Shown here: positions 1-64,000 of the stretch, in pieces
Layout of the letters: every line of letters begins with the position of its first letter
Numbering within the stretch: position 1 is the first letter of the stretch
Source: a virus
Taxonomy: Duplodnaviria > Caudoviricetes
Length of the DNA stretch: 64,000 nucleotides
Virus record (IMG/VR): IMGVR_UViG_3300037478_000283
Location: 4,567-68,566 of that record
Direction: 5' to 3' (one strand)
Position numbers and translations under genes: made by a program
Notes under the pieces: model-generated
Databases searched by the model: none
Told to the model about the DNA's origin: nothing
The model's input: only the letters and a program-made list of their open reading frames with translations

Positions 1-774
1 GGGATCGATATCGGCTGGATCGTCTACGACACATGGCGCAGCGGCCCATGGATCCGGCGAGTTGAGTTCGTACAGTCGGCAAGGGCGGCGGTGCGGACCC
101 TGATCTGGGGACGGATCGGATCGGCACTGCGCGTCCACGTGCCGCCATTCGGTGATCTGATGCTGCGCGAGGACAGGTTGATCGATTCGATGCCGTCCAT
201 GGCCGCCGACGAGATCTACCAGCGGTGCCAGCGATTCATCGGCGCCGGTCACCGCAGGTCGGTGTTGCTGCATGGGCAACCCGGCACCGGCAAGAGCCAC
301 ATCATCCGACAGGTCGCGACGCGATCGGGTCAAATGACGCTACGGCTACACGCCCGCGACATCGAGAGGGCCTCCGGACTCCCCGCCCTGATCGATCTAC
401 TGGAACCCGGTGCGGTGTTGATCGACGACATCGATCGGCTCCGAGAGCCCGGCTCGATCCTCGAAGAGATCGACGAGATGCGCACCGGCGCCAGCCTGCT
501 GCTTGTCACCGCGAACGACCTATCTAAGCTGGATCCGGCACTGTTGCGGCCCGGTCGATTCGACGACGTTGTCCATGTGGCGACGCTGGACGATGGGGTG
601 CTCGATCGATTGTTGGTCGACGTCCCGCTGGCCGAGGCTGCGCGCCTCCGGAGACTCCCAGTAGCGTACGTGCACGAGTTCCTGCGCCACCAAGACGCGT
701 TCGGTCACGAAGCCGCGATCGCTGCGATGGCAGAGTTGGAGAAAAGAGCTGGCGCGGCGGAGGTGCAACCGTGA
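1..774 (+). CDS. AAA+ ATPase (5'-truncated at window edge)
   Basis: Frame open from base 1; Walker A GQPGTGKS, Walker B VLIDDID, SRH TANDLSKLDPALLRPGRFD. Confidence 0.9.
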   Translation, partial: GIDIGWIVYDTWRSGPWIRRVEFVQSARAAVRTLIWGRIGSALRVHVPPFGDLMLREDRLIDSMPSMAADEIYQRCQRFIGAGHRRSVLLHGQPGTGKSHIIRQVATRSGQMTLRLHARDIERASGLPALIDLLEPGAVLIDDIDRLREPGSILEEIDEMRTGASLLLVTANDLSKLDPALLRPGRFDDVVHVATLDDGVLDRLLVDVPLAEAARLRRLPVAYVHEFLRHQDAFGHEAAIAAMAELEKRAGAAEVQP

Positions 775-1079
775 TCCGCTGCGACGACTGGCGAGAGGGC
801 CGCGAGCTGGTGAAGGCCGGCCAGCAAGTGCTGCACGTATGGACGCCGACGCTCGAGCAGCGCCGAGCCGCCCGACCGCTCGTGTTCCGCCAGACGAAGC
901 TATGGGCGCACCTCGTCGACATGGACTTCGATCGGCTGGTGAAAACGGCGAGGGGTCTCGGTGTCGAGCGGGTCGTGGTCGAGCGCAAGGGGACGCACCT
1001 GCAGCACGTCGACCTTTGCGGCGGACCGTTGAAGAGAGCGATCGCGCGTTGCGAACGGGAGGCGACATGTCCCGCGTGA
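771..1079 (+). CDS. DUF4031-like small phage protein
   Basis: HLVDMDFDRLVKTARGLGVER...QHVDL resembles DUF4031; 4-nt overlap with upstream stop. Confidence 0.55.
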   Translation: MIRCDDWREGRELVKAGQQVLHVWTPTLEQRRAARPLVFRQTKLWAHLVDMDFDRLVKTARGLGVERVVVERKGTHLQHVDLCGGPLKRAIARCEREATCPA

Positions 1080-1585
1080 TGGAGTGGCCGATCTTGTTCT
1101 CGGGCCAGATGGTCCGTGCGATCCTCGAGGGCCGCAAAACAGTCACACGCCGAATGGATCGGCGGTGGCTGAAGCGGAAGCCGGGAAACAGGTTATGGGT
1201 GCGAGAAACATGGGGCCAACTCACCGGATACGGCAGTGGCCCAACTGAGCCAGTGTTCTGGCGGGCAGACTATTCCAGCACCGATCTTGAAACGCAGCAT
1301 CTGCCCAAATGGCGCCCATCGATCCACATGCCCCGCTGGGCGAGCCGCTTGCTGCTTGAGGTGACCGAGGAGCCACGGATCGAGCCGCTGAGCGATATGA
1401 CAGATGGCGAGGCAAAAGCGGAAGGCGTGACGCCATTCGCGTTTCCTGGTGGCATGATCCTAATCGGCGCTCACCTGCGAGCGTTTCAAATCCTGTGGGA
1501 CGCGATCAATGGCAAGCGCTACCCATGGAGCAGTAACCCGTCACCAGTACGGATCGCATTCCGCGAGATTGAGAGACGAGCATGA
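1067..1585 (+). CDS. ASCH/PUA-like phage protein
   Basis: EWPILFSGQMVRAILEGRKTVTRR...LWVRETW...WRPSIHMPRWASRLLLEVT, a recognisable phage ASCH-like family; ATG 1067 after GGGAGG. Confidence 0.8.
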   Translation: MSRVMEWPILFSGQMVRAILEGRKTVTRRMDRRWLKRKPGNRLWVRETWGQLTGYGSGPTEPVFWRADYSSTDLETQHLPKWRPSIHMPRWASRLLLEVTEEPRIEPLSDMTDGEAKAEGVTPFAFPGGMILIGAHLRAFQILWDAINGKRYPWSSNPSPVRIAFREIERRA

Positions 1586-1962
1586 CAATCCGAGGAGCAA
1601 TCGAGGACGTGGCCCGTTTCCACGATGCCGCTGGAATCGTCGAACGTGGCGACCATCAACCGGCACTCGTAAGAGGTGCGACGAGATGGCGCCTGCTCGA
1701 CGAGGAGATCAGGGAACTGATCGAGGCGATGGCCGACAACGACATGGAGTCAGTCGCAGACGCCTACGCCGACATCATATACATCGTGCTCGGCTCTGCG
1801 CTGATGCAGATCGGAAAAGAGCGGTTCATCCGGGTGTGGGACGAGGTGCAGCGCGCCAATATGGCCAAGTGCATCGACGGAAGGCTCGTCATGCGCGACG
1901 ACGGCAAGATCCTCAAACCCGACGGATGGACACCGCCGGACATCGGAGGAGCGTTGCGATGA
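1582..1962 (+). CDS. MazG-like (PRA-PH type) nucleotide pyrophosphohydrolase
   Basis: LLDEEIREL...VADAYADIIY...WDEVQRANMAK...DGKILKPDGWTPPDI. Confidence 0.85.
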   Translation: MTIRGAIEDVARFHDAAGIVERGDHQPALVRGATRWRLLDEEIRELIEAMADNDMESVADAYADIIYIVLGSALMQIGKERFIRVWDEVQRANMAKCIDGRLVMRDDGKILKPDGWTPPDIGGALR

Positions 1963-2261
1963 TCGACCAACCCGAACACAAGATCCGATGCGGTGACCAC
2001 GTCAAGCACCGCCCAACCGACGAGGAATGGGTGGTGGCCTACGCTGACTATCAGACCGGCAAGCTTGCATGGATCGGCTGGCCCGAGGGGCGTGCCGAGA
2101 TCGACGACTGCATCTTGATCGGTGCTGCCTCGGACGAGCAGCACACCAAATACGTCGACAGTTGGCGACGGTCTCCCGCGAGGAAGGATAACGGCGGAAC
2201 CGACCATCGCCGCGCGGTGGTACTGCGCCTGTACGGCACCGACGAGGAGCGCTCGTCATGA
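1959..2261 (+). CDS. hypothetical protein
   Basis: ATGA overlaps at both ends; MIDQPEHKIRCGDHVKHRPTDEEWVVAYAD... Confidence 0.65.
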   Translation: MIDQPEHKIRCGDHVKHRPTDEEWVVAYADYQTGKLAWIGWPEGRAEIDDCILIGAASDEQHTKYVDSWRRSPARKDNGGTDHRRAVVLRLYGTDEERSS

Positions 2262-2380
2262 CCGACCACGGCACATGGAAGATCCCGCGGCTGCGAATCC
2301 GATCGTCACGTGGCCGCGTATGGAGATCAGAATCGACAACGGAGACCAACGCGGTCTCGGGAAGCATTGAGGCGAGATGA
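2258..2380 (+). CDS. 40-aa hypothetical protein
   Basis: Exactly fills the gap with ATGA overlaps on both sides; below the ORF-track cutoff. Confidence 0.4.
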   Translation: MTDHGTWKIPRLRIRSSRGRVWRSESTTETNAVSGSIEAR

Positions 2381-5300
2381 GCGACCAACCATTCCTGTGC
2401 CGCGATCCAGCCGAGCACCCAGCGGTTGCGCTGTGGAGCAAGGCAGTCATGGATGCGATTGATCGACAAATGCCCCCCGCTATTATCTTTTACGAGCTCA
2501 TCCAGGAGTCTCGCCCGCTCCAGGGCGAAGAATCCCACCTTGCCGCACTACAGGAGTGCGAGCGGAAGCTAGCGCAGGCACGCGAGCTCCTTGAGGTGCA
2601 CGAGTATGCATGCAGATGTGCGTACTGCGACGAGATCTTGCTGAAAGAAGACCTCCGTGAACACGCAATGACGGCATGCAAGGAGCATCCACTGCGCCAA
2701 GCCGAAGCCGATCTTTCCGCTGTTCGAGCGGAGCTGGCAGAGGCGCATGCGGAGCTGGTGAGGGAGCGCGAAGAGGCATTTGAGGACTGCGAATCGCTAC
2801 GAGTAAATGTAGCCGCTTTGCTACAACGCTCGGAGAAAGCCGAAGCCGATCTCGCCGCTGCTCAGGCGGAGCTGGCGGAGCCAGAGCACGAGCACGCCGC
2901 GCTCAACTCGGAAATGCTGGCACTGATCCGCCAGATCGCCGATGACAATGGGGCGAGTGCTGTTCCGTTCTTGGACGATGCTGTGCTGGTCTGCATCAAT
3001 ACGCAGCGAAAGCGCGCCGAGATAGCCGAAGCTACAATCGAGCAGCAGAGGCAACTACTGCGACAGTTCGGCGCCGAAGATCGGGAGGCGGGGAAGCTGC
3101 GGTCAGATCTCGCCGCTGCCCGCAAGCGAATCGAAGAGTTGGAAACCGAAAACACGCCGGCGTGGGAGGATGACGACGAGGTCAAGCGCCTCCGCGCCGA
3201 ACTGGCAGCCGCGAACGATGTCGTCGAAGCGCAAAGGCTCACGATCCAGCGCGTCCGCGAGGAACTGACCAAAGCCGCCGAGGGACTGGACGATCATGGG
3301 ACCGGAGATCCGATCTACGCACTAGTGCAGACGATCGAAAGATTGAAGGACGAACGCGACGATGCTGAGCAGCGCGCCCGCGACAGGGACGACGCAGCGC
3401 GCGACAACCTCCGCGCATTCCACCGAGAGAAACGCGGACGCAAGGCATCCGAAGCCCGCGCCACGAATGCCGAGCAGGAGGCACAGGAATGGAATGCGGC
3501 CGCGGAACAGCAAGCGGAACTATTATCAACACACGATCAGGACATGGCAGATCTGCGGGCCGAAATGCGCGACTGGATGCAACGTGCCACGAATGCCGAG
3601 CAGGAGCGAGATAACGCATGGGCTAGCATCGAGCGAGAGAAGCAAGCCCAAACCAGCGCCGAGTGGGAGGCCCGCGCCGAAACGGCTGAGCGCGAGCGGG
3701 ACTACCAGCGCGACCAAATGAATGATTGGCGCGCGATGGCCATTCGGGCTGCAAATCACGGCGAGCGACTAGAACACGCACTGCAAGACCTTATGGATAC
3801 GTGTGCCGCTACGCCTATGCACGAAGGCTATGAAGCATTCGACGACGCATTCAAGGCAGCGAAGGCATCCCTCGCAGCCTCGCCCCCGGCCCAGCTGCCC
3901 GAGCGGAATGTCGAGCGAACACTGATCGAGCAGATATGTCGCGATCTCAACGACGCGCACAACGAGATCCTGCGGCTGCAAGGTTGCGCCTCTGAATCGC
4001 TTGCGCGCTACGACTGGCCCGAGTGGTCTAGTCCGGCGAACAGCATTCGCGCCGCAGAACGACTGCTAGGGCGAAAGCTAGCGAAAACCGATATCTGGAC
4101 GATGTACCCGGCCGCGGAGACCGAACGGCGCGACGCCGACGCCCTGTTCGAGCGGATGATCGCCAGCGGCGAACTCTCCGAGGAGAAACTCCGGGAGTCG
4201 TTCGATCGGTTTATCGCACGACGCGTCGTCACGGACCCGGCAACCGGCGAGGTGTCACTGGCTGCTGAGGCGGCCCAGTCCACGACCGACTACCCACTCG
4301 GGAGGTGCCAGGGCAAACACAGTGGCACCGGAGCGCAGTGCCTGCTGCCCTATGACCACGGCGGAACGTGTTCGTTTCGATCTGACATCGCCCCGAAGCC
4401 GTCCGCGGAGCCCGCCCCAGAATCCGCCCAGCCCGCCACGAGAACTTGTCCATGGTGCGCGGCTACGCGCCCGACGGTCGGCCCGTGTCACAGTTGCACC
4501 GTGGCATGGCTCAAAGGGGAGCGCATAGATCCGGAGCCGCCCGTCGAGCCCGAGCCTCTATGGTGCCCATCGTGTGGCAGTACCGATGTCGATAACGTGA
4601 GGTATGGTCTGCGGGTTATCTGCATGACCTGCGACCACGAGTGGAAGACGATCGACGCTTACGAGAGGAAGCGAGCCTCGAAGCCCGAACTCCTCGACTG
4701 GGCCAAGAATCACGCCCGGGTTCTACGGGAGTCAGGATGCTCGCCGGAAGAAGAGCACGAACTTCGCAGGCACATGATCGATCCTGCCGCCCCGAAGCCG
4801 GAGCCGCCAGCCGCGTCAATATGGGACCTAGCCGCGAAGGCCCAAGCCGAGGTCGACGCGTGGCCTAAATCGAAGCGCCGGGCTGCCGACGAAGCGCTGG
4901 TGAGTCAGCCCGTCGAACCCCGCACTCTCACGCTGGACGAGACCATAGCCGGCGCCGAGCCCGTATGGACCGAGGCTGAGATCGCTGAGGCCAAGGCACG
5001 CGCACGGGAACTCGCACCGATGTGGGGTGTCGCCGAGCCCGAACTCCCCGATTACGTAAGAGCGGCTGGGTATCAGATCCGCCTTGCCGTCAGCCCACTA
5101 TTGCCGAACTCATGGATAGCCACATCGGACGACTGGACGAGCGGACAAGCGAAACCGAAAGCCACCGCGATCGCAGACTGCATCGCACATTACGAGGCTA
5201 ACAACGATCCGCCGGGGTACTCGACCAAGCTCGACGGCGTCTCCACGTGGTACTGGGAAAGCGACGACTATGCTGGCGACTACGAGGCTACGTTCGCGAT

Positions 5301-5976
5301 CGCACGCGCCGACGCATGGCGCCATTATCACGCCGCGAGAGCGCAGGAGGATAACAGTGAAGTACACGAGCGAGAAAATAATCCTCCGGATTACGAGATC
5401 GCGATCGACGATGCTCGCGGTTGCTGGGAGTGGCACTACCCCGACGTCGGAATGCCCCATGTCGTGCGGACGGATTTTGCCTCAGTCGAAGAAGCCCGCG
5501 CCGCCGCATGGAAGCACTACCACGCCGCGAAAGCACAGGAGCGCCGGCTTTCGGATCGGATGTACGCCGAGACCGAGCGCAAGCTAGCGGAGAAACACGC
5601 ATACGCAGCACGGCAAGATGACGTGCATCCCCCCGATAGAGATCCCGAGGGGAAACAGCTGGGGCAGGACCAGCCGTGTGCACCGAACAACCCCCCGGCG
5701 CCAGGGGCCGGGCCGACCCCTGAGCCTGAACGCGCGGCGAAGCGCCGACGGCGAGCTGCTCGAGAAGGGTTCCTTACCGGCGGCTTCATCCTGCCCACAC
5801 CCATCGAGCAAAAGCCCGGCTGGGACTTCGTGACGCGCGGGGAGCTGGCGAAGCACCTCGACATGGTCGTCAAGGCGTTTGGGGACGAAGCGCCAACGAC
5901 TGCGGACATGTTCGCTTACTTCGCGGCGTTGGTGCGTGCCGAAGGCCGTCGCATCGAGAAAGGTAGCAAGTCATGA
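2377..5976 (+). CDS. 1199-aa mosaic accessory protein (coiled coil, several Zn-binding motifs, repeated small domains)
   Basis: Long ORF; CAYC..H..C..H, CPWC..CHSC and CPSC..CMTC motifs; coiled-coil heptads; internal duplications. Confidence 0.8.
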   Translation: MSDQPFLCRDPAEHPAVALWSKAVMDAIDRQMPPAIIFYELIQESRPLQGEESHLAALQECERKLAQARELLEVHEYACRCAYCDEILLKEDLREHAMTACKEHPLRQAEADLSAVRAELAEAHAELVREREEAFEDCESLRVNVAALLQRSEKAEADLAAAQAELAEPEHEHAALNSEMLALIRQIADDNGASAVPFLDDAVLVCINTQRKRAEIAEATIEQQRQLLRQFGAEDREAGKLRSDLAAARKRIEELETENTPAWEDDDEVKRLRAELAAANDVVEAQRLTIQRVREELTKAAEGLDDHGTGDPIYALVQTIERLKDERDDAEQRARDRDDAARDNLRAFHREKRGRKASEARATNAEQEAQEWNAAAEQQAELLSTHDQDMADLRAEMRDWMQRATNAEQERDNAWASIEREKQAQTSAEWEARAETAERERDYQRDQMNDWRAMAIRAANHGERLEHALQDLMDTCAATPMHEGYEAFDDAFKAAKASLAASPPAQLPERNVERTLIEQICRDLNDAHNEILRLQGCASESLARYDWPEWSSPANSIRAAERLLGRKLAKTDIWTMYPAAETERRDADALFERMIASGELSEEKLRESFDRFIARRVVTDPATGEVSLAAEAAQSTTDYPLGRCQGKHSGTGAQCLLPYDHGGTCSFRSDIAPKPSAEPAPESAQPATRTCPWCAATRPTVGPCHSCTVAWLKGERIDPEPPVEPEPLWCPSCGSTDVDNVRYGLRVICMTCDHEWKTIDAYERKRASKPELLDWAKNHARVLRESGCSPEEEHELRRHMIDPAAPKPEPPAASIWDLAAKAQAEVDAWPKSKRRAADEALVSQPVEPRTLTLDETIAGAEPVWTEAEIAEAKARARELAPMWGVAEPELPDYVRAAGYQIRLAVSPLLPNSWIATSDDWTSGQAKPKATAIADCIAHYEANNDPPGYSTKLDGVSTWYWESDDYAGDYEATFAIARADAWRHYHAARAQEDNSEVHERENNPPDYEIAIDDARGCWEWHYPDVGMPHVVRTDFASVEEARAAAWKHYHAAKAQERRLSDRMYAETERKLAEKHAYAARQDDVHPPDRDPEGKQLGQDQPCAPNNPPAPGAGPTPEPERAAKRRRRAAREGFLTGGFILPTPIEQKPGWDFVTRGELAKHLDMVVKAFGDEAPTTADMFAYFAALVRAEGRRIEKGSKS

Positions 5977-6158
5977 GCTGGGAGACGCTTGCCGGACTCG
6001 CATTGGTGATGGCCGGATTCACCCTTGGCTTCAGTGCTGGCACGTGGCTCACGATGCACCACTGGAAGCAAACGGATAAGTTTAGGGAGGAGGCCCGTTC
6101 GATCATGGAGAGATACCGGCTGAAAATCGAGGTGCAGCAGAAAGGTAGCAAGTCGTGA
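5973..6158 (+). CDS. small membrane protein
   Basis: N-terminal hydrophobic helix LAGLALVMAGFTLGFSAGTWL; ATGA overlap. Confidence 0.65.
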   Translation: MSWETLAGLALVMAGFTLGFSAGTWLTMHHWKQTDKFREEARSIMERYRLKIEVQQKGSKS

Positions 6159-6328
6159 TCGTAAAAGCAGATCTAGGCGACGTCCACCGTGCCGTCGAAC
6201 GAGCCAAGCGAGAGATTCGGGCCGAGATCGTCGCAGCGCTGCGGGCTGAGGCGGAGAGTCACCACGGACATCTACCGAAGCTCATTCTGAGCAACCTTGC
6301 CGACCGCTTGGAGAAAGGCGGCAGGTGA
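6155..6328 (+). CDS. 57-aa hypothetical protein
   Basis: GTG overlapping upstream TGA; MIVKADLGDVHRAVERAKREIRAE... Confidence 0.55.
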   Translation: MIVKADLGDVHRAVERAKREIRAEIVAALRAEAESHHGHLPKLILSNLADRLEKGGR

Positions 6329-6330
6329 TC

Positions 6331-6504
6331 ATGTACCAGAAAATGTCAGGCCAAATTTCCGATCTCGGCTACGACGGTACGGTCCGTTGCCAAACGTGCG
6401 GTGAGACGAGGAAGGTCAACGTGGTCAACTGCCTGCGCTCCGGCTGGCCCACGTGCTGCGGCGAGACGATGGAACTCGTGAAGACGAAAGGCGGCAAGCC
6501 GTGA
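6331..6504 (+). CDS. small zinc-ribbon protein
   Basis: CQTCG...WPTCCGETM; AGGTG RBS. Confidence 0.6.
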   Translation: MYQKMSGQISDLGYDGTVRCQTCGETRKVNVVNCLRSGWPTCCGETMELVKTKGGKP

Positions 6505-6689
6505 AGCTCAAATGGAGGCGCATCAAGCCAGGGTGGTACGAGGGCTGGCTGGGTGACTCTTGTGTTTGTGACATTGAACGCGGCCCGTGGTTCTGGTATT
6601 GGCGCGCCGGCGTTGATCAGGACGGGATGGCATGGATTCTGGCCACCGCCAAGCGCGAAGCCGAGGCGGCGATTGGAGGAGCAAGATGA
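6501..6689 (+). CDS. Trp-rich hypothetical protein
   Basis: GTG start overlapping upstream stop; LKWRRIKPGWYEG...TAKREAEAAI. Confidence 0.55.
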   Translation: MKLKWRRIKPGWYEGWLGDSCVCDIERGPWFWYWRAGVDQDGMAWILATAKREAEAAIGGAR

Positions 6690-7024
6690 TTGACGACAAA
6701 TTCGCACCACTATGCACGCACGAGCACGCGACGCCGGGTCCGTGGCGTCAGAGGACGCCGTTCGATCTCGAAATCGTCGCCGGTTTGTACGCCTTGCCGC
6801 ACGTTGCCCACGTGGCCCATGAGAACGCGTGGGGGCCCAGCTCGCGCGCCGCTCAGATCGCGAATGCTCGTCACATCGCGACTTGGAACCCGGACGTCAC
6901 TGCCGAGATCGTGGAGCTGCTGCGGGAGGCGGACGACTGTTGGGGCGCGTACGGGTACATGGGCTCCAAGGACTGGGGCAACAGACTTCACGCCCTACTG
7001 GCCCGAATAGGAGAGCGACGATGA
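6686..7024 (+). CDS. Ead/Ea22-like protein
   Basis: ATPGPW...ANARHIATWNP motif pair typical of Ead/Ea22. Confidence 0.65.
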   Translation: MIDDKFAPLCTHEHATPGPWRQRTPFDLEIVAGLYALPHVAHVAHENAWGPSSRAAQIANARHIATWNPDVTAEIVELLREADDCWGAYGYMGSKDWGNRLHALLARIGERR

Positions 7025-7293
7025 GCGACCAAGACCGACGCGAAGCAGTGGCGCTCCGGATGATCCCAGAGTTCGCCGCAGTGACGCAGCCTACGCGTGT
7101 GCGGGCGTGCGTTGTGAAGGCGATGGAGCGCGAGGCTGCTCACCAGAAGGAACGCTATCGCGAGCTATTGGTCGCCGCGTGTACGGCCTGCGAGATATTT
7201 ATGCGCAAAGACCCGAGCGCGTCGTGGCACGAGTTACGGACTTCCGCGGAGGCTTTGCGGGACGCAATCTCACGACTGGAGCAGAAGCAGTGA
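7021..7293 (+). CDS. hypothetical protein
   Basis: ATGA overlap, GGAG RBS. Confidence 0.55.
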   Translation: MSDQDRREAVALRMIPEFAAVTQPTRVRACVVKAMEREAAHQKERYRELLVAACTACEIFMRKDPSASWHELRTSAEALRDAISRLEQKQ

Positions 7294-7523
7294 CCCGCCA
7301 CTACACCCGCGACGACGACCAGAGCCGCTACACCGATGGGTACTCGTTCGGCGTCATGGAGTCGATGCGTGAGTGTCGGGAGACGATCGCCGATCAAGCC
7401 AAGCGGTTGCGGCTGTCTGATAGCGCCCTGGCGCAGGTCCTCGCAGCGCTCGCCGAGTGCCACCGGAGATTGATGGAGCCCGAGCCAAACCGGACATCTC
7501 CGCACCATAGGACGAAGCAATGA
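7290..7523 (+). CDS. hypothetical protein
   Basis: GTGA overlap; helical amphipathic sequence. Confidence 0.5.
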   Translation: MTRHYTRDDDQSRYTDGYSFGVMESMRECRETIADQAKRLRLSDSALAQVLAALAECHRRLMEPEPNRTSPHHRTKQ

Positions 7524-7542
7524 GCGCGGAGCAACAGCGTGC

Positions 7543-7755
7543 GTGACCACCCATCGATGCCACCTGATCCACGCCCACCAGCTCCGCCCAGGGGACGAGG
7601 TGATCATTGTTGCGGGCGATCGGTTGCGGGTGGTGGAGTCGGTCATGCCGTGCACCTACAACGGCAGACCAGCGATCAAGGTGGTGACGGCTGGACGAAG
7701 TCGGAGCGAGATATATCTTGGGACTACCCATACCGTTTTCCTGAAGGTAGAATGA
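7543..7755 (+). CDS. hypothetical protein (SH3/KOW-like)
   Basis: QLRPGDEVII...RVVESV beta-rich pattern. Confidence 0.5.
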   Translation: MTTHRCHLIHAHQLRPGDEVIIVAGDRLRVVESVMPCTYNGRPAIKVVTAGRSRSEIYLGTTHTVFLKVE

Positions 7756-8732
7756 TGTCCATGTCAGTCGTGCTAGTGGACAAAACTCTTGATGACAGGA
7801 TCATGCCCGAGCCAACGACAGGGTGTTGGCTTTGGTGCGGCAAGCTCAGCAAGACGGGGTACGGAAAAATTGGGCAAAAGCTCGCGCATCGCGTCGTTTA
7901 CGAGCAAATGGTCGGACCATGCGAAAAGCATCTAGATCATCGATGTCAGACCAGGTCATGCGTCAATCCTGAGCATCTTCGTCCGTGTACGCCAAGACAG
8001 AATGCACAGTACAGCGCATCGCGGCGAAACACGTCGTCAATATTCAAGGGTGTGTCCTTCGACAAAAAATGCAAGAAATGGCAGGCGTGTATATGCATTG
8101 GTGAACACCGATCATCGGCTGGCAAGCATAAGACATTGGGGTATTTCACCGATGAAACCGAGGCCGCCCGCACTTATGATGCGGCTGCTCGAAAGTACTT
8201 CGGAGAGTTTGCCAATCTCAACCTTCCGCATCTTCCACCTATCGTTATCTCCCCGAAGAAAAAACCGACATTGAACGATGTTCTAAGTCCGAGGATCGCT
8301 TACCATCAGGAAAGCGGTTGCTGGCTCTGGCAAGGCGCGACCAGTAGTGGGTACGGACAGATAAGATACGACTTTCAGACATGCTACGTACACAGGCTGA
8401 TGTATGAAAAACGCATCGGGCCCATACCTGAAGGTTTGCTAGTGAAGCAGACGTGCGGTGTACGTTTATGCTGCAATCCCGATCATCTGCGACTATGCAC
8501 CGCGCAACAAAAGGCCCGTTCTAAGCAAAAGCGGAAAAGCGGATCATCGCATTACAAGGGGGTAGGTTGGAGCGCGAGCGGCAAGAAGTGGCAGGCAAAC
8601 ATCAAGACCGGGGATACAGTTTCATATCTAGGACAGTTTTCCGACGAAAAAGAGGCTGCAATGGCCTACGACAAAGCTGCACGCGAGCACTTCGGGGAGT
8701 TCGCAGCGTGCAACTTTCCAAAAGAGGAATAA
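7752..8732 (+). CDS. tandem (HNH-AP2)x2 homing endonuclease-like protein
   Basis: Two units GCWLW...AHR/VHR...C.NP.HL followed by S.YKGV...KKWQA.I...LG.F.DE.EAA..YD.AAR..FGEFA; visibly lower GC. Confidence 0.9.
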   Translation: MMSMSVVLVDKTLDDRIMPEPTTGCWLWCGKLSKTGYGKIGQKLAHRVVYEQMVGPCEKHLDHRCQTRSCVNPEHLRPCTPRQNAQYSASRRNTSSIFKGVSFDKKCKKWQACICIGEHRSSAGKHKTLGYFTDETEAARTYDAAARKYFGEFANLNLPHLPPIVISPKKKPTLNDVLSPRIAYHQESGCWLWQGATSSGYGQIRYDFQTCYVHRLMYEKRIGPIPEGLLVKQTCGVRLCCNPDHLRLCTAQQKARSKQKRKSGSSHYKGVGWSASGKKWQANIKTGDTVSYLGQFSDEKEAAMAYDKAAREHFGEFAACNFPKEE

Positions 8733-8736
8733 CATC

Positions 8737-9333
8737 ATGACCATCCCACGCCCCCACTCAAGCCTCGAAGAGCTCCACCCGGAATGCCGCAGCCGAATCG
8801 TCCGGCTCGAAGAGGCGCTCGCCGACGAAGACCTACCGTTCCGCCGGTTCGAATGCTTCCGAACTCCGGGCAGGCAACGGTACCTGTACAGCAAAGGGCG
8901 CCGCGAGCCGTACAAGCATCTGAAGATCGTGACCGGTGCTGATGCATGGATCTCGTTGCACCAGTATGGCGTGGCCGTCGACTTCGTACTCGCGATCCAA
9001 GGCGTCAACCCGTGGGCGATGGGTGAACATCTGCCGAAATGGAAGCGACTGCACGAGCTCGGGAAGCAGCACGGACTGGAGCCGCTGTTGAAGCGCGTCA
9101 AGGGCAGGCTAGTGGTCGCCGAACGGCCACATTTACAGTTGCCATGGAGCCTCAGTGCGTTGCGGCAGGGGCTCTATCCGCCCGGCGGTGACGAGACGTG
9201 GACAGCCACGATGGCGGAGGCGATCGCGAGCTTCCCGATGGGCGCGCCGCCGATGCCGGAGATCGAGGAGTTCGAGGACCGGCCGGCGCTTGCTTATGAC
9301 TGGTATGACGGGCCGACGGAGGTGGTGGCGTGA
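8737..9333 (+). CDS. M15 family (L-Ala-D-Glu peptidase-like) endolysin
   Basis: FRTPGRQRYLYSKGR...SLHQYGVAVD...ERPHLQ Zn-peptidase motifs. Confidence 0.85.
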   Translation: MTIPRPHSSLEELHPECRSRIVRLEEALADEDLPFRRFECFRTPGRQRYLYSKGRREPYKHLKIVTGADAWISLHQYGVAVDFVLAIQGVNPWAMGEHLPKWKRLHELGKQHGLEPLLKRVKGRLVVAERPHLQLPWSLSALRQGLYPPGGDETWTATMAEAIASFPMGAPPMPEIEEFEDRPALAYDWYDGPTEVVA

Positions 9334-11033
9334 AGCTCCGCGATTACCAGAAACGAGCGGTTAGAGAGATCGACAAGCGGATCAAGTCGGGTTGTCTCCG
9401 AGTGCTCGCGGTCGGTCCTGTTGCCTGCGGCAAAGGGACCATCGCAGCGTGGCGCCTTGCTCGGTTGGCACGCCAGGGCAAGCGCGGGATCCTGATCGTC
9501 CATCGTCGGGAGATCGTGCTCGACATTGCCGATCGTGTTCGCAAGGCCACCGGACAGGAGGTGGACGTCATCCTGCCGGGGCACAAGCGGAATGGCGCGC
9601 GAATCAAGGTCGCGAGCGTCCAGTCGTTGATCAAGGCGAAACACGTGCCGGTCGACGAGGTGATCATCGACGAATGCCACCACTACCCAGGGCCGTCGAA
9701 GTCGGAAGCCGAGGAGCGGCGGGCATGGCGGTCAGTGCTGCGGCGATACCGGCGGACGCCGATCGTTGGCTTCACCGCGACCCCGGAGCGCAGCGACCAC
9801 AAGCCGCTTGGCGAAGTGTTCCAGCAGATCGTCGAGATCGCGACCTACTCGGAGATGCTCCGGAAGCGAAAGCTGGTCCGATGCAGGGTGTTCCGTCCGG
9901 AGCGACCACTGAAGACCGACCTGGCCCAGGACGCCGTGGAGGCATACAAGCGCTACACGCCCGGCCGGTCGGCGTTCGTGTTCGTGAAGAGCGTTCATGA
10001 GGCCCACCGGGCAGCCGCGGCGTTCAAGAAAGCGAAGATACCAGCCGCATTCGTCACCGAGCGAACGCCGAAGCGAATCAGGGATGCCGCGCTTGCCGAC
10101 CTCGCCGCCGGCAAGATCAGCGTCGTCGTGAACGTCTACACGATGACCGAAGGCGTGGACGTGCCAGCGGTCGACACGATCATCCTTGGTCGGTGGGTCG
10201 ACCACGCGAGCACATATGTGCAGATCACAGGCCGAGCGATGCGGATGTTCGCGCGGAAGAAGCACGCGATACTGCTGGACCTTGCAGGCTCGAGCTGGGT
10301 GCACGGGTTGCCGCACGATGACCGGACGTACTCGCTGACGGGGCGACAGGCGATCGGGCAGCATCGCAAAGGCGATCCGCCGCCTCAGCGAGAGCGTGGA
10401 AGCGGAAGCGTGCTCGGTCTAGATCTGGTGGAGGTCGATCCGAATGGCGAGGTGCTGTGGCGGACATCGTTTCCCAATAAGAAAAAGGGTATCGATTGGG
10501 ACAAACAGCCACTCGGGAAAATGTACGATCGAGCGCTAGCTGACAAGTTAAGCGTATCACGTTCAAGTGTATGTCAAGCGCGCGAAAAACTTGGGATACC
10601 ACCATACGGTGAGTGCTACGATCTCGACGATCAGCCCTTTGGCAAGGTGCCTGATAGCGTCATTGCTGAAAAGCTTGGGATGTGTAATTCAACCGTGTCA
10701 AAAGCGCGTAGGATGCGAGGAATTCCATCGTGGTCGGCGAGTGCTGCCATCGATTGGGATAGCGAATTACGGCTCGGGAAGATGTCGGACGGAGCGCTTG
10801 CAAGTCTAATTGGTACAAGTCCCACCGCTGTCAGGTACGCTCGCGATCGTCGTGGGATCCCGGCGTATCCTAGGAAGAAGGTGGATTGGGATCAAGAAAC
10901 TCGCCTAGGCAAGATATTAGACTGTGAGCTTGCGAAACAACTTGGCGTGAGCCCAACTATCGTTGGGCGAGCTAGGGCTAGACGCGACATCCCACCATTC
11001 AAAAGCCAATCCACCACGAGCCAACCCACATGA
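9330..11033 (+). CDS. SF2 (DEAH-type) helicase with four C-terminal HTH-like repeats
   Basis: [39 protein letters not shown]; 4x DW...LGK..D..LA..LG.S...V..AR...GIP. Confidence 0.9.
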
Positions 11034-11230
11034 CCGACATCGTCACCGTGATCTCCCGCCACGTCACCCTCGTCAAAACCGGCGACAACTACAAGGGGTT
11101 GTGCCCGTTTCACACGGAGAACACGCCCAGCTTCAGCGTTAGCCCAGCCAGGCAGCGGTTCCTGTGTTTCGGCTGCGGAGCGGAGGGGGACGCGGAAGAG
11201 TTCGTGAGGCTGATGGAGGGCACCACATGA
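11030..11230 (+). CDS. stand-alone CHC2 (DnaG primase-type) zinc finger
   Basis: [39 protein letters not shown]; stop after 66 aa. Confidence 0.9.
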
Positions 11231-11370
11231 ACAAGGAATCGTTCAGCGACAAGGTGTGGACCGTGACGATCGCGATCATCCTGCTCGCATACGTCGGCGT
11301 GAGCATGTACGAGCGAGCGGTCCACCCGGAACGCACGAACCAGATCAGCTGCAACGCGGAGGACAAATGA
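11227..11370 (+). CDS. small membrane protein
   Basis: Single [21 protein letters not shown]; ATGA overlaps. Confidence 0.55.
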
Positions 11371-11588
11371 GCAAAATCACCAGTCACGAGATCAGTCTAT
11401 CCGTCAACGGATCCACCCTTGTGAACATATTCGTACTGCTGAATAGCAAGGATCCTGAAGTCGAACAGGCCGCGGCGAAGTTCGCGGAGGTAGCGATCGA
11501 GAATCTAATCGTTTCACTCCAGGCGGGAGGCGCGGAGATCCTCGCTAAACGGATGCTCAGACAGCATTACGAGGACTGCGCCAGGTAG
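11367..11588 (+). CDS. hypothetical protein
   Basis: ATGA overlap, GGAGG RBS. Confidence 0.55.
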   Translation: MSKITSHEISLSVNGSTLVNIFVLLNSKDPEVEQAAAKFAEVAIENLIVSLQAGGAEILAKRMLRQHYEDCAR

Positions 11589-11596
11589 GCAGGACC

Positions 11597-11767
11597 ATGA
11601 CGCTGATTGAATGGGCCACGGTGGCCGTTGCCTGCCTGGCAGCGCTGTCCAACCTGTGGTGGATCCATCGGCGCGTCGGACGGCTAGAGGCGATCGGAAG
11701 ACGGCGATCCGAAGCGTTGCGACAAGCATGCGCCCGGTTTGAGCCGCCGAAAGCGGGGCCCCGCTGA
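11597..11767 (+). CDS. small membrane protein
   Basis: MTLIEWATVAVACLAALSNLWWIHRRV; AGGA RBS. Confidence 0.5.
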   Translation: MTLIEWATVAVACLAALSNLWWIHRRVGRLEAIGRRRSEALRQACARFEPPKAGPR

Positions 11768-11799
11768 AGCACCATCGCACCACGTGGTTCTGTGACCGG

Positions 11800-12150
11800 G
11801 TGGCGGCTGACGTGGCTGCTGTGACCGGCGTGTCGGCCCGCGCTATGTTGGGGCGGTCCCAGCGTCGGCCGGTAGCCAGGGCCCGCATGCTTGCCTGGTG
11901 GCTATCAAGGGCAGCGTCAGGATGCAGCTACCTCGAGCTGTCCCGATACTGGCGCCGGGACCATTCGACACTAGTGCAGGCCTGCCAGCGGCTCGAGCGG
12001 TGCCTGGTGGTCGGCGGATGGGCCAGGCCCCTGCTCTGGCAGGTGCTGGCCGCTCAGCCGTCATGCTCCGCGCAGGTAGCTGAGGTCGTCGTCGCCACGG
12101 GTGGCGTAGTAGGCGAGGGCGACAGCGATGGCGGCATCGCCGTGCCGTGA
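11800..12150 (+). CDS. stand-alone DnaA domain IV (Bac_DnaA_C)-like protein
   Basis: VAAVTGVSARAMLGRSQRRPVARARMLAWWLSR...SYLELSRYWRRDHSTLVQAC matches the domain IV pattern (R..ar..a.yl.r...S..eig..f.RDH.TV); 3' end overlaps TerL convergently. Confidence 0.8.
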   Translation: MAADVAAVTGVSARAMLGRSQRRPVARARMLAWWLSRAASGCSYLELSRYWRRDHSTLVQACQRLERCLVVGGWARPLLWQVLAAQPSCSAQVAEVVVATGGVVGEGDSDGGIAVP

Positions 12151-13524
12151 CTTGCCGCGGTCGTCCCGGGACCTGGCCGATGGCAGCTTCGGGATCCCGT
12201 TGACGAGCTGGATCTGCTGAAGGTCGCTGCGTACGTTCGAGCAGCGCGGGATCAGGATCGTCTGCTGCTCGAACGCGGCCCGAAGCTCGGGAAGGTTCTC
12301 GGCGTACCACCGCTCGCTCAGGTGCAGCTCCTCGATCCGGTAGCGACCAAACTGGTCCGCGGCGGCCTCCGCCAGCTGCATGCCGATCCCGCCGGCATCA
12401 AGGACGCCCTGCTGCAGCCGTGGCAACGCGCCTCCGATGTGGAGCAGGATCCGCTCCTGCTGCCGGAACGGCACGTTGCGGAGCTCGACCAGGAACGGGA
12501 CCCGACGGACCAGGTTGTACTGGACCGCGACCGGGGCGATCACGGTGATGTCGCTGGTCCTGCCACAGTCGAAGCCGAACGAGTGATCCAGTCCAGGATC
12601 GAGCTCGCGCAGCAGTGGGTCGACTACAGCGTGCAGCCACTGATTGGTCTGCTCGGTGCGCTGCTCATCGGAGAGCTCCAGGAAGCTGTCATCCAGGTCG
12701 AGCCGCAGCACCGGAGCGTCGTGCATGCACCGCTCGATCATCGGACCGGTCAGGTAGGACTCGCCCGATGCTGCCGGGATGCAGTGGAACTCCTCGTCTG
12801 CGTGGCGAACGGCGGTCCGGATGATCATGTCCCGCCAGGCCTGTTCGCCGCGCTCGGTCCAGCAGATCCCATGCCCAAGGCAGATCCGTCGATAGAGCCC
12901 CTGCTGGATCGCCTCGTCGAAGGTCGTTCGGTGGACGGAGTGATCTGTTTCGCCGATCCTGGCCGCGACGATCATCCTGTTGAACGGGTTCTGATCGCCC
13001 CTGTGGGTCGAGATCAGGGCGATCCGGCCGCCCCAGACCAGGAATGCGGTAGCGGCCGCCATCCATGCTTCCAGGTCATCGTGATGCGCGGCCTCGTCGA
13101 GGATCGCGTAGCCACGTTTGCCACGAAGCCGCCTCGGGTGGGACGAGAGCGAGTGGATCCGATGCCCGCTGGCAAAGCGGATCTCGAACGCCAGTATGTC
13201 CTCCTTCTCGTCCTCGATCATCGTCTGCTGGGCAGCCCCGGTCAGCACGCAGAACGCGGCCACCCACATCTCGCAGTCACGAATGAACTCCTTGGCGTCC
13301 CTCTCGGTGGCCGCCATGAACCAGACGTCCTTGCCGCCGTCCCGCCGCCGCAGCATCGCCGTCATCACTGCTTCGGCGGCAGTGCACCAGGTAATCCCGA
13401 TCTGCCGGCTCTTCTCGCAGATCTTGACCAGGCTACGGTCAGCGACCCATCGCTGCTGGTACGGGAGCAGGACGGCTGGCAGCGGCTCGGCTGCCACTTC
13501 GTCCCGAGGAGCCGCCTGATTCAC
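12061..13524 (-). CDS. terL: terminase large subunit, Mu gp28-like
   Basis: LLPYQQRWV...EKSRQIGITW, ILDEAAHH, LISTHRGDQNPF, FGFDCGRTSDITV, HGDAAIAVALA; GTG 13524 with GGAGG RBS (ORF track extends to 13575). Confidence 0.92.
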   Translation of the reverse strand: MNQAAPRDEVAAEPLPAVLLPYQQRWVADRSLVKICEKSRQIGITWCTAAEAVMTAMLRRRDGGKDVWFMAATERDAKEFIRDCEMWVAAFCVLTGAAQQTMIEDEKEDILAFEIRFASGHRIHSLSSHPRRLRGKRGYAILDEAAHHDDLEAWMAAATAFLVWGGRIALISTHRGDQNPFNRMIVAARIGETDHSVHRTTFDEAIQQGLYRRICLGHGICWTERGEQAWRDMIIRTAVRHADEEFHCIPAASGESYLTGPMIERCMHDAPVLRLDLDDSFLELSDEQRTEQTNQWLHAVVDPLLRELDPGLDHSFGFDCGRTSDITVIAPVAVQYNLVRRVPFLVELRNVPFRQQERILLHIGGALPRLQQGVLDAGGIGMQLAEAAADQFGRYRIEELHLSERWYAENLPELRAAFEQQTILIPRCSNVRSDLQQIQLVNGIPKLPSARSRDDRGKSRHGDAAIAVALAYYATRGDDDLSYLRGA

Positions 13525-13760
13525 ACAGAAGCGCCCCTCCGCAGGAATGACCGGGTCAGCCCGCGGATCAGGCAACTGACGGTGGTGCCGATCCGGGCGG
13601 CGGCTCGCTGCAGGGCCAACACGTCGGCCGGCGACATGTCACACCGAACCGAATGGCGCCCCTCGGGCTCGAGGTCATCGACGGCCAACCCTAGATCCTC
13701 GAGGAAGCTGGCAAAAGCGGCCCTCTGGTCTTCGTTAGCCGCAGGGTGGATGACAGCCAT
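13521..13760 (-). CDS. small protein with RHH/CopG-like C-terminus, coupled to terL
   Basis: SVRCDMSPADVLALQRAAARIGTTVSCLIRGL; GTGA overlap with terL start. Confidence 0.55.
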   Translation of the reverse strand: MAVIHPAANEDQRAAFASFLEDLGLAVDDLEPEGRHSVRCDMSPADVLALQRAAARIGTTVSCLIRGLTRSFLRRGASV

Positions 13761-13814
13761 TGCGCGGGTGTGCGGGGTGCTATCGCACACATGAAATAGG
13801 GTGAAGAATGGAAA

Positions 13815-14507
13815 TTGATTTGTCAAATTGTGCCGGCAAGACTTCCACAGGTCCGGGATAGCGGATGTGGTATGCTCCAGAGCATCGACCTGAGGCCACA
13901 GGAGGTGCGCCCCGAGCACACCATCCCAGAGCTGGAAGCCCTGAGCGCCCGGCATCGAGTATTCGTGCTCACCTATTGCGGCATGCAAGGCTCTGTCGCG
14001 AAGTGGAACGCGACGGAAGCGGCGAGGCAAGCTGGCTACGCGCAGACCGACTCGCTGTATCGGACAGCCAGCGAGGTACTGCACCGCCCCGACGTCCGAG
14101 CCGCCATCAATGCGATCCTCGAGCTGAGGCGCCAGCGGTACTCGGAGATCATCGATCGAGCAGTGGAAGAACTAGCAGCGTTGGCGTTCGCGAAGATCAC
14201 CCCAGACGCCGCCGAGATCGTGAATGGCAACCTGATCATCAAGGACACGTCGGAGATGGACGAAGCTACGCAGCGTGCGATCGCTGAGATCTCGGAGACC
14301 GAAACGGCAAGCGGTAGATCGGTGCCGAAGCTGAAGATGCACAACAAGGCGCATGCGCTGGCCCTGCTGCTGAAGGTCACTGGTGGCATCGTGGAGCGCC
14401 ATGCTGGACCAGACGGCAAGGGACCGATACCGGTCAAGGTCGTAACGCCCGAGACAGTTGATGTGATCAAGCGTAAGATCCTCGGGATCGGAGAGGAAGA
14501 CGAATGA
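13815..14507 (+). CDS. terS: terminase small subunit (Terminase_2-like)
   Basis: LSARHRVFVLTY...NATEAARQAGYA...KLKMHNKAHALALLLK; true start may be 13872. Confidence 0.85.
   Translation: MICQIVPARLPQVRDSGCGMLQSIDLRPQEVRPEHTIPELEALSARHRVFVLTYCGMQGSVAKWNATEAARQAGYAQTDSLYRTASEVLHRPDVRAAINAILELRRQRYSEIIDRAVEELAALAFAKITPDAAEIVNGNLIIKDTSEMDEATQRAIAEISETETASGRSVPKLKMHNKAHALALLLKVTGGIVERHAGPDGKGPIPVKVVTPETVDVIKRKILGIGEEDE
13839..13852. promoter_or_regulatory. 14-bp motif AGACTTCCACAGGT, copy 1 (terL/terS divergent intergenic)
   Basis: Exact match to 22940-22953. Confidence 0.55.
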
Positions 14508-15232
14508 GCACGCAATGCCCCGACTGCAAAGGCACAGGAGTCTATGTCGGACTGGTGATACGCGAGCCGTGTCGGACGTGCGCGGAGAAGGGGCCGATCT
14601 TGGGGACCACCATCACCCGTGCGGACGTCCTGTATGAACCGAAGGAATGCAAGCACGGCACCGACGGCGCGGACGAAGATCCGAACATTTGCTCGGCTTG
14701 CTGCGCGGAGATGCGTGCGGCCGTTGAAGAGCTCACGGGCGTCGAGCAGGTGATCGCGAATGATCTTGGACTGCCGAAGGAGATCCTGTTCCCAGGGACC
14801 AAGAGAATCGGCGACCAGGTAGTGTTCCAGCCGTACCCGCAGCACATCGACTGCCGCTGCATAAGGGACGGCTCGCTCGCACGGCTCGACGTCGCTTACG
14901 ACTCCGAGCAGCAACCGCAGCAATTCGGCTCCAGGCTCCAACAGTTGTTCAAGCCGTCCATACAGCACGTCGACTGCCGCAACATTGAGAGCGGGGCGAC
15001 CCGCGAGATGGTCGCGCACGCGATCAACTACGCAATCGCGGAAGGACAGTTCATTGGTGTATTTACTGGCGAGAAAGATGCCCGAATCGCATTACGGTGG
15101 GCAGTTGAGGCGCGGAGTCAAATCATGGAGCGAGGGCTGCCGCTGCGCGCCTCGGTCGACGGCCCCATGATCACGATCACGTCTGTGACGCTTCCACCCA
15201 TAACCTATGCGGCAACCGACTCGGAAACGTGA
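14504..15232 (+). CDS. hypothetical protein with CxxCxGxG zinc finger
   Basis: CPDCKGTG...CRTC, CKH...CSAC; internal QH(I/V)DCR repeat. Confidence 0.6.
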   Translation: MSTQCPDCKGTGVYVGLVIREPCRTCAEKGPILGTTITRADVLYEPKECKHGTDGADEDPNICSACCAEMRAAVEELTGVEQVIANDLGLPKEILFPGTKRIGDQVVFQPYPQHIDCRCIRDGSLARLDVAYDSEQQPQQFGSRLQQLFKPSIQHVDCRNIESGATREMVAHAINYAIAEGQFIGVFTGEKDARIALRWAVEARSQIMERGLPLRASVDGPMITITSVTLPPITYAATDSET

Positions 15233-15506
15233 CCACGCCCGCGGGTAGCGTCGCGACGATCCGGAACAGGTAGAGACCGGGCTCACCAAAGTCGTCGACC
15301 TGCCACTGGTAGGTCACCCGGCCAGTTTCAGGATCCGCGTCGACAGTCATCGCTGATGTCTTCATTGTGCCGCCGGGAGCCAGCCACCATTGCAGCTCGA
15401 CCGTGGCGCCAGTGAGATCCTGGGCTACCCCAACGTCGTTCTCGACGGTTCGAGAAAGCGCCCGCCCGGTGTCGCCCATTACCAGGTATTCGGTGTTGAT
15501 CGTCAT
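15177..15506 (-). CDS. BppU N-terminal-like (baseplate upper/fibre adaptor) protein
   Basis: MGDTGRAL...DLTGATVEL...GRVTYQWQVDD...GLY...TFP pattern. Confidence 0.7.
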   Translation of the reverse strand: MTINTEYLVMGDTGRALSRTVENDVGVAQDLTGATVELQWWLAPGGTMKTSAMTVDADPETGRVTYQWQVDDFGEPGLYLFRIVATLPAGVVTFPSRLPHRLWVEASQT

Positions 15507-17740
15507 CGTCGGATCCTCGTGTAGCCAAGGTTGCCGCGTGTAGCTCCGGTGCCTATGGAGCCACCGCCGGAGAGTCCCGTGCTGTGCCCGGACACCGGGG
15601 GGATATCGAAGGCCAGCTCAACCGCCGCGACCGGACCGAACCCCGTCGGCTCACCCGCTGTCCCGGATACCGTGATCTGAGCCGTTGCCTCGACATTGGA
15701 TGCGGTCGGAGCGCCTGCTCGAGCAGCGACGAACCCACCGACCTGCATCGTGAGATCGGAGGCGGTCGGCTGGCCCGCTGCACCTGCAACGATCAGGCTG
15801 GCCAGGCCGGACGGCGACGCCTCAGTGGTTGACCCCTGAACCGCTTGAACCGAAACCGAAGCGGTTCCAGGGAGATCACTCTCGGTCGGGCTGCCAGCAG
15901 TGCCGGCGACCGGAAGCAACGCTTCCCCGGAGACGTCCGCCGCCGGCGCCGTGCCGGTCGTGCCCGACACGGTATGGATCGCCGTCGCCTGGAACCCCTC
16001 CGATGTCGGCGCCGCGAGTACGTCGACGACCTGAAGCGCAGCCAACGAAGCAACGTCGCGGGCCGTCGACTCATAGACGCCAGCAACCGTCAGTGTCAGG
16101 GCTGCGGGGAAGCCGACGGCTGTCGGAGCACCGGCGACACCGGCGATCCCTGTGGCTGCCAGGCTCGCCTGAAGGTCTGACGCGGTGGGGGTTGAGGCTG
16201 CGCCGGCGACTGTGAGCTGCCCGGTCGCAGCCAGTCCTGAGGCTGTCGGTGACCCTGCCTGGCCCGCAACGGGGACGCTGGCAGTGGCGGCGGTGTCGGC
16301 TGAGCTCGGGCCCTCGGTCGTGCCAGCGACCGCTAGCAGGGCTAGCGCCCCGAGGTCGGCTGACGTCGGGGACGCGGCGACGCCTTCGATCGCCAAGTTG
16401 TCCCCGACCTCGCCCTCGAGATCGGTGGCCGTCGTGGGGCCGGCGGATCCAGCAACGGCGATCCGCTCGGTCGCACCGATGTCAGCAGTCGTGGGAGTCC
16501 CGGTCTGGCCGGCGACCGGGAGGACCGCTGTCGCTGCGACGTCCCTGGCCGCCAGGTCACCCGCGGTTCCGGCGACCGTGAGCAGCCCGGTTCCTGACAG
16601 ATTGACCGACGTCCCCGGATCGAGCGACCCGGCGACAGCGATCGATTCGGTGCCAGCGAGGTCCGTCGCGGTCGGAGCCGGGACTTCGCAGGCGATCCGC
16701 AGCACGACCGTGGCCGCCAACGCGAGCAGCGTCGGGAGGCCGGTCTGGCCGAGCACGAACGGGTCGGCCGCCATGTCCGTCGCGGTAGGAGCCCCGACGG
16801 AGCCCGAGACGGCGAGCTGGTCGGCAGCGGAGACGTCGACGGCGGTCGGCGAGCCGGTGACGGCAGTGACGGGCAGGGAAACGGTCCCGGCTAGGTTCGT
16901 GGCGGTGACGGCCCCGGACGAGCCCGAGATCTCCAGATCGACCTCGATGGGATCGATGATCTCCGGATCTGGGAAAACGCCGTTGACCGTCAGTTGAACT
17001 GTCGAACTCGGGTCGACGGAGGTCGGGGCCGCAGCCTGCCCGCTGACCAGCACGATGGACGCCGACAGGTCCGTCGCGGTCGGTGAGCCGGCGACGCCCT
17101 CGACCGAGATCGACAGGGTCACGTCGGCCGCGAGGTCGACGGCGGTCGGCGAGCCGGTCGAACCTGCGGAGGAGAGCCGATCGGTCGCCGCCAAATCGGC
17201 TGCGGTCGGGCCGCCGGTGACGCCGGTGACCTCGAGCCCCGCGATCGTCCACGGCGCCGACACCCGCACACCCGCGCTCCCGATCGTGTAGTCGAGGGCC
17301 TCTGCACCATGCAGCGTCGTGTCGCGTAGCACGAAGTCGACGCGGGGCCGGTCGCCGGCTGCCCACGTCCCGAGGTCCAGGCTCGCGAACGCACCGCCGC
17401 TGAACGTCTTGGTGCCCGCGCTCGCCAGCTGCTCACCGTGGAGGCCTGACGATGCTTGAACGGTCCCGGACGAGTTGACGCGATGAATCCGGACGTCGAG
17501 CTGTAGATCAGCGTTGCCGGTCGTGATGTCGATCGTGACCGTGTAGTCGCCGGTGACGCCATCGACGCCTGGAACGCCCGCCTCTGTGAACCCGTAGTCG
17601 GTCTCCGTCGTATCGGTCGTGACCGACACGCCTAGCGTCGTCGAGCCAGGAGCGGTGGCGACGAGCGTGTTAGAAAAGTTAGTAGGAGACGGACCCGTCA
17701 GGTCTGAGGCTACAGTGGTCAGGAAATAATCAGTCGCCAC
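15503..17740 (-). CDS. 745-aa fibre-like protein: N-terminal globular domain plus ~27 x 20-aa repeats
   Basis: Repeat consensus (L/I)xVAGxxGxPTAxDLxA from about aa 168 to the C-terminus. Confidence 0.8.
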   Translation of the reverse strand: MATDYFLTTVASDLTGPSPTNFSNTLVATAPGSTTLGVSVTTDTTETDYGFTEAGVPGVDGVTGDYTVTIDITTGNADLQLDVRIHRVNSSGTVQASSGLHGEQLASAGTKTFSGGAFASLDLGTWAAGDRPRVDFVLRDTTLHGAEALDYTIGSAGVRVSAPWTIAGLEVTGVTGGPTAADLAATDRLSSAGSTGSPTAVDLAADVTLSISVEGVAGSPTATDLSASIVLVSGQAAAPTSVDPSSTVQLTVNGVFPDPEIIDPIEVDLEISGSSGAVTATNLAGTVSLPVTAVTGSPTAVDVSAADQLAVSGSVGAPTATDMAADPFVLGQTGLPTLLALAATVVLRIACEVPAPTATDLAGTESIAVAGSLDPGTSVNLSGTGLLTVAGTAGDLAARDVAATAVLPVAGQTGTPTTADIGATERIAVAGSAGPTTATDLEGEVGDNLAIEGVAASPTSADLGALALLAVAGTTEGPSSADTAATASVPVAGQAGSPTASGLAATGQLTVAGAASTPTASDLQASLAATGIAGVAGAPTAVGFPAALTLTVAGVYESTARDVASLAALQVVDVLAAPTSEGFQATAIHTVSGTTGTAPAADVSGEALLPVAGTAGSPTESDLPGTASVSVQAVQGSTTEASPSGLASLIVAGAAGQPTASDLTMQVGGFVAARAGAPTASNVEATAQITVSGTAGEPTGFGPVAAVELAFDIPPVSGHSTGLSGGGSIGTGATRGNLGYTRIRR

Positions 17741-17741
17741 G

Positions 17742-18065
17742 TCACGGCCTCCACCGATCGGCCATCGCGAGCGCGACGATCTCGTTGAACTCAGACTCGT
17801 CGATCATCAGCCCGAACTTGCTCCCAAACTCGCCCGGCAACGTGTACTCGTCACGGCCGACGACGATCGTCCGGTAACCGTTCGGGTGGTGGACCATCAG
17901 CACCTGCACGCCGTGTTCCGGCGCGTCCATCCATCGAGTCGAACCGGAACAGAACCATGACCCGTCCGCATACCAGAGCTGCCACCCGATGATCGGCATC
18001 TCGATTCGACCCCAGAACTCCGGCGTCGTCGCGAACCATGTACCGTTCGGGCCAGAGGGCGTCAT
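17742..18065 (-). CDS. hypothetical protein (107 aa)
   Basis: ATG 18065 with GAGG RBS; PIIGWQLWYADGSWF... Confidence 0.65.
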   Translation of the reverse strand: MTPSGPNGTWFATTPEFWGRIEMPIIGWQLWYADGSWFCSGSTRWMDAPEHGVQVLMVHHPNGYRTIVVGRDEYTLPGEFGSKFGLMIDESEFNEIVALAMADRWRP

Positions 18066-18067
18066 CG

Positions 18068-18841
18068 CTATTTCCTCACCGCCCAGTGAGCAGCGACCGA
18101 CAACCGGCTCGTCGCCTGAAGGTCCGTAGCGGTCGGGGCCAGCACGATGCCGTCGACCTCCGGGGTCGCGCCGCCGGCCGCAACGATCAACGAGGAGCCG
18201 ACGGGGTAAATGACTGACGGATGGACAGCCTCGGCGGTACCAGTCACCGACGCGGCGACGCCAGTGATCCGGTTCGTGTCGTCGCGGAGCAGCGGTGCGT
18301 GGAACGTCAGGTTCTGGCGGTACCACCCAGGGGACAGGCGCTTCGCGAGACCAGCGATCTCGCCCGCGGATAGTTCCCTGGTCCAAAGCGCGGCCTCGGC
18401 CATAATGCCGTCGAGTGCCCCGTAGCCACCATCTCCGAGCCCAATCCTCCAAACACCGTCGTTCGCGTTCGCAGCGCCAGATCCGGTGAAAGTGTCCGAG
18501 TAGCTCTCTTCGGTGCCGTCCCGGAAGATCTTGTATTCGGTCGCGGTCACGTTAGCCGTCGTGTGGATCAGGAAGTGGTAGAGCTGACCCGTCGATAGTC
18601 CCGTTGCGCCGACCCGATAACTGCTGCCGCTGACGAAGAACTTCTCAATGAACACGGCCGTGCCGGTCGTCCCGAACAACCACTTGTCATTACCGGCGAA
18701 GTCCGCCAGCGTGAAGATGACACGATCACCACTTAGGGTGTCGAACTGCACTAACAGCGAAACGGTGATCGGTCCAGCGGCCGGGTTGCCTTGATTGGTC
18801 CAAGATAAGAAATCGGTGGACCCGTTGAAGTCACGGGCCAT
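18068..18841 (-). CDS. LamG/concanavalin A-like lectin domain protein
   Basis: FNGSTDFL...ITVSLLVQF...YHF...YKIFRDG...WRIG...LDGIMAEAALWTRELSAGEI. Confidence 0.85.
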   Translation of the reverse strand: MARDFNGSTDFLSWTNQGNPAAGPITVSLLVQFDTLSGDRVIFTLADFAGNDKWLFGTTGTAVFIEKFFVSGSSYRVGATGLSTGQLYHFLIHTTANVTATEYKIFRDGTEESYSDTFTGSGAANANDGVWRIGLGDGGYGALDGIMAEAALWTRELSAGEIAGLAKRLSPGWYRQNLTFHAPLLRDDTNRITGVAASVTGTAEAVHPSVIYPVGSSLIVAAGGATPEVDGIVLAPTATDLQATSRLSVAAHWAVRK

Positions 18842-18845
18842 CGGG

Positions 18846-19331
18846 TCACGTGTCCCGGATGACGATCCCCAAAAGCTCCAGGTCGCCAGTCATCGTGTCG
18901 CCGGCGTCGGCGGCGTCCCTGGTGACCTTCAGTCGAGCCCACTCGCCGGCCACCAGGCTGTCCATCTGGGCGCCGCTGGAGTGGGCGATGCTGGTCGTGG
19001 TGTGCCTGCCGTTGGTCCCGTTGGCGGCGCTGGTAGCAGTCTGGGCGGCTGCGAAACTGTCGGTGTCGATGTTGTCGGTTCCAACCTGCAGGCGCTCGAT
19101 CTGCGTGTTGAGCTTCGCGTTCCCGCCAGTGGCGCTCGAGGCTGACCACGTGATCTCCACCGTGATCCCGCCACCAGTGTAGGTCGACGGCAGCAAGAAC
19201 CGGAACACGGCGGACTCGTTCGTGCTCGCGTCGTAATCCAGCACGTTCTGGTCGTTGCGCCGGTCTGGGGTCGCAGGGTTGCTGGTGGGCGGCTCATTAT
19301 TGCCCGGGACCAGTGAAGATAGCGTTGCCAT
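18846..19331 (-). CDS. putative virion appendage protein (beta-sandwich)
   Basis: LDYDASTNESAVFRFLLPSTYTGGGITVEITW...LKVTRDAADAGDT...LLGIVIR. Confidence 0.65.
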   Translation of the reverse strand: MATLSSLVPGNNEPPTSNPATPDRRNDQNVLDYDASTNESAVFRFLLPSTYTGGGITVEITWSASSATGGNAKLNTQIERLQVGTDNIDTDSFAAAQTATSAANGTNGRHTTTSIAHSSGAQMDSLVAGEWARLKVTRDAADAGDTMTGDLELLGIVIRDT

Positions 19332-19332
19332 G

Positions 19333-19590
19333 TTAGGCTCCCACCACGAACCGCTTGCGGATGACGTGCATGAGCAAGCGAGCTTTTTGCGATGCTGTCA
19401 GGTTGTTGCGGGCCGCGACCGGCAACGCGTTGTTGTAGCTCGTGGCGTTGTCGGAGATCCACTGATCGGCGGCATCGATGGCGGCTCGAAGGTCCGGCTC
19501 CGTGACGGCGCACACCTCACGCTCGGAGCTTAGCTCCGACATCAGATCCGCGTTCGTCTCGGCCCGCTGCGCGCTCGACATGGCCGCCAT
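19333..19590 (-). CDS. hypothetical helical protein
   Basis: Tight spacing within the minus-strand operon. Confidence 0.65.
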   Translation of the reverse strand: MAAMSSAQRAETNADLMSELSSEREVCAVTEPDLRAAIDAADQWISDNATSYNNALPVAARNNLTASQKARLLMHVIRKRFVVGA

Positions 19591-19601
19591 CGGTCACCCC
19601 T

Positions 19602-20255
19602 CTACTTGTACGCCCACACCAGCCCGTTGGCGTGGAGCGTCACGGGGATCGATTGGCCGTTGCCGGTCAACGGGATGCCGCTGTCGTCGTCGTCGATGTA
19701 GATCAGGTAAGCGTTGCCCTCGACGGCATCGTGCTTGTAGTAGACGAACTTGTGCACGAGGGCACTACCAGCCACCCCAGTCAGATCGAAATCGGCGATG
19801 TCGAGCTGGCCGCCAGCGAGGGTCATGCCGGCCGCCGCCACTTCCACGAGGTCCGACGTACGGGCCCCTCCCGGGATGTCGGCCAGGTCGTTCATGGTGG
19901 CGTCGACGAGCATCCATGTGCCGCCGGTCGTGTAGGCCCCGTTCCCGGCCACGTTCGCGCCAGTGATCACGTCGGTGAGCTCGAACGTGTTGGTGGCGAC
20001 GTTGGCGACCTTGAATACGCCGTTGGCCGCCGTGTTTCCGCCGACGCCACCGATCGTGACGCGTTCGCCGTTGGCGAGACCGTGACTCGCACTCGTGACC
20101 ACGATCGGAGTCGCGTTCGTGGCGTCCGTGATCAGACCACCGTTGCCGGCGCCGAGCTGCGTGACGTCGACCCCGACGACGCGGAACGCAGCCGTGTCGA
20201 GATCGGTGTTGCCGTCGGACAGGTTCTTGAGGAAGTTGTACGCGAATGCTGACAT
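19602..20255 (-). CDS. virion structural protein with an inserted FCCH-like beta domain
   Basis: DLDTAAFRV...FDIADFDL...YIDD...LP...NGQSI.V phage structural scaffold; insert ITDATNATPIVVTSASHGLANGERVTI...NTFEL. Confidence 0.7.
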   Translation of the reverse strand: MSAFAYNFLKNLSDGNTDLDTAAFRVVGVDVTQLGAGNGGLITDATNATPIVVTSASHGLANGERVTIGGVGGNTAANGVFKVANVATNTFELTDVITGANVAGNGAYTTGGTWMLVDATMNDLADIPGGARTSDLVEVAAAGMTLAGGQLDIADFDLTGVAGSALVHKFVYYKHDAVEGNAYLIYIDDDDSGIPLTGNGQSIPVTLHANGLVWAYK

Positions 20256-20428
20256 TGCGAGATCTCCGAAAACGTGAAGCAAGGGTAACCTACGATGGCT
20301 TCAGTGTCGAGCAGCGGAACACTTGATCGACGATCGTACTCGTCGGACAAAAGCATCCCGCACTGCGCCCGTAATGCCACGAGCCCAGCTACATGTGATG
20401 ACCAGTCGTTTGAATTCTGTTATCTAAT

Positions 20429-21259
20429 TCATGCAGCGCTCCTGAGCTCGACGTTCTCATTCCCAAGTATCGCGTCGATGTCGATCACAGCCTCAGCGAC
20501 ACACCGACACTGAACTGGCTCACCAGGGATCCCCTCGCTCGGCGGGTCATTCCAGGTGAACGTCTGGCCGTCCAGCGCGGCATGCTCGTCCCGGACCCGT
20601 TCGTCCCGAGACGTGCGCCAGATCCATCGATCGATTCCGATGTTGCGCTGCCGGGCCTCGTTGAGCTGGCCGTTCAGCTTGTTGATCTGGTCCCTGGCGA
20701 TCACCTTGGCTCGGCCCTCGAGGGTGCCGAACTCCAACGGCAACCCTCGGCGTTTCCATTGGTCGCGAAGCACCTCGTGCCTGATGCCACCCGCGAATGC
20801 GCGTTCGATGTCCGGCCGCAGGTCGACCTGGCGCACCGATTTGATCAGACTTGCATTGCCGGCGATCCACTCGTTCAGGAGACCACCTCGAAACCCCTCG
20901 CTGGCCACAACCTCGACGCCGATCGCTGAGTTCAGGCGCCGATAGAACTCGCCCCTGTGACGACCATCGACCCGACGGGCCTGCTCTGATGCGATCTCTC
21001 GCGCAGCCGAGTCGCTCATGACGGTTCGCAGCTTTGGGCCGAGAGCCAGGATCGCCCGGCTCAATGCGGATGGCAGACGCACCGAGCCATCACCGGCGGC
21101 GTCGCCACGCGCACTGATCGCCGATGCATACGCCGGCAGCACCGTTGCGTTGATGTGCTGCCACGCTGCGATCCGAAGCCTGAGCAGCCGTCGCTCGTAG
21201 TCCACCGCCAGCCGCGTCGGCGGCTCAACGGCCCGCATTCGACTGCGGCGGCGTGACAT
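20429..21259 (-). CDS. minor head/head morphogenesis protein (SPP1 gp7 / Mu F family)
   Basis: RAKVIARDQINKLNGQLNEARQ...WIWRTSRDERVRDEHAALDG...PGEPVQCRC. Confidence 0.92.
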   Translation of the reverse strand: MSRRRSRMRAVEPPTRLAVDYERRLLRLRIAAWQHINATVLPAYASAISARGDAAGDGSVRLPSALSRAILALGPKLRTVMSDSAAREIASEQARRVDGRHRGEFYRRLNSAIGVEVVASEGFRGGLLNEWIAGNASLIKSVRQVDLRPDIERAFAGGIRHEVLRDQWKRRGLPLEFGTLEGRAKVIARDQINKLNGQLNEARQRNIGIDRWIWRTSRDERVRDEHAALDGQTFTWNDPPSEGIPGEPVQCRCVAEAVIDIDAILGNENVELRSAA

Positions 21260-22868
21260 CGGGCTCCGGTGCAGGTGCGGGCTTGTCCGACCCTTCGACG
21301 ATCGGCTCCAACAGCTTGGCGGCGGCCGATTCGTCAGGGATCGATTCAGGGAACGCGATCGGCAAGAACCGGACCGCGGTGAGCTTGGGGATCCGTCCCT
21401 CCGCGACCGCGGTGGCGAGCTCGAGGAAGCTGGTGATCTGAGCGCCGTTGAGCGCGGCGGACTGCACCGACTTGATTTCGGTTCCCGGTGCCGACTCCTC
21501 CGCCACGACCCCATCGCCGTCCGGCTCCGCGGCCAGCTCGCCAAGATCCGGATCTTCGGTTTCGGCCTCGATGTGGCCGACCGATCCGAGCTCGTGCCGC
21601 GTCTTGCGGATCTCGTCCGCCGATACGGCACCGATCGTCCAGTACGCCTGATCGGCCTGCGCGTTAGCGGTCCGAACCCGCGCCTGTTCTTCCTCGCTCG
21701 GTTGCCAGAGTGGGTTCCACTGGATCGTCCACTCCGGCGGTCGCTGGCCACGGGTCGGTCCCTGCTTGGCGGCGAACAGGATCTCGAGGCACCAATTGAG
21801 CCATGGCGTTGCCAGCTGATCCTGTTTCGCGCCGATCCAATCGTAGTAGGACCGGGTTTCGCCTGAGTTGCTACCACTGTTCAGCCCGCCCGCCGTTTCC
21901 CCGAGTAGCCTCGATCGTGGGATCGGCGTCGCGGCCACGAGCGCGTTGACGAATCGGTCTAGCAGGTCTGACCAGCCAGCGATCGACATCGTTTGCTGGA
22001 TGAATTCTTCGCCTGGCCGCTTCTCGTTACCCGCGTCCAGAAACAGACCGTGGAGGATATCGGCGCCGAGGTCCAGGGCTCGCAAGCGTGTGCGAAGCAG
22101 ATCTTCGTCTTGACCTGAGCGTGCCGCCAGTAGCCCGATGATCTTGAACACTCTGATCGTGAAGTTGTGCAGAAGCGTTTCGCTGTACCCGTGGACCGTC
22201 ATGTACTGACGGAGTCGCGGCCATAGTCGGCTGTACTGCGATACGCCCCACCAGCCGCGTTGGCGCATGCGTCGGTACGGCAGCGGGAAGCCGGTGAACT
22301 TCTGGACCCGTGACGCGTGAACGATCTGCTCCTGCAAGCGGCCGTCGCTGAAGCTGAGCTGATACGCTTCGGGCGGCCCGTTGCCGACGGAGATCGGGGA
22401 CACGTCCCATCGGTCCACCACCACGAACCCGCGGACCCGGTCGATTCGATTTAGATCGAGCGGCTCAATGGGCGGCAACCCGTCGTCCACTGCTGCAATC
22501 AATAACGCACCGCCGTACTTGTCGCCCCACCGGTGCAGGTCGGACAGGCAACGCATGATGCTCGTCGGTCGACCCTCGCAGTCGCGACCGATCTCCTCGA
22601 TCGCCGACATGACTGCCTTTACGTCGAGTCCAGGCGCGCCGTCGATCGTGAACCCCTCGCGAGTCAGGTCGTCGGCTGGTAGGTCGACGATCCGAGCCGC
22701 GATCGCCTCGCACTGATACAGGCTCTCGACTTCCGACTGCCCCAGCTCCACGCGCTGCATCGTGGTCCACCGAGACTTGTCACGAAGCTCATCCCCGATG
22801 CCGGTGACGATGTTATACAGGCCGTCGCCACGTAGCTGTGCCTGCTCCGGCGGCGAATCTAGGGGCAT
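21225..22868 (-). CDS. portal protein, DUF1073 type
   Basis: DGLYNIVTGIG...LY...IAARIVDLPADDLTREG...GGALLI...VHASRV...IPRSRLLGETAGGLNSG...YYDWI...WNPLWQ. Confidence 0.92.
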   Translation of the reverse strand: MPLDSPPEQAQLRGDGLYNIVTGIGDELRDKSRWTTMQRVELGQSEVESLYQCEAIAARIVDLPADDLTREGFTIDGAPGLDVKAVMSAIEEIGRDCEGRPTSIMRCLSDLHRWGDKYGGALLIAAVDDGLPPIEPLDLNRIDRVRGFVVVDRWDVSPISVGNGPPEAYQLSFSDGRLQEQIVHASRVQKFTGFPLPYRRMRQRGWWGVSQYSRLWPRLRQYMTVHGYSETLLHNFTIRVFKIIGLLAARSGQDEDLLRTRLRALDLGADILHGLFLDAGNEKRPGEEFIQQTMSIAGWSDLLDRFVNALVAATPIPRSRLLGETAGGLNSGSNSGETRSYYDWIGAKQDQLATPWLNWCLEILFAAKQGPTRGQRPPEWTIQWNPLWQPSEEEQARVRTANAQADQAYWTIGAVSADEIRKTRHELGSVGHIEAETEDPDLGELAAEPDGDGVVAEESAPGTEIKSVQSAALNGAQITSFLELATAVAEGRIPKLTAVRFLPIAFPESIPDESAAAKLLEPIVEGSDKPAPAPEPDVTPPQSNAGR

Positions 22869-22939
22869 CGCCTGTTAGGCTACACCCGATTCGGACGTCA
22901 CGCGCGGACACACGCCGCCAGTACCGCTGTTGGTCGGTG

Positions 22940-22953
22940 AGACTTCCACAGGT
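22940..22953. promoter_or_regulatory. 14-bp motif AGACTTCCACAGGT, copy 2 (portal/head divergent intergenic)
   Basis: Exact match to 13839-13852. Confidence 0.55.
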
Positions 22954-23022
22954 TTCCGATCGATCACGATTCGTGGCCATGCACACAGTTGACGCGCACT
23001 ACGATTGAGATATCGGCCGCCT

Positions 23023-23039
23023 GCGTACTAGGTACGCAA
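23023..23039. promoter_or_regulatory. inverted repeat TGCGTAC-TAG-GTACGCA upstream of the head operon
   Basis: Perfect 7-bp inverted repeat in a non-coding divergent region. Confidence 0.35.
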
Positions 23040-23142
23040 CAGGAATCGACCAGATCGGTGGATTGACGAACGTGCGTAATGACGGTGCGGGCCGCTACCG
23101 TAATCGGGCAGTGAACGCGACCAGCAACCGGAATGGCGACGC

Positions 23143-23349
23143 GTGATCGTGGCGCTACCGATTCAGCTGCGAGACGAAGTGCTGGCGTACCTGAACGGTC
23201 GACCGCGCGGCGAAGTGAACGGGTTGTGCTGCGCGCTCGAATCGTTGCCAGAGGTCGAGCTCGAGGAAGAGTTCTCGCCGAACCCTTCGGTGGCTGAGCC
23301 GGCTGTCGCACATATCACGCTCGGAGCAGCGGAGGCGCGGCGTGGATAG
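23143..23349 (+). CDS. hypothetical protein
   Basis: VLAYLNGRPRGEVNGL; overlaps the next start. Confidence 0.55.
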   Translation: MIVALPIQLRDEVLAYLNGRPRGEVNGLCCALESLPEVELEEEFSPNPSVAEPAVAHITLGAAEARRG

Positions 23350-24610
23350 GGTATTCCGTACTGATTTCGCGGAGTTACGGTGGGACAAGGCCGAGGAAAT
23401 GCCCAACGGCTGGCTCAAAGTACCAGCGGTGATCGGGCGCTCCGGAGTGTTCCCGTATCAGCAGCCAGACGGCACAGTGGTCCGCGAGTACAGGCCACCA
23501 GATGAGGTTGGGCACACCGATTCGGTCTCGAGCTTCGATGGTGTCCCGTTCACGATCGACCATCCGCCGCTTGAGCTGGATGACCAGAACACCACCGCAT
23601 TCTCCAAGGGGATCACGAATCGAGCTCGCTACAACGCCAACGACAAGCATGTCGAGGCGCAGATTCTGATCTTCTCCCGTGACGCCAAGATGGCTGCTCA
23701 ACAGACGCATCGTCAGTTGAGCCCAGGCTACACGGTCCTGCTTGACCCTACGCCAGGGATGACGCCGGACGGCGAACGATACGACGTCATCCAGCGAGTC
23801 ATCCGAGGCAATCACGTGGCCGGGGTACCCCAAGGTCGACAGGGTCCAGAGGTCGCATTCCGTTTCGATGCCCGCGACGCCGCCGTCGCGATCAACCCCG
23901 AGGAAAACACCATGACCGTGCAACGCGACGACGCGAAGAAGACCAAGATCACGATCGGCGACAAGAGCTATTCGGCGGGCGCCTTCGCCCGAGCGATCGC
24001 AAAAGCGATTTCGGACCTCGGCGCCGAGGAGGAAGAGGAAGAGGAGAAGCCGAAGGACAAAAATAAGGACGTCGCAGAGTTGCCCACGCCTGCGCCAGCC
24101 GTTGCGCCTGCTGCTGTCACGCCTCCCGCTCCTGTTCCTACCCCTGCGCCGGTCGCTGCTCCTGCCGCGGTCGTCAATGCCGACGCGGACAAGCTGCAGG
24201 CCAAGTACGACGCGGCCATGGAGCGACTCAATCGCATGCCGGAGGAGATCGAGGTTCGCTCCGATCTGCTATCTGCGGCAAAGGGCGCGATCGGTGCCGG
24301 ATACAGCGGGCGTACTGACAGCGGCGCACTCAAGACCGTTCGACAGATCCAGGAAGATGTGATCGCGAAGGTCCTGGGAACAGCCGCCGGCAAAGCCCTC
24401 GAGGGTCGTAGCGACGGATACGTCGAAGGCCGATACGAGACCGCGCTCGAGCGACTCGACGAGCAGCGTAATCACGGCGAGCGCCTCGTCGAGATCGCAC
24501 GCCAAGCGCATCAGGACGGCGGCGAAGAGGCTCTACATCCGGCCGAGGCAGCGCGACGCAAGGACGAAGAAGAGAGGCGGAACGCCTGGAAAACCAGAGC
24601 GGCCAGCTGA
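23342..24610 (+). CDS. DUF2213 head maturation/scaffold protein
   Basis: GWLKVPAVIGRSGVFPY...SFDGVPFTIDHP...QLSPGY...IRGNHVAGVPQGRQGPEVAFRFD plus acidic/Pro-Ala scaffold tail. Confidence 0.9.
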   Translation: MDRVFRTDFAELRWDKAEEMPNGWLKVPAVIGRSGVFPYQQPDGTVVREYRPPDEVGHTDSVSSFDGVPFTIDHPPLELDDQNTTAFSKGITNRARYNANDKHVEAQILIFSRDAKMAAQQTHRQLSPGYTVLLDPTPGMTPDGERYDVIQRVIRGNHVAGVPQGRQGPEVAFRFDARDAAVAINPEENTMTVQRDDAKKTKITIGDKSYSAGAFARAIAKAISDLGAEEEEEEEKPKDKNKDVAELPTPAPAVAPAAVTPPAPVPTPAPVAAPAAVVNADADKLQAKYDAAMERLNRMPEEIEVRSDLLSAAKGAIGAGYSGRTDSGALKTVRQIQEDVIAKVLGTAAGKALEGRSDGYVEGRYETALERLDEQRNHGERLVEIARQAHQDGGEEALHPAEAARRKDEEERRNAWKTRAAS

Positions 24611-24639
24611 ACCCCTGATCGAAACCGGAGACCAAGACC

Positions 24640-25758
24640 ATGCCACAGCTGAACTACAGCCGCACGATGACCCGGGGTCGGGTCGGAGCCATTGCAAATT
24701 TCCGCCAGCACGAGGCGAGCAATCGCCTGTTCGCTGCTCTCCCGCAGATCACCACGGTTTCGTTGGGCGGGACGACGGACGGTGACTACACCGTCAGGAT
24801 CACCACGCCAGAAGGGACTGCGATCGATTCCACGTTTGCCGCTTCGTCAGACACTGCGGACGACATCGTGACGGGCATCGTTGCCGCACTCAATGACAAC
24901 GAAGACCTGAACAACATCGTCGACTCGGTCGCGGTCTTGGCCGACGACGACTTCGTCCTGAACTTCATCCATCCAAGCACCGCATACACGGTCAGCTTTC
25001 CCAGCAACCCCGGCACCAACCTGACGCAGACCGCCACGCAGTCCTCGACGCGGACCAACCTTCCGCTCGGGATCGCGGTCTGTCGGGTCACTGGCGACGA
25101 GGGCTTCATCCGTGTACCTGCCAGCACCGACACTGCGGACGACGTCCTGGGCGTGGTGTTGGAGTCGGAGAACGAGGCCGAATCGAACGATGACGGCACG
25201 TCGGCCGGGTACGAAGCCGGCGCAGACCTGCCGGTCATGGACCACGGGTGCTGCTACGTGGCCCCAGAGGAGAACGTGGTCGACGGCGATCGTGTCCGGG
25301 TGCGAATGGTCGCAGCTGGAACCGAGCAGGCCGGAGCGTTCAGGACCACCAGCGACGGCACGGCACAGGTCGCGACACTGACACCTGGCGCAGGCCAAAA
25401 CAGCGTCGTGATCGGCTTCGTCCTAACGATGCTCACCGGCGAACACGAGGGTAAGAGCTTCGTCGTATCGACTACATCGGATGCAAGCATGACCGCTACC
25501 GAGGTAGCCGATGCGTGGCGGGTCATCATCAACGCCGATGACTTCTGGAAAAACATCCTGACCGACACCGGAACAGCAACTCTGATCCTGACCGCCGCGA
25601 ACCCCGAGGATACCTTCGAGGCAACCGTACTCAACGGTGTGATCACGATCGACAACGCGACGACCGCTGGTGCACCCGACACGATCCTGATGCCTCCGAA
25701 CTGGCGATGGAACCAGAACGGAAGCGCAGGACAACCCACTCAGCTCGTGATCAAGTGA
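24640..25758 (+). CDS. capsid decoration/cement protein with two inserted modules
   Basis: Between scaffold and MCP; LPLGIAV...VLGVV...YEAGADLPVMDHG...VYV core with two QxxTxx...YT.xx..T...I..A.N inserts. Confidence 0.75.
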   Translation: MPQLNYSRTMTRGRVGAIANFRQHEASNRLFAALPQITTVSLGGTTDGDYTVRITTPEGTAIDSTFAASSDTADDIVTGIVAALNDNEDLNNIVDSVAVLADDDFVLNFIHPSTAYTVSFPSNPGTNLTQTATQSSTRTNLPLGIAVCRVTGDEGFIRVPASTDTADDVLGVVLESENEAESNDDGTSAGYEAGADLPVMDHGCCYVAPEENVVDGDRVRVRMVAAGTEQAGAFRTTSDGTAQVATLTPGAGQNSVVIGFVLTMLTGEHEGKSFVVSTTSDASMTATEVADAWRVIINADDFWKNILTDTGTATLILTAANPEDTFEATVLNGVITIDNATTAGAPDTILMPPNWRWNQNGSAGQPTQLVIK

Positions 25759-25768
25759 GGAGCCTGTC

Positions 25769-26812
25769 ATGACCACGCGAATGGACGACAACGACACACG
25801 ACGACCGATCCGCCTGGATGACGTGCGGGCACTTCACCGGTTCTTCCGTGAGCGCCGGTCCGACGTGGCGCCGGCTCGAGCTGACGCTGGGATCTACTTC
25901 CAGAATCAGCTCGAGTTCGTGATCCAGCAGGCCTACGAGCACAAGCTGGTCGAGTTGAAGATGGCCAATGGCCAGGTGATCCCGATTCGGAGCTCTATTC
26001 CTCGCGGTGCCAAGACCTGGTCCTACGAGATGTTCGAGCCGGTCGGTTTTGCGAAGTTTCTGACCACGGCAAGCTGGCGGGATATCCCGCGGGCAGATGT
26101 CACGGGCAGCAAGACCATCGGTCATGTGGCCGAGTTTGGTGTCGGGTACGGCTACACGTTGGGCGAGATCGAGGAGTCACAGTTTGCCAACAAGCCGCTG
26201 ACCGCCATGAAGGCGACGGCGACGCGACGTGCATGGGATCAGCTCCTCAACACGACCGGAATCACCGGCTCCACGGAGCGGAACCTGCAGGGGTTCACGA
26301 ACCATCCCAACATCACCGTTGCCGATGCGGCGATCGGTGCGGCTGGCTCCGGTTCGTTCTCGTGGACCCGCACCACCGATCCGAAGACCGGCCTCGAGAT
26401 GATCGAGGATCTGAACGACGGCATCGACACGATGCTGGATCTGACCGGAGGCGTGGAGCGACCGACCCACATCGCCCTGAGCCGCGCCTACATGCGGAGG
26501 CTACAGACGACTCGAGTTGGAACCGATCTCAGCACGACCGCGCTGAAGATCTTCCGCGAGGACAACCCGGAGATCCAGGAGATGATCGTGCTCGAAGATC
26601 TCGACACGGCGTCGACTGGCGGCGCACACGCTGCGATGTTCTGGAGACAGGATCCGCAGGCGCTCTGGCTCGAGGTTCCGATCGGATTCGAGCAGCACGG
26701 CCCACAACAGGACGGGCTCGAGTTCGGCGTCATGACCCGCGGATCTACAGCTGGCGTCATCTGCGTGTATCCGCTCTCCGTGCTCAGGATGGATTTCGAC
26801 GGCGACGCGTAA
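25769..26812 (+). CDS. major capsid protein, DUF2184 family
   Basis: QLEFVIQQAYE...FGVGYGYTLGEIEES...G.QGFTNHPNI...PTHIAL...TAGVICVYPL. Confidence 0.92.
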   Translation: MTTRMDDNDTRRPIRLDDVRALHRFFRERRSDVAPARADAGIYFQNQLEFVIQQAYEHKLVELKMANGQVIPIRSSIPRGAKTWSYEMFEPVGFAKFLTTASWRDIPRADVTGSKTIGHVAEFGVGYGYTLGEIEESQFANKPLTAMKATATRRAWDQLLNTTGITGSTERNLQGFTNHPNITVADAAIGAAGSGSFSWTRTTDPKTGLEMIEDLNDGIDTMLDLTGGVERPTHIALSRAYMRRLQTTRVGTDLSTTALKIFREDNPEIQEMIVLEDLDTASTGGAHAAMFWRQDPQALWLEVPIGFEQHGPQQDGLEFGVMTRGSTAGVICVYPLSVLRMDFDGDA

Positions 26813-26918
26813 TCCTAACGACTAGCGCTGGGATGCGCCCGGCTCAGCGCCCTAAACACGACCAAGGGTGGCCCCGTTGCGGGCGAACGGCGGCTCCCTC
26901 GAGCAAGGCAACGACAAG

Positions 26919-27431
26919 ATGGAGCTGATCCAAATCGACTACAACGGGCGGATCGACGCCACCGGCAAGAAGCACGCCGGGATCTATATCGCGTCCGGCA
27001 TCGGCGGGGCCAAGGTTCTGTTTCGGCCCGGCGTAAACATGGTCCGCCTGGACGAGTGGAACGCGGTCAAGAACACGGCTGGCGTCACACGGCGTTTAGT
27101 GGATGGAGAGATGGAGGTCATGGGCGAGCGGAAGGAGGCCAAGAACGGCGTCTTTCAGTTTCCGGCGGTTCCGGCGATCCAGGCCACCGCGCTCATCACA
27201 AGGACCATCGATCCAAAAGTCCTACGGGCATGGCTCGCGCAGGAACGAGTATCCGGCGTCCGACAACAGGTGATCGATGCGCTGGAGAAACAGATCTCGG
27301 CCGTCACCACCGACGCGAGTAATCGTCCCGTGGAGCCCCGAGAGATCCGGCTCCGTACACGCTCCAGGCTGGAGGGCTACCCCGAGGCGAAGCCTGCTAC
27401 CAAGCCGGAGCCCGCCAAGGCGAGTCGATGA
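26919..27431 (+). CDS. hypothetical head-region protein
   Basis: Follows MCP; FRPGVNMV...W...KVLRAWLAQE. Confidence 0.7.
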   Translation: MELIQIDYNGRIDATGKKHAGIYIASGIGGAKVLFRPGVNMVRLDEWNAVKNTAGVTRRLVDGEMEVMGERKEAKNGVFQFPAVPAIQATALITRTIDPKVLRAWLAQERVSGVRQQVIDALEKQISAVTTDASNRPVEPREIRLRTRSRLEGYPEAKPATKPEPAKASR

Positions 27432-27811
27432 GTCAACGCTATGCCACCGCATCCGATCTGCCACCGGAGTTCGCCGACGCGGATCCGGACGCGGTGGCGT
27501 ATTGGCTCGATTTTACCAAGTCATACGTGAACCTTGCCGCCTGGGGTGACCGAGCGAGCAAGGGCCACGCAATGGCAGCCGCGCATTACCTGTCGCTGGC
27601 CGGACAGGCCGGAGCCGGATCGCAGGCGGCCGCGGTCAAGAGTGAGGCGGTAGGCCAAGTCTCGGTGACCTACGCGACCCCGGAGCAGTCCGACACCGAA
27701 TGGGGTCGCACTGGCTACGGATCGATCTTCGTCTCGCTCCGCGAAGGTCTAGCGCTCACTCCGTTCGTGGCCAGATCGAACAGCTTCAGTCTCGGAGGAT
27801 TACGTCGGTGA
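27428..27811 (+). CDS. DUF4054 head-tail adaptor
   Basis: PPEFAD...AAHYL...KSEAVGQVSVTY...WGRTGYG. Confidence 0.85.
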   Translation: MSQRYATASDLPPEFADADPDAVAYWLDFTKSYVNLAAWGDRASKGHAMAAAHYLSLAGQAGAGSQAAAVKSEAVGQVSVTYATPEQSDTEWGRTGYGSIFVSLREGLALTPFVARSNSFSLGGLRR

Positions 27812-28356
27812 ACGACATCATCGACATCGACCGCGGATGGGAGCGGATCAAGAAAGAGCTCGAGCTCGCCGACGAGTCATTCGTGACGTTCGGTCTGCAC
27901 GAGGATGCCGGTCTTGCAGACGGTGCGCTCACCGTTGCTCAGGTCGGGGCTTATCACGAGTTCGGCACGCCAAAGGTCCCGCAACGTGCGTGGCATCGGC
28001 CCACCGTGGACGAGAAGCGGCCCGAGCTCGAGCGCGCCATGGACGAGATCTACTACCGCGGGATCATGGAGGGGAAGATCTCGACGAAGCGTGGGCTTGC
28101 AGTGGTCGGGCAGATGGGGCAGCAAGCGTTGCAAGACACGCTCCGAAACAAGCGCTCCGAATGGCCGCCACTCGCAGAGTCGACCAAGCGCCGCAAGGCA
28201 CGAACGATCAAAGGCAGCAAACGCGAGAAGAAAACGGCCGGACAGAGGAAGGCCGAGTTCATCTCCGGCTCCGGCAACCCGCTGATCGATACCGGCCAAC
28301 TGATCCAGTCGATCCGATACAAGGTCGTGCTGCGCTACGGAGGGGTCAGTGCCTGA
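27808..28356 (+). CDS. neck/virion morphogenesis protein
   Basis: YHEFGTPKVPQRAW...PPLAEST...PLIDTGQLIQSIRY. Confidence 0.85.
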   Translation: MNDIIDIDRGWERIKKELELADESFVTFGLHEDAGLADGALTVAQVGAYHEFGTPKVPQRAWHRPTVDEKRPELERAMDEIYYRGIMEGKISTKRGLAVVGQMGQQALQDTLRNKRSEWPPLAESTKRRKARTIKGSKREKKTAGQRKAEFISGSGNPLIDTGQLIQSIRYKVVLRYGGVSA

Positions 28357-28948
28357 TACGCCAGACGCGGCATCGGTGCCGAACGTGCTGAGTCGGACCG
28401 CATCCGAGTTCGCTGCACTACCCGAGCTTTCGACCGTACTTGAGAACCCAGCCTATGTGGTGGCGAAGCACTCGACACTGCACCAGCGCTGGCACTCGCC
28501 ACTTATCGGCAAGTTCATTCAGGACAGCCTCAAGGAGATCCAGGCGGCGCTGGTCGGGTCATCGTTCACGCCCGGAGCGGTATTTCCTGGTACCGAAACC
28601 GTCCAGACCACCGATGCCACGCCGACCGACATCGCCACGATCAGCATCGCGGACGCCGTCGGCGCAGAGGTCGAAGCTTTGTTCTATGGCAAGCGAGTGT
28701 CTGGCGATTGGGTCCGACGTCGGATCCGGGCCGGCTTCGAACGGAACGCCGCTGGTGCCGGGCTCCGACTCATCGGTACCGATGAGGACAGCGGCAGCCA
28801 GTTCTCTCCAGGCACAAGCCTACCGACCAGTGTCGGCGCTCAATACGTTGCCGATCCTGGTGCGAGTCTCGTGCGACTGCAGGTGATCGGTGCCGCCGGG
28901 ACCACGATCAACTGGACGTGTGTCTACAACGTCTGGAGGTTCACCTGA
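28349..28948 (+). CDS. putative structural protein
   Basis: In-operon; beta-rich C-terminal domain ending VRLQVIGAAGTTINW. Confidence 0.6.
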   Translation: MPDTPDAASVPNVLSRTASEFAALPELSTVLENPAYVVAKHSTLHQRWHSPLIGKFIQDSLKEIQAALVGSSFTPGAVFPGTETVQTTDATPTDIATISIADAVGAEVEALFYGKRVSGDWVRRRIRAGFERNAAGAGLRLIGTDEDSGSQFSPGTSLPTSVGAQYVADPGASLVRLQVIGAAGTTINWTCVYNVWRFT

Positions 28949-30630
28949 TGCCGGCGATCAAGACAGGAGCCCACACGTGGGTTGCGTTTACGACGGCGGA
29001 TCGGGATGCGACCGGCAGCGATCACCAACTGCAGGTCAATGATATTTGCACTGTGCTTTCCGATGGCGCTCGCTTTCGCTGCACCTCTGTCGACGGCGCG
29101 GGTTCGTCGACATGGACGACTGCCATGGCTTCGGCTGTGAGCTGGGCGGACGTTCTCTCCAACGGTAGCACCACTGGCGCCAACTCCCCACAGATCACCG
29201 CAGGGCAAGGGCTCGAGCATCTCGACAACGCTGGCACTCCAGTCGTTCGAGCGCGCGAGGAGTTCGATTCGGCCGGTGGCCTCTGGAAGAAGCTATTCTA
29301 CACCGCCGCCGCAGCTGTCATCGCGACGACCAGTGTCGACACCGCGACAGGCAAATGGACACACGACAAGGACGTCACGATCGGCAGTACGGCGGTCTCC
29401 GAAAATCGGTCGCTGACGATCCTTACCGGCGGGAATGTCAATCAGAGCATCATCTTCTTCGGTGATGCGACGTCGCCGACGGCTGGGCAATTCGAGTACG
29501 ACAACAACCTCACGCGGTTCAGCCTCTACACCGAGGGTTCCGCCAGGGCGCACCTTTCCGGAGCGGCCTGGCTCCCTGCTGGGACCATGGACATCGGCTC
29601 GAGCTCGGCCCGCTGGGACGATGTTTTCGGGGTCAAGGGGAACTTTTCGACCCGCGTCTTCATCGACAACGCCACCGGCTCGGTGACGAACGTCGACACG
29701 TCCTACGACGATTTCATTATCGGCGATGGTGCGACCAGCGATCGCGGCATGACCTTCAAGATGGACGGGTCGTCGATCCGCAAGGCCGGCATTGCGGTGG
29801 CCGAGGGGGCAGCTCCTCTGCAGGCGGCGTTCTCGTATGACTTGGACTTGAACAAGTGGATCTTGCGGGTCCAGAACACGAACGAACTCGAGCTGACCAA
29901 CGCTGCTTTGTACCCGACGAGCCAAGGGGGATTGGCGCTCGGGATCGCATCGACCGGCGAATGGTCCGACGTCCGGGCACAGGCGGCGACGATTACGGGG
30001 AATGTGACGCTGAGCGCTACGAGCCCAACGCTCACCGGCGGCGTAAATGCGGGTACGTTCTCTATCGCGGGCGGGGCCGGCGGGGCGACCGATACGGGCG
30101 TGGCTGTTACGATCTCGGGGGGTGCCGGAGGGGCAACCTCTGGCGTGGGCGGTGCAGTGACTGTGCGGGGCGGGGCGTCGACAGACGGGGATGGTGGCGC
30201 AGTTAGTGCGACTGGTCGCAATGCTACGGGAACAAATAGAAATGGCGGAAATGTCACCGTATACGCTGGCAATGCTACGGGTACCGGCACTGGAGGCTCT
30301 ACCGTTCTCGGTGCAGGGACTTCCCCCTCTGGGACTCCTGGGACGATTCAGATCCAGACTAATGGATCTGAACGTGGAGTGGTGACAGGTGCCGGCCTGC
30401 TCGACTGGACATTAGACGTGCGCGCCCGTGGAGTAATTGTCGACGGCGACGAAGGGACTGGTATTGCCAGCACGACCACTCTCACCAATGTGCTCGACGC
30501 TACGGGCGACACGGCAGCCGCGGCGATCGGTAACTGGCGTGTCAACGGGAGCGCTGGTGTGTTTCACGGCTGGCTCAAAATCTGGGCCGGTACCACGTAC
30601 GTCAACGTCCCATGCTGGCGAGCTGCATGA
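28948..30630 (+). CDS. fibre-like protein with Gly-rich segment
   Basis: Repeated I.F.D....G...Y....F.L units, then (A/S)ITGGAGG-type Gly-rich repeats. Confidence 0.7.
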   Translation: MPAIKTGAHTWVAFTTADRDATGSDHQLQVNDICTVLSDGARFRCTSVDGAGSSTWTTAMASAVSWADVLSNGSTTGANSPQITAGQGLEHLDNAGTPVVRAREEFDSAGGLWKKLFYTAAAAVIATTSVDTATGKWTHDKDVTIGSTAVSENRSLTILTGGNVNQSIIFFGDATSPTAGQFEYDNNLTRFSLYTEGSARAHLSGAAWLPAGTMDIGSSSARWDDVFGVKGNFSTRVFIDNATGSVTNVDTSYDDFIIGDGATSDRGMTFKMDGSSIRKAGIAVAEGAAPLQAAFSYDLDLNKWILRVQNTNELELTNAALYPTSQGGLALGIASTGEWSDVRAQAATITGNVTLSATSPTLTGGVNAGTFSIAGGAGGATDTGVAVTISGGAGGATSGVGGAVTVRGGASTDGDGGAVSATGRNATGTNRNGGNVTVYAGNATGTGTGGSTVLGAGTSPSGTPGTIQIQTNGSERGVVTGAGLLDWTLDVRARGVIVDGDEGTGIASTTTLTNVLDATGDTAAAAIGNWRVNGSAGVFHGWLKIWAGTTYVNVPCWRAA

Positions 30631-30665
30631 CCAAGCGCAGCAACACGATTTGGAGGACACGAAAA

Positions 30666-31109
30666 ATGCGAATCGACTTCGACCAAGAACTCAAAACCCC
30701 GAAGGGCGAACCGTTCCGCGGCCCAGTCGGACCCCGTGAGCTACTCGTGGCGTTCGGCACCCTCTCCGAGGAGCAGCCCGATCTGCCACTACGCGACGCT
30801 CAACGCGTCCTGGCGCAGCGATGGAGCGCGCTCCAAGGCGAACCTCAGACGCTCGCCGACGTGGCTCACGATGCGCTTCTCTCCAGCGAGAAGGCGCAGA
30901 AGGGCAGCGCCACGGAGAAGCGGACGCGCGCTAGGCTGGCGCAACGAATCTGCAACGGCGGAATCGTCGACCTCGGCGATACCGACCTGACGCTGCTCAA
31001 GGATGAGCTGGAGAAGCACTGCAATGCGGCGGCGCTGATCGCCTGCGACGACGCGCTCGTCGAGTACGTGGAGCCATCACAGGAGCCTGAAGCCGAAGCG
31101 GCGGAGTGA
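30666..31109 (+). CDS. putative fibre assembly chaperone
   Basis: MRIDFDQELKTPKGEP...TLADVAHDALL...RARLAQRI...VDL...LLK; follows fibre gene. Confidence 0.55.
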   Translation: MRIDFDQELKTPKGEPFRGPVGPRELLVAFGTLSEEQPDLPLRDAQRVLAQRWSALQGEPQTLADVAHDALLSSEKAQKGSATEKRTRARLAQRICNGGIVDLGDTDLTLLKDELEKHCNAAALIACDDALVEYVEPSQEPEAEAAE

Positions 31110-31112
31110 GAC

Positions 31113-31340
31113 ATGCACCCGAACATCACCGCGATTCTCAAGTACTTCGACGACGGAGCGCAGCCGATCTGGATCGCGCTCAGCTATCGCGAGCTCGCGA
31201 ACAAGCTCGCCTCGTCGCTCGATGGTCCCGAGTCCACGGTTTCGCTCCGGAAGCTGCTGGAGTCCAGGGACGCCGCGATCCGGGCATCCAATGATCCTAA
31301 CAGCGTGATCACGCAGTCCGAACTTACGAGGCCCGAATGA
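31113..31340 (+). CDS. conserved hypothetical phage protein
   Basis: ILKYF...LDGPESTVSLRKLLESRDAAIRA. Confidence 0.65.
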   Translation: MHPNITAILKYFDDGAQPIWIALSYRELANKLASSLDGPESTVSLRKLLESRDAAIRASNDPNSVITQSELTRPE

Positions 31341-31852
31341 AAAACCTGTATGTCAGGCATACGGGTTTCGGTGCGCTGGTCTCGGTCGTCGCTGTGATCC
31401 TCGTCGGCCTACTGCTCGCCTGCGCCACAGCTCCGGTGATCATCCACATTCCGCCAGGCCACGACCACGAGTCGCAGTGGGCGATCGCGACAGCGGTGCT
31501 GCCAGTGCACATGGATCGCATCGAGCCAACAGACACGAACTACCACACGGGGAAAATCGGCGAGGTTCACGTATGGATCGTCCGCCACCTCCCGAAGGGC
31601 CAAGCGGGCCACGCTCACCAGCGTGTCTGCGACCCAATCATCGAGGTACACGAGAGCTCGGCTCGGTCCGCGCTCGGCCATGAACTCGGGCACACGCTCG
31701 GGCTCGAGCACGTCAAAGACCGCGAAAACGTGATGTTTTGGGTCGAATCGGACACCGCGGCGAAGCTGACGAAGAAACAGAAGCGAATAGCCCGGCGTGG
31801 AGCCGGGTTCCTCCGGCTGTGCCGAGCGGCACGAGAGGTGGTGCAACGATGA
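31337..31852 (+). CDS. matrixin-like (metzincin) zinc metalloprotease with N-terminal signal/lipobox
   Basis: HELGHTLGLEH (HExxHxxGxxH), Met-turn NVMF; hydrophobic N-terminus ending LLAC. Confidence 0.85.
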   Translation: MKNLYVRHTGFGALVSVVAVILVGLLLACATAPVIIHIPPGHDHESQWAIATAVLPVHMDRIEPTDTNYHTGKIGEVHVWIVRHLPKGQAGHAHQRVCDPIIEVHESSARSALGHELGHTLGLEHVKDRENVMFWVESDTAAKLTKKQKRIARRGAGFLRLCRAAREVVQR

Positions 31853-32235
31853 CAGTCCCCGCAGGAGCGTTGGTCGCCTTGCTCACGATCGGCGGCTGCG
31901 GCCACGCGTTCGCCGACCGTGCGGTCAAGGTCGGACAGCGATCCAAGACAGTGGTCGACGGTGTCGCCTCCGCTGTGTCGGACCACATCAACAAGCGCGC
32001 CGACGCGTGCAAGGAGCGTCCGACGCGGGTCGAGCTCGACCAGTGTCTCGGTCCCGTTGCGTCGCGCCCCGACCATGTGGACGCTGTGCTCGAGAGCGTC
32101 AGGGCGGCACAGGTCGTGCTGTACGTCGCAGTAGCGGCGGGCGACGTCGACGCGGTCAAAGGGGCGATCGCCGACCTGACCCGCTCGATGGCCGAGGTCG
32201 CCAAGCTGGCCAGGCAGATCCAGGAGGCAAAGTAA
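31849..32235 (+). CDS. putative lipoprotein (lysis cassette)
   Basis: Hydrophobic N-terminus with IGGC lipobox-like motif; helical body. Confidence 0.6.
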   Translation: MTVPAGALVALLTIGGCGHAFADRAVKVGQRSKTVVDGVASAVSDHINKRADACKERPTRVELDQCLGPVASRPDHVDAVLESVRAAQVVLYVAVAAGDVDAVKGAIADLTRSMAEVAKLARQIQEAK

Positions 32236-32432
32236 TGGGCGCATTGATCGGAAAAATCATCGGAGTCGTGATCGACGCCGTAGACGAGCTCAGCCGGCAG
32301 AGTCTCGCCAAGGCACTGCGCGAGGCGGCCGCCCGGATCGAGCGCGGTGACATGGTCAGCGACGACGCTATCGATCGGGCGAAGGCGGCAACGGACCGGA
32401 TCCGGCAACTTCGGAAGGTGGTCCCATCGTGA
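32235..32432 (+). CDS. small amphipathic protein
   Basis: MGALIGKIIGVVIDAV...; GGAGG RBS. Confidence 0.6.
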   Translation: MGALIGKIIGVVIDAVDELSRQSLAKALREAAARIERGDMVSDDAIDRAKAATDRIRQLRKVVPS

Positions 32433-32632
32433 CCGACGCCGACAAATCGATCAGCGCCAAGCTTCACGATCGTACCATGCACCTGCTCGAGTTCGCATTC
32501 GGGGCTATGTGCGTCGCCACGATCGTGGCCGGCGAAGCACTCGGCTGGGGGCTCACGACGTCGACCACGGCACTGCTAGGGCTCGGAGCCGGGATCGTGA
32601 TCAAGCGTCCGAGCGATATGGGGAGGAAGTAA
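32429..32632 (+). CDS. holin-like two-TM protein
   Basis: 67 aa, two hydrophobic segments, basic C-terminus. Confidence 0.55.
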   Translation: MTDADKSISAKLHDRTMHLLEFAFGAMCVATIVAGEALGWGLTTSTTALLGLGAGIVIKRPSDMGRK

Positions 32633-32635
32633 AGC

Positions 32636-33112
32636 ATGGATCCAGTCCTGGCCCTGGTCGCATTTCTTGGCTCAATCGGCACTATCGTTGCGTTCTTGCT
32701 CGGTGGATGGGCCGGCCACGCTAGGGCACGCAGCGAGATCAGTGCTGCAAACAATACAGCTAAGGATGCTCAGGTAGTCGCGACAAGGGCTAGTGAGATT
32801 GCGTTCTCGGCAACGAAGCACATCGAGGCGATCCTGGTGAAGATCGATCACATCATGGACGACCTGTCCAGGCTTATGCAGCGGGTGAACGAGAACGACG
32901 TGCGAGACCGCGGCCGGTACCACGACATCAACAACCGACTCCAGGGATTCGAGGCTCAAGTCGACTTATTCCACCATGTGATCGAGCAGCTTTGCGAGAA
33001 AGCACAGATCGCTCCGCCGCCCCGGCCCTACCGTGAGCGAGAGACGCCGATTAGACCTATAACGACATCACCACCGATCGACCCGAATCGAAGGCCGATA
33101 CGACGGCCGTAA
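32636..33112 (+). CDS. TM-anchored coiled-coil protein (possible i-spanin)
   Basis: N-terminal TM then coiled coil; Pro/Arg tail. Confidence 0.55.
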   Translation: MDPVLALVAFLGSIGTIVAFLLGGWAGHARARSEISAANNTAKDAQVVATRASEIAFSATKHIEAILVKIDHIMDDLSRLMQRVNENDVRDRGRYHDINNRLQGFEAQVDLFHHVIEQLCEKAQIAPPPRPYRERETPIRPITTSPPIDPNRRPIRRP

Positions 33113-33191
33113 CGAATCTCAAGCATGAGCACACGATGACCGTCTCCATCACCGCCACCTTGTCACGTGTCAACCGGAAGAGGCTCTGCTC

Positions 33192-33554
33192 GTGAACCTC
33201 GATCTCCGGCCGTCGATTACCAGGCTCGGCGCCTTCTACACCGTGCGGCGTGGATCTGCGCCCACGATCGCAGACGGCTTCGCGACGCCAGGGTCGGCAA
33301 CGGAGATCACCAGACGTATACTGTTTCAGCCGGCATCCGCAAAGGATCTGCAACTACTGCCAGAGGGCCGCAGATCCGTGGGTGCGGCTGTCGCATTCGC
33401 CACCGAGGACCTCCGAACAGAGGATGTCGACACTGGCGCCTCGGCCGACATAATCGTCCGCGAGGACGGCAGCGAGTGGGAAGTAGTCCTGGTTGACGAC
33501 TGGCTACCACAGGGCAACTACTGGCGCGCACTGGCGCAGAGGGTGGGTCGCTGA
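33192..33554 (+). CDS. head closure/head-tail joining protein
   Basis: FQPASAKDLQLLPEG.R...ADII...G.EWEVV..DDW. Confidence 0.85.
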   Translation: MNLDLRPSITRLGAFYTVRRGSAPTIADGFATPGSATEITRRILFQPASAKDLQLLPEGRRSVGAAVAFATEDLRTEDVDTGASADIIVREDGSEWEVVLVDDWLPQGNYWRALAQRVGR

Positions 33555-34363
33555 TGGTCGCCTCCCCGATCGCCTGGGAAGCAGCGCAGGACGCCCTACA
33601 TGCATGGGTCGTCGGGGCTACCGAGATCCCGGCGGCGCGCGTCCTGTGGGTCGATCAGAACGTCGCGCAGCCGAGTGTGTACCCGTTCGCGACGCTGCAC
33701 GTCCTGTCCGGCCCGCGGTCACTAGGGCAGTCCGAGACTCGCCAGGACTCGCAGGTGATGCGAGAGACCGTAACAGTGACAGCTGCGGCCGAGCAGGCCT
33801 ACACGATCGATGTCGCGTTCGGAGTCGACGACCCGACCACGTACAGCCACTCCGCCGGATCGGGTGAGACGATCCAGCAGATCCGCGATGGTCTGATCTC
33901 CGCGCTAGGTTCTATCCCTGGGCTCACGATCACGGCGGTAAGTACGAATCAGATCCGGTTCGACGGCTCGTCCGGGACGCCGCACTTCCACGTGACGATT
34001 GGGACCAACCTGACCAAGGTGACCGACATCGATGCGGTCCTGGAGACCGCGTACGAACCCGTCGAGATCACGGTTCAGGTCGAGGTCCATTCGACCGTCG
34101 CGCTCCCGACAGGTCACGCGCGTGCATACGCGGCCAGACTAATCGCAGCTCTCGGGTTGGAGTCGTTCCGCTCCGCGCTCGTGTCTGCCGGGGTCGCGTT
34201 TCATCGCGTGCTCGCGACCCTCGATACCAGTTACCTGGCTGGCTCCAAGTGGGTCACCAGGATTACCACCGATCTCGTCTTCCAGCTGTCCAGCGTCGTC
34301 GATGCGCAGATGCCATGGATCCGCACCGTCGACGCAACAGACATCACCGTGACTCAGGAGTGA
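33554..34363 (+). CDS. tail terminator/neck protein with inserted module
   Basis: Position before sheath; QPSVYPFATLHVL...ITVQVEV...RITTDLVF. Confidence 0.8.
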   Translation: MVASPIAWEAAQDALHAWVVGATEIPAARVLWVDQNVAQPSVYPFATLHVLSGPRSLGQSETRQDSQVMRETVTVTAAAEQAYTIDVAFGVDDPTTYSHSAGSGETIQQIRDGLISALGSIPGLTITAVSTNQIRFDGSSGTPHFHVTIGTNLTKVTDIDAVLETAYEPVEITVQVEVHSTVALPTGHARAYAARLIAALGLESFRSALVSAGVAFHRVLATLDTSYLAGSKWVTRITTDLVFQLSSVVDAQMPWIRTVDATDITVTQE

Positions 34364-34366
34364 GCC

Positions 34367-35704
34367 ATGCCACTTGTAAACAAGATCACCGGCGCCATCA
34401 CCCTCGACACCATCCGCGCAGCCCGAACCGGATTCGCCAAGCCACTGGTCCTGGCGCAGTCGACCGATCTTCCTGCCGGGTTTACGGATCGGTTTCGCGA
34501 ATATGCTGGCACTGATGAAGCGATCGACGACGGGATCAGCAGTTCTGGCAGCGTTGTCAAGGCTCTGGCTGCCATGTTCGACCAGAGCCCGAGGCCCAAA
34601 GTGGTCGGCGTTGGCCGGCGCGTTGCCGCAGTCGCGCAGGTGTACCAGTACGACATCACCGCAAGCCCTACCGACGGCGACTACACGATCACGATCAACG
34701 GAGAAGCCCATACGTTCAATGCGGTTTCTCAGACCGCTACACAGGTGCGGGATGAACTGATCACTGCCATCAACGCTGGCGGACAGGCTGCGCTGGTGAC
34801 GGCCGCGATCGTCGACGCTGACTCTCTATCGGTAACGTCCGACGTTGCGGGGCTGTCGTTCAGCACTGCGGTCGCGTCGCCCGACGGCGATCTGACCCAG
34901 GCACAGACCACCGCGAACACTGGGGCCTACGAGGACCTCACCGCCGTCAAGGCCGAGGATGATACGTGGTACGGGATCGTTTCAACGAGCCGTACCGATG
35001 GCGATATCCTCGAGACCAGTCGGTGGGCGCAGGACAACAAGAAGCTATACGTGGCGCAGAGCGACGATACGGACATCTATGACGCTGGCGTTACGACCGA
35101 CATCGCGTCGCAACTTGAGACACTGCTGCGCACTCGCACGGTGCTGACGTTCCACGACGACGATAGCGAGATGAACGATGCTGGCGTGGCCGGCAAGATG
35201 TTCCCGAAGGACGCCGGATCGGCGCATTGGGGATGGCAGTCGATCAACGGTGCCGTGGCGGACGTGTTCACGAGCGCCCAGGTCACCGCGATCGTAAACA
35301 AGAGCGCGAACTACTTCGAGGAGACCGACGGCGTCCAGACGATCTTCCATCGCGGCATGACCAGCGGCGGGATCTGGGCCGACTTGATCATTGGAGCGGA
35401 CTGGCTCGAACAGAACATCAACGCCGACCTTCGGGATCTCCTGATCGCAGAGGACAAGGTCCCCTACACCGATGGCGGGCTCGCCCAGATCGGCACGACC
35501 ATCGAGGCCAGGATGCGCCGAGGGGCATCGCAAGGGATCGTGACGGCCGAATCGATCGACGTCCCCGAGATGCGAGTGTCCGATCAGGAGTCGAGCGACG
35601 TGGCGAATCGTCATCTTGTCGTCCGCGACATCAGGGCAACGATCCAAGGCGCAGTTGACACGATCGATTGGGTCGGGACCCTTTCACTTCCAACCGCCGC
35701 ATAA
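34367..35704 (+). CDS. contractile tail sheath, DUF3383 family
   Basis: AMFDQSPRP...WYGIV...WGWQSING...NYF...GGIWADLIIGADWL...KVPYTDGGLA. Confidence 0.93.
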   Translation: MPLVNKITGAITLDTIRAARTGFAKPLVLAQSTDLPAGFTDRFREYAGTDEAIDDGISSSGSVVKALAAMFDQSPRPKVVGVGRRVAAVAQVYQYDITASPTDGDYTITINGEAHTFNAVSQTATQVRDELITAINAGGQAALVTAAIVDADSLSVTSDVAGLSFSTAVASPDGDLTQAQTTANTGAYEDLTAVKAEDDTWYGIVSTSRTDGDILETSRWAQDNKKLYVAQSDDTDIYDAGVTTDIASQLETLLRTRTVLTFHDDDSEMNDAGVAGKMFPKDAGSAHWGWQSINGAVADVFTSAQVTAIVNKSANYFEETDGVQTIFHRGMTSGGIWADLIIGADWLEQNINADLRDLLIAEDKVPYTDGGLAQIGTTIEARMRRGASQGIVTAESIDVPEMRVSDQESSDVANRHLVVRDIRATIQGAVDTIDWVGTLSLPTAA

Positions 35705-35716
35705 GGAGCATGAGCC

Positions 35717-36151
35717 ATGGCCGGAAACGTATCAGTCATCGATCCGAAAGAGGTCCACATCGTCGTGGGTACGCATCGCGTCCAGGGCTTCGCCCGTGGG
35801 CAATACTTCAACGCCGAGAAGATCAACGACGACGTATCCTTCGAGGAGGGTACAGACGGAGAACAGGTGTTCGTGGAATCGACCAGCGAAGGCTGGACGA
35901 TTACGATCACACTGTTGCAGTCGAGTCGCAGCAACGACAAGCTGTGGGCGATCCGTCAGGCGGCCCGTAACGCTCCCGGTGGTGCACCGGTCCCGCTGGC
36001 CGTCACGCACCGAGGCACCAAGATGGTCTCGGCTGCGGTTCGGATCCAGAAACCGCCGGCCGTGTCGTTCGCTGATGGCGTCGAAACCCGCGTGTGGACC
36101 ATGCTGGCCGCCAACTTCGAGGGCACGATCCAGGGGCTCACCAGTCCATGA
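35717..36151 (+). CDS. tail tube protein, DUF3277 family
   Basis: IDPKEVHIVVG...QGFARG...GTDG...ITITLLQSSRSNDKL...KPP. Confidence 0.9.
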   Translation: MAGNVSVIDPKEVHIVVGTHRVQGFARGQYFNAEKINDDVSFEEGTDGEQVFVESTSEGWTITITLLQSSRSNDKLWAIRQAARNAPGGAPVPLAVTHRGTKMVSAAVRIQKPPAVSFADGVETRVWTMLAANFEGTIQGLTSP

Positions 36152-36159
36152 GGTAACCG

Positions 36160-36717
36160 ATGGCACGTCCCGCTGAGATCCACACCATCGACGGGTTCCG
36201 GTACCGGATCCGGAAGATGGATCCGTTTGATGCGCTCCGGCTGCAGGCGATGCTCGTGCAGACGCTGGGCGGCTCTGTGGTCCGGGCGCTGTCCGGCAGC
36301 GCAGGTATCAAGGGAGTCGTCGTCGACCTACTCGGGGACGCGGAGGGTCGTCTGGCGGGCCTGCTCGACGGCGACACCAAGCAGCTGGTCCCACTGATCG
36401 AGCCGCTCCTGCTGGGGCTTGCAGAGATCGCGGACAGCATCGCTGATCGGCTCACCCCGGAGGCCGCAGTCGCGGTCGCCAAGCTGCTCGTGGTCGGCCG
36501 GGATCCGGGCGGGCACTCATACCTGTCCACGTGGACCGGCGACGCCGAGATGGATATCGAGGACGTAGACACGTACCGGCAGGTGATGCACGAGCGCGGT
36601 CCGTGGCACCAGCTCGCACTGCTCCGACGCTGCGTCCAGGTGCAACTGGGAAAGCCCTCCGCCGACCGCGCTACCAGCTCCCACGGGCAAGCGGCTCCGG
36701 CGGAGGCAAGCCCGTGA
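36160..36717 (+). CDS. tail assembly chaperone (G)
   Basis: Between tube and tape measure; TIDGFRYRIRKMDPFDA. Confidence 0.75.
   Translation: MARPAEIHTIDGFRYRIRKMDPFDALRLQAMLVQTLGGSVVRALSGSAGIKGVVVDLLGDAEGRLAGLLDGDTKQLVPLIEPLLLGLAEIADSIADRLTPEAAVAVAKLLVVGRDPGGHSYLSTWTGDAEMDIEDVDTYRQVMHERGPWHQLALLRRCVQVQLGKPSADRATSSHGQAAPAEASP
36648..36654 (+). other. candidate -1 ribosomal frameshift site G GGA AAG
   Basis: Same heptamer as lambda G/GT, in phase; -1 frame stays open to 36893. Confidence 0.65.
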
Positions 36718-36893
36718 GCATTGCCCCGATCCCGCCAGGTCTCGAGCTGCCGGAGTTCATCCTGATCTGGCGCCCAGTCGCCGAGCGTATGGCGACGCTG
36801 ACGGAGATCCGTGAATCGTGGACGATCGAGGACGTGTTAGACGCCAATGATGTCTTGAATAAAATGGCGCATGACTCCGGAGGTATGTCGTGA
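36714..36893 (+). CDS. tail chaperone T portion / small chaperone
   Basis: WRPV...MATLTEIRESWTIEDVLDANDVL; GGAGG before GTG 36714. Confidence 0.75.
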   Translation: MSIAPIPPGLELPEFILIWRPVAERMATLTEIRESWTIEDVLDANDVLNKMAHDSGGMS

Positions 36894-38614
36894 TTATTCG
36901 CGAGCTCCTGACCAAACTCGGATTCCAGGTTGACCAGAAGGGGATCACCGGATTCGAGAAGCGCTTGCGCCAAACGAAGGCTGCGCTTCGCAGCGTGGCG
37001 AACGGTACCAAGGCGACCGTCCGCGCAATCGCTGGGATCACAGTCGCAGCAACAGCAGCAGGAGCGGGGCTCCTGAAGCTTGTTACGTCCGTGACCGAGG
37101 TCGGCGATAGAGCCGCCAAGGATGCACAACGGCTGGGCATTACGGCGGAAGCAGTGCAGGAGCTCGGGCACGCCGCCAAGCTGTCCGGTGCGGATTTTGG
37201 CAGCGTCAAGATGGGGCTTCAGATCTTCTCGAGGCATCTCGGAGACGCCCTCACAAAGGGTGGCGAGGCGGCCGAAGTATTCAAGCGAATGGGTATCTCG
37301 ATGGACGATCCGGTCCTGCGCTCGAGGGATCTTGAGAAGATCCTGCCGAGCCTCGCGGACCGGTTCGCGAAGATGCCGGACGGTGCAGCAAAAACGGCGT
37401 TGGCGATGGAGCTGTTCGGTCGCTCAGGGACTGATCTGATCCCGTTGCTGAACGAGGGATCGGAAGGTCTCGCGGCGATGCGCAAAGAACTGCGCGACAT
37501 GGGCGGCGTGATCAGCAACGAGAGCGCCGCGGCGATGGAACAGTTCAACGATGATCTGGATCGTATGAAAGCGCAGGTCGGCGGAGTCGTGGCATCGGTG
37601 GTCTCCGACCTATTGCCAACGTTCCAGAACTGGTTGACTCAGCTGCGCGAATGGATCGGCCAAAATCAAGAGCTACTCAAGCAGAAGGTACGAGAATTCG
37701 TTGAGCGCGTTGCTGATGCGCTCACTAAACTGGCAGGCGTCGCGGTGAGTCTCGCTCCGACCATAGGATCTCTCGTCGACATGTTCTCTCGTCTCGCTAC
37801 AACGATCGGACCAGACGGAATGATCGCCGCGATCGTGGCGTTCAAACTTGCCATGACTGGACTGCCTGGGGCGCTGGCCGGAATCGGTATCATCGTCGGG
37901 ACAACGCTAGGTCGTATGGCTGCAGACCTGGCCGGCATTACCCGAGGGGTAGAGGACGCGGACCAGCGGATACGTGCGCTTCAAGCCCAGAACTCGGCGA
38001 TCAACTCCGGGACCGACGCCGCAGACACACTCCGAAAGCTTTCCAAGTCTGGGCAGCTCGGCGACCTTCCGGAGCACGAATTCGATCGTCTTGTCGGGCA
38101 ACTGCGCACGGGTATCCGCGCTGGCGGCGAGGCGGCGCAAGAGGGCGCGCGAGGTGTCCGGAATCTTATGACAGCGAATAGAGCCTCGAATCTGTTTGAG
38201 TCGCAACTACGAGACGAGCGCACGAAGCAGCAGGCGGGAAGATTCACGACTGGACAGTCGGAGGCGCGTTCGTCCTTTGCCCCGATCCTTGGACAGGAAA
38301 AGACGAAGAAGAAACGCGGCGGCGGAAGACGTGCCAAGGAGAAGGATAAGGAGCCGACGCTCGCCGATCTACTTGGTCTCGACAAGAGCGCCGCCGATCT
38401 CGGCGCGTTCAACTCGAAGGCCGAGAACCCCGTACTTGGCACCACGATCAATCGTTACGACTTTGCCCCGGTGATGAATCTCGATGTCGAGCTGCGCCAG
38501 AGACCTGGCGAATCATCGCAAGGGATGGCCGATAGGCTCGGCGACATGATCGACAAGCGGTTCAACACCTGGAGTCGACGCGTGTTCCAACACTTCAGAG
38601 GAGCGACAGGCTGA
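36890..38614 (+). CDS. tape measure protein
   Basis: IRELLTKLGF...AQRLG...QEL..AA...KTALAMELFGRSG..LIPLLNEGSEG. Confidence 0.9.
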   Translation: MIIRELLTKLGFQVDQKGITGFEKRLRQTKAALRSVANGTKATVRAIAGITVAATAAGAGLLKLVTSVTEVGDRAAKDAQRLGITAEAVQELGHAAKLSGADFGSVKMGLQIFSRHLGDALTKGGEAAEVFKRMGISMDDPVLRSRDLEKILPSLADRFAKMPDGAAKTALAMELFGRSGTDLIPLLNEGSEGLAAMRKELRDMGGVISNESAAAMEQFNDDLDRMKAQVGGVVASVVSDLLPTFQNWLTQLREWIGQNQELLKQKVREFVERVADALTKLAGVAVSLAPTIGSLVDMFSRLATTIGPDGMIAAIVAFKLAMTGLPGALAGIGIIVGTTLGRMAADLAGITRGVEDADQRIRALQAQNSAINSGTDAADTLRKLSKSGQLGDLPEHEFDRLVGQLRTGIRAGGEAAQEGARGVRNLMTANRASNLFESQLRDERTKQQAGRFTTGQSEARSSFAPILGQEKTKKKRGGGRRAKEKDKEPTLADLLGLDKSAADLGAFNSKAENPVLGTTINRYDFAPVMNLDVELRQRPGESSQGMADRLGDMIDKRFNTWSRRVFQHFRGATG

Positions 38615-39171
38615 TGGCACTCCTCGGCGTATTCATCGACAAGCGACCCAGGATCGGGTTTCTGCAGATCGACGCCTCGGTGTCCGAGGGTCACCAGGAC
38701 GACGGCGACCTGACCGAGAACCCGGTCGAGCTCGGCGCCGACATGAGCGACCACTACGTCGATCAGCCGCGCGTGCTCACCATGGAGGGGCTCGTGTCGG
38801 CCAACTTCCGCTGGCTCGATGCACGTTCTCCATTCGACGTTACCGTCAACCGCCACCTGAAGGCGTGGCAGATCCTGACCGAACTCAAGCGATCGCATAT
38901 TCCGTTCACCGTCGTAACGAGTCTGCAGACCTACCAGAACATGATGTTCACCAGTCTGTCAGCGGTCCGCGACAGCCAGAACTCGAACGTGCTTCGGTTC
39001 AACGCGACGATGCGCGAGGTGCAGTTCGCCTTTACCTCGGAGCTGCTTGAGCCATTCGAGTCGACGGACGAGTTCTCAGATCTCGGTGACTCTGCCAACG
39101 ATGCCGGCACGCAGGGGACCAAGGAAGCCACGAGCTCGGTAGCCGAATCAGCACTGGAGGCCGTCGGGTGA
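38614..39171 (+). CDS. baseplate/tail tube initiator protein
   Basis: DASVSEGH...TENPVELGADMSDH...P..LTMEG...VVTSLQTYQNM. Confidence 0.85.
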   Translation: MALLGVFIDKRPRIGFLQIDASVSEGHQDDGDLTENPVELGADMSDHYVDQPRVLTMEGLVSANFRWLDARSPFDVTVNRHLKAWQILTELKRSHIPFTVVTSLQTYQNMMFTSLSAVRDSQNSNVLRFNATMREVQFAFTSELLEPFESTDEFSDLGDSANDAGTQGTKEATSSVAESALEAVG

Positions 39172-39503
39172 TCGAGGTCATTCCGCTCGACTCCACGGCG
39201 CCCGAGTATCGCGTGCGCGTGCGACTCGATGGATCGTTCTACTTTCTCACAGCGAAGTGGAACACGCGTCGACTCTGGTGGACGATCGACATGCTCGACT
39301 CGAATGGAGACGCGCTCGTTCGCGGTCTCCGTGTCTGCACCGGATACGACCTACTCCGGGCGCACAAGCTGGTCGGGTTCCCGCCGGGCGCCCTGGTAGC
39401 GATCGATACCAGGCGGACCAAGACCGATCCGAGCCGCGACGATCTCGGCCTACGGGTCGTGCTCTGCTACATCCCCGCTGCTGATATGCAGGAGGCCGCA
39501 TGA
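39168..39503 (+). CDS. baseplate plug-like protein
   Basis: YRVRVRLDG...WN...WTIDM...G..LV.G. Confidence 0.8.
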   Translation: MIEVIPLDSTAPEYRVRVRLDGSFYFLTAKWNTRRLWWTIDMLDSNGDALVRGLRVCTGYDLLRAHKLVGFPPGALVAIDTRRTKTDPSRDDLGLRVVLCYIPAADMQEAA

Positions 39504-40483
39504 CCGCCCTTTTCGGACGCGTCGCCCGGCTCGAGGTGATCAACGCCAGGCACACCACGATCGTCGATGCCGACCGGCCTCATGGACTGCGGATCGACTT
39601 CGATATCCTGAAGAGCCTGAAGCCCGAGGCGAATACGGGGATCGTCGTTGTCTGGAACCTGGCGCCACGCACCCGCGAGAAGATCTCGGCGGTCGTTCGC
39701 CGGATCGTCGAGTTCACGGAGGCGGAGCAACAGATCCTTCGGCAACGAGGTGCATCACCAGAGCCCCTGGCGACCTACTACGACAACCTCGGGATCGCCG
39801 GGATGCGTTTCTCCGTCGGCTACGCCCCGCCTCCCGGCGTGCCCAGAACGCTCGGCTCACTGCTCGAAGGGTCATCGGAGCGGATCACCCACACGCGTGA
39901 CGGTCGAGACTGGCGGACCGAGATCGCGCTGGGCGATGCCGAGGCCGTCCTGCGCGAAGCGATGCTATTCAAGTCGTTCCAGAAGGGAACGCCGGTCATC
40001 GACGTGATCGCCGAACTCGTGCGGGCTCTGGGCTCCAATCTGGGCCCAGCGCAGCGCGCCCTGCTGAGCTCGAAGATCGAGGGTAATCAGGGGACCGTGC
40101 TGCACTTCGGGCACGCGTTCTCTGGTAACGCCTACGTGTACATGCAGCAGTTCATGAAGCTGCTCGACGTACAGTGGTCGCTACAGGAGGGCGAATTCGT
40201 CGTGCTCAGCAACGACCCCGGGGAGCTATACACGATCCCTGATCCTCCACTCGTGGTCTCCAGCGTGAGCGGCATGATCGGTGCGCCGCGCCGACTCGAG
40301 GATGATGGCGTCGAGGTCGTGATGCTCTGCAACTCCAACGCGAAGCCGGGCCGCAAGCTTCACTTGATGTCCGAGACGATTACCGGCCTATATCGAATCG
40401 AGCAGGTCCGCCACACCGGGTCGACCCGGAGCGGACCATGGCAGTCTACGTGCGAGCTGCAGCGGATCGGCGTGATCGAATGA
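39500..40483 (+). CDS. baseplate hub protein
   Basis: LRIDFDI...VVWNLAPRT...SVGY...DWRTEI...WSLQEG...GMIGAP...YRIEQVRHTG. Confidence 0.85.
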   Translation: MTALFGRVARLEVINARHTTIVDADRPHGLRIDFDILKSLKPEANTGIVVVWNLAPRTREKISAVVRRIVEFTEAEQQILRQRGASPEPLATYYDNLGIAGMRFSVGYAPPPGVPRTLGSLLEGSSERITHTRDGRDWRTEIALGDAEAVLREAMLFKSFQKGTPVIDVIAELVRALGSNLGPAQRALLSSKIEGNQGTVLHFGHAFSGNAYVYMQQFMKLLDVQWSLQEGEFVVLSNDPGELYTIPDPPLVVSSVSGMIGAPRRLEDDGVEVVMLCNSNAKPGRKLHLMSETITGLYRIEQVRHTGSTRSGPWQSTCELQRIGVIE

Positions 40484-41148
40484 CGGATCGGGCTCCATCG
40501 ATCGAGGAGACCATGGAGACCGTACAGGGGCATCTCCAATCACGCATGCGGACGATCGTGCCCGCCAGGATCGTCAGCTTCACTCCACGCAACGGGACCG
40601 TTGGTGCCTACGCTGCTGTGCAACCCCAGATCAAGATCCGGACCAAACGACGCTCCACGCTACCAGCCCAGATCCCCGCTGCTCCCGTGATCTTCCCAAC
40701 CGGCGGGGGTTGGGAGATCAGCTGGCCTCTCGTCGCCGGTGACACCGTGGCGCTCATTATCGCCGATAGGGAGATCGGTCGCTGGCGCCTAGCCAACAAG
40801 CCGGTCGACCCACAGGACGCCCGCATGCACGACCTCAGCGATGCGATCGTGTTGCCCGGCCTGAACACGGAGCGGATGACGCTCACGGTTCCGACCGGGA
40901 ACCTCACGATCCAGCGGCTCGACGGCAGCGTGAAGATCGAGCTCAGCCCGGCAAAGGTCCTGATCGATGGTCCAGCGGTCGAGATCGGTGCCGCCGCTGC
41001 CCAATCCGTCATTCTCGGTGATGCCTTCGCGGCGTTTTTCGATGCGCATACCCACCCAACTCCAGCCGGACTGAGCAGTGCACCGTCGGTGCCGATGTCG
41101 ACTTTCGTACCATCCCTCCTATCCTCGAAGGTGAAGGTGGCGTCATGA
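40480..41148 (+). CDS. baseplate spike (Gp138-like)
   Basis: MRTIVPARIVSF...VQP...PVIFP.GGG...PLVAGD...RMHDLSDAIVLPG; C-terminal HTH metal site. Confidence 0.88.
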   Translation: MTDRAPSIEETMETVQGHLQSRMRTIVPARIVSFTPRNGTVGAYAAVQPQIKIRTKRRSTLPAQIPAAPVIFPTGGGWEISWPLVAGDTVALIIADREIGRWRLANKPVDPQDARMHDLSDAIVLPGLNTERMTLTVPTGNLTIQRLDGSVKIELSPAKVLIDGPAVEIGAAAAQSVILGDAFAAFFDAHTHPTPAGLSSAPSVPMSTFVPSLLSSKVKVAS

Positions 41149-41519
41149 CCTGCCTGAAGCTCGACCCCGTGACATGGGATCTTGTCGTCGAAAACGGCTC
41201 GTTCGCCGAGGTCGACGGCATCGAGGAGATCCGGCAGACGTGTCGACTACGGCTCATGCGGTTCCGTGGTGAGGTGCCGCGCAATGCCGATGCTGGCATG
41301 CCGTACCTCGAGGAGATCTTCGCCAAGGGTACATCGCCGCAACGGCTCGAGTTCATCTACCGACAAGAGATCCTCGGGACACCCGGCATCATCGAGATCA
41401 CCGAAGGGCCCGATCTCGAGTTCAACGAGGAGACCCGGCACCTGTCGATCAGCTTCCGTGCCGCCACCGACTTTGGCGATCTCGTCGAACGAGGATTCAA
41501 CCTAGGGAGGGCAGCATAA
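41145..41519 (+). CDS. baseplate wedge (gp25/DUF2634-like)
   Basis: WDLVVENG...IRQTCRLRL..FRGE......GMPYLEEI. Confidence 0.85.
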   Translation: MTCLKLDPVTWDLVVENGSFAEVDGIEEIRQTCRLRLMRFRGEVPRNADAGMPYLEEIFAKGTSPQRLEFIYRQEILGTPGIIEITEGPDLEFNEETRHLSISFRAATDFGDLVERGFNLGRAA

Positions 41520-41524
41520 TGGCC

Positions 41525-42190
41525 CTATTCAAGCCACGTCCACGTGACCCGTCGACGGATATCGGAGATCGTGAAAGCCGATACGCCAAAATCCTCCGAG
41601 ATCTCTGCAGCTGTTCGCTTGTCACCGCGTATCGCACGGACATCGGACGGAGTCAGTTTCTTGCGCCTGTTCGCATGAATGTCGGCAGCTGTACGGCGAG
41701 TGGGAATGTGCGACCAGGAGGATCCGGACCGGATGGCACTCACATGGGTCTGCGAAAGCTCAAAGTGTCGAGCTATCTCCGTGATCGTTCCGGTGGACTG
41801 ACGGATCGCAAGAGCTATTTCCGTGGTGATCTTTCCGTTTTTGTTTCCATGGCGAATAGTATCGATTCGATTCGATCTGCGAGTATCCCATCGGAGATTT
41901 TCCAGACGACAGTCCGAACGGATTCCGTTTTCATGACACGCCTCCATCCCGGGTGGGCATGGACCTCGGAAAGTCTGCAAGACCAAACGATGCACAAGCC
42001 CCTGCTTGCCGCCCGTCAAGCTGACCACGTGGTATCCGTTGGTCAAGGGCGAGCACCGCAGCGCACGAGGGGTTGTCATCCTTCTACCTCTGGTATTCGT
42101 CCACGATCGCACGCGTCCGAGATCGCTGACGTCGTAATTGGGGTGACCATCGATCGACTTCCACATTTCCATAGGATAGGATTCTAGCAT
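41525..42190 (-). CDS. NUMOD4-HNH homing endonuclease inserted antisense in the baseplate operon
   Basis: MWKSIDGHPNYDVSDLGRVRS...VHRLVL.TF.GP...ACHENG.R.D.RLENLRW plus two C-terminal HTH repeats; alternative start 42172. Confidence 0.9.
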   Translation of the reverse strand: MLESYPMEMWKSIDGHPNYDVSDLGRVRSWTNTRGRRMTTPRALRCSPLTNGYHVVSLTGGKQGLVHRLVLQTFRGPCPPGMEACHENGIRSDCRLENLRWDTRRSNRIDTIRHGNKNGKITTEIALAIRQSTGTITEIARHFELSQTHVSAIRSGSSWSHIPTRRTAADIHANRRKKLTPSDVRAIRGDKRTAAEISEDFGVSAFTISDIRRRVTWTWLE

Positions 42191-43607
42191 GGCCGCACCA
42201 TGGGGACTATCAGATTCCGGTTACTCCAGGCCTCGCTATTCGGAGATCCGTTCCGTACTCGAACAGCGGTTCAAGGGGCGCTTCGGCGAGAACCGCAACA
42301 CCAGCGACGACACGCCCGACGGGCACATCATCAGTTGGGTCTCCGAGATCATGGATCTGGTCTTCCAGGCGGACGAGGGCGCCTATCTTTCCACGTTCGT
42401 GGCGAGTGCCAACGGCGCCGCTCTCCGCGAACTGGGTGTCGGGATCATCGGCGAACCCAAGAGTGCCGCTGCCAGCACGGTCGAGCTCGTGCTCTACGGC
42501 GACGACACCACTGTCGTGCCGGCGCAGAGCCAAGCGAAGATTGCGGATTCAACGGTCGTTTTCGAGACCGATGCCTCCGCCACTCTCGGTGCCACCGATC
42601 AGACTTGGGTGGTACGGATCGATACGGTTGTAGATTCTCAGCTGTATCGGATCACGGTCGACGGAGACGACTACGATTTCACCAGTGACGGCTCAGCGGC
42701 CATGCAGGAGATCGTCGATGGCCTGGTGGCTGAGCTCGACGCCGATGCCGATATCACCGCCTACAACGGAGGCGTGGACGGCAACGGGCTCGGACTGATC
42801 GTGCTCGACACGACCGCCCCGGTTGCAGCGCCAACCGTCAACGGCAACATGACGGTCAGACATGCCGCAAGGGTTGCCGCGACCGCGATCGCTACGGGGC
42901 CATTCTCGGCTCTCGCCGGATCAACCTGGTCCATCGAGACCCCAGTGAGCGGATGGATCGGCGCGGCCAACACCGATGACGCGGTGCTCGGCCAAAACGA
43001 CGAAACAGACGAGGAATACCGACAGCGTATCCGCCTTTCGACTCGTTACGGTGGGATCGCGGCAAATGTCCTGAAGGTCACAGGTGTCACGTACGCCCGC
43101 ACGTACGAAAACGACACGGATGACACCGATGCCGAGGGGCGACCGCCGCATAGCGTGGAAACCGTGGTGCTAGGCGGCGCCGATGACGATGTGGCACAGG
43201 CGATCTGGGATATGAAGGCGCAGGGCGTGCAGACAATAGGACTCGGCACACCGGACAGCGGGATAGCTATCGACGAGGCGGGCGTGAGCCGAACCGTCAA
43301 CTTCTCCCGGGCCACGGAACTCGATATCTACGTGACCGTGACCGTCACGCAGGGCGAAGACTGGCCCACGACAGGGACTCCACTTGCAGAGATCCGCGAC
43401 GCGATCGTTGATTATGTCAACGCGCTTGGCGTCGGTGGCGACGTCACGCCGGCCGGCATCTTCGCCGCAGCGGTCGGCGCTGTAACGCAGATCGCGAACC
43501 TCGCGATCCTGATCGATGACACGACTCCGCCTGTGACATCGGGAGTATTCGCGATCACGACACGACAGATCGCAACAACCGATTCGACCAAGGTGGTGGT
43601 GGCGTGA
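42189..43607 (+). CDS. baseplate J/gp47 protein with inserted module
   Basis: GAALRELG...GPFSALAG...GQNDETDEEYRQR...YEN.TD.TDAEGRPPHSVE.VV.GG. Confidence 0.92.
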   Translation: MAAPWGLSDSGYSRPRYSEIRSVLEQRFKGRFGENRNTSDDTPDGHIISWVSEIMDLVFQADEGAYLSTFVASANGAALRELGVGIIGEPKSAAASTVELVLYGDDTTVVPAQSQAKIADSTVVFETDASATLGATDQTWVVRIDTVVDSQLYRITVDGDDYDFTSDGSAAMQEIVDGLVAELDADADITAYNGGVDGNGLGLIVLDTTAPVAAPTVNGNMTVRHAARVAATAIATGPFSALAGSTWSIETPVSGWIGAANTDDAVLGQNDETDEEYRQRIRLSTRYGGIAANVLKVTGVTYARTYENDTDDTDAEGRPPHSVETVVLGGADDDVAQAIWDMKAQGVQTIGLGTPDSGIAIDEAGVSRTVNFSRATELDIYVTVTVTQGEDWPTTGTPLAEIRDAIVDYVNALGVGGDVTPAGIFAAAVGAVTQIANLAILIDDTTPPVTSGVFAITTRQIATTDSTKVVVA

Positions 43608-44197
43608 GCCACGGGACACTACACGGGCTGATTCACGGCACCGGTGCCGATCTGGTCATTGACCAGGTTCAAAAGGCGCTCGACCGGCTCTATGTGCAGC
43701 TCGAGGGTTCTCCGAAGATCGAAGGTCTGGCGGAGTGGATCGGGGAACAGCTGCAGCATGTTGAAGAGATTGTCCACGACACGGCATGGTTCCGGTTCAC
43801 ACGACAGGCACACGGGGAACAGCTCGATCGCCTACTTGATAACTATTCCGAGAAACGTGCCGGCATGAGCGATGCGGATGCCGAGGCAATGCTGCTCGTG
43901 CTGAACCCTGCACTGTTTCAGTTCAGAAGCGCGATGCGAATGATCGCTATTCTCGTGGTGCTCACGAATGGTACCGGATCCACGTTTGGCTACGACGAGG
44001 ATTACCCGCTAGCATTCGTGGTGACCCTGCACGATGTCACGACGGCCCGCGGCGCACACTGGAATCGCGTGCTGCGAAAGGCCAAGGCTGAGGGCGTGAG
44101 GATGGATACCGTCGTGGCAGAGGATTTAGCCAACGCGTTTCAGTTCGACATCGGTCCAGGCTTCGATCAAGGCAAGTTCGCCTACGTACTCGAGTGA
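43604..44197 (+). CDS. baseplate wedge (DUF2612-like)
   Basis: SPKIEGL...AHGEQLDRL...FQFDIGPGFDQGKF. Confidence 0.8.
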   Translation: MSHGTLHGLIHGTGADLVIDQVQKALDRLYVQLEGSPKIEGLAEWIGEQLQHVEEIVHDTAWFRFTRQAHGEQLDRLLDNYSEKRAGMSDADAEAMLLVLNPALFQFRSAMRMIAILVVLTNGTGSTFGYDEDYPLAFVVTLHDVTTARGAHWNRVLRKAKAEGVRMDTVVAEDLANAFQFDIGPGFDQGKFAYVLE

Positions 44198-44204
44198 GGG
44201 CAAC

Positions 44205-45197
44205 ATGGCACGTCCCGACAAACTACCATTTTGGAACACTGGCGGTGCGAACCGAACGGAGCCCAGCGACGGCAAGAAGTCCGAAGGCTGGACTCTCAAC
44301 GAGATCCCGCCGGCCAGCTGGTTCAACTATTGGCAGAACAAGGTCCGTGAGTGGATCCAGCACCTAGATGGGACGTTGCCTATGGCCGGCGATGGGACCG
44401 ACGGCGACGTTACGATCGCTGGTACCGTAACGCTCACGCGTGACATGTACTATCTGACGCTGACCGTGCCGAACACCGCGATCCTCGACACCGCCGGTTT
44501 TCGCGTGTTCGCGAGCCAAAGCATCACAGTCGAGACCGGTGGGATCATTCGCCGCAACGGCAACGCGGCGAGCGGTGTGACTGGCGGTTCGATCCATGAC
44601 GCAACGATCGCGAGCCTGGCTGGTGGGTTGAACGGTGGCGCTGGAGGATCGGGTGCTGCCGCGCCAGGAGTCGCTGGTGCCTCGGCGACAAACGGACTCG
44701 GTGGAGGTGGAGGGAAAGGAGGCGATATCACGGGCTTGTACTCTGGCGGTGCCGCCGGGAGCGCGAACGCCCCCGCAGCGAACAAGGGCGGCTTTCGTCA
44801 CCAGCCGTGGCTCGGCTATCTGCTCTGTCCGAACGCGTCGAGTAGCCTAGAGTTCCTCCGCGGCGGAGCCGGCGGTGGTGGAGGTGCCTGCAACACTGCT
44901 GGTCAGGACGGTGGAGGCGGTGGAGGTGGTGGTGGTGTCGTGATTCTGTGCTCGCCATCGATCACCGTTGCGGGCCAAGTCCAAGCACGCGGAGGGGTCG
45001 GCGCTGATGCATCAGGCGGAGAGGCTTCCGGCGGTGGCGGTGGCGGCGGTGGCCTGATCATCGCGGTCGGTCGGAACATTGACACGACGGCTGGACTGAT
45101 CGATACGACTGGCGGATCCGGAGGTGACCGATCCGGGACGACGAGCGAGGATGGCGTTGCGGGCTCGACCGGGACATACATCCCGTTCACGGTGTGA
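44205..45197 (+). CDS. tail fibre protein, Gly-rich
   Basis: EPSDGKKSEGW....IPPASWFNYW N-terminal attachment motif; GGGGG-rich body. Confidence 0.85.
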   Translation: MARPDKLPFWNTGGANRTEPSDGKKSEGWTLNEIPPASWFNYWQNKVREWIQHLDGTLPMAGDGTDGDVTIAGTVTLTRDMYYLTLTVPNTAILDTAGFRVFASQSITVETGGIIRRNGNAASGVTGGSIHDATIASLAGGLNGGAGGSGAAAPGVAGASATNGLGGGGGKGGDITGLYSGGAAGSANAPAANKGGFRHQPWLGYLLCPNASSSLEFLRGGAGGGGGACNTAGQDGGGGGGGGGVVILCSPSITVAGQVQARGGVGADASGGEASGGGGGGGGLIIAVGRNIDTTAGLIDTTGGSGGDRSGTTSEDGVAGSTGTYIPFTV

Positions 45198-45205
45198 CCA
45201 TGAGC

Positions 45206-45493
45206 CTATAGATCGCAACCTGACGACGGATCGAGGCACACTCCGCCGAGCGTACAATCGACGTCGTGTTCGCAAGGTTGGCGACATTCGGATCGTGTCG
45301 GCGATATAAGCACGCACACCCTTGTCGGCTCCGGGCATCCAATCGGGAAGCCATCGGGGCACGGGCAGACTTCTCGATTTGCGTCGCACTCGGCATCGCC
45401 AGTAGATCCGTCGTCTACCGATCGATCATCGTCAGCAATGGGTACGGGTCCGCATCCCGCCAAGATCACCAGAATCGCAATGCGTCGCATCAC
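45206..45493 (-). CDS. Cys-rich lipoprotein
   Basis: RRIAILVILAGC lipobox; CRQPCEHDVDC..GGVC motif. Confidence 0.75.
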   Translation of the reverse strand: MMRRIAILVILAGCGPVPIADDDRSVDDGSTGDAECDANREVCPCPDGFPIGCPEPTRVCVLISPTRSECRQPCEHDVDCTLGGVCLDPSSGCDL

Positions 45494-45756
45494 GCAGCGC
45501 CTTTCTGGATAATGGCGAGTTCCTGCTGGCGACGCTTGGCGGCTGCGAGCTCACGTTCAGAATCCGTGAGTGTGCCCATGGTCTCGAAGCTACGGGCGAT
45601 CACGTACGGGACGATCGCTGCTGCTGCTGCGAAGGCTGCGGCCGCTGCCTGTTGCGGCGCGCTGTCCGATGCCGCCCACATGGCAGCCCCGAACAGACCA
45701 CCACCGACGGCACACAGCGCGGATAATGATGCGAGTACTCGTGCGACTTGAATCAT
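45490..45756 (-). CDS. two-TM membrane protein
   Basis: Two hydrophobic helices around SAPQQAAAAA; GGAGG RBS. Confidence 0.7.
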   Translation of the reverse strand: MIQVARVLASLSALCAVGGGLFGAAMWAASDSAPQQAAAAAFAAAAAIVPYVIARSFETMGTLTDSERELAAAKRRQQELAIIQKGAA

Positions 45757-45947
45757 GTTTCGATCCTCCCGTTTGGCGCGGGTTTGAGAGTTGCGGGTGC
45801 GGCAGGGCGCCAACCCTGACGCGTCCACCGGGCCCCGGCTTTTGCCCGGCAGTCCGGGCCGGGGGAGGATCACCCTCGACCCGACACGATCACAATGATC
45901 AGGATAGGTAGCGCGCGCAACGCTGGACGTTCGGGCAGGTGGGAGGT

Positions 45948-46118
45948 CTACGCCGCCCGGTCCCGCTCGACCGCCTCGGTCTCAAGCAGATCCCGCTCCG
46001 CTGCCCAGGCCACCCCGTGCAGGGTCCGGGGCTGGTCCTGGAGCGTGCGTCCGTCCGGAGCGGAGATCGTCCAGCGGCCCACCTTGGGGCTCCAGACGGC
46101 TCGGTATCCGGTCGACAT
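45948..46118 (-). CDS. hypothetical protein
   Basis: MSTGYRAVWSPKVGRWTISAPDG... Confidence 0.45.
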   Translation of the reverse strand: MSTGYRAVWSPKVGRWTISAPDGRTLQDQPRTLHGVAWAAERDLLETEAVERDRAA

Positions 46119-46180
46119 GAGACACTCGCACATAGCGCAAGTGTGCACCTGCGCGCGGTTCTGTCAAGCGCGTCTCGCAC

Positions 46181-46981
46181 CTACCCGGCCCGCGAGCCTG
46201 GGCGAGTCAGCTCCGACAGCTGTCGCCGTGTGAGCCCGAGTGTGCGTGCCACGTCAGCGTGTGCCCTGCCCTCCTCGAGCATGTGTAGCGCGAGTCGTCG
46301 CCGGGCCACCGCGATGGCACGTGTGATCGCGACGTCGGCTCGCCTCGCTCGGTTGCCGCGGTGCAGCCCAAGCTCTCGGAGATATCGCCGAGCGGTCCGC
46401 CAGTCCACGCCGATCTCCTGGGCAGCCTGCTGCGGCTCCACGCCGGCCGTGACCATCGCCGCGAGCTCAGCCTGCCTGCCGAGTCGTGCCCGAGTACGCT
46501 CCGTCGGCACATCGGTCGCCTGCAGCTCACGGCGCACGGTACCGGGGTGGATCCCGAGCTCGCGTGCAAGGTCGGCGGTCGAGGTGACCCCCTCGGCGAC
46601 GAGCCGGCGGAGGTCGTCTCGCCACTGCTCGTGCCGCTGCCCGGTCTCGAGGTCTCGTGGCAGCGGAAGGTCGGCGACGGCTCGACGCACAGTCGACACT
46701 GAACACCCGAGCTCAGCCGCGATCTGATCCAGCGTGAGCCCGTCGCGGCGTAACTGACGAGATCGCTCGGTTCGGTGGTCGCGGGGCCCGGTGGCGGACT
46801 TGCTGCGTTTGCGCTCGGCGGCCCTAAGCGCGCCGATGCCTCGCAGCTCTTGCAGTAGCCGGCGCGTGGGCTGGTAGCTCGATCCGATCGCCTCCGCGAT
46901 CCTCGTTTCGCCCCAGCCGCAGGCGTAGAGGTCGATCGCTTGAGCGATCTGTTCGCGGGTGTGTTCGGATCGCCGGGGCAT
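46181..46981 (-). CDS. protein with five tandem HTH motifs
   Basis: IAEAIGSS, IAAELGCSVSTVRR, LARELGIHPGTVRR, AAQEIGVDWRTARR, VARTLGLT. Confidence 0.85.
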   Translation of the reverse strand: MPRRSEHTREQIAQAIDLYACGWGETRIAEAIGSSYQPTRRLLQELRGIGALRAAERKRSKSATGPRDHRTERSRQLRRDGLTLDQIAAELGCSVSTVRRAVADLPLPRDLETGQRHEQWRDDLRRLVAEGVTSTADLARELGIHPGTVRRELQATDVPTERTRARLGRQAELAAMVTAGVEPQQAAQEIGVDWRTARRYLRELGLHRGNRARRADVAITRAIAVARRRLALHMLEEGRAHADVARTLGLTRRQLSELTRPGSRAG

Positions 46982-47105
46982 TAGTCGTTGCCAGATGGGT
47001 CGGACGTGTCGACGTCGCCGACGATGATCATGCCATCCTGATCCGTGAGGTAAGCGACCGATATCCAAGTCGAGATAAACCTACACCGAAGAGACGAGCA
47101 CGACG

Positions 47106-47660
47106 ATGACAGAACGATCGCCGAACGAATGGATCGAGATGCCACTTTCACAGCTCGACCCGAACCCCAAAAACCCACGAATGATCACGGGCGAAAACCT
47201 TCGCCGGCTCCGGCGGTCAGTTCGCCGATTCGACCTGGTCGAAAACCTGGTGTGGAATCGAAGAACGAAACGGCTCGTCGGCGGGCATCAACGGATGCGA
47301 GTACTACGGGCGCTCAACCGTGAAAAGGCGATGGTGTGTGTGGTCGATATTGACGAAGAGGAGGAGGCTGCACTCATGATCCAGCTCAACAATCCTCACG
47401 CTCAGGGCGAATTTTCCGAGGATCTGAAGAAACTACTCGACGATCTCCAGGACTTCGACTCGTTCGATGCGTTGGGGCTGGACCAGCTGGGCGACTTCGA
47501 CGACGACATGGATCTTGCCGGCGAAAGCGACGAATCAGAGGAGCCAGACTCCGGACTGACCTACTCCGTGATCGTGGACATGACCACCGAAGACGAGCAA
47601 GGGAAGCTTCTCCAAGAGCTCGAGGATAGGGGATATCAATGCCGCTTGCTCATCTCGTAG
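47106..47660 (+). CDS. ParB/Srx-like protein with small C-terminal ferredoxin-like domain
   Basis: LDPNPKNPR...LRRSVRRFDLVENLVWN...LVGGHQR...LNN; YSVIVD..TEDEQ..L...L..RGY.C. Confidence 0.88.
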   Translation: MTERSPNEWIEMPLSQLDPNPKNPRMITGENLRRLRRSVRRFDLVENLVWNRRTKRLVGGHQRMRVLRALNREKAMVCVVDIDEEEEAALMIQLNNPHAQGEFSEDLKKLLDDLQDFDSFDALGLDQLGDFDDDMDLAGESDESEEPDSGLTYSVIVDMTTEDEQGKLLQELEDRGYQCRLLIS

Positions 47661-48748
47661 TCGAGACGAAGGTTTCGACGTCGGTCCGAGCGCGCCAAGT
47701 CGAGGCGTTGTTTGACGTACCAAGACAGGAGAAGTGCCGGCTTGAATGGAAGGGCGACGTGCCGATCGACGAGCGCCAGTGGAACGTCGGCCTGATCGTG
47801 GGACCGAGCGGATCGGGCAAGAGCTCGATCGCCCGGCACCTGTTCCCGGAGCAATACGCTGCCGAGCTCGAATGGAACGCTCCGTCGGTCATCGACGATT
47901 TTCGCGGTGACCTCGGCATCGACGCGATCTCGTCTGCGCTCTCCAGCGTCGGGTTCAACACGATCCCGGCGTGGCTCCGCCCGTACGCGGTGCTTTCGAC
48001 CGGCGAGCGGTTCCGGGTCGAGGTCGCGCGACGCGTGCTCGAGCTCCCTGATCCTGTAGTGATCGACGAGTTCACCTCCGTCGTGGATCGGCAGGTTGCC
48101 CAGATCGGCTCCCATGCGATCCAAAAGTTCGTCCGACGCAACAACCGGAAGCTCGTTGCTGTCGGGTGCCACTTCGATGTGATCGACTGGCTTCAGCCAG
48201 ACTGGATCCTCGAGCCGGCGACCATGAGCTTTCAATGGAGGTCGGTTCAACGAAGGCCAACGCTCGACATCGAGGTGGCAAAGGTCACGTATGACGCCTG
48301 GCGCCTTTTCGCTCCGTTCCACTATCTGACCGCCGATCTTAATCAATCGGCTCAGTGTTTCTGCACGTTTGTCGGAGGCCGACCCGCGGCATTCATCTCC
48401 GTCATTCACTTCCCCCATCCGAAGGTTCGCGACATCAAACGCGTCCCGAGACTCGTGACTCTGCCGGACTGGCAGGGTCTGGGCCTCGCGCCGCACCTGT
48501 CCGACACGATGGGCAGTGCCTACAAGGCGATCGGGTACCGCCTGCGGACGTACCCGGCCCACCCCGCGCTCGTGATGACATTCCGCAAGTCGCCGCACTG
48601 GAGACAGGTCAAGGAGGCGGGGACGTTCCAGGGACTTCGAGGCAACTCGGCCAAGTGCAATATCGGAACCCAACGCCCATGCGCCACGTTCGAATACTGC
48701 GGGCCGGCTATGGACCGAGTCGACGCTCGACGTCTGGTGGGAGTCTGA
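47639..48748 (+). CDS. ABC-type ATPase fused to GNAT-fold acyltransferase
   Basis: GPSGSGKSS, signature LSTGERFR, VVIDEFTS, H-loop VGCH; then RLVTLPDWQGLGLA acyl-CoA motif A. Confidence 0.88.
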   Translation: MPLAHLVVETKVSTSVRARQVEALFDVPRQEKCRLEWKGDVPIDERQWNVGLIVGPSGSGKSSIARHLFPEQYAAELEWNAPSVIDDFRGDLGIDAISSALSSVGFNTIPAWLRPYAVLSTGERFRVEVARRVLELPDPVVIDEFTSVVDRQVAQIGSHAIQKFVRRNNRKLVAVGCHFDVIDWLQPDWILEPATMSFQWRSVQRRPTLDIEVAKVTYDAWRLFAPFHYLTADLNQSAQCFCTFVGGRPAAFISVIHFPHPKVRDIKRVPRLVTLPDWQGLGLAPHLSDTMGSAYKAIGYRLRTYPAHPALVMTFRKSPHWRQVKEAGTFQGLRGNSAKCNIGTQRPCATFEYCGPAMDRVDARRLVGV

Positions 48749-49094
48749 ACAGGCGCAGTCGTCCCGGACACGGCACAGGTTCGCAAGGTCGAGGCTCATC
48801 CAGGAGCCAACCGATGGGGCCCATGAACCATCGGCTGCTGGCCTCCGTGACGGACCCCAACACGCGCACGCTGCCGATAACGGCGCCGCGGATGTACCCG
48901 TCTGGCTCAGGCATGACTAAACCGAGACCCCTCGCGAACCTGATGCCGTCGCGATCGACCCGGAGCGACGCATGGATCCATATCCGCTCACCAATGATGG
49001 CAGGCGGAGGTTGCCAGCTTCGATTCTCGATGGGCTTGCAACCCATTACAACGAGCCAAGCCCACGGTTGTCTGAGGCTGAGTGCTAGCATCAC
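48708..49094 (-). CDS. ASCH domain protein
   Basis: ALSLRQPWAWLVVMGCKPIENRSW...IWIHAS...GAVIGSV...W.L..P. Confidence 0.92.
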   Translation of the reverse strand: MMLALSLRQPWAWLVVMGCKPIENRSWQPPPAIIGERIWIHASLRVDRDGIRFARGLGLVMPEPDGYIRGAVIGSVRVLGSVTEASSRWFMGPIGWLLDEPRPCEPVPCPGRLRLFRLPPDVERRLGP

Positions 49095-49435
49095 GGCACC
49101 ACCATGATGGGCCAGCGACGTCGCATCTCGAGTAAAGTAGCACTCAAGACGAGTTCTCGCTTATTGGCGCCAGTTCGAACTGGCACACCGCGCTCCTGTA
49201 GCAGCTCGATCAGTAGCTGCTTCGGCATTGCCTTGGCCGTTTTTTCGATCTCTTCCATATCGCGTCGCGATGCATCCCGATCCTCCTGCTCAAGCCAGTC
49301 TGTCGCCGGAGGTAAGAACGACGCACGGACCTCACTGAACGTCGTGCCCGGATCGGGCTTCACCTGCCTCCCGCACGCGCCGGCCCCGTAGCAGGGTGCG
49401 TAGTATCGGCGGTGAATGTAGCGAGTCTCGTTCAT
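49091..49435 (-). CDS. hypothetical protein
   Basis: AAAGGAG RBS; C-terminal SAP-like KQLLIELLQERGVPVRTGANKRELV. Confidence 0.6.
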   Translation of the reverse strand: MNETRYIHRRYYAPCYGAGACGRQVKPDPGTTFSEVRASFLPPATDWLEQEDRDASRRDMEEIEKTAKAMPKQLLIELLQERGVPVRTGANKRELVLSATLLEMRRRWPIMVVP

Positions 49436-49557
49436 TGTTCGGTCTCCTTTCGTGGTGCGCGTAGCTGTTGTCGACGTTGGTACAGGGCTCGTTCGGACGT
49501 AAGTACGCGCTCGAGCTCGGCGCGGTCCATGTTAGTCGCGGTCTGTTCGGGTTTCAT
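49432..49557 (-). CDS. 41-aa hypothetical protein
   Basis: GAGG RBS, ATGA overlap. Confidence 0.4.
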   Translation of the reverse strand: MKPEQTATNMDRAELERVLTSERALYQRRQQLRAPRKETEQ

Positions 49558-49586
49558 GATTCAGTTCCTCAAGAGCGCTGGGGTGC

Positions 49587-50207
49587 TTACAATCGCATCG
49601 GCATCACAACGTAGGTCCACTCACACGAAAAATCGCCCGCGTCGGCCTTGATCACGACGGGATCGAGCGCGCCTCCTATGTAGAGCGCGATCGTGCCGAC
49701 CTTACGATCGCATGCGTCCGCCAGCTTGGCGACGTGTGCGAGATAGTGGCCGTTTAGGCCGATTTTTGCCGCTGGGTTACCGTGCGGCGTTTTGGGGACC
49801 ACTTGCCACCATGGCGGAAAGTGGTTTGCCGAGAGCACAACGTTCGTGGCCGCGAGCTCGCGGCCGTGCTTGTCGATCACTCGCACGTGGGCGCTCTCAC
49901 AATTCGGCCGTATCGCAATCGTGTGATTCGACCGCGCCATTTTTAGCACGTTCGCCAGCGTCGCCGCGGGGACCTTTTTCGCGCCTACGTCGGCCGATGG
50001 GCTGGCCGACTTGCAAGCGAGTAAGCGGTGGCCGTCGGTCGCGACCGCGGTGCCCCGTTCGGAATCGAGTAGAATTTGCGTCAGATTCACGCGGCTATCG
50101 TCGCGGCTCGCACACTCGAGTAAGGCGGCTAATTCGGCGCGGGTGAACGTCCATTCGTTTTCTTGGGTTCCAGACGGGTGCTCGCAGTCGATCACTTCGA
50201 TTTTCAT
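49587..50207 (-). CDS. truncated DNA polymerase III beta-clamp-like protein
   Basis: ASRDDSRVNL...VATDGHRL...FPPWWQVVP...IGLNGHYL...YVVMPMRL; 206 aa, no domain I. Confidence 0.85.
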   Translation of the reverse strand: MKIEVIDCEHPSGTQENEWTFTRAELAALLECASRDDSRVNLTQILLDSERGTAVATDGHRLLACKSASPSADVGAKKVPAATLANVLKMARSNHTIAIRPNCESAHVRVIDKHGRELAATNVVLSANHFPPWWQVVPKTPHGNPAAKIGLNGHYLAHVAKLADACDRKVGTIALYIGGALDPVVIKADAGDFSCEWTYVVMPMRL

Positions 50208-50248
50208 GGCTGTTTCTCCTTTGTTCGATCCGGGATTCGGACATATAC

Positions 50249-50276
50249 ATCATAACACGCCGCAGCACACGATCAA
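50249..50276 (-). promoter_or_regulatory. sigma70-like promoter (leftward)
   Basis: TTGATC-16 nt-TATGAT with extended -10 TG. Confidence 0.65.
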
Positions 50277-50328
50277 GGAGAATCCCAACGATCTCGCCAC
50301 TTTTCCTGCGATACGCGCATCCCACAGA

Positions 50329-50360
50329 TGCACGCGTGCTGCGCACGTTGCACGCGTGCA
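50329..50360. promoter_or_regulatory. double palindromic operator TGCACGCGTGC(A)
   Basis: Copies at 50329-50339 and 50349-50360, 20 bp apart; second overlaps the -35 of the RHH gene. Confidence 0.65.
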
Positions 50361-50376
50361 TCAACGTATATATGAT
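50348..50376 (+). promoter_or_regulatory. sigma70-like promoter of RHH gene (leaderless)
   Basis: TTGCAC-17 nt-TATGAT; ATG 50383 at predicted +1; no SD. Confidence 0.65.
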
Positions 50377-50382
50377 GACGGT

Positions 50383-50586
50383 ATGACTCGCGAAACACGC
50401 ACAGGGCACCTCGTATTGCGCATTCCGCATGATCTAAAAGAGAGGCTCGTGGAATGCGCAGAAGCATTGACCGCGCAGACTCCTGGACGCGTGACCCTCA
50501 CGGACTTGATGCTGGAAGGCGCGGAACTCGTGCTCGCAAAGTACGCGCTGCAAACGCGCAAACCTCGCAAGAAAAAAACCGGTTGA
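50383..50586 (+). CDS. ribbon-helix-helix transcriptional regulator
   Basis: HLVLRIPHDLKERLVECAEAL...TLTDLMLEG. Confidence 0.75.
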   Translation: MTRETRTGHLVLRIPHDLKERLVECAEALTAQTPGRVTLTDLMLEGAELVLAKYALQTRKPRKKKTG

Positions 50587-50601
50587 CGTGTCGAACTCCT
50601 C

Positions 50602-50629
50602 TTGCGTACGTGCTACGTCGTGTTACTAT
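50602..50629 (+). promoter_or_regulatory. sigma70-like early promoter (leaderless)
   Basis: TTGCGT-16 nt-TACTAT with extended TG; ATG 50636 at predicted +1. Confidence 0.65.
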
Positions 50630-50635
50630 GTATAT

Positions 50636-51073
50636 ATGAACACGCCACCCACCGCCGCGCCGACCCTGGACACCCTCCGCGAGAAAATGCGGCCGACGCT
50701 GACCCGGCTCGGCTGGTCGTGGTCACAGGTGCGGGCTGCTGGACCAACGCAGCTACTCGCAGCCGCCCACTCGCTGCTCGAGAGCGACCGCCGGACAGTC
50801 GGCTCAGACCTCGACGCGGAATGGGACAGCGCGATGCAGGAGCGCCACGGCGACCGACCTCGGACCGAGCGAGAGCGTCGACTCCCCACGCGGTGGGGCT
50901 GGTACTACGCGGCACGCGAGCTCGTGCAGGGCCGGCGCGTCGAGGCGGGCCGCCCGGGCACCGCGGACCACGACACTGGGATCGTCCACACGATCGTCGG
51001 AGACACACTGCACGTCGCGTGGGACTCCGGAGTCTCCACGACGATCACGGCGCGAGACGCCCGCGTAATCTGA
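50636..51073 (+). CDS. hypothetical early protein
   Basis: ATG 50636; C-terminal SH3-like GRRVEAG....DTGIVHTIVGDTLHVAWDSG. Confidence 0.65.
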   Translation: MNTPPTAAPTLDTLREKMRPTLTRLGWSWSQVRAAGPTQLLAAAHSLLESDRRTVGSDLDAEWDSAMQERHGDRPRTERERRLPTRWGWYYAARELVQGRRVEAGRPGTADHDTGIVHTIVGDTLHVAWDSGVSTTITARDARVI

Positions 51074-51085
51074 CCCCCTCACCCC

Positions 51086-51348
51086 CCACCCCACGGAGAA
51101 CGAGCCATGCGCCACACGATCCACGTCTACCCGACCAACTCGCCCGCTGCAGTCGTCCACGGTCACGACTACGTGCACGGGACGATCGACCAATCGGCGA
51201 CGCTCCTAGTCGATCGTGTCGCCAACGGCGAGGCATTCGAGGGCGAGCGGCGCATTCGCCTGCCACGGCGGTTCGATCGGCTCGGCGCCGAACAGATCCG
51301 GTACCTATTACATGTGTGACCCCACCACCCCACGGAGAACGAGCCATG
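51086..51348 (+). repeat. 24-bp direct repeat CCACCCCACGGAGAACGAGCCATG at 51086-51109 and 51325-51348
   Basis: Exact repeat containing SD and start codon of two consecutive genes. Confidence 0.9.
51107..51319 (+). CDS. hypothetical protein
   Basis: GGAG RBS within repeat. Confidence 0.65.
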   Translation: MRHTIHVYPTNSPAAVVHGHDYVHGTIDQSATLLVDRVANGEAFEGERRIRLPRRFDRLGAEQIRYLLHV

Positions 51349-51705
51349 AAAGCCAAAATCGCCAGCCTCCTCGCCGACCCTCGCATCGCAGCACACCACG
51401 ACGGCTCCGACAGTCTCGGGGTGATCGTACGACAGGCCGTCGACGATGATCCTGACTGCACTGTCGACGACGTGCTCGCGATCATCTGCGAGGCGGAGGC
51501 AGAGACCATGGGCGAGCGTGTCCAATCGATCGTCACTGAACTACGCGAGGTCGTCCCCGACGAGACGATGCAAGCGTACGTCGACGACCAGAGCGGCAAC
51601 GACTCGCTCGACCAATACCGATCGATCGTCAAGACGAGACTCGGCGGTGACTACAGCGACGACGCGTGGGGCGACGCGTGCGACATGTTACGCGGAGACG
51701 GATAG
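51346..51705 (+). CDS. acidic hypothetical protein
   Basis: GGAG RBS within repeat. Confidence 0.7.
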   Translation: MKAKIASLLADPRIAAHHDGSDSLGVIVRQAVDDDPDCTVDDVLAIICEAEAETMGERVQSIVTELREVVPDETMQAYVDDQSGNDSLDQYRSIVKTRLGGDYSDDAWGDACDMLRGDG

Positions 51706-51824
51706 CCTGACCCCACCGGCCCTACTCGGGCCAGCGCTGCACACCCTGCGGCGCCGGCCCGGGCTGAACCGGGAACGATCCTCGCTTCGATGCCGACAGG
51801 CGATTCACCGAAAGGATCGAAACA

Positions 51825-52133
51825 ATGACCACCACCAAAAGCAAAACCGAACTCGTGCCCGTCCCCCGCTACGTACGAACTGACCCGATCGACGATACAA
51901 GCGAGATCCTGACTCTCGTGCAGATCGACGGGCGCGACGGCTACTACGTCGAGATCTGCTCGGGCCCGAAGCCTGGCGACGACTTCGTGGGGCTCTTCGA
52001 TCTCGACGACGGCTCACTGATCGACCTCGGTAACTGCACGTGGGAGCGGGTCAGGAAGGCGCCCAAGGAGATCGCGGACGCGCTGCTCGACTGGGAGACC
52101 GGCACCTACCAGCTCACGGCGTTGCCGGAGTGA
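51825..52133 (+). CDS. hypothetical protein
   Basis: AAAGGA RBS. Confidence 0.65.
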   Translation: MTTTKSKTELVPVPRYVRTDPIDDTSEILTLVQIDGRDGYYVEICSGPKPGDDFVGLFDLDDGSLIDLGNCTWERVRKAPKEIADALLDWETGTYQLTALPE

Positions 52134-52138
52134 CCAGC

Positions 52139-52351
52139 ATGAGCGATTATCCTGAAAACTACGCCTCCTGGACCAGCTCAGGTCGACTCAGAAAACTACT
52201 GCAAGATCTCCGCGACCGTGGCGGTGGATCGATCGCGTGTCGTCCGGATCAGGCCGTGGAGCTCGTCCGCGCCATCGAAGAGCTCGGAGGCACAGCGGTC
52301 TGTATCGTCGGTGCCGATTGGGGAAAGTCACGACCGCCCCGCTATGGCTAA
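52139..52351 (+). CDS. hypothetical protein
   Basis: GGAG RBS. Confidence 0.55.
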   Translation: MSDYPENYASWTSSGRLRKLLQDLRDRGGGSIACRPDQAVELVRAIEELGGTAVCIVGADWGKSRPPRYG

Positions 52352-52376
52352 ACGCCCCGCACAGGAGAACCCAGCA

Positions 52377-52580
52377 ATGAACGTCTACACGCAGACCGAC
52401 GAGCAACTCGCCGAGCTCAACTCACGCATCGTGGGACTCCGGGCAAGATTGAACAAAGCTCACGTGGGTGGGCAACTCGAACTCCACGTCGGTCTCCTCG
52501 ACATGGAGCTCCTGGTGTGGCTCGCAGAGCAAACGGTGGCAGCCCTGGCGCAAGTGAAAGAGGCCCGTCGTGGATCCTGA
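52377..52580 (+). CDS. hypothetical protein
   Basis: AGGAG RBS. Confidence 0.55.
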   Translation: MNVYTQTDEQLAELNSRIVGLRARLNKAHVGGQLELHVGLLDMELLVWLAEQTVAALAQVKEARRGS

Positions 52581-52818
52581 CCAACTACTCCGCTCTCTCC
52601 CGCCCTGCCCGCTCTGCGGCAGCAGACCCGCGCTCAGGCACGTCTACCCGCCGATCCCGATCCGCACCAACGATTGGGCGATCCACTGCTCCGAGCACTG
52701 CGGCGAAGACCACACGTTCGCCGCGTACGGGGAGACGCCGGAGCTTGCCGCGGAGGAGTGGCGGAGCTACGTGGCGGATGAGCTGGACTGCGAAATGTCG
52801 GAGGTGACCGGTGCATAG
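52570..52818 (+). CDS. Lar-like (restriction alleviation family) zinc finger protein
   Basis: LPPCPLCGS...IHCSEHCG...TPELAAEEW. Confidence 0.6.
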   Translation: MDPDQLLRSLPPCPLCGSRPALRHVYPPIPIRTNDWAIHCSEHCGEDHTFAAYGETPELAAEEWRSYVADELDCEMSEVTGA

Positions 52819-53125
52819 TGACTCGCTTGAGCGGTACTGGACCCGCGCATTCGACTACGCGACGATGCGCCAGCTGATCCGATACGAAACCAATGATCCG
52901 ACGACGGTAAAGTTGACGGAGTGGCTCGAGGTCGTGCCGGAGGTGTACCGCGAACGCGTGCTAGAGATCCTCAATTCGCTCACCGTTGAGTTCATCTATG
53001 GGGGTCCGCGTCGATTCGCGACGCAAAGCACCTTGGATGATTTCGTCCATACCCTGCACGACAAGATCTGGCGCGAGTTATGGCCAGAAAGCGTCGAGCC
53101 AGCGGAGGTGACCCGTGGAGCGTAA
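52811..53125 (+). CDS. hypothetical protein
   Basis: GGAGG RBS in cassette-junction repeat. Confidence 0.6.
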   Translation: MHSDSLERYWTRAFDYATMRQLIRYETNDPTTVKLTEWLEVVPEVYRERVLEILNSLTVEFIYGGPRRFATQSTLDDFVHTLHDKIWRELWPESVEPAEVTRGA

Positions 53126-53312
53126 CATCTGCCCAGCGCCGCACACCGACATGCACTCCTGGCACGTCATGAAGTTGATATGGGTTGACGCGGCCGGACT
53201 TCGAAAGCTGTGGCGCTGCATCGGCTGTGGCTACGACGAGCTAACAGTCGGCATCAACAATGTCGTTGTAAAAACGAGCCTACGTAGAGAGGACGTGCAC
53301 CGTGGATCCTGA
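53115..53312 (+). CDS. small zinc-binding protein
   Basis: C...H...H...WRCIGCG. Confidence 0.55.
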   Translation: MERNICPAPHTDMHSWHVMKLIWVDAAGLRKLWRCIGCGYDELTVGINNVVVKTSLRREDVHRGS

Positions 53313-53424
53313 CCAGCTCCTCCGCGAGTTGGACGCGATCGAGTACCACGAGCGCAGCATGGCGGAAACTCGCCCACGACAACACGGAAGGTTGGTGAGC
53401 TGCCATGATCATCCGCATCGGTAA
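53302..53424 (+). CDS. 40-aa protein sharing N-terminus MDPDQLLR with 52570 gene
   Basis: 24-bp near-identity of starts (52570-52593 vs 53302-53325). Confidence 0.4.
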   Translation: MDPDQLLRELDAIEYHERSMAETRPRQHGRLVSCHDHPHR

Positions 53425-53719
53425 ACGCAACGTCGACGTCGCTCGGCGCGACTGTGCGCAGCGATCATGCTTTCAACTCGGTTTTGACAAAGGATCCTAT
53501 ACGCCCGGACGCGGATACACGAGCTACTATCGCGACGCGAAGGGGCACACGATCGAAAAGCCGGTGTGCATGACCCGGCATCTCCACGGATGCCCGATCA
53601 ACAGCGTTTGCCCCGAGTGCCGCACTTGCTCGGTGCTGGCACCGGGAGATGCATGTGAGCACTATGGCTGCAGTGGCACAACGGTCGACTACGAGCCTGC
53701 GGAGGTGACCCGTGGATAG
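53405..53719 (+). CDS. Cys/His-rich hypothetical protein
   Basis: C..RSC, CMTRHLHGCP, CPEC, C..YGC. Confidence 0.6.
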   Translation: MIIRIGKRNVDVARRDCAQRSCFQLGFDKGSYTPGRGYTSYYRDAKGHTIEKPVCMTRHLHGCPINSVCPECRTCSVLAPGDACEHYGCSGTTVDYEPAEVTRG

Positions 53720-53924
53720 CCTCGAGCCGATCGACGTCCCATGCACCGACTGCGGCGCCGAGCCGGGCATGCCGTGCTGGTGGAGCGACATCGAGTCGCA
53801 CAGTGACGACTGCCACTACCAGCGGCAGTTTCTCTGCCGCAAAACCGTCGAGGCAGCAAAGGCACTGCACGACGCGTTCTTCGGTCCCGATGCGGACTAT
53901 CCGGAGAGAGACAAACGTCGATGA
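53712..53924 (+). CDS. small zinc finger protein
   Basis: VPCTDCGAEPGMPC...HYQR. Confidence 0.6.
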   Translation: MDSLEPIDVPCTDCGAEPGMPCWWSDIESHSDDCHYQRQFLCRKTVEAAKALHDAFFGPDADYPERDKRR

Positions 53925-54466
53925 ATCCCGTCCCGCAAGACAGTCCCATCCGACAGGACGCGCGGAAACGCCCGACCCTAGACACGCCAAACCCCGTAGC
54001 CCTATCGAGCCCGGGGTTCCAAGGCGCCCGCGTTGGTACCACGAGCGCGACGGCGACCGGCAAAAACGAAGCAGTCGCACCCGCATGATAGCGACGGCAT
54101 GGCGGTTTGCAAACGACTACTTGACTTGCCTCGGAGAATCCATTACGAGTATTGAACATGGGCGTTGGTACCGCCTAAGAAAGCAGAGACGCATGACCAC
54201 GCACGACACGAGACGCCGCCGACCGCCGGGCCGCCACTGCACGCCTGTCACTGAAACAGGACAGGAAAGCGCCGGATTCTGCATCCTAGACCATGATATC
54301 CATTCACACGGGCAGGTAGACATATCGCCGGTTATCGGCACGGGCACGCGTCGCTGTTCGTTTTTTTTCAAGTCGAAATATCCATTATCGGCACGCCGGC
54401 CGGCCGGAATCCTCTGTACAAACGACCACTTCCGCGACCCGAGGGGCGCAGTAAGGGACAGGGACG

Positions 54467-54727
54467 ATGCGGGATCTGAGCGAGAAGGACTGGCGCGATT
54501 TGGCACGGAGGCACTTGCGCAACCGACGGGCGTGCTCCTTGGCGCACCAGATCTCCGACTGGACGATGCACGTGGCGGCCAAGAGGATCGAACTGGAGAC
54601 CGTGCTGATGATTCGCGATCGACTGATCGACGAGTTCCTCGCCTGCACGCCCCCTGCCCTGCCGGATCCGCCATTGGATCGGGTGGCACCCGCCGAAGTG
54701 ACGCACAAGAAGATCGCGAGCCGCTGA
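54467..54727 (+). CDS. hypothetical protein
   Basis: AGGGA RBS; first gene after intergenic region. Confidence 0.55.
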   Translation: MRDLSEKDWRDLARRHLRNRRACSLAHQISDWTMHVAAKRIELETVLMIRDRLIDEFLACTPPALPDPPLDRVAPAEVTHKKIASR

Positions 54728-54749
54728 GCCGGGGGACGGGGGGTCGGTC

Positions 54750-55001
54750 ATGATTGACCGCCTCCTACTCACCGCTCACTGCCCGGTCTGCGGAGCCGAT
54801 GCCGACGATCTCGCCGGCGACCGGGCCCAGGTCGCCCAAGCGCTCGACTCCGCGGTGCAGTCGCTCGCCGGAATCGTTACGCGGATCGAATCGTCGCTCG
54901 TCGTCTGGAGGACCGAGCGCCACGACGCTGCGGAGGCGCTGCGGGAGGTCGGTCACCTTCTCCAGGTTCTGCGCAGCCGTCTGGCAGGAGAAGTGGAGTG
55001 A
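54750..55001 (+). CDS. hypothetical protein
   Basis: HCPVCG then coiled coil. Confidence 0.6.
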   Translation: MIDRLLLTAHCPVCGADADDLAGDRAQVAQALDSAVQSLAGIVTRIESSLVVWRTERHDAAEALREVGHLLQVLRSRLAGEVE

Positions 55002-55318
55002 TGTTCTACCAATCGCATGACTGCGAGCTGATCGACTACGACGCCGATGGATGGGTGCAGATATCGTGGGTTCTCACTCGAACCTGGAGTGAGGACGGCG
55101 ACACGGTGCACGTCACCGCGACTGTCGAGACCGAACACGAGCGCGGAGAGCTACTTCGGCTGCGCTGCATAATGATCGACAAGACGGCAGCATCGACACG
55201 ACGACGACTCGCCGCCGACGAATACGCGGACCTGTGCAGCGATGCAGAGTCCGACGTGAGAGCTCTCTGTGAAGCGGAGCGTGAGCGAGCTGCGGAACAG
55301 GAAGGTGCAGCATGCTGA
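54998..55318 (+). CDS. hypothetical protein
   Basis: GTGA overlap. Confidence 0.55.
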   Translation: MMFYQSHDCELIDYDADGWVQISWVLTRTWSEDGDTVHVTATVETEHERGELLRLRCIMIDKTAASTRRRLAADEYADLCSDAESDVRALCEAERERAAEQEGAAC

Positions 55319-55560
55319 GGTGGTGTCCCAACGACGGGAACCCTGGCCGTTGGCAATGCGACGGCCGAGGGATCCATGCCGGCGATGGCATGGAACTCCG
55401 CTTGCCGGATGGCTCATGGCTGCCGGTCCGGATAGAGTCGCACAACAGCGGTCGAGAGCTGACCGCCTACGCGTCGATCAAGGGTCGCCCGTTCGCGTCA
55501 CGGATCAACCCCGATCATGACGAACTGCGCTGGCCGGCGGAACGGAGGCGAGCGTCATGA
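55312..55560 (+). CDS. DUF5348-like protein
   Basis: GRWQCDGRGIHAGDGMELRLPDGSWLPVRIE. Confidence 0.65.
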   Translation: MLRWCPNDGNPGRWQCDGRGIHAGDGMELRLPDGSWLPVRIESHNSGRELTAYASIKGRPFASRINPDHDELRWPAERRRAS

Positions 55561-55775
55561 TTTGGATCGCCATACCGTGGCTTCTCGCCGGCATCCTGGC
55601 GATCTTCCTTACCCTTACCGCGCTTGCACTCCGAGCCGAACGAGACAAAACATCGGCGATCATAGGCGAGCTGATGCACGCCGCAAATGAAGCGGCTCGC
55701 GCTCGCGGAGCCATTCTGCGACTGCAACGGATTCAGAGCCGGTACTCGGAAAGGCGGATGAGCGATGTCAACTGA
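55557..55775 (+). CDS. membrane-anchored small protein
   Basis: N-terminal TM. Confidence 0.65.
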   Translation: MIWIAIPWLLAGILAIFLTLTALALRAERDKTSAIIGELMHAANEAARARGAILRLQRIQSRYSERRMSDVN

Positions 55776-56052
55776 CCAATTCTCGCCGCGGCACGAGTGG
55801 GACGACCATGGCGCCGACCTGTGGATGCTCATTCTCGCCGGCTGGGAGTGCTCCGTGGAATGGGACGCACACGAGGGCTGGGACTGGCTCGTGTTCGGGG
55901 TCGCCAGCGGTCACGTCACATGTAAGCCAGGCGACGTGAAGGCTCGCGGACTGGCGATGCGCATGGCCGAACTCGCTGCTGAGTTTGCGGCGGCGCACGT
56001 AGCCGAGTTCGCCGCTGAGTTTGCGGCGCAAAGGCACGGAGGTGGACAGTGA
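55765..56052 (+). CDS. hypothetical protein
   Basis: Trp-rich; C-terminal AE(L/F)AAEFAA duplication. Confidence 0.55.
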   Translation: MSTDQFSPRHEWDDHGADLWMLILAGWECSVEWDAHEGWDWLVFGVASGHVTCKPGDVKARGLAMRMAELAAEFAAAHVAEFAAEFAAQRHGGGQ

Positions 56053-56297
56053 GCGTACAAGCTTTCGACCTCTCCGACGGCGATGGCGTAGTGATCGTGG
56101 ATTCGGTCACGAAGAAACCGTTGTCGATCAGCGTCAATCTGTTCGAGTCTGCCGAGGAAGCAGAGGCGTTCATGTCATGGTGGGGCAATGATATCCGCAG
56201 CGTCAACAGTCGCGACGTGCTGGATCTGAGTGTTCATCGACTTGTGACGAAGTGGCGCGGACTTGGGCGCCCAGAGGAGCACGGCGATGCCGCTTGA
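56049..56297 (+). CDS. hypothetical protein
   Basis: GGAGG RBS. Confidence 0.6.
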   Translation: MSVQAFDLSDGDGVVIVDSVTKKPLSISVNLFESAEEAEAFMSWWGNDIRSVNSRDVLDLSVHRLVTKWRGLGRPEEHGDAA

Positions 56298-57168
56298 CTC
56301 AGCTCAACCGAGCGTGGCGCCGTTCGCTTCTCCGTCGATGCCGACCGGCCTCATGGACTGGAGCCACGAGCGGCACATCGCCGACAGAACAGCGATCTCG
56401 TTCGGCGCGATGGAACGGTTTGGCGTGGTCGATGACTCCGGCGAGGAAAGCAACCCGGCCGCATTCCAGTCATACTGGAATCGCGAGACCACTGACGCTA
56501 CAACGGCGAGTCTCGAGCTCGGCTCACTGATCCACATGGCGATCTATGAGCCCGATCGGCTGCTGGCCGAGGTCGCGGTCCGACCAACGAAGGACGATGG
56601 ATCATTGATCCGGTCGAACTCGAAAGAGTTTCGGACGTGGGCAGCTGAGAACGTCGGCAAGAGGTTCGTTCGTCCAGTCGATCTTGATCTCGTAACCGGG
56701 ATGGTTGCGGCGTCACTGGAAAGCCGTGCACTCGTGCAGCTCCGTCGACTGGAAACCGTTGCGATCGAGCGGTCAATGGTGTGGGTCGACCCCGAAACCG
56801 GGCTACGGTTGCGGATCCGTGTCGACCGGCTTTCGAGGCGACAGGACGGAGCGCTGGTGGTCGAGGATCTCAAGTCGACCGACGACGCCAGTCCCGCAGC
56901 GTTCCGACGAACCTGTCATCGCTGGCGCTACTTCGACCGACTCGCCCATTACATCGATGGCGTCGAGGCATGCTACGGCCAGCGTCCGCGCGGAGTCCTG
57001 GTACCAGCGTCGAAGCAACGTCCGTACCAGTTCGGCGTGTACGAGCCGCGCGAGGCCTGGCTCGAGGAAGGGCGAGCCCGCAACCGTGCCGTGCTCCGCG
57101 AGCTCGCGCGACGATTCAACGAAAACGACTGGTCATCCGATTGGGAGATAGGACCGGTGATGATCTGA
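56287..57168 (+). CDS. RecE/exonuclease VIII-like PD-(D/E)XK nuclease (DUF3799 type)
   Basis: LELGSLIHMAIYEP...IERSMVW.DPETG...RIRVDRL...EDLKST...Y..RLAHY..G. Confidence 0.9.
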   Translation: MPLDSAQPSVAPFASPSMPTGLMDWSHERHIADRTAISFGAMERFGVVDDSGEESNPAAFQSYWNRETTDATTASLELGSLIHMAIYEPDRLLAEVAVRPTKDDGSLIRSNSKEFRTWAAENVGKRFVRPVDLDLVTGMVAASLESRALVQLRRLETVAIERSMVWVDPETGLRLRIRVDRLSRRQDGALVVEDLKSTDDASPAAFRRTCHRWRYFDRLAHYIDGVEACYGQRPRGVLVPASKQRPYQFGVYEPREAWLEEGRARNRAVLRELARRFNENDWSSDWEIGPVMI

Positions 57169-57647
57169 TGGCGACCAAGACGCTACAGCAGCGCTTCGAT
57201 GAGAAGTGGATCCCGGAACCGAATACCGGGTGCTGGCTCTGGATTGGCGCCATAAAAAACAATGGCTACGGCGTCATTGCAGGTTCCGACGGCAGACTTC
57301 TCCACGCTCACCGTCTTGCATTTGCGTTGTACGTCGGCCCGATCCTTCAGGGGATGGATATCGACCATCGCTGCCGTACGCGTGCATGTTGCAATCCTGA
57401 ACACCTTCGCCAAGCAACTCGTTCGCAGAACATGCACAATCAATCGGCACATCACGATGGATCTTCCAAGTATAAAGGTGTGAGCTATGCTGTGCGCTTG
57501 AAAAAATGGAATGCGCAAATCCTAATTCGTGGTCGTAATAAACATATAGGGTGTTTTGTGACCGAAGAGGAGGCAGCTCGCGCATACGACTCCGCGGCAC
57601 GGACGCATTTTGGACCGTTCGCAAACCTGAACTTCCAAGCAGATTAG
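57168..57647 (+). CDS. HNH-AP2 homing endonuclease
   Basis: PEPNTGCWLW...AHR...IDHRC...CCNPEHL...SSKYKGV...EEAARAYD.AAR..FG.FA. Confidence 0.92.
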   Translation: MATKTLQQRFDEKWIPEPNTGCWLWIGAIKNNGYGVIAGSDGRLLHAHRLAFALYVGPILQGMDIDHRCRTRACCNPEHLRQATRSQNMHNQSAHHDGSSKYKGVSYAVRLKKWNAQILIRGRNKHIGCFVTEEEAARAYDSAARTHFGPFANLNFQAD

Positions 57648-57670
57648 ACCAGATCAGAAAGGCAACAGCG

Positions 57671-58699
57671 ATGAACGAAGACAGCAACGAAGCGATTACG
57701 GATCTGGACATCATCCAGCCATCCGCGATTGAACACCTCACAAAGGCGGAGATCGATTGCCAGATCGCAACTGCCCGCAAGTACCCGCGCAGCATCAAAT
57801 CGGCGATGAACCGCATGATCGAGCTGGCAACGGTTACCCGCGCAACTGCGTCCAGCAGCTTCTATCGACTGCCGCGCCGGGAATGGGACGAGGCCACCAA
57901 AACCTACGTCAACAAGGTAATCGAGGGGCCGTCGATCCGGCTCGCCGAAATGGCAGCGTCGGCGTTCGGGAATCTTCGATTCGGCGCCAGGGTCGTCGAG
58001 ATCGGGCACGACAGGATCGTCGCCCAAGGATTTTGTGCAGACCTCGAGACCAACAATGCATGCGCGGTAGAGGTGAGCGGATCGATCCTCACTAAGAAGG
58101 GCAAGCGATATGTGGAGCACATGATCACGACAACGGCGAACGCGTTATGTAGCAAGGCGCTGCGAAACGCGGTGTTTCGGATTATCCCGAGATCGTACGT
58201 GGACCAGGTGCTTCGCGAGTGCAAGCAGGTTGCGATCGGCAAAGGTATGACAATGATCGAGCGGTGGAAGGAGATCCGGGAAAGCTACAGCCGTCACGGG
58301 GTGGACGAGAAAAAGCTTCTGATGGCGCTCGGGCGAAAAGGTGTTGCCGACGTCACCACGGACGATCTCGTGCACCTGCACGGCCTACTGACGTCGATCG
58401 ACGACGGCGAGATCACGGCAGAACGGGCGCTTCGCCCCGAAGGCGAAGATGGGATCGAGCGCTCCACTGTGGCCGACGAGCTTACCGATCAGGAGCGTGT
58501 AAAGCTCGAACAGCAACGGCAAGAGGACGAGGAGCTACAAGTGCTCGTCCGGCAGCTCAGCGAGATCGATGCCGAGGCTGTCGAGAACGTCACTCGATCG
58601 GCGCCCAGTAACGCGGCGGCACTCGTGGAGCTTCGCAAGCTACGAGACAAGGTTGAGAAGTCCAGGGGCAAAAAGGGTCAACAGAACCTCGGGGAGTAA
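57671..58699 (+). CDS. putative single-strand annealing/recombination protein
   Basis: Downstream of RecE-like gene; AEIDCQIATARKYPRS...IEGPSIRLAE...FGNL conserved phage family; function inferred from synteny. Confidence 0.6.
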   Translation: MNEDSNEAITDLDIIQPSAIEHLTKAEIDCQIATARKYPRSIKSAMNRMIELATVTRATASSSFYRLPRREWDEATKTYVNKVIEGPSIRLAEMAASAFGNLRFGARVVEIGHDRIVAQGFCADLETNNACAVEVSGSILTKKGKRYVEHMITTTANALCSKALRNAVFRIIPRSYVDQVLRECKQVAIGKGMTMIERWKEIRESYSRHGVDEKKLLMALGRKGVADVTTDDLVHLHGLLTSIDDGEITAERALRPEGEDGIERSTVADELTDQERVKLEQQRQEDEELQVLVRQLSEIDAEAVENVTRSAPSNAAALVELRKLRDKVEKSRGKKGQQNLGE

Positions 58700-58703
58700 C
58701 GCC

Positions 58704-59303
58704 ATGTCATGGGATCAACGAATCGAAACCCACGACTGCGTGGAGCAGAAAATGGAATGGCCAGCCGGTCCGTGGCTGGAGGAGCCGGACAAGATCCAGT
58801 GGATCGACGAGGCTACAGGACTGGACTGCCTCATCGTCCGGCAGTCAGAGAGCGGGCACCTGTGCGGTTACGCTGGCGTGCCTCCGGGTCATCCGCTGCA
58901 CGGGGCGCCGCACAGCGAGCCCGCCGCGGCGCTGCGTGAAGCATGGGTGCGTAGGCAGGAGCAGTCTATCGGCGACGCGTCTCCGCTTGTCCTCCTGTTC
59001 GCCGCGCGCGGAGACGACGAGGATCCGAGACCGGACTGCGTCTTCGACGTCCATGGGAGCCTGACGTTTTCCGGCGGATGCGAGGAAGGCGGACGGATCT
59101 GCCACGTCCCGCAAGACGATCGGTCGAAGGACGTTTGGTGGTACGGGTTCGACTGCATGCACTGTCGGGACTTCTCGCCGCGTGACATGGCGCGACGCAA
59201 ACGTGGCGAATGGATGATTGACCAACAGGCTACCTACAAAGACATTGGCTACGTCCGCCAACAAACCGAAAAGCTGGCGGCGCAGTTGAAGGAGATCGGC
59301 TGA
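58704..59303 (+). CDS. conserved hypothetical phage protein
   Basis: GHLCGYAGVPPGHP...VHGSLTFS...WWYGFDCMH. Confidence 0.8.
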   Translation: MSWDQRIETHDCVEQKMEWPAGPWLEEPDKIQWIDEATGLDCLIVRQSESGHLCGYAGVPPGHPLHGAPHSEPAAALREAWVRRQEQSIGDASPLVLLFAARGDDEDPRPDCVFDVHGSLTFSGGCEEGGRICHVPQDDRSKDVWWYGFDCMHCRDFSPRDMARRKRGEWMIDQQATYKDIGYVRQQTEKLAAQLKEIG

Positions 59304-59470
59304 TGTCCCGCGACACCAAAGCACTCAAACGCCTCTACCGGCGAGGGAACGCGCCCAGACCGACCAGGCAACCGTTCCGTGCGTGGTGCCGGGAACTCGC
59401 CGCGTATGCTGGTGACGATGCGAAGCGGCTGGCGGAGGGCTGGCTGCGCAGGAAAGGGCTGCGACAATGA
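59303..59470 (+). CDS. basic 55-aa protein
   Basis: TGATG/ATGA overlaps, GGAG RBS. Confidence 0.55.
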   Translation: MSRDTKALKRLYRRGNAPRPTRQPFRAWCRELAAYAGDDAKRLAEGWLRRKGLRQ

Positions 59471-59871
59471 GCCGATCCGGATACGGCAACTGCGAAAACC
59501 CAGCCTGCTACATGTGGCAGAGCGTCGTAGACCGCACGATCAAGGGCAAACGCGGGCAAGCCTTCCTCCGCGAGTGCCTGGCTGCCCTCGACGCGTTGCC
59601 GGAAAAGCGCCTGGTCGCAGGCGAGCTCGTATCGGAGGAGGGATGCTGCGCGATGGGAGCTGTTGCGCTGGCGCGAGGCATGGACGTGCGCAATGTCGAC
59701 GCGGACAACAGGAGACAGGTTGCAGACGCGTTCGGCATCACGCCCTCATTGGCCTCGGAGATTGCGTACGTCAACGATGACGATGCGTATTACCTACCTG
59801 ACGAAACACCCGAGCAACGCTTCGAGCGCGTCCGCAAGTGGGTTGCCTCGCGGATCGTGGAGGACATCTAA
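59467..59871 (+). CDS. conserved hypothetical phage protein
   Basis: MSRSGY...KGKRGQAFLRECLAALDALPEKRL...CAMG. Confidence 0.8.
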   Translation: MSRSGYGNCENPACYMWQSVVDRTIKGKRGQAFLRECLAALDALPEKRLVAGELVSEEGCCAMGAVALARGMDVRNVDADNRRQVADAFGITPSLASEIAYVNDDDAYYLPDETPEQRFERVRKWVASRIVEDI

Positions 59872-59963
59872 TGAGACTGCTTGAACGCCTCGTGCTCCGA
59901 GCACTTCGCCTCGCCATCGTGACACTCGTCGCGCTCTACGTCTATCACGGAGGCGTTCGGTGA
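59871..59963 (+). CDS. 30-aa hydrophobic peptide
   Basis: TAATG overlap, GGAGG RBS. Confidence 0.4.
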   Translation: MRLLERLVLRALRLAIVTLVALYVYHGGVR

Positions 59964-59967
59964 TCCT

Positions 59968-60037
59968 GGGTCGTGAGCTCTGGGGAGCTGCATGGACTCC
60001 AAATCCGTGCGGTGCGGTTCGATTCCGCAGCGACTCG
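59968..60037 (+). tRNA. trnW: tRNA-Trp(CCA), non-canonical 70-nt cloverleaf, CCA end not encoded
   Basis: Acceptor GGGTCGT/GCGACTC, D arm GCTC-TGGG-GAGC, anticodon arm GCATGGA-CTCCAAA-TCCGTGC, T arm TGCGG-TTCGATT-CCGCA, discriminator G. Confidence 0.8.
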
Positions 60038-60045
60038 CGAACAAC

Positions 60046-60422
60046 GAGACCCACGGCCCGTTTTAGGGCCAAGGTTGCCGCAAGGCTGAGGACGGTGAAA
60101 TACACACCTGGACCCCTCGTCTGGATCGAAGGCGTTGGACGTCGGACGAAACACGCCACCCAATCAGGCATTAGCCTGAGTGCAAGTGGAAGACGTGACT
60201 TGCCGGTTGAGAGCAACCGGCTGCACCCGATCTGGCAATGGTGCCTCCGACCACCAGTCCATTCGCCTGTAGCGAACGACTGGGTATGTGAAGCACGGCG
60301 GTCGGACCTCGGCAACGGGGAAGATCGGGCCTTTCTGGGACTGCGCGCGCGCTACCACTCGCGTGACGGCGCTCGACTTCGTGCGCGTGTGCGGTCCCAC
60401 CTTTTCCCGGTGTCTCTTTTTT
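60046..60422 (+). ncRNA. candidate ~370-nt highly structured ncRNA
   Basis: Closed by GAGAC 60046-50/GTCTC 60412-16 followed by T6; more than 10 nested helices, two GCAA tetraloops. Confidence 0.7.
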
Positions 60423-60463
60423 CGCCAGCCCCGCGGCGCGAGCACAGACCTCGCTCCGCGAGC

Positions 60464-60483
60464 TTATCCCCAACTTATCCACA
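60464..60483 (+). promoter_or_regulatory. tandem DnaA boxes TTATCCCCA and TTATCCACA
   Basis: Perfect consensus at 60475-83, 1-mismatch copy at 60464-72, 11-bp period, non-coding. Confidence 0.7.
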
Positions 60484-60570
60484 CGCAACGCTGAACACCA
60501 GCTCCTAACCCGATCTGCGTAGGCGCTCGCCTCGCTCCCACTCCAAACCCTTCCTACACCGCGATCTCGA

Positions 60571-60900
60571 ATGACTCAAGCACAAATAAAAGCCGGGCAG
60601 CCGGAATCGTCGAACCCTCGCGGCTCCGGCATGCGTGACGACGGTCCCGGCGACATCAAGCCGAAGGACGCACTCGCTGCACGGGTGACCAGGTATCGGA
60701 GCGGCGAAGAGTTCGGTCGGATCGACGAGTCGCGGCTTTGGATCGCCGAAGCGTTGCGGCTCGAAGAAGAGCTCAGTGGCGATTCGCGGGCAGCAGTCGG
60801 GATCTTGCGGCGACGCGTGGAGGCGAGTTTACGGAAACGGTTTGGCGACGAGCAGGCACAGCAGGCGATGTGGCTTGCGGGGAAGGGGGCGGAGCCGTGA
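60571..60900 (+). CDS. hypothetical protein
   Basis: ORF after DnaA boxes; start uncertain. Confidence 0.5.
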   Translation: MTQAQIKAGQPESSNPRGSGMRDDGPGDIKPKDALAARVTRYRSGEEFGRIDESRLWIAEALRLEEELSGDSRAAVGILRRRVEASLRKRFGDEQAQQAMWLAGKGAEP

Positions 60901-61112
60901 CAGACGCTGAACTTGTAGAGCGAGCCGTTCGTAACGCTGGCATCAGAAGCTGCGACCGTTTGCCGAAGTGGGCCCATGTTCGCGATGCGTTCGGGATTGG
61001 CTCAACCTCGGCTACAGAGCTGTGCCGGCGCTTCAGCTCCGACCCTGATGAGCTGACCGGAATCGATGAAGCCGAGATCGTCGCCCGCGAGCAGACGGAG
61101 GCGGAGGGATGA
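60897..61112 (+). CDS. conserved hypothetical phage protein
   Basis: KWAHVRDAFGIGSTSATELCRRF..DPDE. Confidence 0.7.
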   Translation: MTDAELVERAVRNAGIRSCDRLPKWAHVRDAFGIGSTSATELCRRFSSDPDELTGIDEAEIVAREQTEAEG

Positions 61113-61660
61113 TAGCCGCCGTTCTACTCGCAGCCCTGCTTTCGCCTCCTGGCGCCGCCGACCTCACGCGTCCGCTGCTGCATACGATCACCTACCCAGG
61201 CTCGCTCCGCAGTCGCAAGGGCCCCACCTATCATCGTCACTGCCGCGAGGCGCCCGGCGGCTGCGTGGCCCGCGTCCGTCGGTTCGCTGCGCTGATCCTG
61301 TGGGCGGCACACCGGCACCGGGTAAGCCAGACGCTGCTGGCTTCGATGGCTCTGCGAGAATCAGGGCTAAATCCATGGGCGGTCGGTCCGGGCGGGGAGC
61401 GTGGACTTCTCCAAATCCACCCCTCCAATCGCATGGCGCACCGCGTCACGTTTCACAAGCGCCCCGAATGCGCGCGGCGATCGGATGCGTGCCAGTGGGA
61501 AGTGATCGACGCCGCGGCTGAGCTACTCGCGTCGGCGATCCGGGTCTGTCGATCGGTTGAGTCTGGATTGACCATGTACTGGTCTGGGAGATGCGGATCG
61601 TCAGGATACGCCGCTCGGGTAATCGCGACTCGTAATCATATGGAGGCATCAGGTGTCTGA
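61109..61660 (+). CDS. lytic transglycosylase (SLT) with signal peptide
   Basis: ALRESGLNPWAVGPGGERGLLQI; hydrophobic N-terminus. Confidence 0.88.
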   Translation: MIAAVLLAALLSPPGAADLTRPLLHTITYPGSLRSRKGPTYHRHCREAPGGCVARVRRFAALILWAAHRHRVSQTLLASMALRESGLNPWAVGPGGERGLLQIHPSNRMAHRVTFHKRPECARRSDACQWEVIDAAAELLASAIRVCRSVESGLTMYWSGRCGSSGYAARVIATRNHMEASGV

Positions 61661-62174
61661 GGTATGGAAGCCTATCACCGGAGCTGACGGTTACGAAGCG
61701 TCGTCACTTGGTAACATCCGCTCATGGAGAAGCAATGGTGGCAATCTCCGCAAATCACCGAAGCTTATAAAGTGTCGCGCTGGAAACGGCCATGGGTACT
61801 TGATGTTTCTCGCATCCGGTGGGGCAAAGAGGAGACTGCTAACGGTCCACCGGTGCGTCCTGGTTGCATTTGCCGGGCCACTCCCATTCGCCGGCGCTGT
61901 ATGCCGTCACATGAACGGCGACAAAGCAGATAACCGTGCTGAGAATCTTGCTTGGGGTACACGCGAGGAAAACGAAGCCGATAAGGAGCGTCACGGCACG
62001 AAGTTGTACGGAACGGCGGTATACGGAGCAAAGCTGACCGATGAACAGGTGCAGTCCATTCGTATGGACCCGCGCCGACAAATTGATATCGCCCGCGAGT
62101 ACGGCATTGGACAGCAACACGTCAGTAAGATCAAATTAGGACAGTGTCGGATCCAACTGAAAGGTGAGGCATGA
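61653..62174 (+). CDS. NUMOD4-HNH homing endonuclease
   Basis: EVWKPITGADGYEASSLGNIRS...VHRCVL.AF.GP...CRHMNGDKADNRAENLAW. Confidence 0.92.
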   Translation: MSEVWKPITGADGYEASSLGNIRSWRSNGGNLRKSPKLIKCRAGNGHGYLMFLASGGAKRRLLTVHRCVLVAFAGPLPFAGAVCRHMNGDKADNRAENLAWGTREENEADKERHGTKLYGTAVYGAKLTDEQVQSIRMDPRRQIDIAREYGIGQQHVSKIKLGQCRIQLKGEA

Positions 62175-62884
62175 GTCGCATCGCCTATCCACTCCCCGAC
62201 AAGCCTGCATCGGGATACCACAACCGCAAGCTGCGCCGAAGTGTCGTGCGCCAGATCGTGGATCTTGCGGATGAAGGCCGAGACCTGCACGACATCGCCA
62301 GGATCGTGAAGTTGGGTTGGTCCGCCGTGAGGGATGTACTCGTGGTACGCGGCTATTTCCGCGACGCTCGTTGCACCCCGGACGAGCGCACCAAGTTCCA
62401 CCGCGAGCAACGGCAGCGCGAAGAGCAGCGCGCCCGTGAGGCAGCGGAACACGAGCGGATGATGGCGGCGATCGGCGCCGAGCTGTCGCGTGCGCGCGAA
62501 CAGGCAGCCACGAACCCACTATCCTGTCCGGCGCCGCAGCCCATCGATATCGATGTTCCGACCAGCTTCTCGGCATCGCAGGACTGGCCGCTTTGCCTAC
62601 ACGGTCATCCGCGAACGCCGGAGAACTATACCAATAATGGTAAGTGCCGAGCGTGCCACAACAAGTGCGAACGCAGGCGCCATCACCGTAGGGAGCAACA
62701 CCGTATGACAGCAAAACGAAAGCGGGACGCTGTCCGTGCGTCCGGCGAGTTCCCGCGCAAGTCGATCTCGATCCGCGGAGCCACCTACAAGCGGTTGCAG
62801 GAGTACTGCCAGCAGCGTGGCATTGCGGTCTCGGCACTCATTGAGTCGTGGATCGCGGAGCAGATCCAGGAGGACACGCAGTGA
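62171..62884 (+). CDS. HTH + CxxGH zinc finger + RHH multi-domain regulator
   Basis: LHDIARIVKLGWSAVRDVL; CLHGHPRTPEN...CRAC; RKSISIRGATYKRLQEYC...VSALIESWI. Confidence 0.75.
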   Translation: MSRIAYPLPDKPASGYHNRKLRRSVVRQIVDLADEGRDLHDIARIVKLGWSAVRDVLVVRGYFRDARCTPDERTKFHREQRQREEQRAREAAEHERMMAAIGAELSRAREQAATNPLSCPAPQPIDIDVPTSFSASQDWPLCLHGHPRTPENYTNNGKCRACHNKCERRRHHRREQHRMTAKRKRDAVRASGEFPRKSISIRGATYKRLQEYCQQRGIAVSALIESWIAEQIQEDTQ

Positions 62885-63201
62885 TCCAGCGTGAGACATG
62901 CAAGCGCGGACACCCGTGGACCGCGGACAACATCCACACGCGCAAGGATGGGCGTCAGGAGTGCCGCACGTGTCACCGCGAGTGTCAGCGTGAGCATGCG
63001 AAGCAACGGCAGTTTCGGTGCTCAGTGCTACTGAAGCAGTCGACCTGCTTCAGGGTCAAGGAATACGCCCGAGCAATGCGGCTGCCGATGAACAAGATCA
63101 TCGACATGCTGCTGAATGACGCGCTCGACAAGCGGGTGCCGCATGACGTGCTGATGCGGCGTTCAGCCGAGCGCGAGTCGGAAAAGGAGTTGGCGCAATG
63201 A
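62881..63201 (+). CDS. CxxGH zinc finger + RHH-like protein
   Basis: CKRGHPWTADN...KDG..ECRTC; SVLLKQST..RVKEYA...MNKIIDMLL. Confidence 0.75.
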   Translation: MIQRETCKRGHPWTADNIHTRKDGRQECRTCHRECQREHAKQRQFRCSVLLKQSTCFRVKEYARAMRLPMNKIIDMLLNDALDKRVPHDVLMRRSAERESEKELAQ

Positions 63202-63788
63202 CACCGCGGATCCTGCTCGACCTCGATGGCGTGCTCGCCGATTTTGTCGGCGGGGTGTGCCGGTTGTGGGACATTTCCTATGCCGAGCTCGTGGCGAATT
63301 GGGGCGATGACTACGACATCTGCGTGCCACTCGGGATTACGACGGATGAACTCTGGCGCCGGATCGACGCCGCCGGTGAGTCGTTCTGGGCCGAGCTCGA
63401 GCCGTACCCGTGGGCGTACGATCTGTTCGCGGCGTGCTGCGAGCTCGCACCGACGACGATCCTGACCAGCCCATCGTGGCACCCGAGTTCGCTCGCCGGG
63501 AAGCTCAAGTGGATGAACCGGCATCTCAGCGAGGCTGACGTGTTTCGTCGATATCTGATCGGACCAACGAAGGAAGCATGCGCCCACCGCAACGCGATCC
63601 TGATCGATGACCGGCCGGAGAACTGCGACACGTTCAAGCGGCACGGTGGGCATGCGGTTCTGTTTCCGGCGCCGTGGAACGATCATCGCGGATGCGTCGA
63701 CCCTCTCAGGCACACACTGATGGCGACAACAGAATTCATCACACGGCAACGGTTTGCGAGCATGATGAGAGGGGGACAGAGTGGCTAG
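63198..63788 (+). CDS. 5'(3')-deoxyribonucleotidase (HAD, NT5C-like)
   Basis: LDLDGVLADF...FWAELEP...ILTSP...K..W...LIDDRPEN. Confidence 0.92.
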   Translation: MTPRILLDLDGVLADFVGGVCRLWDISYAELVANWGDDYDICVPLGITTDELWRRIDAAGESFWAELEPYPWAYDLFAACCELAPTTILTSPSWHPSSLAGKLKWMNRHLSEADVFRRYLIGPTKEACAHRNAILIDDRPENCDTFKRHGGHAVLFPAPWNDHRGCVDPLRHTLMATTEFITRQRFASMMRGGQSG

Positions 63789-64000
63789 CGGAAACGACCA
63801 TTGGAACACCCCGCGCGAACTGTTCGAGCCCGCGTTGCGGTTGTGCGGCTCTGCTTTCGACTGCGATCCATTCAACAATGAGCATTCGATCGTCCCCGCC
63901 GCGGTTCGGTTTGATGGCAGCAAGAGTCGTGACGGATTTACGCGCGGATGGGACGGGCGCGCCTGGGTCAATGGCCCATGGTCACAGCAGAAGAGCGTGG
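63781..64000 (+). CDS. phage Dam-family N6-adenine methyltransferase (3'-truncated)
   Basis: DHWNTPRELF...FDCDPF...DGF...W.G.AWVNGPWS. Confidence 0.75.
   Translation, partial: MASGNDHWNTPRELFEPALRLCGSAFDCDPFNNEHSIVPAAVRFDGSKSRDGFTRGWDGRAWVNGPWSQQKSV

Follow-up and report, generated by a model that had tools for sequence, protein, structure and literature searches.

The locus

The contig under study is 68.6 kb long and about 79% complete. The window, by which we mean the whole stretch of 64,000 nucleotides that was analysed, contains three open reading frames that each encode an isolated part of a bacterial replication protein: a primase zinc-binding domain (ZBD), a DnaA domain IV (DnaA-IV) and a shortened beta-clamp, here called the mini-clamp. 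These and the features around them are, in window coordinates unless otherwise stated:

Contig 2802-4073, outside the window: DnaB-type helicase, preceding the AAA+ ATPase
1-774, plus strand: 3' part of a 360-aa AAA+ ATPase that starts at contig base 4258
9330-11033, plus strand: SF2 helicase (ResIII and Helicase_C; phrog_16, E 1e-63), upstream partner of the ZBD ORF
11030-11230, plus strand: ZBD ORF, 66 aa, a DnaG-type CHC2 zinc-binding domain alone (PF01807)
11800-12150, plus strand: DnaA-IV ORF, 116 aa (PF08299), with a helix-turn-helix (HTH) in residues 5-67 followed by a 49-aa tail
48708-49094, minus strand: ASCH-domain protein, downstream of the mini-clamp, with a stop/start overlap with the 114-aa ORF
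49091-49435, minus strand: 114-aa ORF without a family, downstream of the mini-clamp
49587-50207, minus strand: mini-clamp, 206 aa (phrog_3007, E 2e-21; PDB profile matches; AF2 model)
50216-50276, minus strand: expression signals of the mini-clamp operon, a promoter-like element and a Shine-Dalgarno sequence

The ends of the contig adjoin genes for replication and nucleotide metabolism, and the DnaB-type helicase together with the 360-aa ATPase would be the phage's own helicase and putative loader. We found no polymerase on the contig, and domains of the DNAG_N, Toprim_2 or Prim-Pol type were absent from a six-frame search of all 68.6 kb, so that the phage has to cope with the enzymes of its host. 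The part missing from the contig could encode a catalytic primase gene or a polymerase. An ORF of 1199 aa was considered as a hidden polymerase or primase, and it had no match in Pfam, PHROG, NCBIfam or among phages, and only a weak MukB/JetC coiled-coil signal. The PADLOC models of defence systems gave no meaningful match to the ZBD, DnaA-IV or mini-clamp ORFs. One record with the same ParB and ATPase-GNAT neighbours was rejected as a close relative, with six genes in common.

The zinc-binding domain and DnaA domain IV

Residues 2-64 of the ZBD ORF match PF01807 (Zn_ribbon_DnaG; E 1.6e-25, 89 bits against a cut-off of 24.9), and its translation has the complete set of four zinc ligands (C25, H28, C46 and C49). 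The RNA-polymerase core (DNAG_N and Toprim) and the helicase-binding domain are absent, the ORF ending at residue 66, and the match to TIGR01391 covers positions 14-76 only, with 91 bits where the cut-off is 283.6. The sequence-only reading, which had seen the CHC2 domain of primase alone at this place, was thus right. The ATG overlaps the TGA of the upstream SF2 helicase (ATGA), which bears four tandem HTH repeats of about 40 aa at its C-terminus, and the GC3 of 0.87 is a strong codon signal. N-terminal DnaG sequences in a large protein collection are 55-63% identical to the ZBD, and the contexts examined were cellular dnaG operons. Short CHC2 proteins of the same collection were tried as solitary relatives and turned out to be pieces of such operons; close solitary relatives were not found there. 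The ZBD looks like the captured 5' end of a cellular dnaG, now translationally coupled to the HTH-repeat helicase of the phage. It would most likely serve the phage replication module as a zinc-ribbon accessory for single-stranded DNA or template recognition, and possibly act in trans on the host DnaG. A separate CHC2 zinc-binding ORF is likewise found in the split primases of cluster A mycobacteriophages (Goose gp57 and gp56), but there a second, overlapping ORF gives the remaining primase, whereas here nothing primase-like follows the ZBD or is present elsewhere on the contig.

The DnaA-IV ORF matches PF08299 (Bac_DnaA_C) with its residues 5-64 (E 9e-11, 42.1 bits, cut-off 31.5) and aligns with E. 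coli DnaA 379-446 at 28% identity, including the RDH(S/T)T signature. TIGR00362 is matched at positions 354-418 only (33 bits versus 343.9). Domain I and the AAA+ domain III are absent, and in-frame stop codons upstream leave no space for an AAA+ domain, which confirms that domain IV stands alone with an RDHST-type signature, as had been proposed. The start codon is GTG without a clear ribosome binding site, and GC3 is 0.76 in the domain versus 0.56 in the 49-aa tail, which has a weak coding signal and overlaps the 3' end of a convergent terminase gene. No promoters or terminators were found near the ZBD and DnaA-IV ORFs.

The base contacts to the DnaA box (PDB 1J1V) are presumably made by R399, P423, D433, H434, T435 and H439. 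Compared with this set, the aspartate, the histidine and the serine or threonine of the signature are kept, H439 is replaced by Q and P423 by L, and the position of R399 aligns with a Q that has arginines beside it. The window has one DnaA box where 0.85 are expected, which is chance level, and there are no DnaA-box clusters or iterons near the two ORFs. Judging from these residues and boxes, binding of the protein to DnaA boxes is not assured.

DnaA-IV has no close relatives: a search of 5.8 billion proteins returned the ORF itself only, and there was no PHROG match. More distant counterparts occur in phage C72C1 (CDS0048, 116 aa, 43.5% identity over residues 6-67), Rhizobium phage RHph_TM3_3_3 (gp086, 152 aa) and Aurantimonas phage AmM-1 (gp63, 396 aa), all of which likewise have the HTH of a DnaA domain IV without AAA+. 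They vary in size and partner domains, and the ORF studied here is very divergent. Their genes lie within replication or recombination modules, and this speaks for a function in the replication of the phage itself. DnaA-IV is probably a small protein of the replication block that binds DNA by its HTH, and its target would not necessarily be a DnaA box.

Anatomy of the mini-clamp

The mini-clamp, which matches positions 8-186 of the 190 in the phrog_3007 profile, consists of beta-clamp domain II followed by the final half of domain III, one beta-alpha-beta-beta-beta unit. In E. coli beta the family profile matches residues 136-252 (approximately) and 314-366, PF00712 (domain I) is absent from the whole contig, and the TIGR00663 score is 23.8 bits against a cut-off of 137.65, all in line with the earlier claim that domain I and half of domain III are missing. 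An AlphaFold model of the protein alone, one of the checks suggested with that claim, has a pLDDT of 82.7 and superposes on residues 125-366 of peptide-bound E. coli beta (VIA Z 16, rmsd 2.9 Å over 178 residues), with domains II and III in their native relative orientation; the C-terminal half is less confident (pLDDT 72-84 versus 92-95). The fold is thus that of domain II and of the final domain III repeat in E. coli DnaN (PDB 1MMI, 6FVL). A DnaN clamp has three homologous domains in a single chain (PF00712, PF02767 and PF02768), and of these the mini-clamp lacks domain I and the first half of domain III.

The pocket that binds clamp-binding peptides was defined by a curated list of 18 residues in subsites I and II (PMC11139829). 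Sixteen of these 18 are identical between E. coli beta and the mini-clamp, as against 42 of 167 residues overall (25%), and pocket residues make up 14 of the 25 best-conserved columns of the family (18 pocket columns of 190; p 2e-11). The three motifs that had been pointed out from the sequence are the most conserved positions of the family. In true ring clamps, too, no part is better conserved than the pocket, and its retention therefore does not on its own exclude a clamp-like role. The ring-interface residues I78, F106, I272, L273, R103, E298 and E304 all map to segments that are missing, and without domain I and the first half of domain III the protein has no known dimer-interface residue. 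The domain content of the three ORFs and the mapping of the pocket therefore bear out the view that each keeps a recognition module and lacks what serves catalysis or ring formation. On the helices that face the DNA channel in beta, the family has kept basic residues (K or R in 85% at the position of R205 and in 72% at that of K136). This argues against a purely soluble decoy, which would not need such residues if it were free. The median pI of the family is 6.4, compared to 5.5 for full-length clamps.

A useful comparison is the monomeric beta variant I272A/L273A, which binds DNA, binds delta about 50 times tighter than the dimer does, and gives no processive synthesis (PMC11139829). It has an intact pocket and forms no ring, like the mini-clamp, but it is engineered and retains three domains, whereas in the natural mini-clamp half of the molecule is gone. 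By analogy, the variant may be a plausible model for how the mini-clamp behaves. The Gp168 protein of Staphylococcus phage Twort (PDB 7EVP) and MuC of phage Mu (PMC12867686) are also centred on the beta-clamp interaction hub. These bind the host clamp as ligands; the mini-clamp, conversely, copies the pocket of the receptor.

The gene has a strong ribosome binding site, the Shine-Dalgarno sequence AAAGGAG (50222-50216, minus strand) 8 nt before the ATG. A promoter-like TTGATC-16-TATGAT with an extended -10 lies at 50276-50249 on the same strand, and this is weak evidence, with one such element found versus 0.6 expected. Genes for a ParB-N/MTase-like protein and an ATPase-GNAT protein also lie near the mini-clamp in the window, and relatives of the ASCH protein lie at most 10 kb from clamp genes in 5 of 80 viral loci. 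A search of the phage proteome for partners with a clamp-binding motif (CBM) gave none: there are 4 motifs where 5.7 are expected, and no terminal one.

The mini-clamp family

More than 100 family representatives at 50% identity have lengths of 175-260 aa, typically about 175-215 aa, and each matches the whole profile in a single stretch (profile search E 4e-68). The mini-clamp is placed inside a group of 70 tree rows that are all mini-clamps. The label short or full changes 3 times on the tree, versus 58 times when shuffled, and a single origin is not rejected (p-AU 0.45). From these sequence comparisons the mini-clamps appear to be old and widespread among phages, perhaps with one common origin. 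They would descend from DnaN, having lost domain I and one of the two repeat units in domain III, and what remained would be a continuous domain II/III sheet with the CBM pocket. Tandem or fused forms were absent among the best 150 representatives, and the longer members, tried as a source of hints on function, have no recognisable extra domain. A scan of bacterial genomes with the family alignment matched only full-length cellular DnaN and so gives no host range for the mini-clamp.

Short phage homologues of the polIII beta subunit were noted in 2011 by Kazlauskas and Venclovas, and were described as covering the second and third domains (PMC3201878), while the mini-clamp has only half of domain III. 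Genes annotated as DNA polymerase III beta subunit in Dhillonvirus, Sodalis phage SO-1 and Edwardsiella phage PEi21 belong to the same family, with the same length and the same missing parts, and are 24-29% identical to the mini-clamp over 89-99% of the protein. All three gene types have been seen previously. A published function for the mini-clamp family was not found in the literature searched. None of 8 near-complete genomes with a mini-clamp has PolA, PolB or PolC, but neither does any of the 18 controls with a full-length DnaN, and the absence of a polymerase does not discriminate.

Do the three genes belong together?

Each of the three domain matches far exceeds what chance would give, but that their joint presence is more than chance is not shown. 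The mini-clamp lies 38 kb from the other two genes, on the opposite strand and in its own operon. PF01807 and PF08299 are absent from 18 records of mini-clamp phages, 8 of them near-complete, and relatives of the ZBD and DnaA-IV are absent from 45 loci with a short clamp. Searches with phmmer for the other genes found nothing in 80 clamp loci or in 21 loci where the adjacent helicase has relatives. The sequence-only reading had joined the three proteins into a kit of decoys that stops or hijacks the host replisome, and this part of it is not supported: in the records and loci searched the three gene types never occur together, so that a coordinated kit for hijacking is very improbable.

Interpretation

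Domain content, family membership, conservation of the pocket and the lack of co-occurrence are directly established, and from here on we infer peptide binding and the physiological roles. We think it probable that all three ORFs are real, that they are accessory or replication genes independent of one another, and that the mini-clamp binds CBM proteins. It would most likely bind a QLxLF-type peptide without forming the canonical head-to-tail ring. Candidate targets among host proteins are Pol III alpha or epsilon, delta, Hda, MutS/L and TLS polymerases, or alternatively a phage protein that has escaped recognition, and the outcome could be either sequestration or recruitment. From what the sequence retains, it is reasonable to infer that the mini-clamp may act as a decoy or an adaptor. 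Docking in bacterial replication and repair centres on the pocket of the beta-clamp, which also serves as a target for antibiotics. A protein that is widespread in nature and amounts to hardly more than this pocket could be turned into a tool or a lead, as a sponge for clamp-binding proteins, and might show how phages without a polymerase deal with the host replisome. The interest attaches to the known mini-clamp family as a whole and not to the window, where the three-part kit did not hold.

A different view of the mini-clamp, unlikely in our judgement, is that it is not a free monomer. Two copies would complete each other's half domain III and form an open arc with two pockets, or four copies would form a ring of six domain equivalents, and such an assembly would contact DNA through the basic helices and tether CBM proteins to the DNA of the phage. 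The half domain exposes a core surface, its model is the less confident part, and the basic residues, retained or enriched on the channel helices, and the pI of the family fit with an assembly. However, nature offers no tandem or fused form among the representatives inspected, longer members carry extensions without a match to any known domain, and since monomeric beta also binds DNA (PMC11139829), the basic helices do not require an oligomer. It is improbable, and more so than the assembly as such, that the family is a new kind of DNA-tethering device, in which a two-copy open arc independent of the loader sits on DNA by its basic helices and recruits host clamp-binding proteins to phage DNA, in this phage possibly together with the ZBD and DnaA-IV. 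Pol III and repair enzymes are examples of what such an arc could recruit. The ZBD and DnaA-IV ORFs could be inert debris of cellular dnaG and dnaA, brought in by illegitimate recombination and without phage function, and we place this rather unlikely reading between the previous two. The identity of the ZBD to cellular DnaG and its want of close solitary relatives would agree with it, as would the isolation of DnaA-IV, its GTG start and the non-coding-like composition of its tail. The four ligands, the codon signal and the coupling to the helicase speak against it for the ZBD. DnaA-IV scores above the Pfam cut-off despite its low identity to E. coli DnaA, which indicates an old, maintained domain and not a recent fragment, and similar small ORFs are found in the replication modules of other phages.

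To the original idea of joint action we now give the least credence. The clamp pocket would soak up host CBM proteins, the ZBD would hinder the host primase and domain IV would block DnaA boxes, the three together being dominant-negative decoys or adaptors that stop or redirect host replication. Each protein does keep the recognition module of a host replisome protein, and a phage with neither a polymerase nor a primase catalytic domain on its contig has to handle those of the host. However, the genes are separated by distance, strand and operon, each type is found alone elsewhere, the co-occurrence is absent in all 18 records and in the 45 and 21 loci, the DnaA-box count is at chance and the base-contact residues are altered. 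The phage itself also needs the host Pol III, so that a wholesale sequestration would be self-defeating. Very improbable too, if by a little less, is a partnership of the mini-clamp with DNA-modification enzymes, by which the modification of bases would be coupled to replication. In Dhillonvirus, Nmad5 is encoded directly upstream of the clamp gene on the same strand (E 7e-56); two further loci have a C5 methylase 0.9 kb downstream (L117) and a DUF4942 methyltransferase 1.1 kb upstream (L086), and the window has its ASCH, ParB-N/MTase-like and ATPase-GNAT genes. Against this, 25 other mini-clamp records gave no Nmad5, in a search whose positive control was silent, and the PF00145 or PF01555 methyltransferases present in 13 of 40 records lie 3-20 kb or more from the clamp. 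The modification link was rejected as confined to a few lineages.

A minor observation concerns annotation: PHROG and several GenBank records mislabel the mini-clamp family as a RusA-like resolvase.

Three domain-only genes on one contig

The sequence-only reading proposed that three proteins, each reduced to a recognition module, may jointly act as decoys or hijackers of the host replisome. All three ORFs exist as it described them: a 66-aa ORF with the zinc-binding domain of primase (the ZBD ORF, 11030-11230, plus strand; PF01807, E 1.6e-25), a 116-aa ORF with DnaA domain IV (the DnaA-IV ORF, 11800-12150, plus strand; E 9e-11, above the Pfam cut-off), and a 206-aa β-clamp homologue (the mini-clamp, 49587-50207, minus strand), which matches phrog_3007 end to end (E 2e-21). 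The anatomy of the proteins stands, but the coordinated kit does not, since the genes were never found together in 18 viral records or in 45 and 21 further loci. Neither PF01807 nor PF08299 occurs in any of the 18 mini-clamp viral records, 8 of which are at least 90% complete, and relatives of the ZBD or DnaA-IV ORFs are likewise missing from the 45 short-clamp loci, searched to 10 kb on either side, and from the 21 loci with relatives of the SF2 helicase that adjoins the ZBD ORF. The nearest record sharing neighbours of the mini-clamp, G008, has only 6 genes in common with this phage. On the contig itself the mini-clamp lies 38 kb from the other two ORFs in a separate transcription unit, and each of the three gene types is also found alone elsewhere. 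Only this contig thus combines all three, and a joint function is unsupported; the genes are further representatives of already known gene types. What we say on the function of the three ORFs is in every case inferred.

The mini-clamp as a short clamp

The mini-clamp gene heads a three-gene operon on the strand opposite to the replication block, with a strong Shine-Dalgarno sequence and a promoter-like site upstream. A profile of its relatives matches solved β clamps at E. coli residues ~136-252 and then 314-366, and an AF2 model (pLDDT 82.7) has two beta-alpha-beta-beta-beta units, corresponding to domain II, followed by one such unit; it superposes on residues 125-366 of peptide-bound E. coli β with a Z of 16 and an rmsd of 2.9 Å over 178 residues. 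The domain matches and the modelled fold together argue that the protein is a 1.5-domain clamp, in which the continuous II/III sheet bearing the pocket for clamp-binding peptides is kept, while domain I and the dimer-contacting repeat of domain III are absent. All dimer-interface residues listed in PMC11139829 fall within the absent segments.

An exhaustive search of 1.8 billion representatives with the family profile shows a genuine family and not an accident: the best 150 of the 33,946 matches are mostly 175-260 aa long and cover the full profile in a single stretch, whereas ordinary 360-aa DnaNs rank lower, each as three stretches. Near-invariant in an alignment of 98 members are S34, D36, R39, T57-D58-G59-H60, P131, P183, M202, P203 and R205. 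When the family columns were put on E. coli numbering with the curated list of the 2024 review (PMC11139829), pocket residues made up 14 of the 25 most conserved columns, as against 18 of 190 overall (p 2e-11). That the clamp-like protein keeps its pocket, as had been proposed, is borne out by identity to E. coli β at 16 of the 18 pocket residues, compared with 42 of the 167 aligned positions overall.

In a tree built on the domain II columns common to 137 short forms and to full-length clamps from 31 phage and 39 cellular sources, the short/full label has to change 3 times, against 58 with shuffled labels, and a single origin of the short form is not rejected (p-AU 0.45). Short phage clamps have been regarded as horizontally acquired and probably dispensable (PMC3201878). 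In GenBank the gene of Dhillonvirus and related phages is named polIII beta subunit or, wrongly, RusA-like resolvase, and no functional study of the family was found in the literature searched.

What the mini-clamp may do

Relatives of the mini-clamp sit among small early or accessory genes, a context that gives little functional hint. A role as partner in DNA modification looked promising: in Dhillonvirus, Nmad5 lies directly upstream of the mini-clamp gene, and in Escherichia phage rolling of that genus (L003:6159-7495) the two form a two-gene island (Nmad5: PF18757, E 7e-56) on the opposite strand to the head genes, while two other family members adjoin methyltransferases. Two papers discuss Nmad5 (PMC11846954 and PMC9476957); the first of them reports it as what triggers Tmn defence and makes no mention of the adjacent clamp-like gene. 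We consider this role unlikely, as Nmad5 was missing from 25 other mini-clamp records, in a search whose positive control was silent, and although 13 of 40 records have methyltransferases, these are distant, 3-20 kb or more from the clamp.

No polymerase was found in the mini-clamp phages, nor in phages with a full-length DnaN; among the latter (loci L010-L084), 0 of 18 records, 6 of them near-complete, have a family A or C polymerase, which makes phages with their own clamp but no polymerase look like a general pattern. Both groups presumably use the host Pol III holoenzyme. A motif count gave no excess of clamp-binding motifs in the phage proteome. The basic residues on the DNA-channel helices are retained in the mini-clamp family as often as in full-length clamps, or more, which argues against a purely soluble decoy. 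Monomeric β still binds DNA, and binds δ ~50-fold tighter than the dimer does, without supporting processive synthesis (PMC11139829); it is a useful model of how a mini-clamp might behave. Self-association of the mini-clamp through half-domain complementation is a physically plausible candidate mechanism.

A ParB-N/MTase-like gene (47106-47660) and a gene for an ATPase-GNAT protein (phrog_11143; 47639-48748) are common to this phage and G008, where they too lie within 2 kb of a mini-clamp. In 5 of 80 viral loci an ASCH-domain gene (here 48708-49094) lies no more than 10 kb from the clamp gene, which is short in 1 and full-length in 4.

The replication block

The window covers bases 4567-68566 of the source contig, an IMG/VR viral sequence that is 68,566 bp long with 62% G+C and 79% complete by the CheckV estimate. 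The large terminase is Mu-type, and the resemblance of this protein to BcepMu/phiE255-like phages of Burkholderia and relatives (~44% identity) suggests a proteobacterial host. The replication block on the plus strand begins upstream of the window and extends to 12150, where it meets the terminase gene, which runs towards it; beyond this come the structural genes.

Genes of the replication block, in order (window positions unless marked contig)
First in the block, plus strand: VRR-NUC nuclease
Contig 2802-4073, plus strand, second in the block: DnaB-type helicase
Between the DnaB-type helicase and the AAA+ ATPase, within contig 2802-5340: 101-aa ORF
After the DnaB-type helicase, reaching into window 1-774, plus strand: 360-aa AAA+ ATPase with weak Hda/DnaA-clade similarity
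Between the AAA+ ATPase and the 1199-aa protein, plus strand: MazG-like protein
2377-5976, plus strand: 1199-aa protein of no family, with good coding signal
Between the 1199-aa protein and the SF2 helicase, plus strand: VanY-like peptidase
9330-11033, plus strand: SF2 helicase with four C-terminal HTH repeats
Last genes, plus strand: ZBD ORF, a small ORF, DnaA-IV ORF

The top specific similarity of the AAA+ ATPase is to Hda/DnaA-clade proteins (TIGR03420, E 4e-7), and it is possibly a helicase loader or initiator. Together with the separate DnaA-IV ORF, it suggests the possibility that a DnaA-like initiator has been split. The 1199-aa ORF has no Pfam, PHROG, NCBIfam or sequenced-phage match, its sole signal being a weak coiled-coil MukB/JetC-like match (residues 211-516, E 2.5e-5). 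The tandem HTH repeats of the SF2 helicase are ~40 aa each, at about residues 385-560 (Pfam HTH matches at 400-420, 441-461, 483-503 and 533-558), and its relatives on viral contigs have in common only the helicase core (residues 1-340); from this architecture it could be the origin-binding helicase of the phage. A six-frame search of the whole, 79% complete contig gave no family A, B or C polymerase, no DnaG catalytic core, Toprim or Prim-Pol, and no DnaN domain I. Because the contig is incomplete and both its ends adjoin replication and nucleotide-metabolism genes, a primase core or polymerase may be hidden from view.

The zinc-binding and DnaA-IV ORFs

The ZBD ORF is a DnaG-type zinc ribbon alone, with its four ligands intact, a strong codon signal (GC3 0.87) and a start codon overlapping the stop codon of the SF2 helicase. 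Its closest sequences are DnaG N-termini with 55-63% identity, two of them labelled Thiomonas and Oceanospirillales. Short CHC2 matches were considered as solitary ZBD genes and rejected, since those that we looked at on longer contigs proved to belong to cellular dnaG operons. A ZBD in an ORF of its own is also found in cluster A mycobacteriophages, where, however, an overlapping catalytic ORF comes after it. We read the ZBD as a probable captured 5' end of dnaG, retained in an accessory role within the phage helicase module. Zinc-binding domains of DnaG can act in trans, and a putative action in trans on the host DnaG is therefore conceivable. On one cellular contig (L160:5001-7089), upstream of rpoD, a complete dnaG that includes a ZBD is directly preceded by a separate 102-aa CHC2 ZBD ORF, so that the zinc-binding domain appears to be duplicated.

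The DnaA-IV ORF aligns to E. coli DnaA 379-446, and the domain is intact: D433 and H434 are kept and T435 is present as S, with H439 replaced by Q, P423 by L, and R399 aligned to Q. DnaA boxes in the window are at chance level (1 against 0.85 expected); the sole perfect one, TTATCCACA at 60475-60483 on the plus strand, lies in the intergenic gap between the divergent ORFs 60164-60445 (minus) and 60571-60900 (plus), just downstream of tRNA-Trp (59968-60038). No repeats were found near the DnaA-IV ORF. A region like E. coli DnaA domain IV occurs in only 48 of 50,697 phage records, several of which are host DNA, and the genuine phage cases occur within replication modules: the protein is 116 aa in phage C72C1, after Sak and SSB, 152 aa in RHph_TM3_3_3, after DUF1376, and 396 aa in AmM-1, before primase. 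We therefore favour a role in the replication of the phage itself, or in its regulation, over competition with host DnaA. At 12061-12150 the DnaA-IV ORF and the large terminase gene on the minus strand overlap by 90 bases at their 3' ends, and the codon composition of the DnaA-IV tail in this overlap is non-coding-like (GC3 0.56).

What the first reader, a model, noticed from the sequence alone, without database searches (positions are those of the whole stretch)
47106..49094. ParB-like + ABC-ATPase-GNAT fusion + convergent ASCH: candidate DNA-acylation write/erase cassette
Seen: a ParB/Srx gene overlaps a 369-aa soluble ABC ATPase (all motifs present, no permease nearby) fused to a GNAT with the acyl-CoA motif, whose 3' end overlaps an ASCH gene on the other strand; a second ASCH-like gene is at 1067. 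Established: ParB-like genes commonly head phage DNA-modification cassettes; Mu Mom is a GNAT-fold DNA modifier; the ASCH protein YqfB hydrolyses N4-acylcytidine. Inference: ATP-driven acylation of phage DNA or tRNA for anti-restriction, with ASCH as reader or salvage enzyme. I do not know of a characterised substrate for this fusion.
Basis: partly seen in the sequence, partly recalled or inferred. Interest (0 to 1): 0.75.

Follow-up and report, generated by a model that had tools for sequence, protein, structure and literature searches.

The report
Phage ParB/ABC-GNAT acylation module with ASCH
This uncultivated phage carries a widespread but never-tested gene pair (a ParB-like protein plus an ATPase fused to an acyltransferase), probably built to put acyl groups on DNA bases, and next to it a small gene of the enzyme family recently shown to remove acetyl groups from cytosine.

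Summary
All three genes are real: ParB-like (47106-47660), ABC-ATPase::GNAT (47639-48748, every ATPase motif and the acyl-CoA loop intact, AF2 pLDDT 94.6) and a convergent ASCH gene (48708-49094) that overlaps it by 41 nt. The pair ParB + ABC-GNAT is a huge phage family (phrog_11143; >7,400 homologues). ParB lies directly upstream in about 174 of 190 loci and is fused to the enzyme in some phages. The module usually sits just before the terminase genes, though not in this window.

ASCH co-occurrence is not random. ASCH fills the first downstream slot in 35/184 loci against 16/2159 other slots, in many lineages, with two ASCH families and both orientations. 46 of 51 keep the catalytic GxKxxExR motif.

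The DNA base-acylation reading is plausible, but it is not new. Aravind's group predicted it for ABC+GNAT proteins (2013, restated 2021). I found no experimental test. This scan has already reported the same module on at least ten other genomes.

New supporting context comes from two sources. Phage ParB proteins activate a DNA dioxygenase (2026). In a 2026 preprint, all 19 ASCH proteins tested deacetylated ac4C.

The target (DNA, RNA or protein) and the acyl group remain unproven. The 'second ASCH' at 1067 is only a lead.

The parts
47106..47660 (+). ParB/Srx-fold protein (184 aa). It has an N-terminal NTP-binding fold with NxR (N23, R25) and GHxR (G60-H61-x-R63) motifs, an acidic linker and a small C-terminal domain of about 40 aa. 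It has no HTH. It is the predicted activator/DNA-loading partner of the enzyme.
   Evidence: Family matches are. Motif conservation across 143 partner ParBs is. A ParB gene lies directly upstream on the same strand in about 174/190 loci. It is fused to ABC-GNAT in P0223, P0180, P0198, P0192, P0267, P0204, P0147 and P0170.
47639..48253 (+). ABC-type ATPase domain of the fusion protein (residues 1 to about 205). All catalytic motifs are intact and there is no transmembrane partner.
48254..48748 (+). GNAT acyltransferase domain (residues about 206-369). It has an acyl-CoA pyrophosphate-binding loop Q279-G-L-G-L-A and family-invariant H228-Y229.
   Evidence: Pfam Acetyltransf_1 is weak in this protein (0.064) but significant in homologues.
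48708..49094 (-). ASCH-domain protein (128 aa) with the GxKxxExR catalytic octapeptide (GCKPIENR, residues 18-25). It is the last gene of a three-gene leftward operon and converges on ABC-GNAT with a 41-nt overlap. It is the predicted N-acyl-base amidohydrolase (eraser or salvage enzyme).
49091..50207 (-). Context only: the two upstream genes of the leftward operon that ends in ASCH. One is a 114-aa unknown protein whose end overlaps the ASCH start by 4 nt. The other is a 206-aa protein resembling a beta-clamp domain. Neither was found in the other 189 loci at BLAST-clustering level (both are singleton clusters).
1067..1585 (+). Possible second, very divergent ASCH/PUA-like protein (phrog_874, GRKTVTRR motif). 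Membership is unconfirmed.
   Evidence: A homologue lies 2.2 kb upstream of ParB in L008.

Best explanation
ParB-like + ABC-ATPase::GNAT is a phage nucleic-acid base-acylating machine, most likely acting on double-stranded phage DNA late in infection.

Proposed mechanism:
- The ParB-like protein (an NTP-binding fold plus a small C-terminal domain, without an HTH) acts as a cognate activator or clamp that holds the enzyme on DNA.
- The ABC domain dimerises on ATP. It uses the ATP cycle to expose or flip a target base, or to move along the DNA.
- The GNAT domain transfers an acyl group from an acyl-CoA to an exocyclic amine. N4 of cytosine is the favoured guess because of the ASCH partner.
- The convergent ASCH gene encodes an N4-acyl-cytosine-type amidohydrolase. 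It removes the mark from polymer or from released nucleosides (erasure or salvage).
- In this phage the writer sits at the end of the late (tail-fibre/lysis) region. ASCH belongs to a short leftward operon that starts at a divergent intergenic region. That layout suggests the two are expressed at different times.

Shown: gene reality, domain folds, intact motifs, ParB coupling and fusion, ASCH positional enrichment, and linkage to late and packaging genes.

Inferred: the substrate polymer, the base, the acyl group, the timing, and the anti-restriction role.
For: (1) All ATPase motifs and the acyl-CoA loop are conserved across 87 diverse homologues. The AF2 model has pLDDT 94.6 and shows ABC NBD + GNAT.

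(2) ParB is directly upstream in about 174/190 loci and its gene overlaps the enzyme gene. ParB-ABC-GNAT fusion proteins exist.

(3) The ParB partner matches the N-terminal module of phage ParB-DNA-methyltransferase fusions (phrog_498, E 1e-22).

(4) There is an experimental precedent. [quoted passage not shown]

(5) ASCH fills the first downstream slot in 35/184 loci against 16/2159 other slots (odds ratio 31). There are at least 14 state changes on the enzyme tree. Two ASCH families are involved (phrog_3193 convergent; phrog_3136 co-directional in Streptococcus phages). 46/51 keep GxKxxExR.

(6) In a preprint, all 19 ASCH proteins tested, including the GKER subgroup (TRIP4, EOLA1, TthASCH), deacetylated ac4C, with Lys and Glu essential. 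YqfB hydrolyses N4-acylcytosines (PMC6972931).

(7) The module sits with late genes. TerL of four unrelated families starts within 4.5 kb downstream in 98/150 loci. In BcepMu-like phages the gene sits after the tail-fibre genes, a slot resembling that of mom in Mu.

(8) Donor-supply or tailoring genes are adjacent in some phages: PanD plus a CoA-transferase-like gene in Jace and L067, and a formyltransferase in AnClar, phiE255 and Komp_PAO1_1.

(9) Aravind's group published the same prediction.
Against: - There is no biochemical or analytical evidence for any member.
- The GNAT domain's nearest structures are generic small-molecule and protein acetyltransferases (RimI, GCN5, PaiA; TM about 0.6). 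It shows no similarity to Mom.
- The ParB partner has no recognisable DNA-binding domain. ParB/Srx folds also occur in non-DNA enzymes.
- The demonstrated ASCH substrates are RNA and nucleosides, not DNA.
- About 70% of loci have no ASCH.
- BcepMu-like phages have no annotated ParB upstream of the gene.
- The expression-timing argument rests on gene layout only. The promoter/terminator scan found nothing above chance.
Confidence: 0.5

Rival explanations
1. The target is RNA, especially tRNA. On this reading the protein is a TmcA-like ATP-dependent cytidine acetyltransferase that rewrites host or phage tRNA, for example to evade anticodon nucleases. ASCH would be the matching tRNA ac4C eraser.
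For: - The ATPase+GNAT architecture parallels TmcA, and 2zpa appears among the Foldseek hits.
- The ASCH activity demonstrated so far is on tRNA and nucleosides.
- Fmt-like formyltransferase neighbours occur in some phages.
Against: - The 2zpa match is poor (TM 0.27) and the ATPase is ABC-type, not a TmcA-type helicase.
- The obligatory partner is a ParB fold shared with DNA-methyltransferase fusions.
- An earlier follow-up in this scan (e1-3273011) reported that the tRNA-Met link did not hold. I did not retest this.
Confidence: 0.17
2. The GNAT domain acylates a protein or a small molecule, such as a host defence or nucleoid protein, a packaging protein, or a nucleotide or polyamine. ParB and the ABC domain would act only as a regulatory switch.
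For: - The nearest structural neighbours are protein and small-molecule GNATs.
- Phage GNATs such as phiKMV Rac acetylate host RNA polymerase (PMC7824862).
- A ParB-acetyltransferase fusion bound GTP in vitro, with no DNA role shown (PMC12704722).
Against: - It does not explain the 30-fold enrichment of an N-acyl-cytosine-type amidohydrolase next door.
- It does not explain the sharing of the ParB module with DNA methyltransferases.
Confidence: 0.15
3. The module serves DNA packaging or genome segregation. It would be a ParB/NTPase pair marking or organising phage DNA for the terminase, with the GNAT domain accessory or inactive.
For: - Its position is immediately upstream of TerS/TerL of four unrelated families in 98/150 loci.
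- A ParB plus NTPase pairing is reminiscent of partition systems.
Against: - The GNAT cofactor loop and the invariant His-Tyr are conserved family-wide.
- The ATPase is ABC-type, not ParA-type.
- In this window and in BcepMu-like phages the module is far from the terminase.
Confidence: 0.08

Closest known systems
ABC-ATPase-coupled GNAT system predicted to acylate a DNA nucleobase (Iyer, Zhang, Burroughs & Aravind, NAR 2013, as restated in Iyer et al. 2021, PMC7824862). Earlier notes of this scan call it COG2401, 'ABC-type ATPase fused to a predicted acetyltransferase domain'.
   Same: The domain architecture (soluble ABC ATPase + GNAT) and the phage setting are the same. The window protein is a full-length member of phrog_11143 (E 3e-103).
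   Different: Nothing differs structurally. The 2013 paper itself was not readable here, so I cannot say whether it already described the ParB and ASCH links. No member has been characterised experimentally.
Phage Mu Mom (a GNAT-fold DNA adenine modifier that uses Gly-tRNAGly; PMC13219725)
   Same: It is a GNAT-fold enzyme that modifies an exocyclic amine of a DNA base after replication. It is expressed late and sits at the end of the late region. BcepMu-like phages carry ABC-GNAT in a comparable slot.
   Different: There is no sequence relationship (hhalign probability 0.1%). Mom has no ATPase domain or ParB partner, has an HTH-like insert, and uses aminoacyl-tRNA rather than CoA. The window GNAT keeps a classical Q-x-x-G-x-A CoA loop.
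TmcA / NAT10 (ATP-dependent tRNA/rRNA cytidine N4-acetyltransferase; PDB 2zpa)
   Same: A P-loop ATPase is fused to a GNAT, and ATP hydrolysis is coupled to acetyl-CoA-dependent acetylation of a nucleobase amine. The product, ac4C, is the substrate of ASCH enzymes.
   Different: The ATPase is ABC-type, not a RecD-like helicase. There is no tRNA-binding domain. The structural match is weak (TM 0.27). The partner is a ParB fold.
ParB-dependent phage thymine dioxygenases (5mYOX176/ParB176; PMC13229309)
   Same: A small phage ParB-like protein with an NTP-binding domain and a C-terminal domain, but no obvious DNA-binding domain, is encoded next to a DNA base-modifying enzyme. It is required for that enzyme to act on dsDNA.
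   Different: The enzyme class differs (Fe/2OG dioxygenase against ABC-GNAT). Whether this window's ParB activates anything has not been tested.
ASCH amidohydrolases: E. coli YqfB (GKTR type) and TRIP4-ASCH / EOLA1 / TthASCH (GKER type)
   Same: The ASCH fold and the GxKxxExR octapeptide with the catalytic Lys and Glu are shared. The closest solved relative is the TRIP4 ASCH domain (E 4e-5).
   Different: This is a phage protein of phrog_3193 with unknown substrate. The known activities are on ac4C in tRNA and as free nucleoside, not on DNA.

Membership tests
phrog_11143 / ABC-ATPase::GNAT fusion family | Full-length match to the family profile, covering both domains | tested here: met
   phrog_11143 scores E 2.9e-103, residues 6-359 against profile positions 3-354 of 357. 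There are more than 7,400 homologues.
ABC ATPase superfamily | Walker A, signature (LSGGQ-like), Walker B with catalytic Glu, D-loop and H-loop, in an ABC NBD fold | tested here: met
   GPSGSGKS 55-62, LSTGE 119-123, VVIDE 140-144, TSVVD 146-150 and H178 are present and invariant or near-invariant in 87 sequences. Foldseek hits to MalK and HlyB NBDs score E about 1e-6. ATP hydrolysis itself cannot be tested here.
ABC transporter (import/export system) | A cognate permease or transmembrane domain encoded nearby or fused | tested here: not met
   No protein with more than 2 TM-like segments lies in 42-53 kb. None recurs in the 190 loci.
GNAT superfamily | GNAT fold with the beta4-alpha3 acyl-CoA pyrophosphate-binding loop (Q/R-x-x-G-x-G/A) | tested here: met
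   The domain model has pLDDT 91. Foldseek hits GNATs at E 7e-7 with TM about 0.6. Q279-G-L-G-L-A284 is conserved.
Mom family (Mu Mom-like DNA modifiers) | Sequence homology to Mom, including its HTH-like insertion | tested here: not met
   hhalign of the GNAT-domain profile against Mu Mom gives probability 0.1%, E 0.53.
TmcA/NAT10 cytidine acetyltransferases | RecD-like helicase ATPase domain plus GNAT plus tRNA-binding domain | tested here: not met
   The ATPase is ABC-type. The 2zpa Foldseek alignment has TM 0.27 and rmsd 13 A.
ParB/Srx (ParB-CTPase) fold | N-terminal ParB fold with box I and box II (GxxR) nucleotide-binding motifs | tested here: met
   PHROG ParB families score 1e-25. PDB ParB 4umk scores 4e-5. 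N23/R25 and G60-H-x-R63 are conserved in 143 partners. Pfam ParB_N is below its gathering score (17.8 against 26.3 bits).
Canonical chromosome/plasmid-segregation ParB | Central HTH parS-binding domain and a ParA partner | tested here: not met
   The alignments to ParB/Noc structures cover only the N-terminal domain. No HTH family was hit. The adjacent NTPase is ABC-type.
ASCH domain, GKER subgroup amidohydrolases | ASCH beta-barrel with the GxKxxExR octapeptide (catalytic Lys and Glu) | tested here: met
   Pfam ASCH scores 22.0 bits against a cutoff of 21.2. TRIP4 ASCH scores 4e-5. GCKPIENR lies at 18-25. Amidohydrolase activity cannot be tested here.
DNA base-acylation system (functional class) | Presence of an acylated deoxynucleoside in DNA that depends on the enzyme | not testable with these tools
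   This needs LC-MS or SMRT/nanopore data on DNA from a carrier phage or an expression strain.

The most novel reading that the evidence does not exclude
Phages run a reversible DNA acylation cycle. Late in infection a ParB-loaded, ATP-driven GNAT writes N4-acyl-deoxycytidine (acetyl, or larger groups such as beta-alanyl where PanD and CoA-transferase genes are attached) onto progeny DNA before packaging. A dedicated ASCH amidohydrolase, transcribed from the opposite strand at another time, erases or salvages the mark. This would be the first natural enzymatic DNA N-acyl-cytosine mark with its own eraser.
Probability: 0.2. Interest if true: 0.85.

Novelty: new member of a known kind. Interest (0 to 1): 0.5.

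Why it matters
If the prediction holds, this very abundant module (thousands of phages of bacteria and some archaea, including prophages of Streptococcus pyogenes and SSU5-type phage-plasmids according to earlier notes) would define a new chemical class of DNA modification.

That class would be ATP- and acyl-CoA-dependent base acylation, with a ParB-type activator and, in roughly a quarter to a third of cases, a matching deacylase.

It would bear on phage escape from restriction and other DNA-sensing defences. It would affect sequencing and mass-spectrometry artefacts, because N4-acyl-dC is labile. It could also supply new enzymes for DNA labelling.

For this window the value is confirmatory. 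It is one more well-preserved example, and it adds quantitative evidence that the ASCH link is real.

Tried and rejected
- ABC transporter reading: rejected. There is no permease, and the family is soluble and fused to GNAT.
- Mom homology: rejected.
- TmcA homology: analogy only.
- Canonical ParABS partition: rejected. There is no HTH and no ParA.
- PIG-L de-N-acetylase as a non-homologous substitute for ASCH. It is found convergent downstream in 4 syntenic Gimesia loci. It is followed by transaldolase and sulfatase, so it is probably host flank. I do not count it as evidence.
- Second ASCH at 1067: Pfam, PDB and hhalign are all negative. Only Atlas look-alikes hint at ASCH.
- Fmt-like formyltransferase linkage: not seen among the 189 fetched loci closest to the window protein. 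It is seen in AnClar, phiE255 and Komp_PAO1_1.
- The PF01144 CoA-transferase hit in the batch scan could not be traced to a locus. It may be a host gene.
- The promoter/terminator scan gave nothing above chance.
- The 2013 NAR paper and the 2020 ABC-ATPase classification paper are not held in the library.
- Searches for an experimental study of the family found none.
Full report
**What is there.** The window is part of a 68.6-kb uncultivated virus record, about 79% complete. It is a contractile-tailed phage, with TerL at 12061-13575 (-), portal at 21225-22868 (-), tail sheath at 34367, and baseplate and tail-fibre-like genes at 42189-45197. After two small membrane or lipoprotein genes and a multi-HTH gene come the three genes of the finding, at exactly the stated coordinates.

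- **ParB-like protein, 47106-47660 (+), 184 aa.** It matches PHROG ParB families at E 1e-25. It also matches the N-terminal module of phage ParB-DNA-methyltransferase fusions (phrog_498, E 1e-22). Pfam ParB_N is only weak. PDB ParB/Noc/Spo0J N-domains score down to 4e-5.
- **ABC-ATPase::GNAT, 47639-48748 (+), 369 aa.** It overlaps the ParB gene by 22 nt.
- **ASCH protein, 48708-49094 (-), 128 aa.** It overlaps the 3' end of the fusion gene by 41 nt. It is the last gene of a three-gene leftward operon, and its start overlaps the end of the upstream gene by 4 nt.

**The enzyme.** An alignment of 87 diverse homologues (33-59% identity) shows these features as invariant or near-invariant:

- Walker A (G55-PSGSGK-S62)
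- the signature motif (L119-S-x-G-E)
- Walker B with the catalytic Glu (D143-E144)
- the D-loop (T146-S-V-V-D150)
- the H-loop His178
- a family-specific WLQPDW motif at the domain junction
- in the C-terminal domain, H228-Y229 and R271..P276..Q279-G-x-G, the classical GNAT acyl-CoA loop

AlphaFold2 gives a confident two-domain model (pLDDT 94.6, pTM 0.89). Foldseek finds ABC nucleotide-binding domains for the first half and GNATs for the second. A separate model of the GNAT domain (pLDDT 91) hits only generic GNATs such as RimI, GCN5, PaiA and uncharacterised ones, with TM about 0.6. The domain shows no relationship to Mu Mom (hhalign probability 0.1%) and only an architectural analogy to TmcA (TM 0.27). 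There is no permease. The 'ABC transporter' annotations on phage homologues are therefore misnomers.

**How common it is, and what it travels with.** The protein is a full-length member of phrog_11143, function unknown (E 3e-103).

- The family is very large. At least 7,496 proteins score E<=1e-3 among the 8,000 candidates scored. In the 50%-identity representative library, 3,112 proteins score E<=1e-3 and 639 score E<=1e-30; the weaker hits probably include other ABC ATPases.
- It occurs in cultured phages of Gordonia/Rhodococcus, Streptococcus, Lactococcus, Oenococcus, Pseudomonas, Burkholderia, Porphyromonas, Rhizobium, Klebsiella, Aeromonas, Leptospira and Escherichia.
- In Firmicutes phages the ABC and GNAT halves are separate adjacent genes.
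- One representative carries a Hint/LAGLIDADG intein in the ATPase domain.

I fetched 189 further loci (viral contigs, one-per-species genomes and two cultured phages) and analysed them with ORF calling, jackhmmer and clustering.

- **ParB.** A ParB-like ORF lies directly upstream on the same strand in about 174 of 190 loci. At least eight representatives are ParB-ABC-GNAT single polypeptides. Across 143 partner ParBs the NxR and G-H-x-R nucleotide-binding motifs and a small C-terminal domain are conserved, and there is no HTH.
- **Terminase.** In 98 of the 150 loci with at least 3 kb downstream, a large-terminase gene starts within 4.5 kb on the same strand (median gap 812 bp). These belong to four unrelated terminase families: phrog_2, phrog_9, phrog_38 and GpA/phrog_15. 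A small-terminase gene often lies in between.
- **Other positions.** In this window the module is not beside the terminase. It ends the tail-fibre/lysis region. The same holds for BcepMu-like phages phiE255 and Komp_PAO1_1, where the gene follows the tail-fibre assembly gene, a slot like that of mom in Mu.

Both positions are next to late genes.

**Is the ASCH link real?** Yes.

- ASCH of the window's type (phrog_3193) occurs in 42/190 loci. In 23 of these it converges on ABC-GNAT with 3-96 nt of overlap, and in 29 it lies within about 500 bp downstream.
- A different ASCH family (phrog_3136; Pfam ASCH 1e-5) lies directly downstream on the same strand in nine Streptococcus-phage loci.
- A third small ASCH group occurs in two more loci.
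- Counting gene slots, ASCH fills the first downstream slot in 35/184 loci against 16/2159 of all other slots in the same loci. The odds ratio is 31 and Fisher p is 2e-28, uncorrected for relatedness.
- On a tree of 165 enzymes the adjacency state changes at least 14 times, against 19-24 for shuffled labels. The link is therefore spread over many lineages rather than one clade.
- In phage Jace the convergent ASCH still closes the operon even though two extra genes are inserted.
- 46 of 51 ASCH neighbours keep the GxKxxExR octapeptide. The window has GCKPIENR.

Still, about 70% of loci have no recognisable ASCH, so it is an accessory and not a core component.

**What the literature adds.**

I found no experimental study.
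- O'Toole et al. [quoted passage not shown]
- A 2025 survey (PMC12704722) found that phage ParB folds are typically fused to DNA methyltransferases. One ParB-acetyltransferase fusion bound GTP specifically; its relation to this family is unknown.
- A 2026 preprint from the Meskys lab reports that all 19 ASCH proteins tested remove ac4C from tRNA. These include the GKER-type TRIP4 ASCH, which is the window ASCH's closest solved relative. The motif's Lys and Glu were essential. YqfB hydrolyses N4-acylcytosine nucleosides.
- Mom is now known to use Gly-tRNAGly rather than a CoA thioester (PMC13219725). This is a warning that GNAT donors cannot be read from the fold.

**Most likely mechanism (confidence about 0.5).** ParB acts as an NTP-binding activator or clamp that brings or holds the enzyme on dsDNA. 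The ABC domains dimerise with ATP and use the cycle to expose a base or to move along the DNA. The GNAT domain transfers an acyl group from an acyl-CoA to an exocyclic amine. The ASCH partner points to N4 of cytosine, but that is a guess. ASCH then hydrolyses the amide, either on DNA (erasure) or on released nucleosides (salvage).

The shared ParB module with DNA methyltransferases, the ParB fusions, the late and packaging context, and the mom-like slot in transposable phages all favour DNA. None of them proves it.

Side evidence for larger acyl groups comes from a few phages:

- Jace and a related viral contig (L067) encode aspartate decarboxylase (Pfam 2e-33) directly after ABC-GNAT. PanD is otherwise rare in phages.
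- That gene is followed by a 225-aa protein with a partial CoA-transferase III match (2e-8). The PDB search for it was negative.
- Together these suggest beta-alanyl-CoA as a possible donor there.
- AnClar, phiE255 and Komp_PAO1_1 have a formyltransferase next to the enzyme.

**Rivals.** The alternatives are a tRNA/RNA target (0.17), a protein or small-molecule target (0.15) and a packaging or segregation role (0.08). The evidence for and against each is given in the Rival explanations section.

**Verdict.** It is a sensible but untested reading that matches a published prediction.

This scan has already reported the same module on at least ten other genomes, with the same conclusion. This window's contribution is quantitative evidence for the ASCH link and an example lying outside the terminase neighbourhood. 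It is a new member of a known, predicted but uncharacterised kind.

Noticed in passing
L001 (Rhodococcus/Gordonia phage Jace, NC_047974) 6098-7209; L067 3478-4516: Directly after ABC-GNAT come an aspartate decarboxylase (PanD, Pfam 2e-33) and a 225-227-aa protein with a partial CoA-transferase family III match (2e-8). PanD is otherwise almost absent from phage records. This may mean a beta-alanyl-CoA donor for the GNAT in this lineage.
   Followed up: partly
L190 (Burkholderia phage phiE255) 3468-5200; L191 (Pseudomonas phage Komp_PAO1_1) 3462-5191; L002 (Gordonia phage AnClar) 1086-2962: ABC-GNAT is followed by a short formyltransferase (PF00551). In the two BcepMu-like phages the pair sits after the tail-fibre assembly gene with no annotated ParB upstream. 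That slot resembles the position of mom in Mu.
   Followed up: partly
protein P0196 (715 aa representative): An ABC-GNAT homologue is interrupted by a Hint + LAGLIDADG intein shortly after the Walker A region.
   Followed up: no
L133, L136, L138, L141 (Gimesia/Planctomycetaceae genomes), about 7120-7860 (-): A PIG-L/LmbE-family de-N-acetylase (E 1e-26 to 3e-28) converges on ABC-GNAT exactly where ASCH sits elsewhere. Transaldolase and sulfatase genes follow, so it may simply be host flank beside a prophage remnant.
   Followed up: partly
window 1067-1962: A phrog_874 protein with an ASCH-like GRKTVTRR motif overlaps the start of a MazG-like nucleotide pyrophosphohydrolase (phrog_671, 1e-30). 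An AAA-type ATPase gene lies just upstream (91-774).
   Followed up: partly
window 2377-5976: A 1,199-aa protein rich in coiled-coil and acidic repeats, with several Cys-pair (zinc-ribbon-like) stretches, has no PHROG match at all.
   Followed up: no
window 49587-50207 (-): A 206-aa protein resembles a single domain of the DNA polymerase III beta clamp (Pfam DNA_pol3_beta_2 5e-4; TIGR00663 2e-5). Its best PHROG (phrog_3007) is labelled 'RusA-like resolvase', which looks like a mislabel.
   Followed up: no
window 45206-45873 (-): Two small genes lie between the tail-fibre-like gene and the module. One has a lipoprotein-type signal (LAGC) and the other has two hydrophobic segments. They may be spanin- or holin-like lysis genes.
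   Followed up: no
window 46181-47068 (-): A 295-aa protein made of at least three HTH_23-type helix-turn-helix units lies immediately upstream of, and divergent from, the ParB gene. It may be a regulator of the module.
   Followed up: no

Follow-up and report, generated by a model that had tools for sequence, protein, structure and literature searches.

A candidate structured RNA of about 370 nucleotides directly downstream of a tRNA-Trp gene in a phage genome record

Stable RNAs and spacer RNAs of tRNA operons include the 'species 1 and 2' RNAs of phage T4 and the E. coli 3'ETS-leuZ sponge, with lengths between tens of nucleotides and some 140 nt. Phage and bacterial genes can also carry structured 5' leaders or mRNA stabilisers. 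The larger RNAs ROOL and GOLLD are located close to tRNA islands in phages (10.1101/2024.12.08.627333). Large structured RNAs beside phage tRNA genes, such as these two, are among the least understood RNA classes, and each independent example helps show whether tRNA linkage is a general phage route to stable RNAs. In the phage DNA studied here, the stretch that follows a tRNA-Trp gene very probably encodes a tightly folded RNA of about 370 bases without a match among the catalogued families. The block is small enough for chemical probing and cryo-EM, and its predicted core is very well defined. It is also rare (two near-identical copies) and without a cultured host, and so adds a candidate to those already described.

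The phage record and the tRNA-Trp locus

The window (the whole stretch of DNA that was analysed, 64,000 nt) comprises bases 4567-68566 of a 68.6-kb IMG/VR virus record, which is estimated to be 79% complete and has a GC content of about 62%. Terminase, portal, protease and major head genes are present on the record, and a search of IMG/VR for relatives of the major head protein found none. Relatives of the 134-aa gene directly upstream of the RNA block occur in Pseudomonas, Sphingomonas and Limnobacter genomes and in many proviruses, which points to a host that is probably a proteobacterium. The main features of the locus are as follows.

59968-60038, + strand: tRNA-Trp gene (anticodon CCA), atypical, detected by ARAGORN, adjoining the 5' side of the RNA block
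60039-60409, + strand: conserved structured RNA block, the proposed unit, with a match in metagenome run X3, a fold z-score of -4.83 and no Rfam match
60410-60612, + strand: variable spacer outside the RNA unit, from the comparison with X3 and direct reading of the sequence
60571-60900, + strand: downstream orphan gene of 109 aa, its frame kept in X3 from 60613 onward

The block begins immediately after the tRNA, which ends at 60038, as the preliminary description of this DNA had placed it. This is the sole tRNA gene that ARAGORN detects in the window, and it is intact and full length, not a 3' fragment. Its T-arm is canonical and its D-loop has only 4 nt. None of the tRNA-clan Rfam models matched it at the gathering score, the best being tRNA-Sec with 35.5 bits (47 needed). 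A hydrophobic mini-ORF of 30 aa (MRLLERLVLRALRLAIVTLVALYVYHGGVR) at 59871-59963 ends 4 nt 5' of the tRNA and has no family match. The RNA block, the tRNA and all of the flanking genes have the same (+) orientation. In a scan of the interval from the upstream gene to the RNA, no sigma-70-like promoter was found, which fits co-transcription of the RNA with the tRNA.

Conservation in a related phage and coding potential

We compared the region 59400-61000 with Logan contigs from three sediment metagenome runs belonging to three studies. Run X1, probably the origin of the phage record, contained a sequence identical to the phage and run X2 contained identical fragments. Run X3 contained a different strain; a contig of 774 nt from it aligns with 60037-60409 at 98% identity, with 8 differences in 373 nt. 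Beyond 60409 this contig departs from the phage: 60410-60612 is replaced by 23 unrelated bases, 60613-60634 is matched, the following 161 nt give way to 158 nt, and 60796-60894 is matched again, here with 18 differences in 99 nt. The next gene on the contig is approximately 82% identical to its counterpart, other pieces from X3 that cover the upstream gene show 81-91% identity, and overall the flanks of the block are 80-91% identical or replaced. On this single contig, 8 of 373 positions differ in the block versus 19 of 121 in the next gene (Fisher p = 3e-7), at a depth of 3 that allows single differences to be sequencing errors. The block is under visible constraint relative to its neighbours.

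Because the X3 match ends at 60409 and the sequence after it is replaced, we take 60039-60409 as the unit. The comparison of the two strains indicates that this block is a discrete unit and that 60410-60612 is an indel between strains, and the proposal that a discrete RNA unit lies here is borne out to the extent that the block behaves as one in the related phage. The 203-nt spacer holds the GTCTC strand, a T6 run (60417-22), two DnaA-box-like 9-mers (TTATCCCCA and TTATCCACA, at 60464-83, absent from X3) and the first 14 codons of the next gene. The preliminary description had closed the RNA with a helix between GAGAC (60046-50) and GTCTC (60412-16), followed by T6 at 60417-22 as a terminator. 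These elements are present in the sequence, but that 3' end falls outside the conserved block and is missing in X3; since X3 replaces 60410-60612, the unit of conservation excludes the closing helix, the T6 run and the DnaA-box-like 9-mers. The T6 run follows a long-range helix, not a local one, and a scan of the + strand found no consensus intrinsic terminator.

The 23 inserted bases of X3 end in ATGAGCGAAGCCGCC, which joins in frame to 60613, so that the next gene in X3 starts 8 nt after the block. The downstream gene is real, because its reading frame is conserved in X3. Its true start lies upstream of the 89-aa IMG call at 60631, probably at 60571. A search of 5.8 billion clusters found no relatives of the 109-aa protein. 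Further downstream, 1.2 kb from the RNA, a homing-type endonuclease gene with NUMOD4 and HNH_3 domains occupies 61653-62171, and a second ORF, weakly HNH-like, follows it directly at 62171-62881. A co-conversion tract as the cause of the RNA conservation is disfavoured, because the gene between the RNA and the HNH gene is only 82% identical.

With 8 nt between the X3 block and the next gene there is no space for a terminator or a promoter, so transcription must continue into that gene, which is compatible with a leader and with a free RNA alike. The main rival to a free RNA is a cis-acting one, in which the block serves the downstream orphan gene or operon as its 5' untranslated region, a structured leader, and becomes the start of the downstream fragment once the tRNA is cut out. 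The fold would guard the message from 5'-end-dependent decay, or the long 3' hairpin (hairpin D, listed below) and its U4 tail would control the transcription or translation that reaches the next gene. The X3 arrangement, with an ATG 8 nt after 60409 and neither terminator nor promoter between, agrees with a leader, as do the lack of a consensus intrinsic terminator on the + strand, the lack of conservation of the T6 run and the conserved frame of the downstream gene, which is therefore real. A four-domain structure of 370 nt is, however, very large for a stabiliser, and no riboswitch or leader family matched it. In the phage itself a spacer of 160-220 nt of unrelated sequence intervenes, and the block stays intact while its distance from the gene varies by approximately 200 nt, unlike an expression platform. 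We judge the leader to be rather unlikely.

Public gene calls over 59960-60508, which take in both the tRNA and the RNA, give a hypothetical protein of 137 aa in IMG and of 182 aa in Logan. A protein-coding gene, whether this + strand ORF or one on the - strand, could account for a frame that is open across the entire block and for the fact that both sets of calls place a product here. The + strand ORF, however, has its start within the tRNA gene, which is on the same strand, or ahead of it (upstream of it in the 182-aa form). The GC content by codon phase is flat over 60040-60560, with no third-position signal, while both flanking genes show the usual third-position excess. Pfam gave no match for any of the five overlapping ORFs, and PHROG gave none for the 182-aa ORF, the only one scanned there. 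Against 1.84 billion protein representatives, the 182-aa ORF, which the preliminary description had singled out as overlapping the RNA, matched only itself and one 30-residue stretch that we read as noise; its protein cluster consists only of the IMG and Logan calls of this same DNA, and there are no relatives in 5.8 billion clusters. A translated search with the - strand ORF found no relatives. Both long ORFs extend past 60409 into the sequence replaced in X3, and in X3 the change at 60171 abolishes the stop of the 105-aa - strand ORF. Read in the 182-aa frame, the mapped X3 changes fall at codon positions 2, 1, 3, 1 and 2, with no third-position bias. The public gene call is very probably false, and we consider any coding explanation of the block highly improbable.

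Predicted fold of the RNA block

The + strand of the block is predicted to be strongly and strand-specifically structured. For 60039-60425 the minimum free energy (MFE) of the + strand is -175.1 kcal/mol, versus -149.2 +/- 5.4 kcal/mol for dinucleotide shuffles (z of -4.83), so that the RNA folds better than shuffled controls, as had been expected of it; the - strand of the same region has a z of -2.46. A background of contig windows was added because shuffles flatter natural sequence. Against this background the whole 373 nt ranked 23 of 1020 windows after GC correction. The core, 60152-60399 (248 nt), ranked 0 of 734 background windows, that is, as the most stable (GC-corrected MFE z of -3.54), and its ensemble diversity of 10.9 (median 57) was the second lowest among the 734, with some selection bias remaining in these ranks, since the target window was chosen and the background lay on a fixed grid. 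The 734 windows were taken from both strands and covered about 86% of the contig, with sampling up to 54901. Two other segments, both in the head-gene region, also have unusually well-defined predicted folds: 24301-24548 on the + strand (ensemble diversity 7.4) and 21001-21248 on the - strand (ensemble diversity 17.2, MFE z of -2.6). The parts of the predicted fold are listed below, with P denoting pair probability.

60044-60120, + strand: 5' domain, a weakly defined multiloop with small hairpins at 60055-70, at 60077-86 (GCAA loop) and at 60094-108, hairpin P 0.87-1.0
60152-60197, + strand: hairpin A, with the tip UCAGGC-AUUA-GCCUGA, helix P 0.84-0.99
60202-60221, + strand: hairpin B, 8 bp with an AGAG loop, P 1.00
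60226-60329, + strand: four-way junction domain C, main helices P 0.94-0.99
60336-60399, + strand: hairpin D, a stem of 17 bp, three of them G-U, below a structured tip, P 0.98
60400-60409, + strand: 3' tail CCUUUUCCCG, the last conserved bases, from the X3 comparison and pair probabilities

The helices that had been picked out by eye can all be read in the sequence where the preliminary description put them, among them the hairpins TCAGGC-ATTA-GCCTGA and GCCGGTTG-AGAG-CAACCGGC and the three small 5' hairpins. A stem given as 16 bp and G-U-rich, at 60337-52/60383-98, is present and measures 17 bp (60336-52/60383-99) with 3 G-U pairs. The CCGATCT stem is likewise found, as part of a closing stem of domain C that spans 60226-33/60322-29. 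Two further helices, GGCGT/ACGCC and GTGCA/TGCAC, do exist as complementary strands, but both compete with a likelier hairpin, 60152-62/60181-97 (P 0.84-0.99).

Domain C is made up of an 8-bp closing stem, a 4-bp hairpin, a 7-bp arm that itself branches at an inner three-way junction, and a 5-bp hairpin capped by a GCAA loop; in the predicted fold its four-way junction has zero unpaired junction bases. The small inner hairpin of this domain (60284-99) has a P of 0.70-0.74. The 5' third of the block, 60039-60150, is thermodynamically poorly defined, and the helix that closes the 5' domain (60044-48/60116-20) has a P of just 0.28. An alternative closing helix, between 60123-32 and the 3' tail at 60400-60409, has a P of approximately 0.3-0.4. 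We found no loop-loop complementarity of at least 5 nt in the predicted RNA fold, of the kind that kissing loops, pseudoknots or multimers might use. The block also contains no tandem repeats, which removes a toxin-antitoxin-like repeat RNA from consideration. Five GGA triplets lie within 62 nt of the loosely folded 5' third (60088-60149), a density in the top 0.9% of windows by a post hoc count. Over the whole RNA the GGA motif is not enriched (9 occurrences versus a background mean of 7.7), and a CsrA/Rsm sponge was rejected for this reason.

Of the 123 predicted pairs, 9 are G-U; those in hairpin D would be A-C mismatches on the - strand, and the two GNRA (GCAA) loops exist on the + strand only. 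These properties bear on the possibility that the block acts as DNA, as a replication origin or a packaging or attachment site formed by inverted repeats and adjacent DnaA boxes. The two DnaA-box-like 9-mers at 60464-83, one of them TTATCCACA, lie just downstream, and tRNA genes are common integration sites. The X3 phage lacks the segment with these boxes yet keeps the block, and the G-U pairs and the stronger fold of the + strand indicate RNA, not duplex DNA. No tyrosine or serine recombinase was found in the record (79% of the genome), and the tRNA is full length; with no integrase in the record, the attP reading was set aside. We regard a DNA-level element as improbable.

Five of the eight X3 differences could be mapped by position.

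60171, T to G: in the loop of hairpin A
60224, C to T: unpaired in the MFE fold; G-C becomes G-U in the alternative helix of the preliminary description
60268, T to C: in a loop of domain C
60314, A to G: GCAA becomes GCGA in domain C, keeping a GNRA loop
60318, G to A: U-G becomes U-A in domain C

None of these five changes breaks a pair, and four fall at positions that are unpaired with P of at least 0.96. Among random sets of the same substitution types, 6.75% also broke no pairs, and only 1.5% matched the energy of the original fold on the variant. The substitution pattern is suggestive only (p of about 0.02-0.07). Between the variant and the phage, sequences that are 98% identical and the only two available, there are 0 two-sided changes and 1 or 2 one-sided compatible ones.

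The block could also have no RNA function at all and be a well-folding, non-coding spacer of a GC-rich genome that is near-identical in the two phages through recent recombination. Phage genomes are mosaics, only two sequences are at hand, at a length of 373 nt several windows in coding sequence of the contig come close to the block in folding, and the substitution test is weak. A neutral spacer would not be expected, however, to contain the most stable and second best defined core among 734 windows, nor to show the strand asymmetry and the GNRA loops. The block also ends sharply, at the foot of hairpin D and its tail, whereas the adjoining gene of the X3 contig has diverged by 18%. We consider a functionless spacer unlikely.

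Relation to known RNAs and a possible origin from the tRNA transcript

The whole window was searched by cmscan with the 4227 families of Rfam 15, and none matched the block at gathering scores. At E<=10, searches of 901 nt and 401 nt returned two chance matches only, a plant miRNA hairpin (18.7 bits versus 64 needed) and a human lncRNA. The suggestion that the RNA lies outside the described families, and the more specific one that it bears no signature of a group I or II intron, RNase P, tmRNA or SRP, therefore agree with the Rfam results. The models of GOLLD, ROOL, OLE, raiA and HEARO had no match in the block, nor had those of RNase P RNA, SRP RNA and 6S RNA, and a tmRNA was found by neither ARAGORN nor Rfam. 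A group I or group II intron and a small self-cleaving ribozyme were rejected, as there is no Rfam match, the tRNA is uninterrupted and the position of the block is intergenic. The 68.6-kb record contains no RVT_1, TnpB zinc-ribbon or IS110 DEDD domain, and a retron ncRNA, a TnpB/IscB omega RNA and an IS110 bridge RNA were dismissed since no partner protein gene is on the record.

Searches for homologues were similarly without result. Distant-mode blastn of phage and plasmid records found no homologue of the block. Of 47 IMG/VR loci reached by synteny through the upstream 134-aa gene, none has a tRNA or a similar sequence beside that gene, and the three contigs that carry the best relatives of its protein (at most 62% identical) show no comparable gene order; ten GTDB loci also carry relatives of the gene. 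Pattern searches of IMG/VR with the core 19-mer and the 3' part of the tRNA gave no further homologue, a 24-mer pattern gave none in GTDB genomes, and exact and degenerate patterns in JGI metagenomes gave 28 matches, all by chance, without hairpin complementarity or partner strands. A covariance model of 60150-60332 was run against the window and 40 related viral records, and also against about 300 proteobacterial genomes, made up of 5 single genomes and 151 from each of the two classes to which a Pseudomonas and a Sphingomonas match belong. It returned only matches of approximately 20 bits in which the core was deleted (one in genome G186), which we read as noise. An antisense target on the contig was looked for as well, but the longest stretch complementary to the block measures 12-14 nt, close to the chance expectation. 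The block is accordingly known from two phage variants only, and it is plausible that these two near-identical sequences represent a new orphan RNA class.

The reading we favour, though with less confidence than would make it probable, is that the block yields a stable, structured + strand RNA from a rightward polycistronic transcript, with a 5' end set by 3' processing of the tRNA-Trp and a 3' end set or protected by hairpin D, and that this RNA acts in trans. The rightward transcript would carry the upstream genes, the tRNA-Trp and the RNA block. RNase P would cut on the 5' side of the tRNA and RNase E or Z on its 3' side, which would place the 5' end of the RNA at about 60039, a release suggested by position. 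Hairpin D (60336-60399) and the short tail could serve as a 3' barrier or a processing site. The product would be a stable RNA of approximately 370 nt with a loose 5' third, two hairpins, the four-way-junction domain and a long terminal hairpin. During infection it may work in trans on a host or phage factor that it binds or sequesters, as has been proposed for other tRNA-adjacent phage RNAs. Of this picture, the stable fold, its strand specificity, the missing coding signal and the conservation of the block as one unit are established here, and transcription, processing and function are inferences.

Several points count against this free RNA. Its two sequences are 98% identical and hence offer no covariation, and such high identity could reflect a recently exchanged mosaic module and not purifying selection. 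At full length the RNA stands out less from the genomic background (the rank of 23 among 1020) than does its core, with the 5' third poorly defined. The X3 contig stops at 60037, so that any tRNA upstream of the block would lie beyond its edge. More tentatively still, the block could be the founding member of a new class of mid-sized phage RNAs (about 370 nt) with a gap-free four-way junction and a long terminal hairpin, released from a tRNA transcript and acting in trans on a host or phage factor, probably in a proteobacterial host from sediment.

The block resembles ROOL and GOLLD in kind, and not by homology: it is phage-encoded, lies beside a tRNA gene, has an elaborate multi-helix, multi-domain predicted fold with GNRA loops, and has no known protein partner (10.1101/2024.12.08.627333). 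It differs from both in failing to match their Rfam models even at E<=10, in the lack of detected pseudoknots or self-complementary loops, and in being represented by just two near-identical copies. At about 370 nt it is also much smaller than GOLLD, whose members are often more than 800 nt long (10.1101/2024.12.08.627333). The structured 5' leaders share with it the arrangement seen in X3, where the start codon of the following gene comes right after the block; the block is, however, far larger and more modular than they are, its distance from the gene differs by approximately 200 nt between the two phages, and it matches no known leader family. By analogy, the block may be mechanistically closest to the stable and spacer RNAs released from tRNA precursors. 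Like the T4 'species 1 and 2' RNAs and 3'ETS-leuZ, it lies beside a tRNA in what would be the same transcription unit, and it would be a by-product of tRNA maturation, although those RNAs are much shorter and have no likeness to it in sequence or structure.
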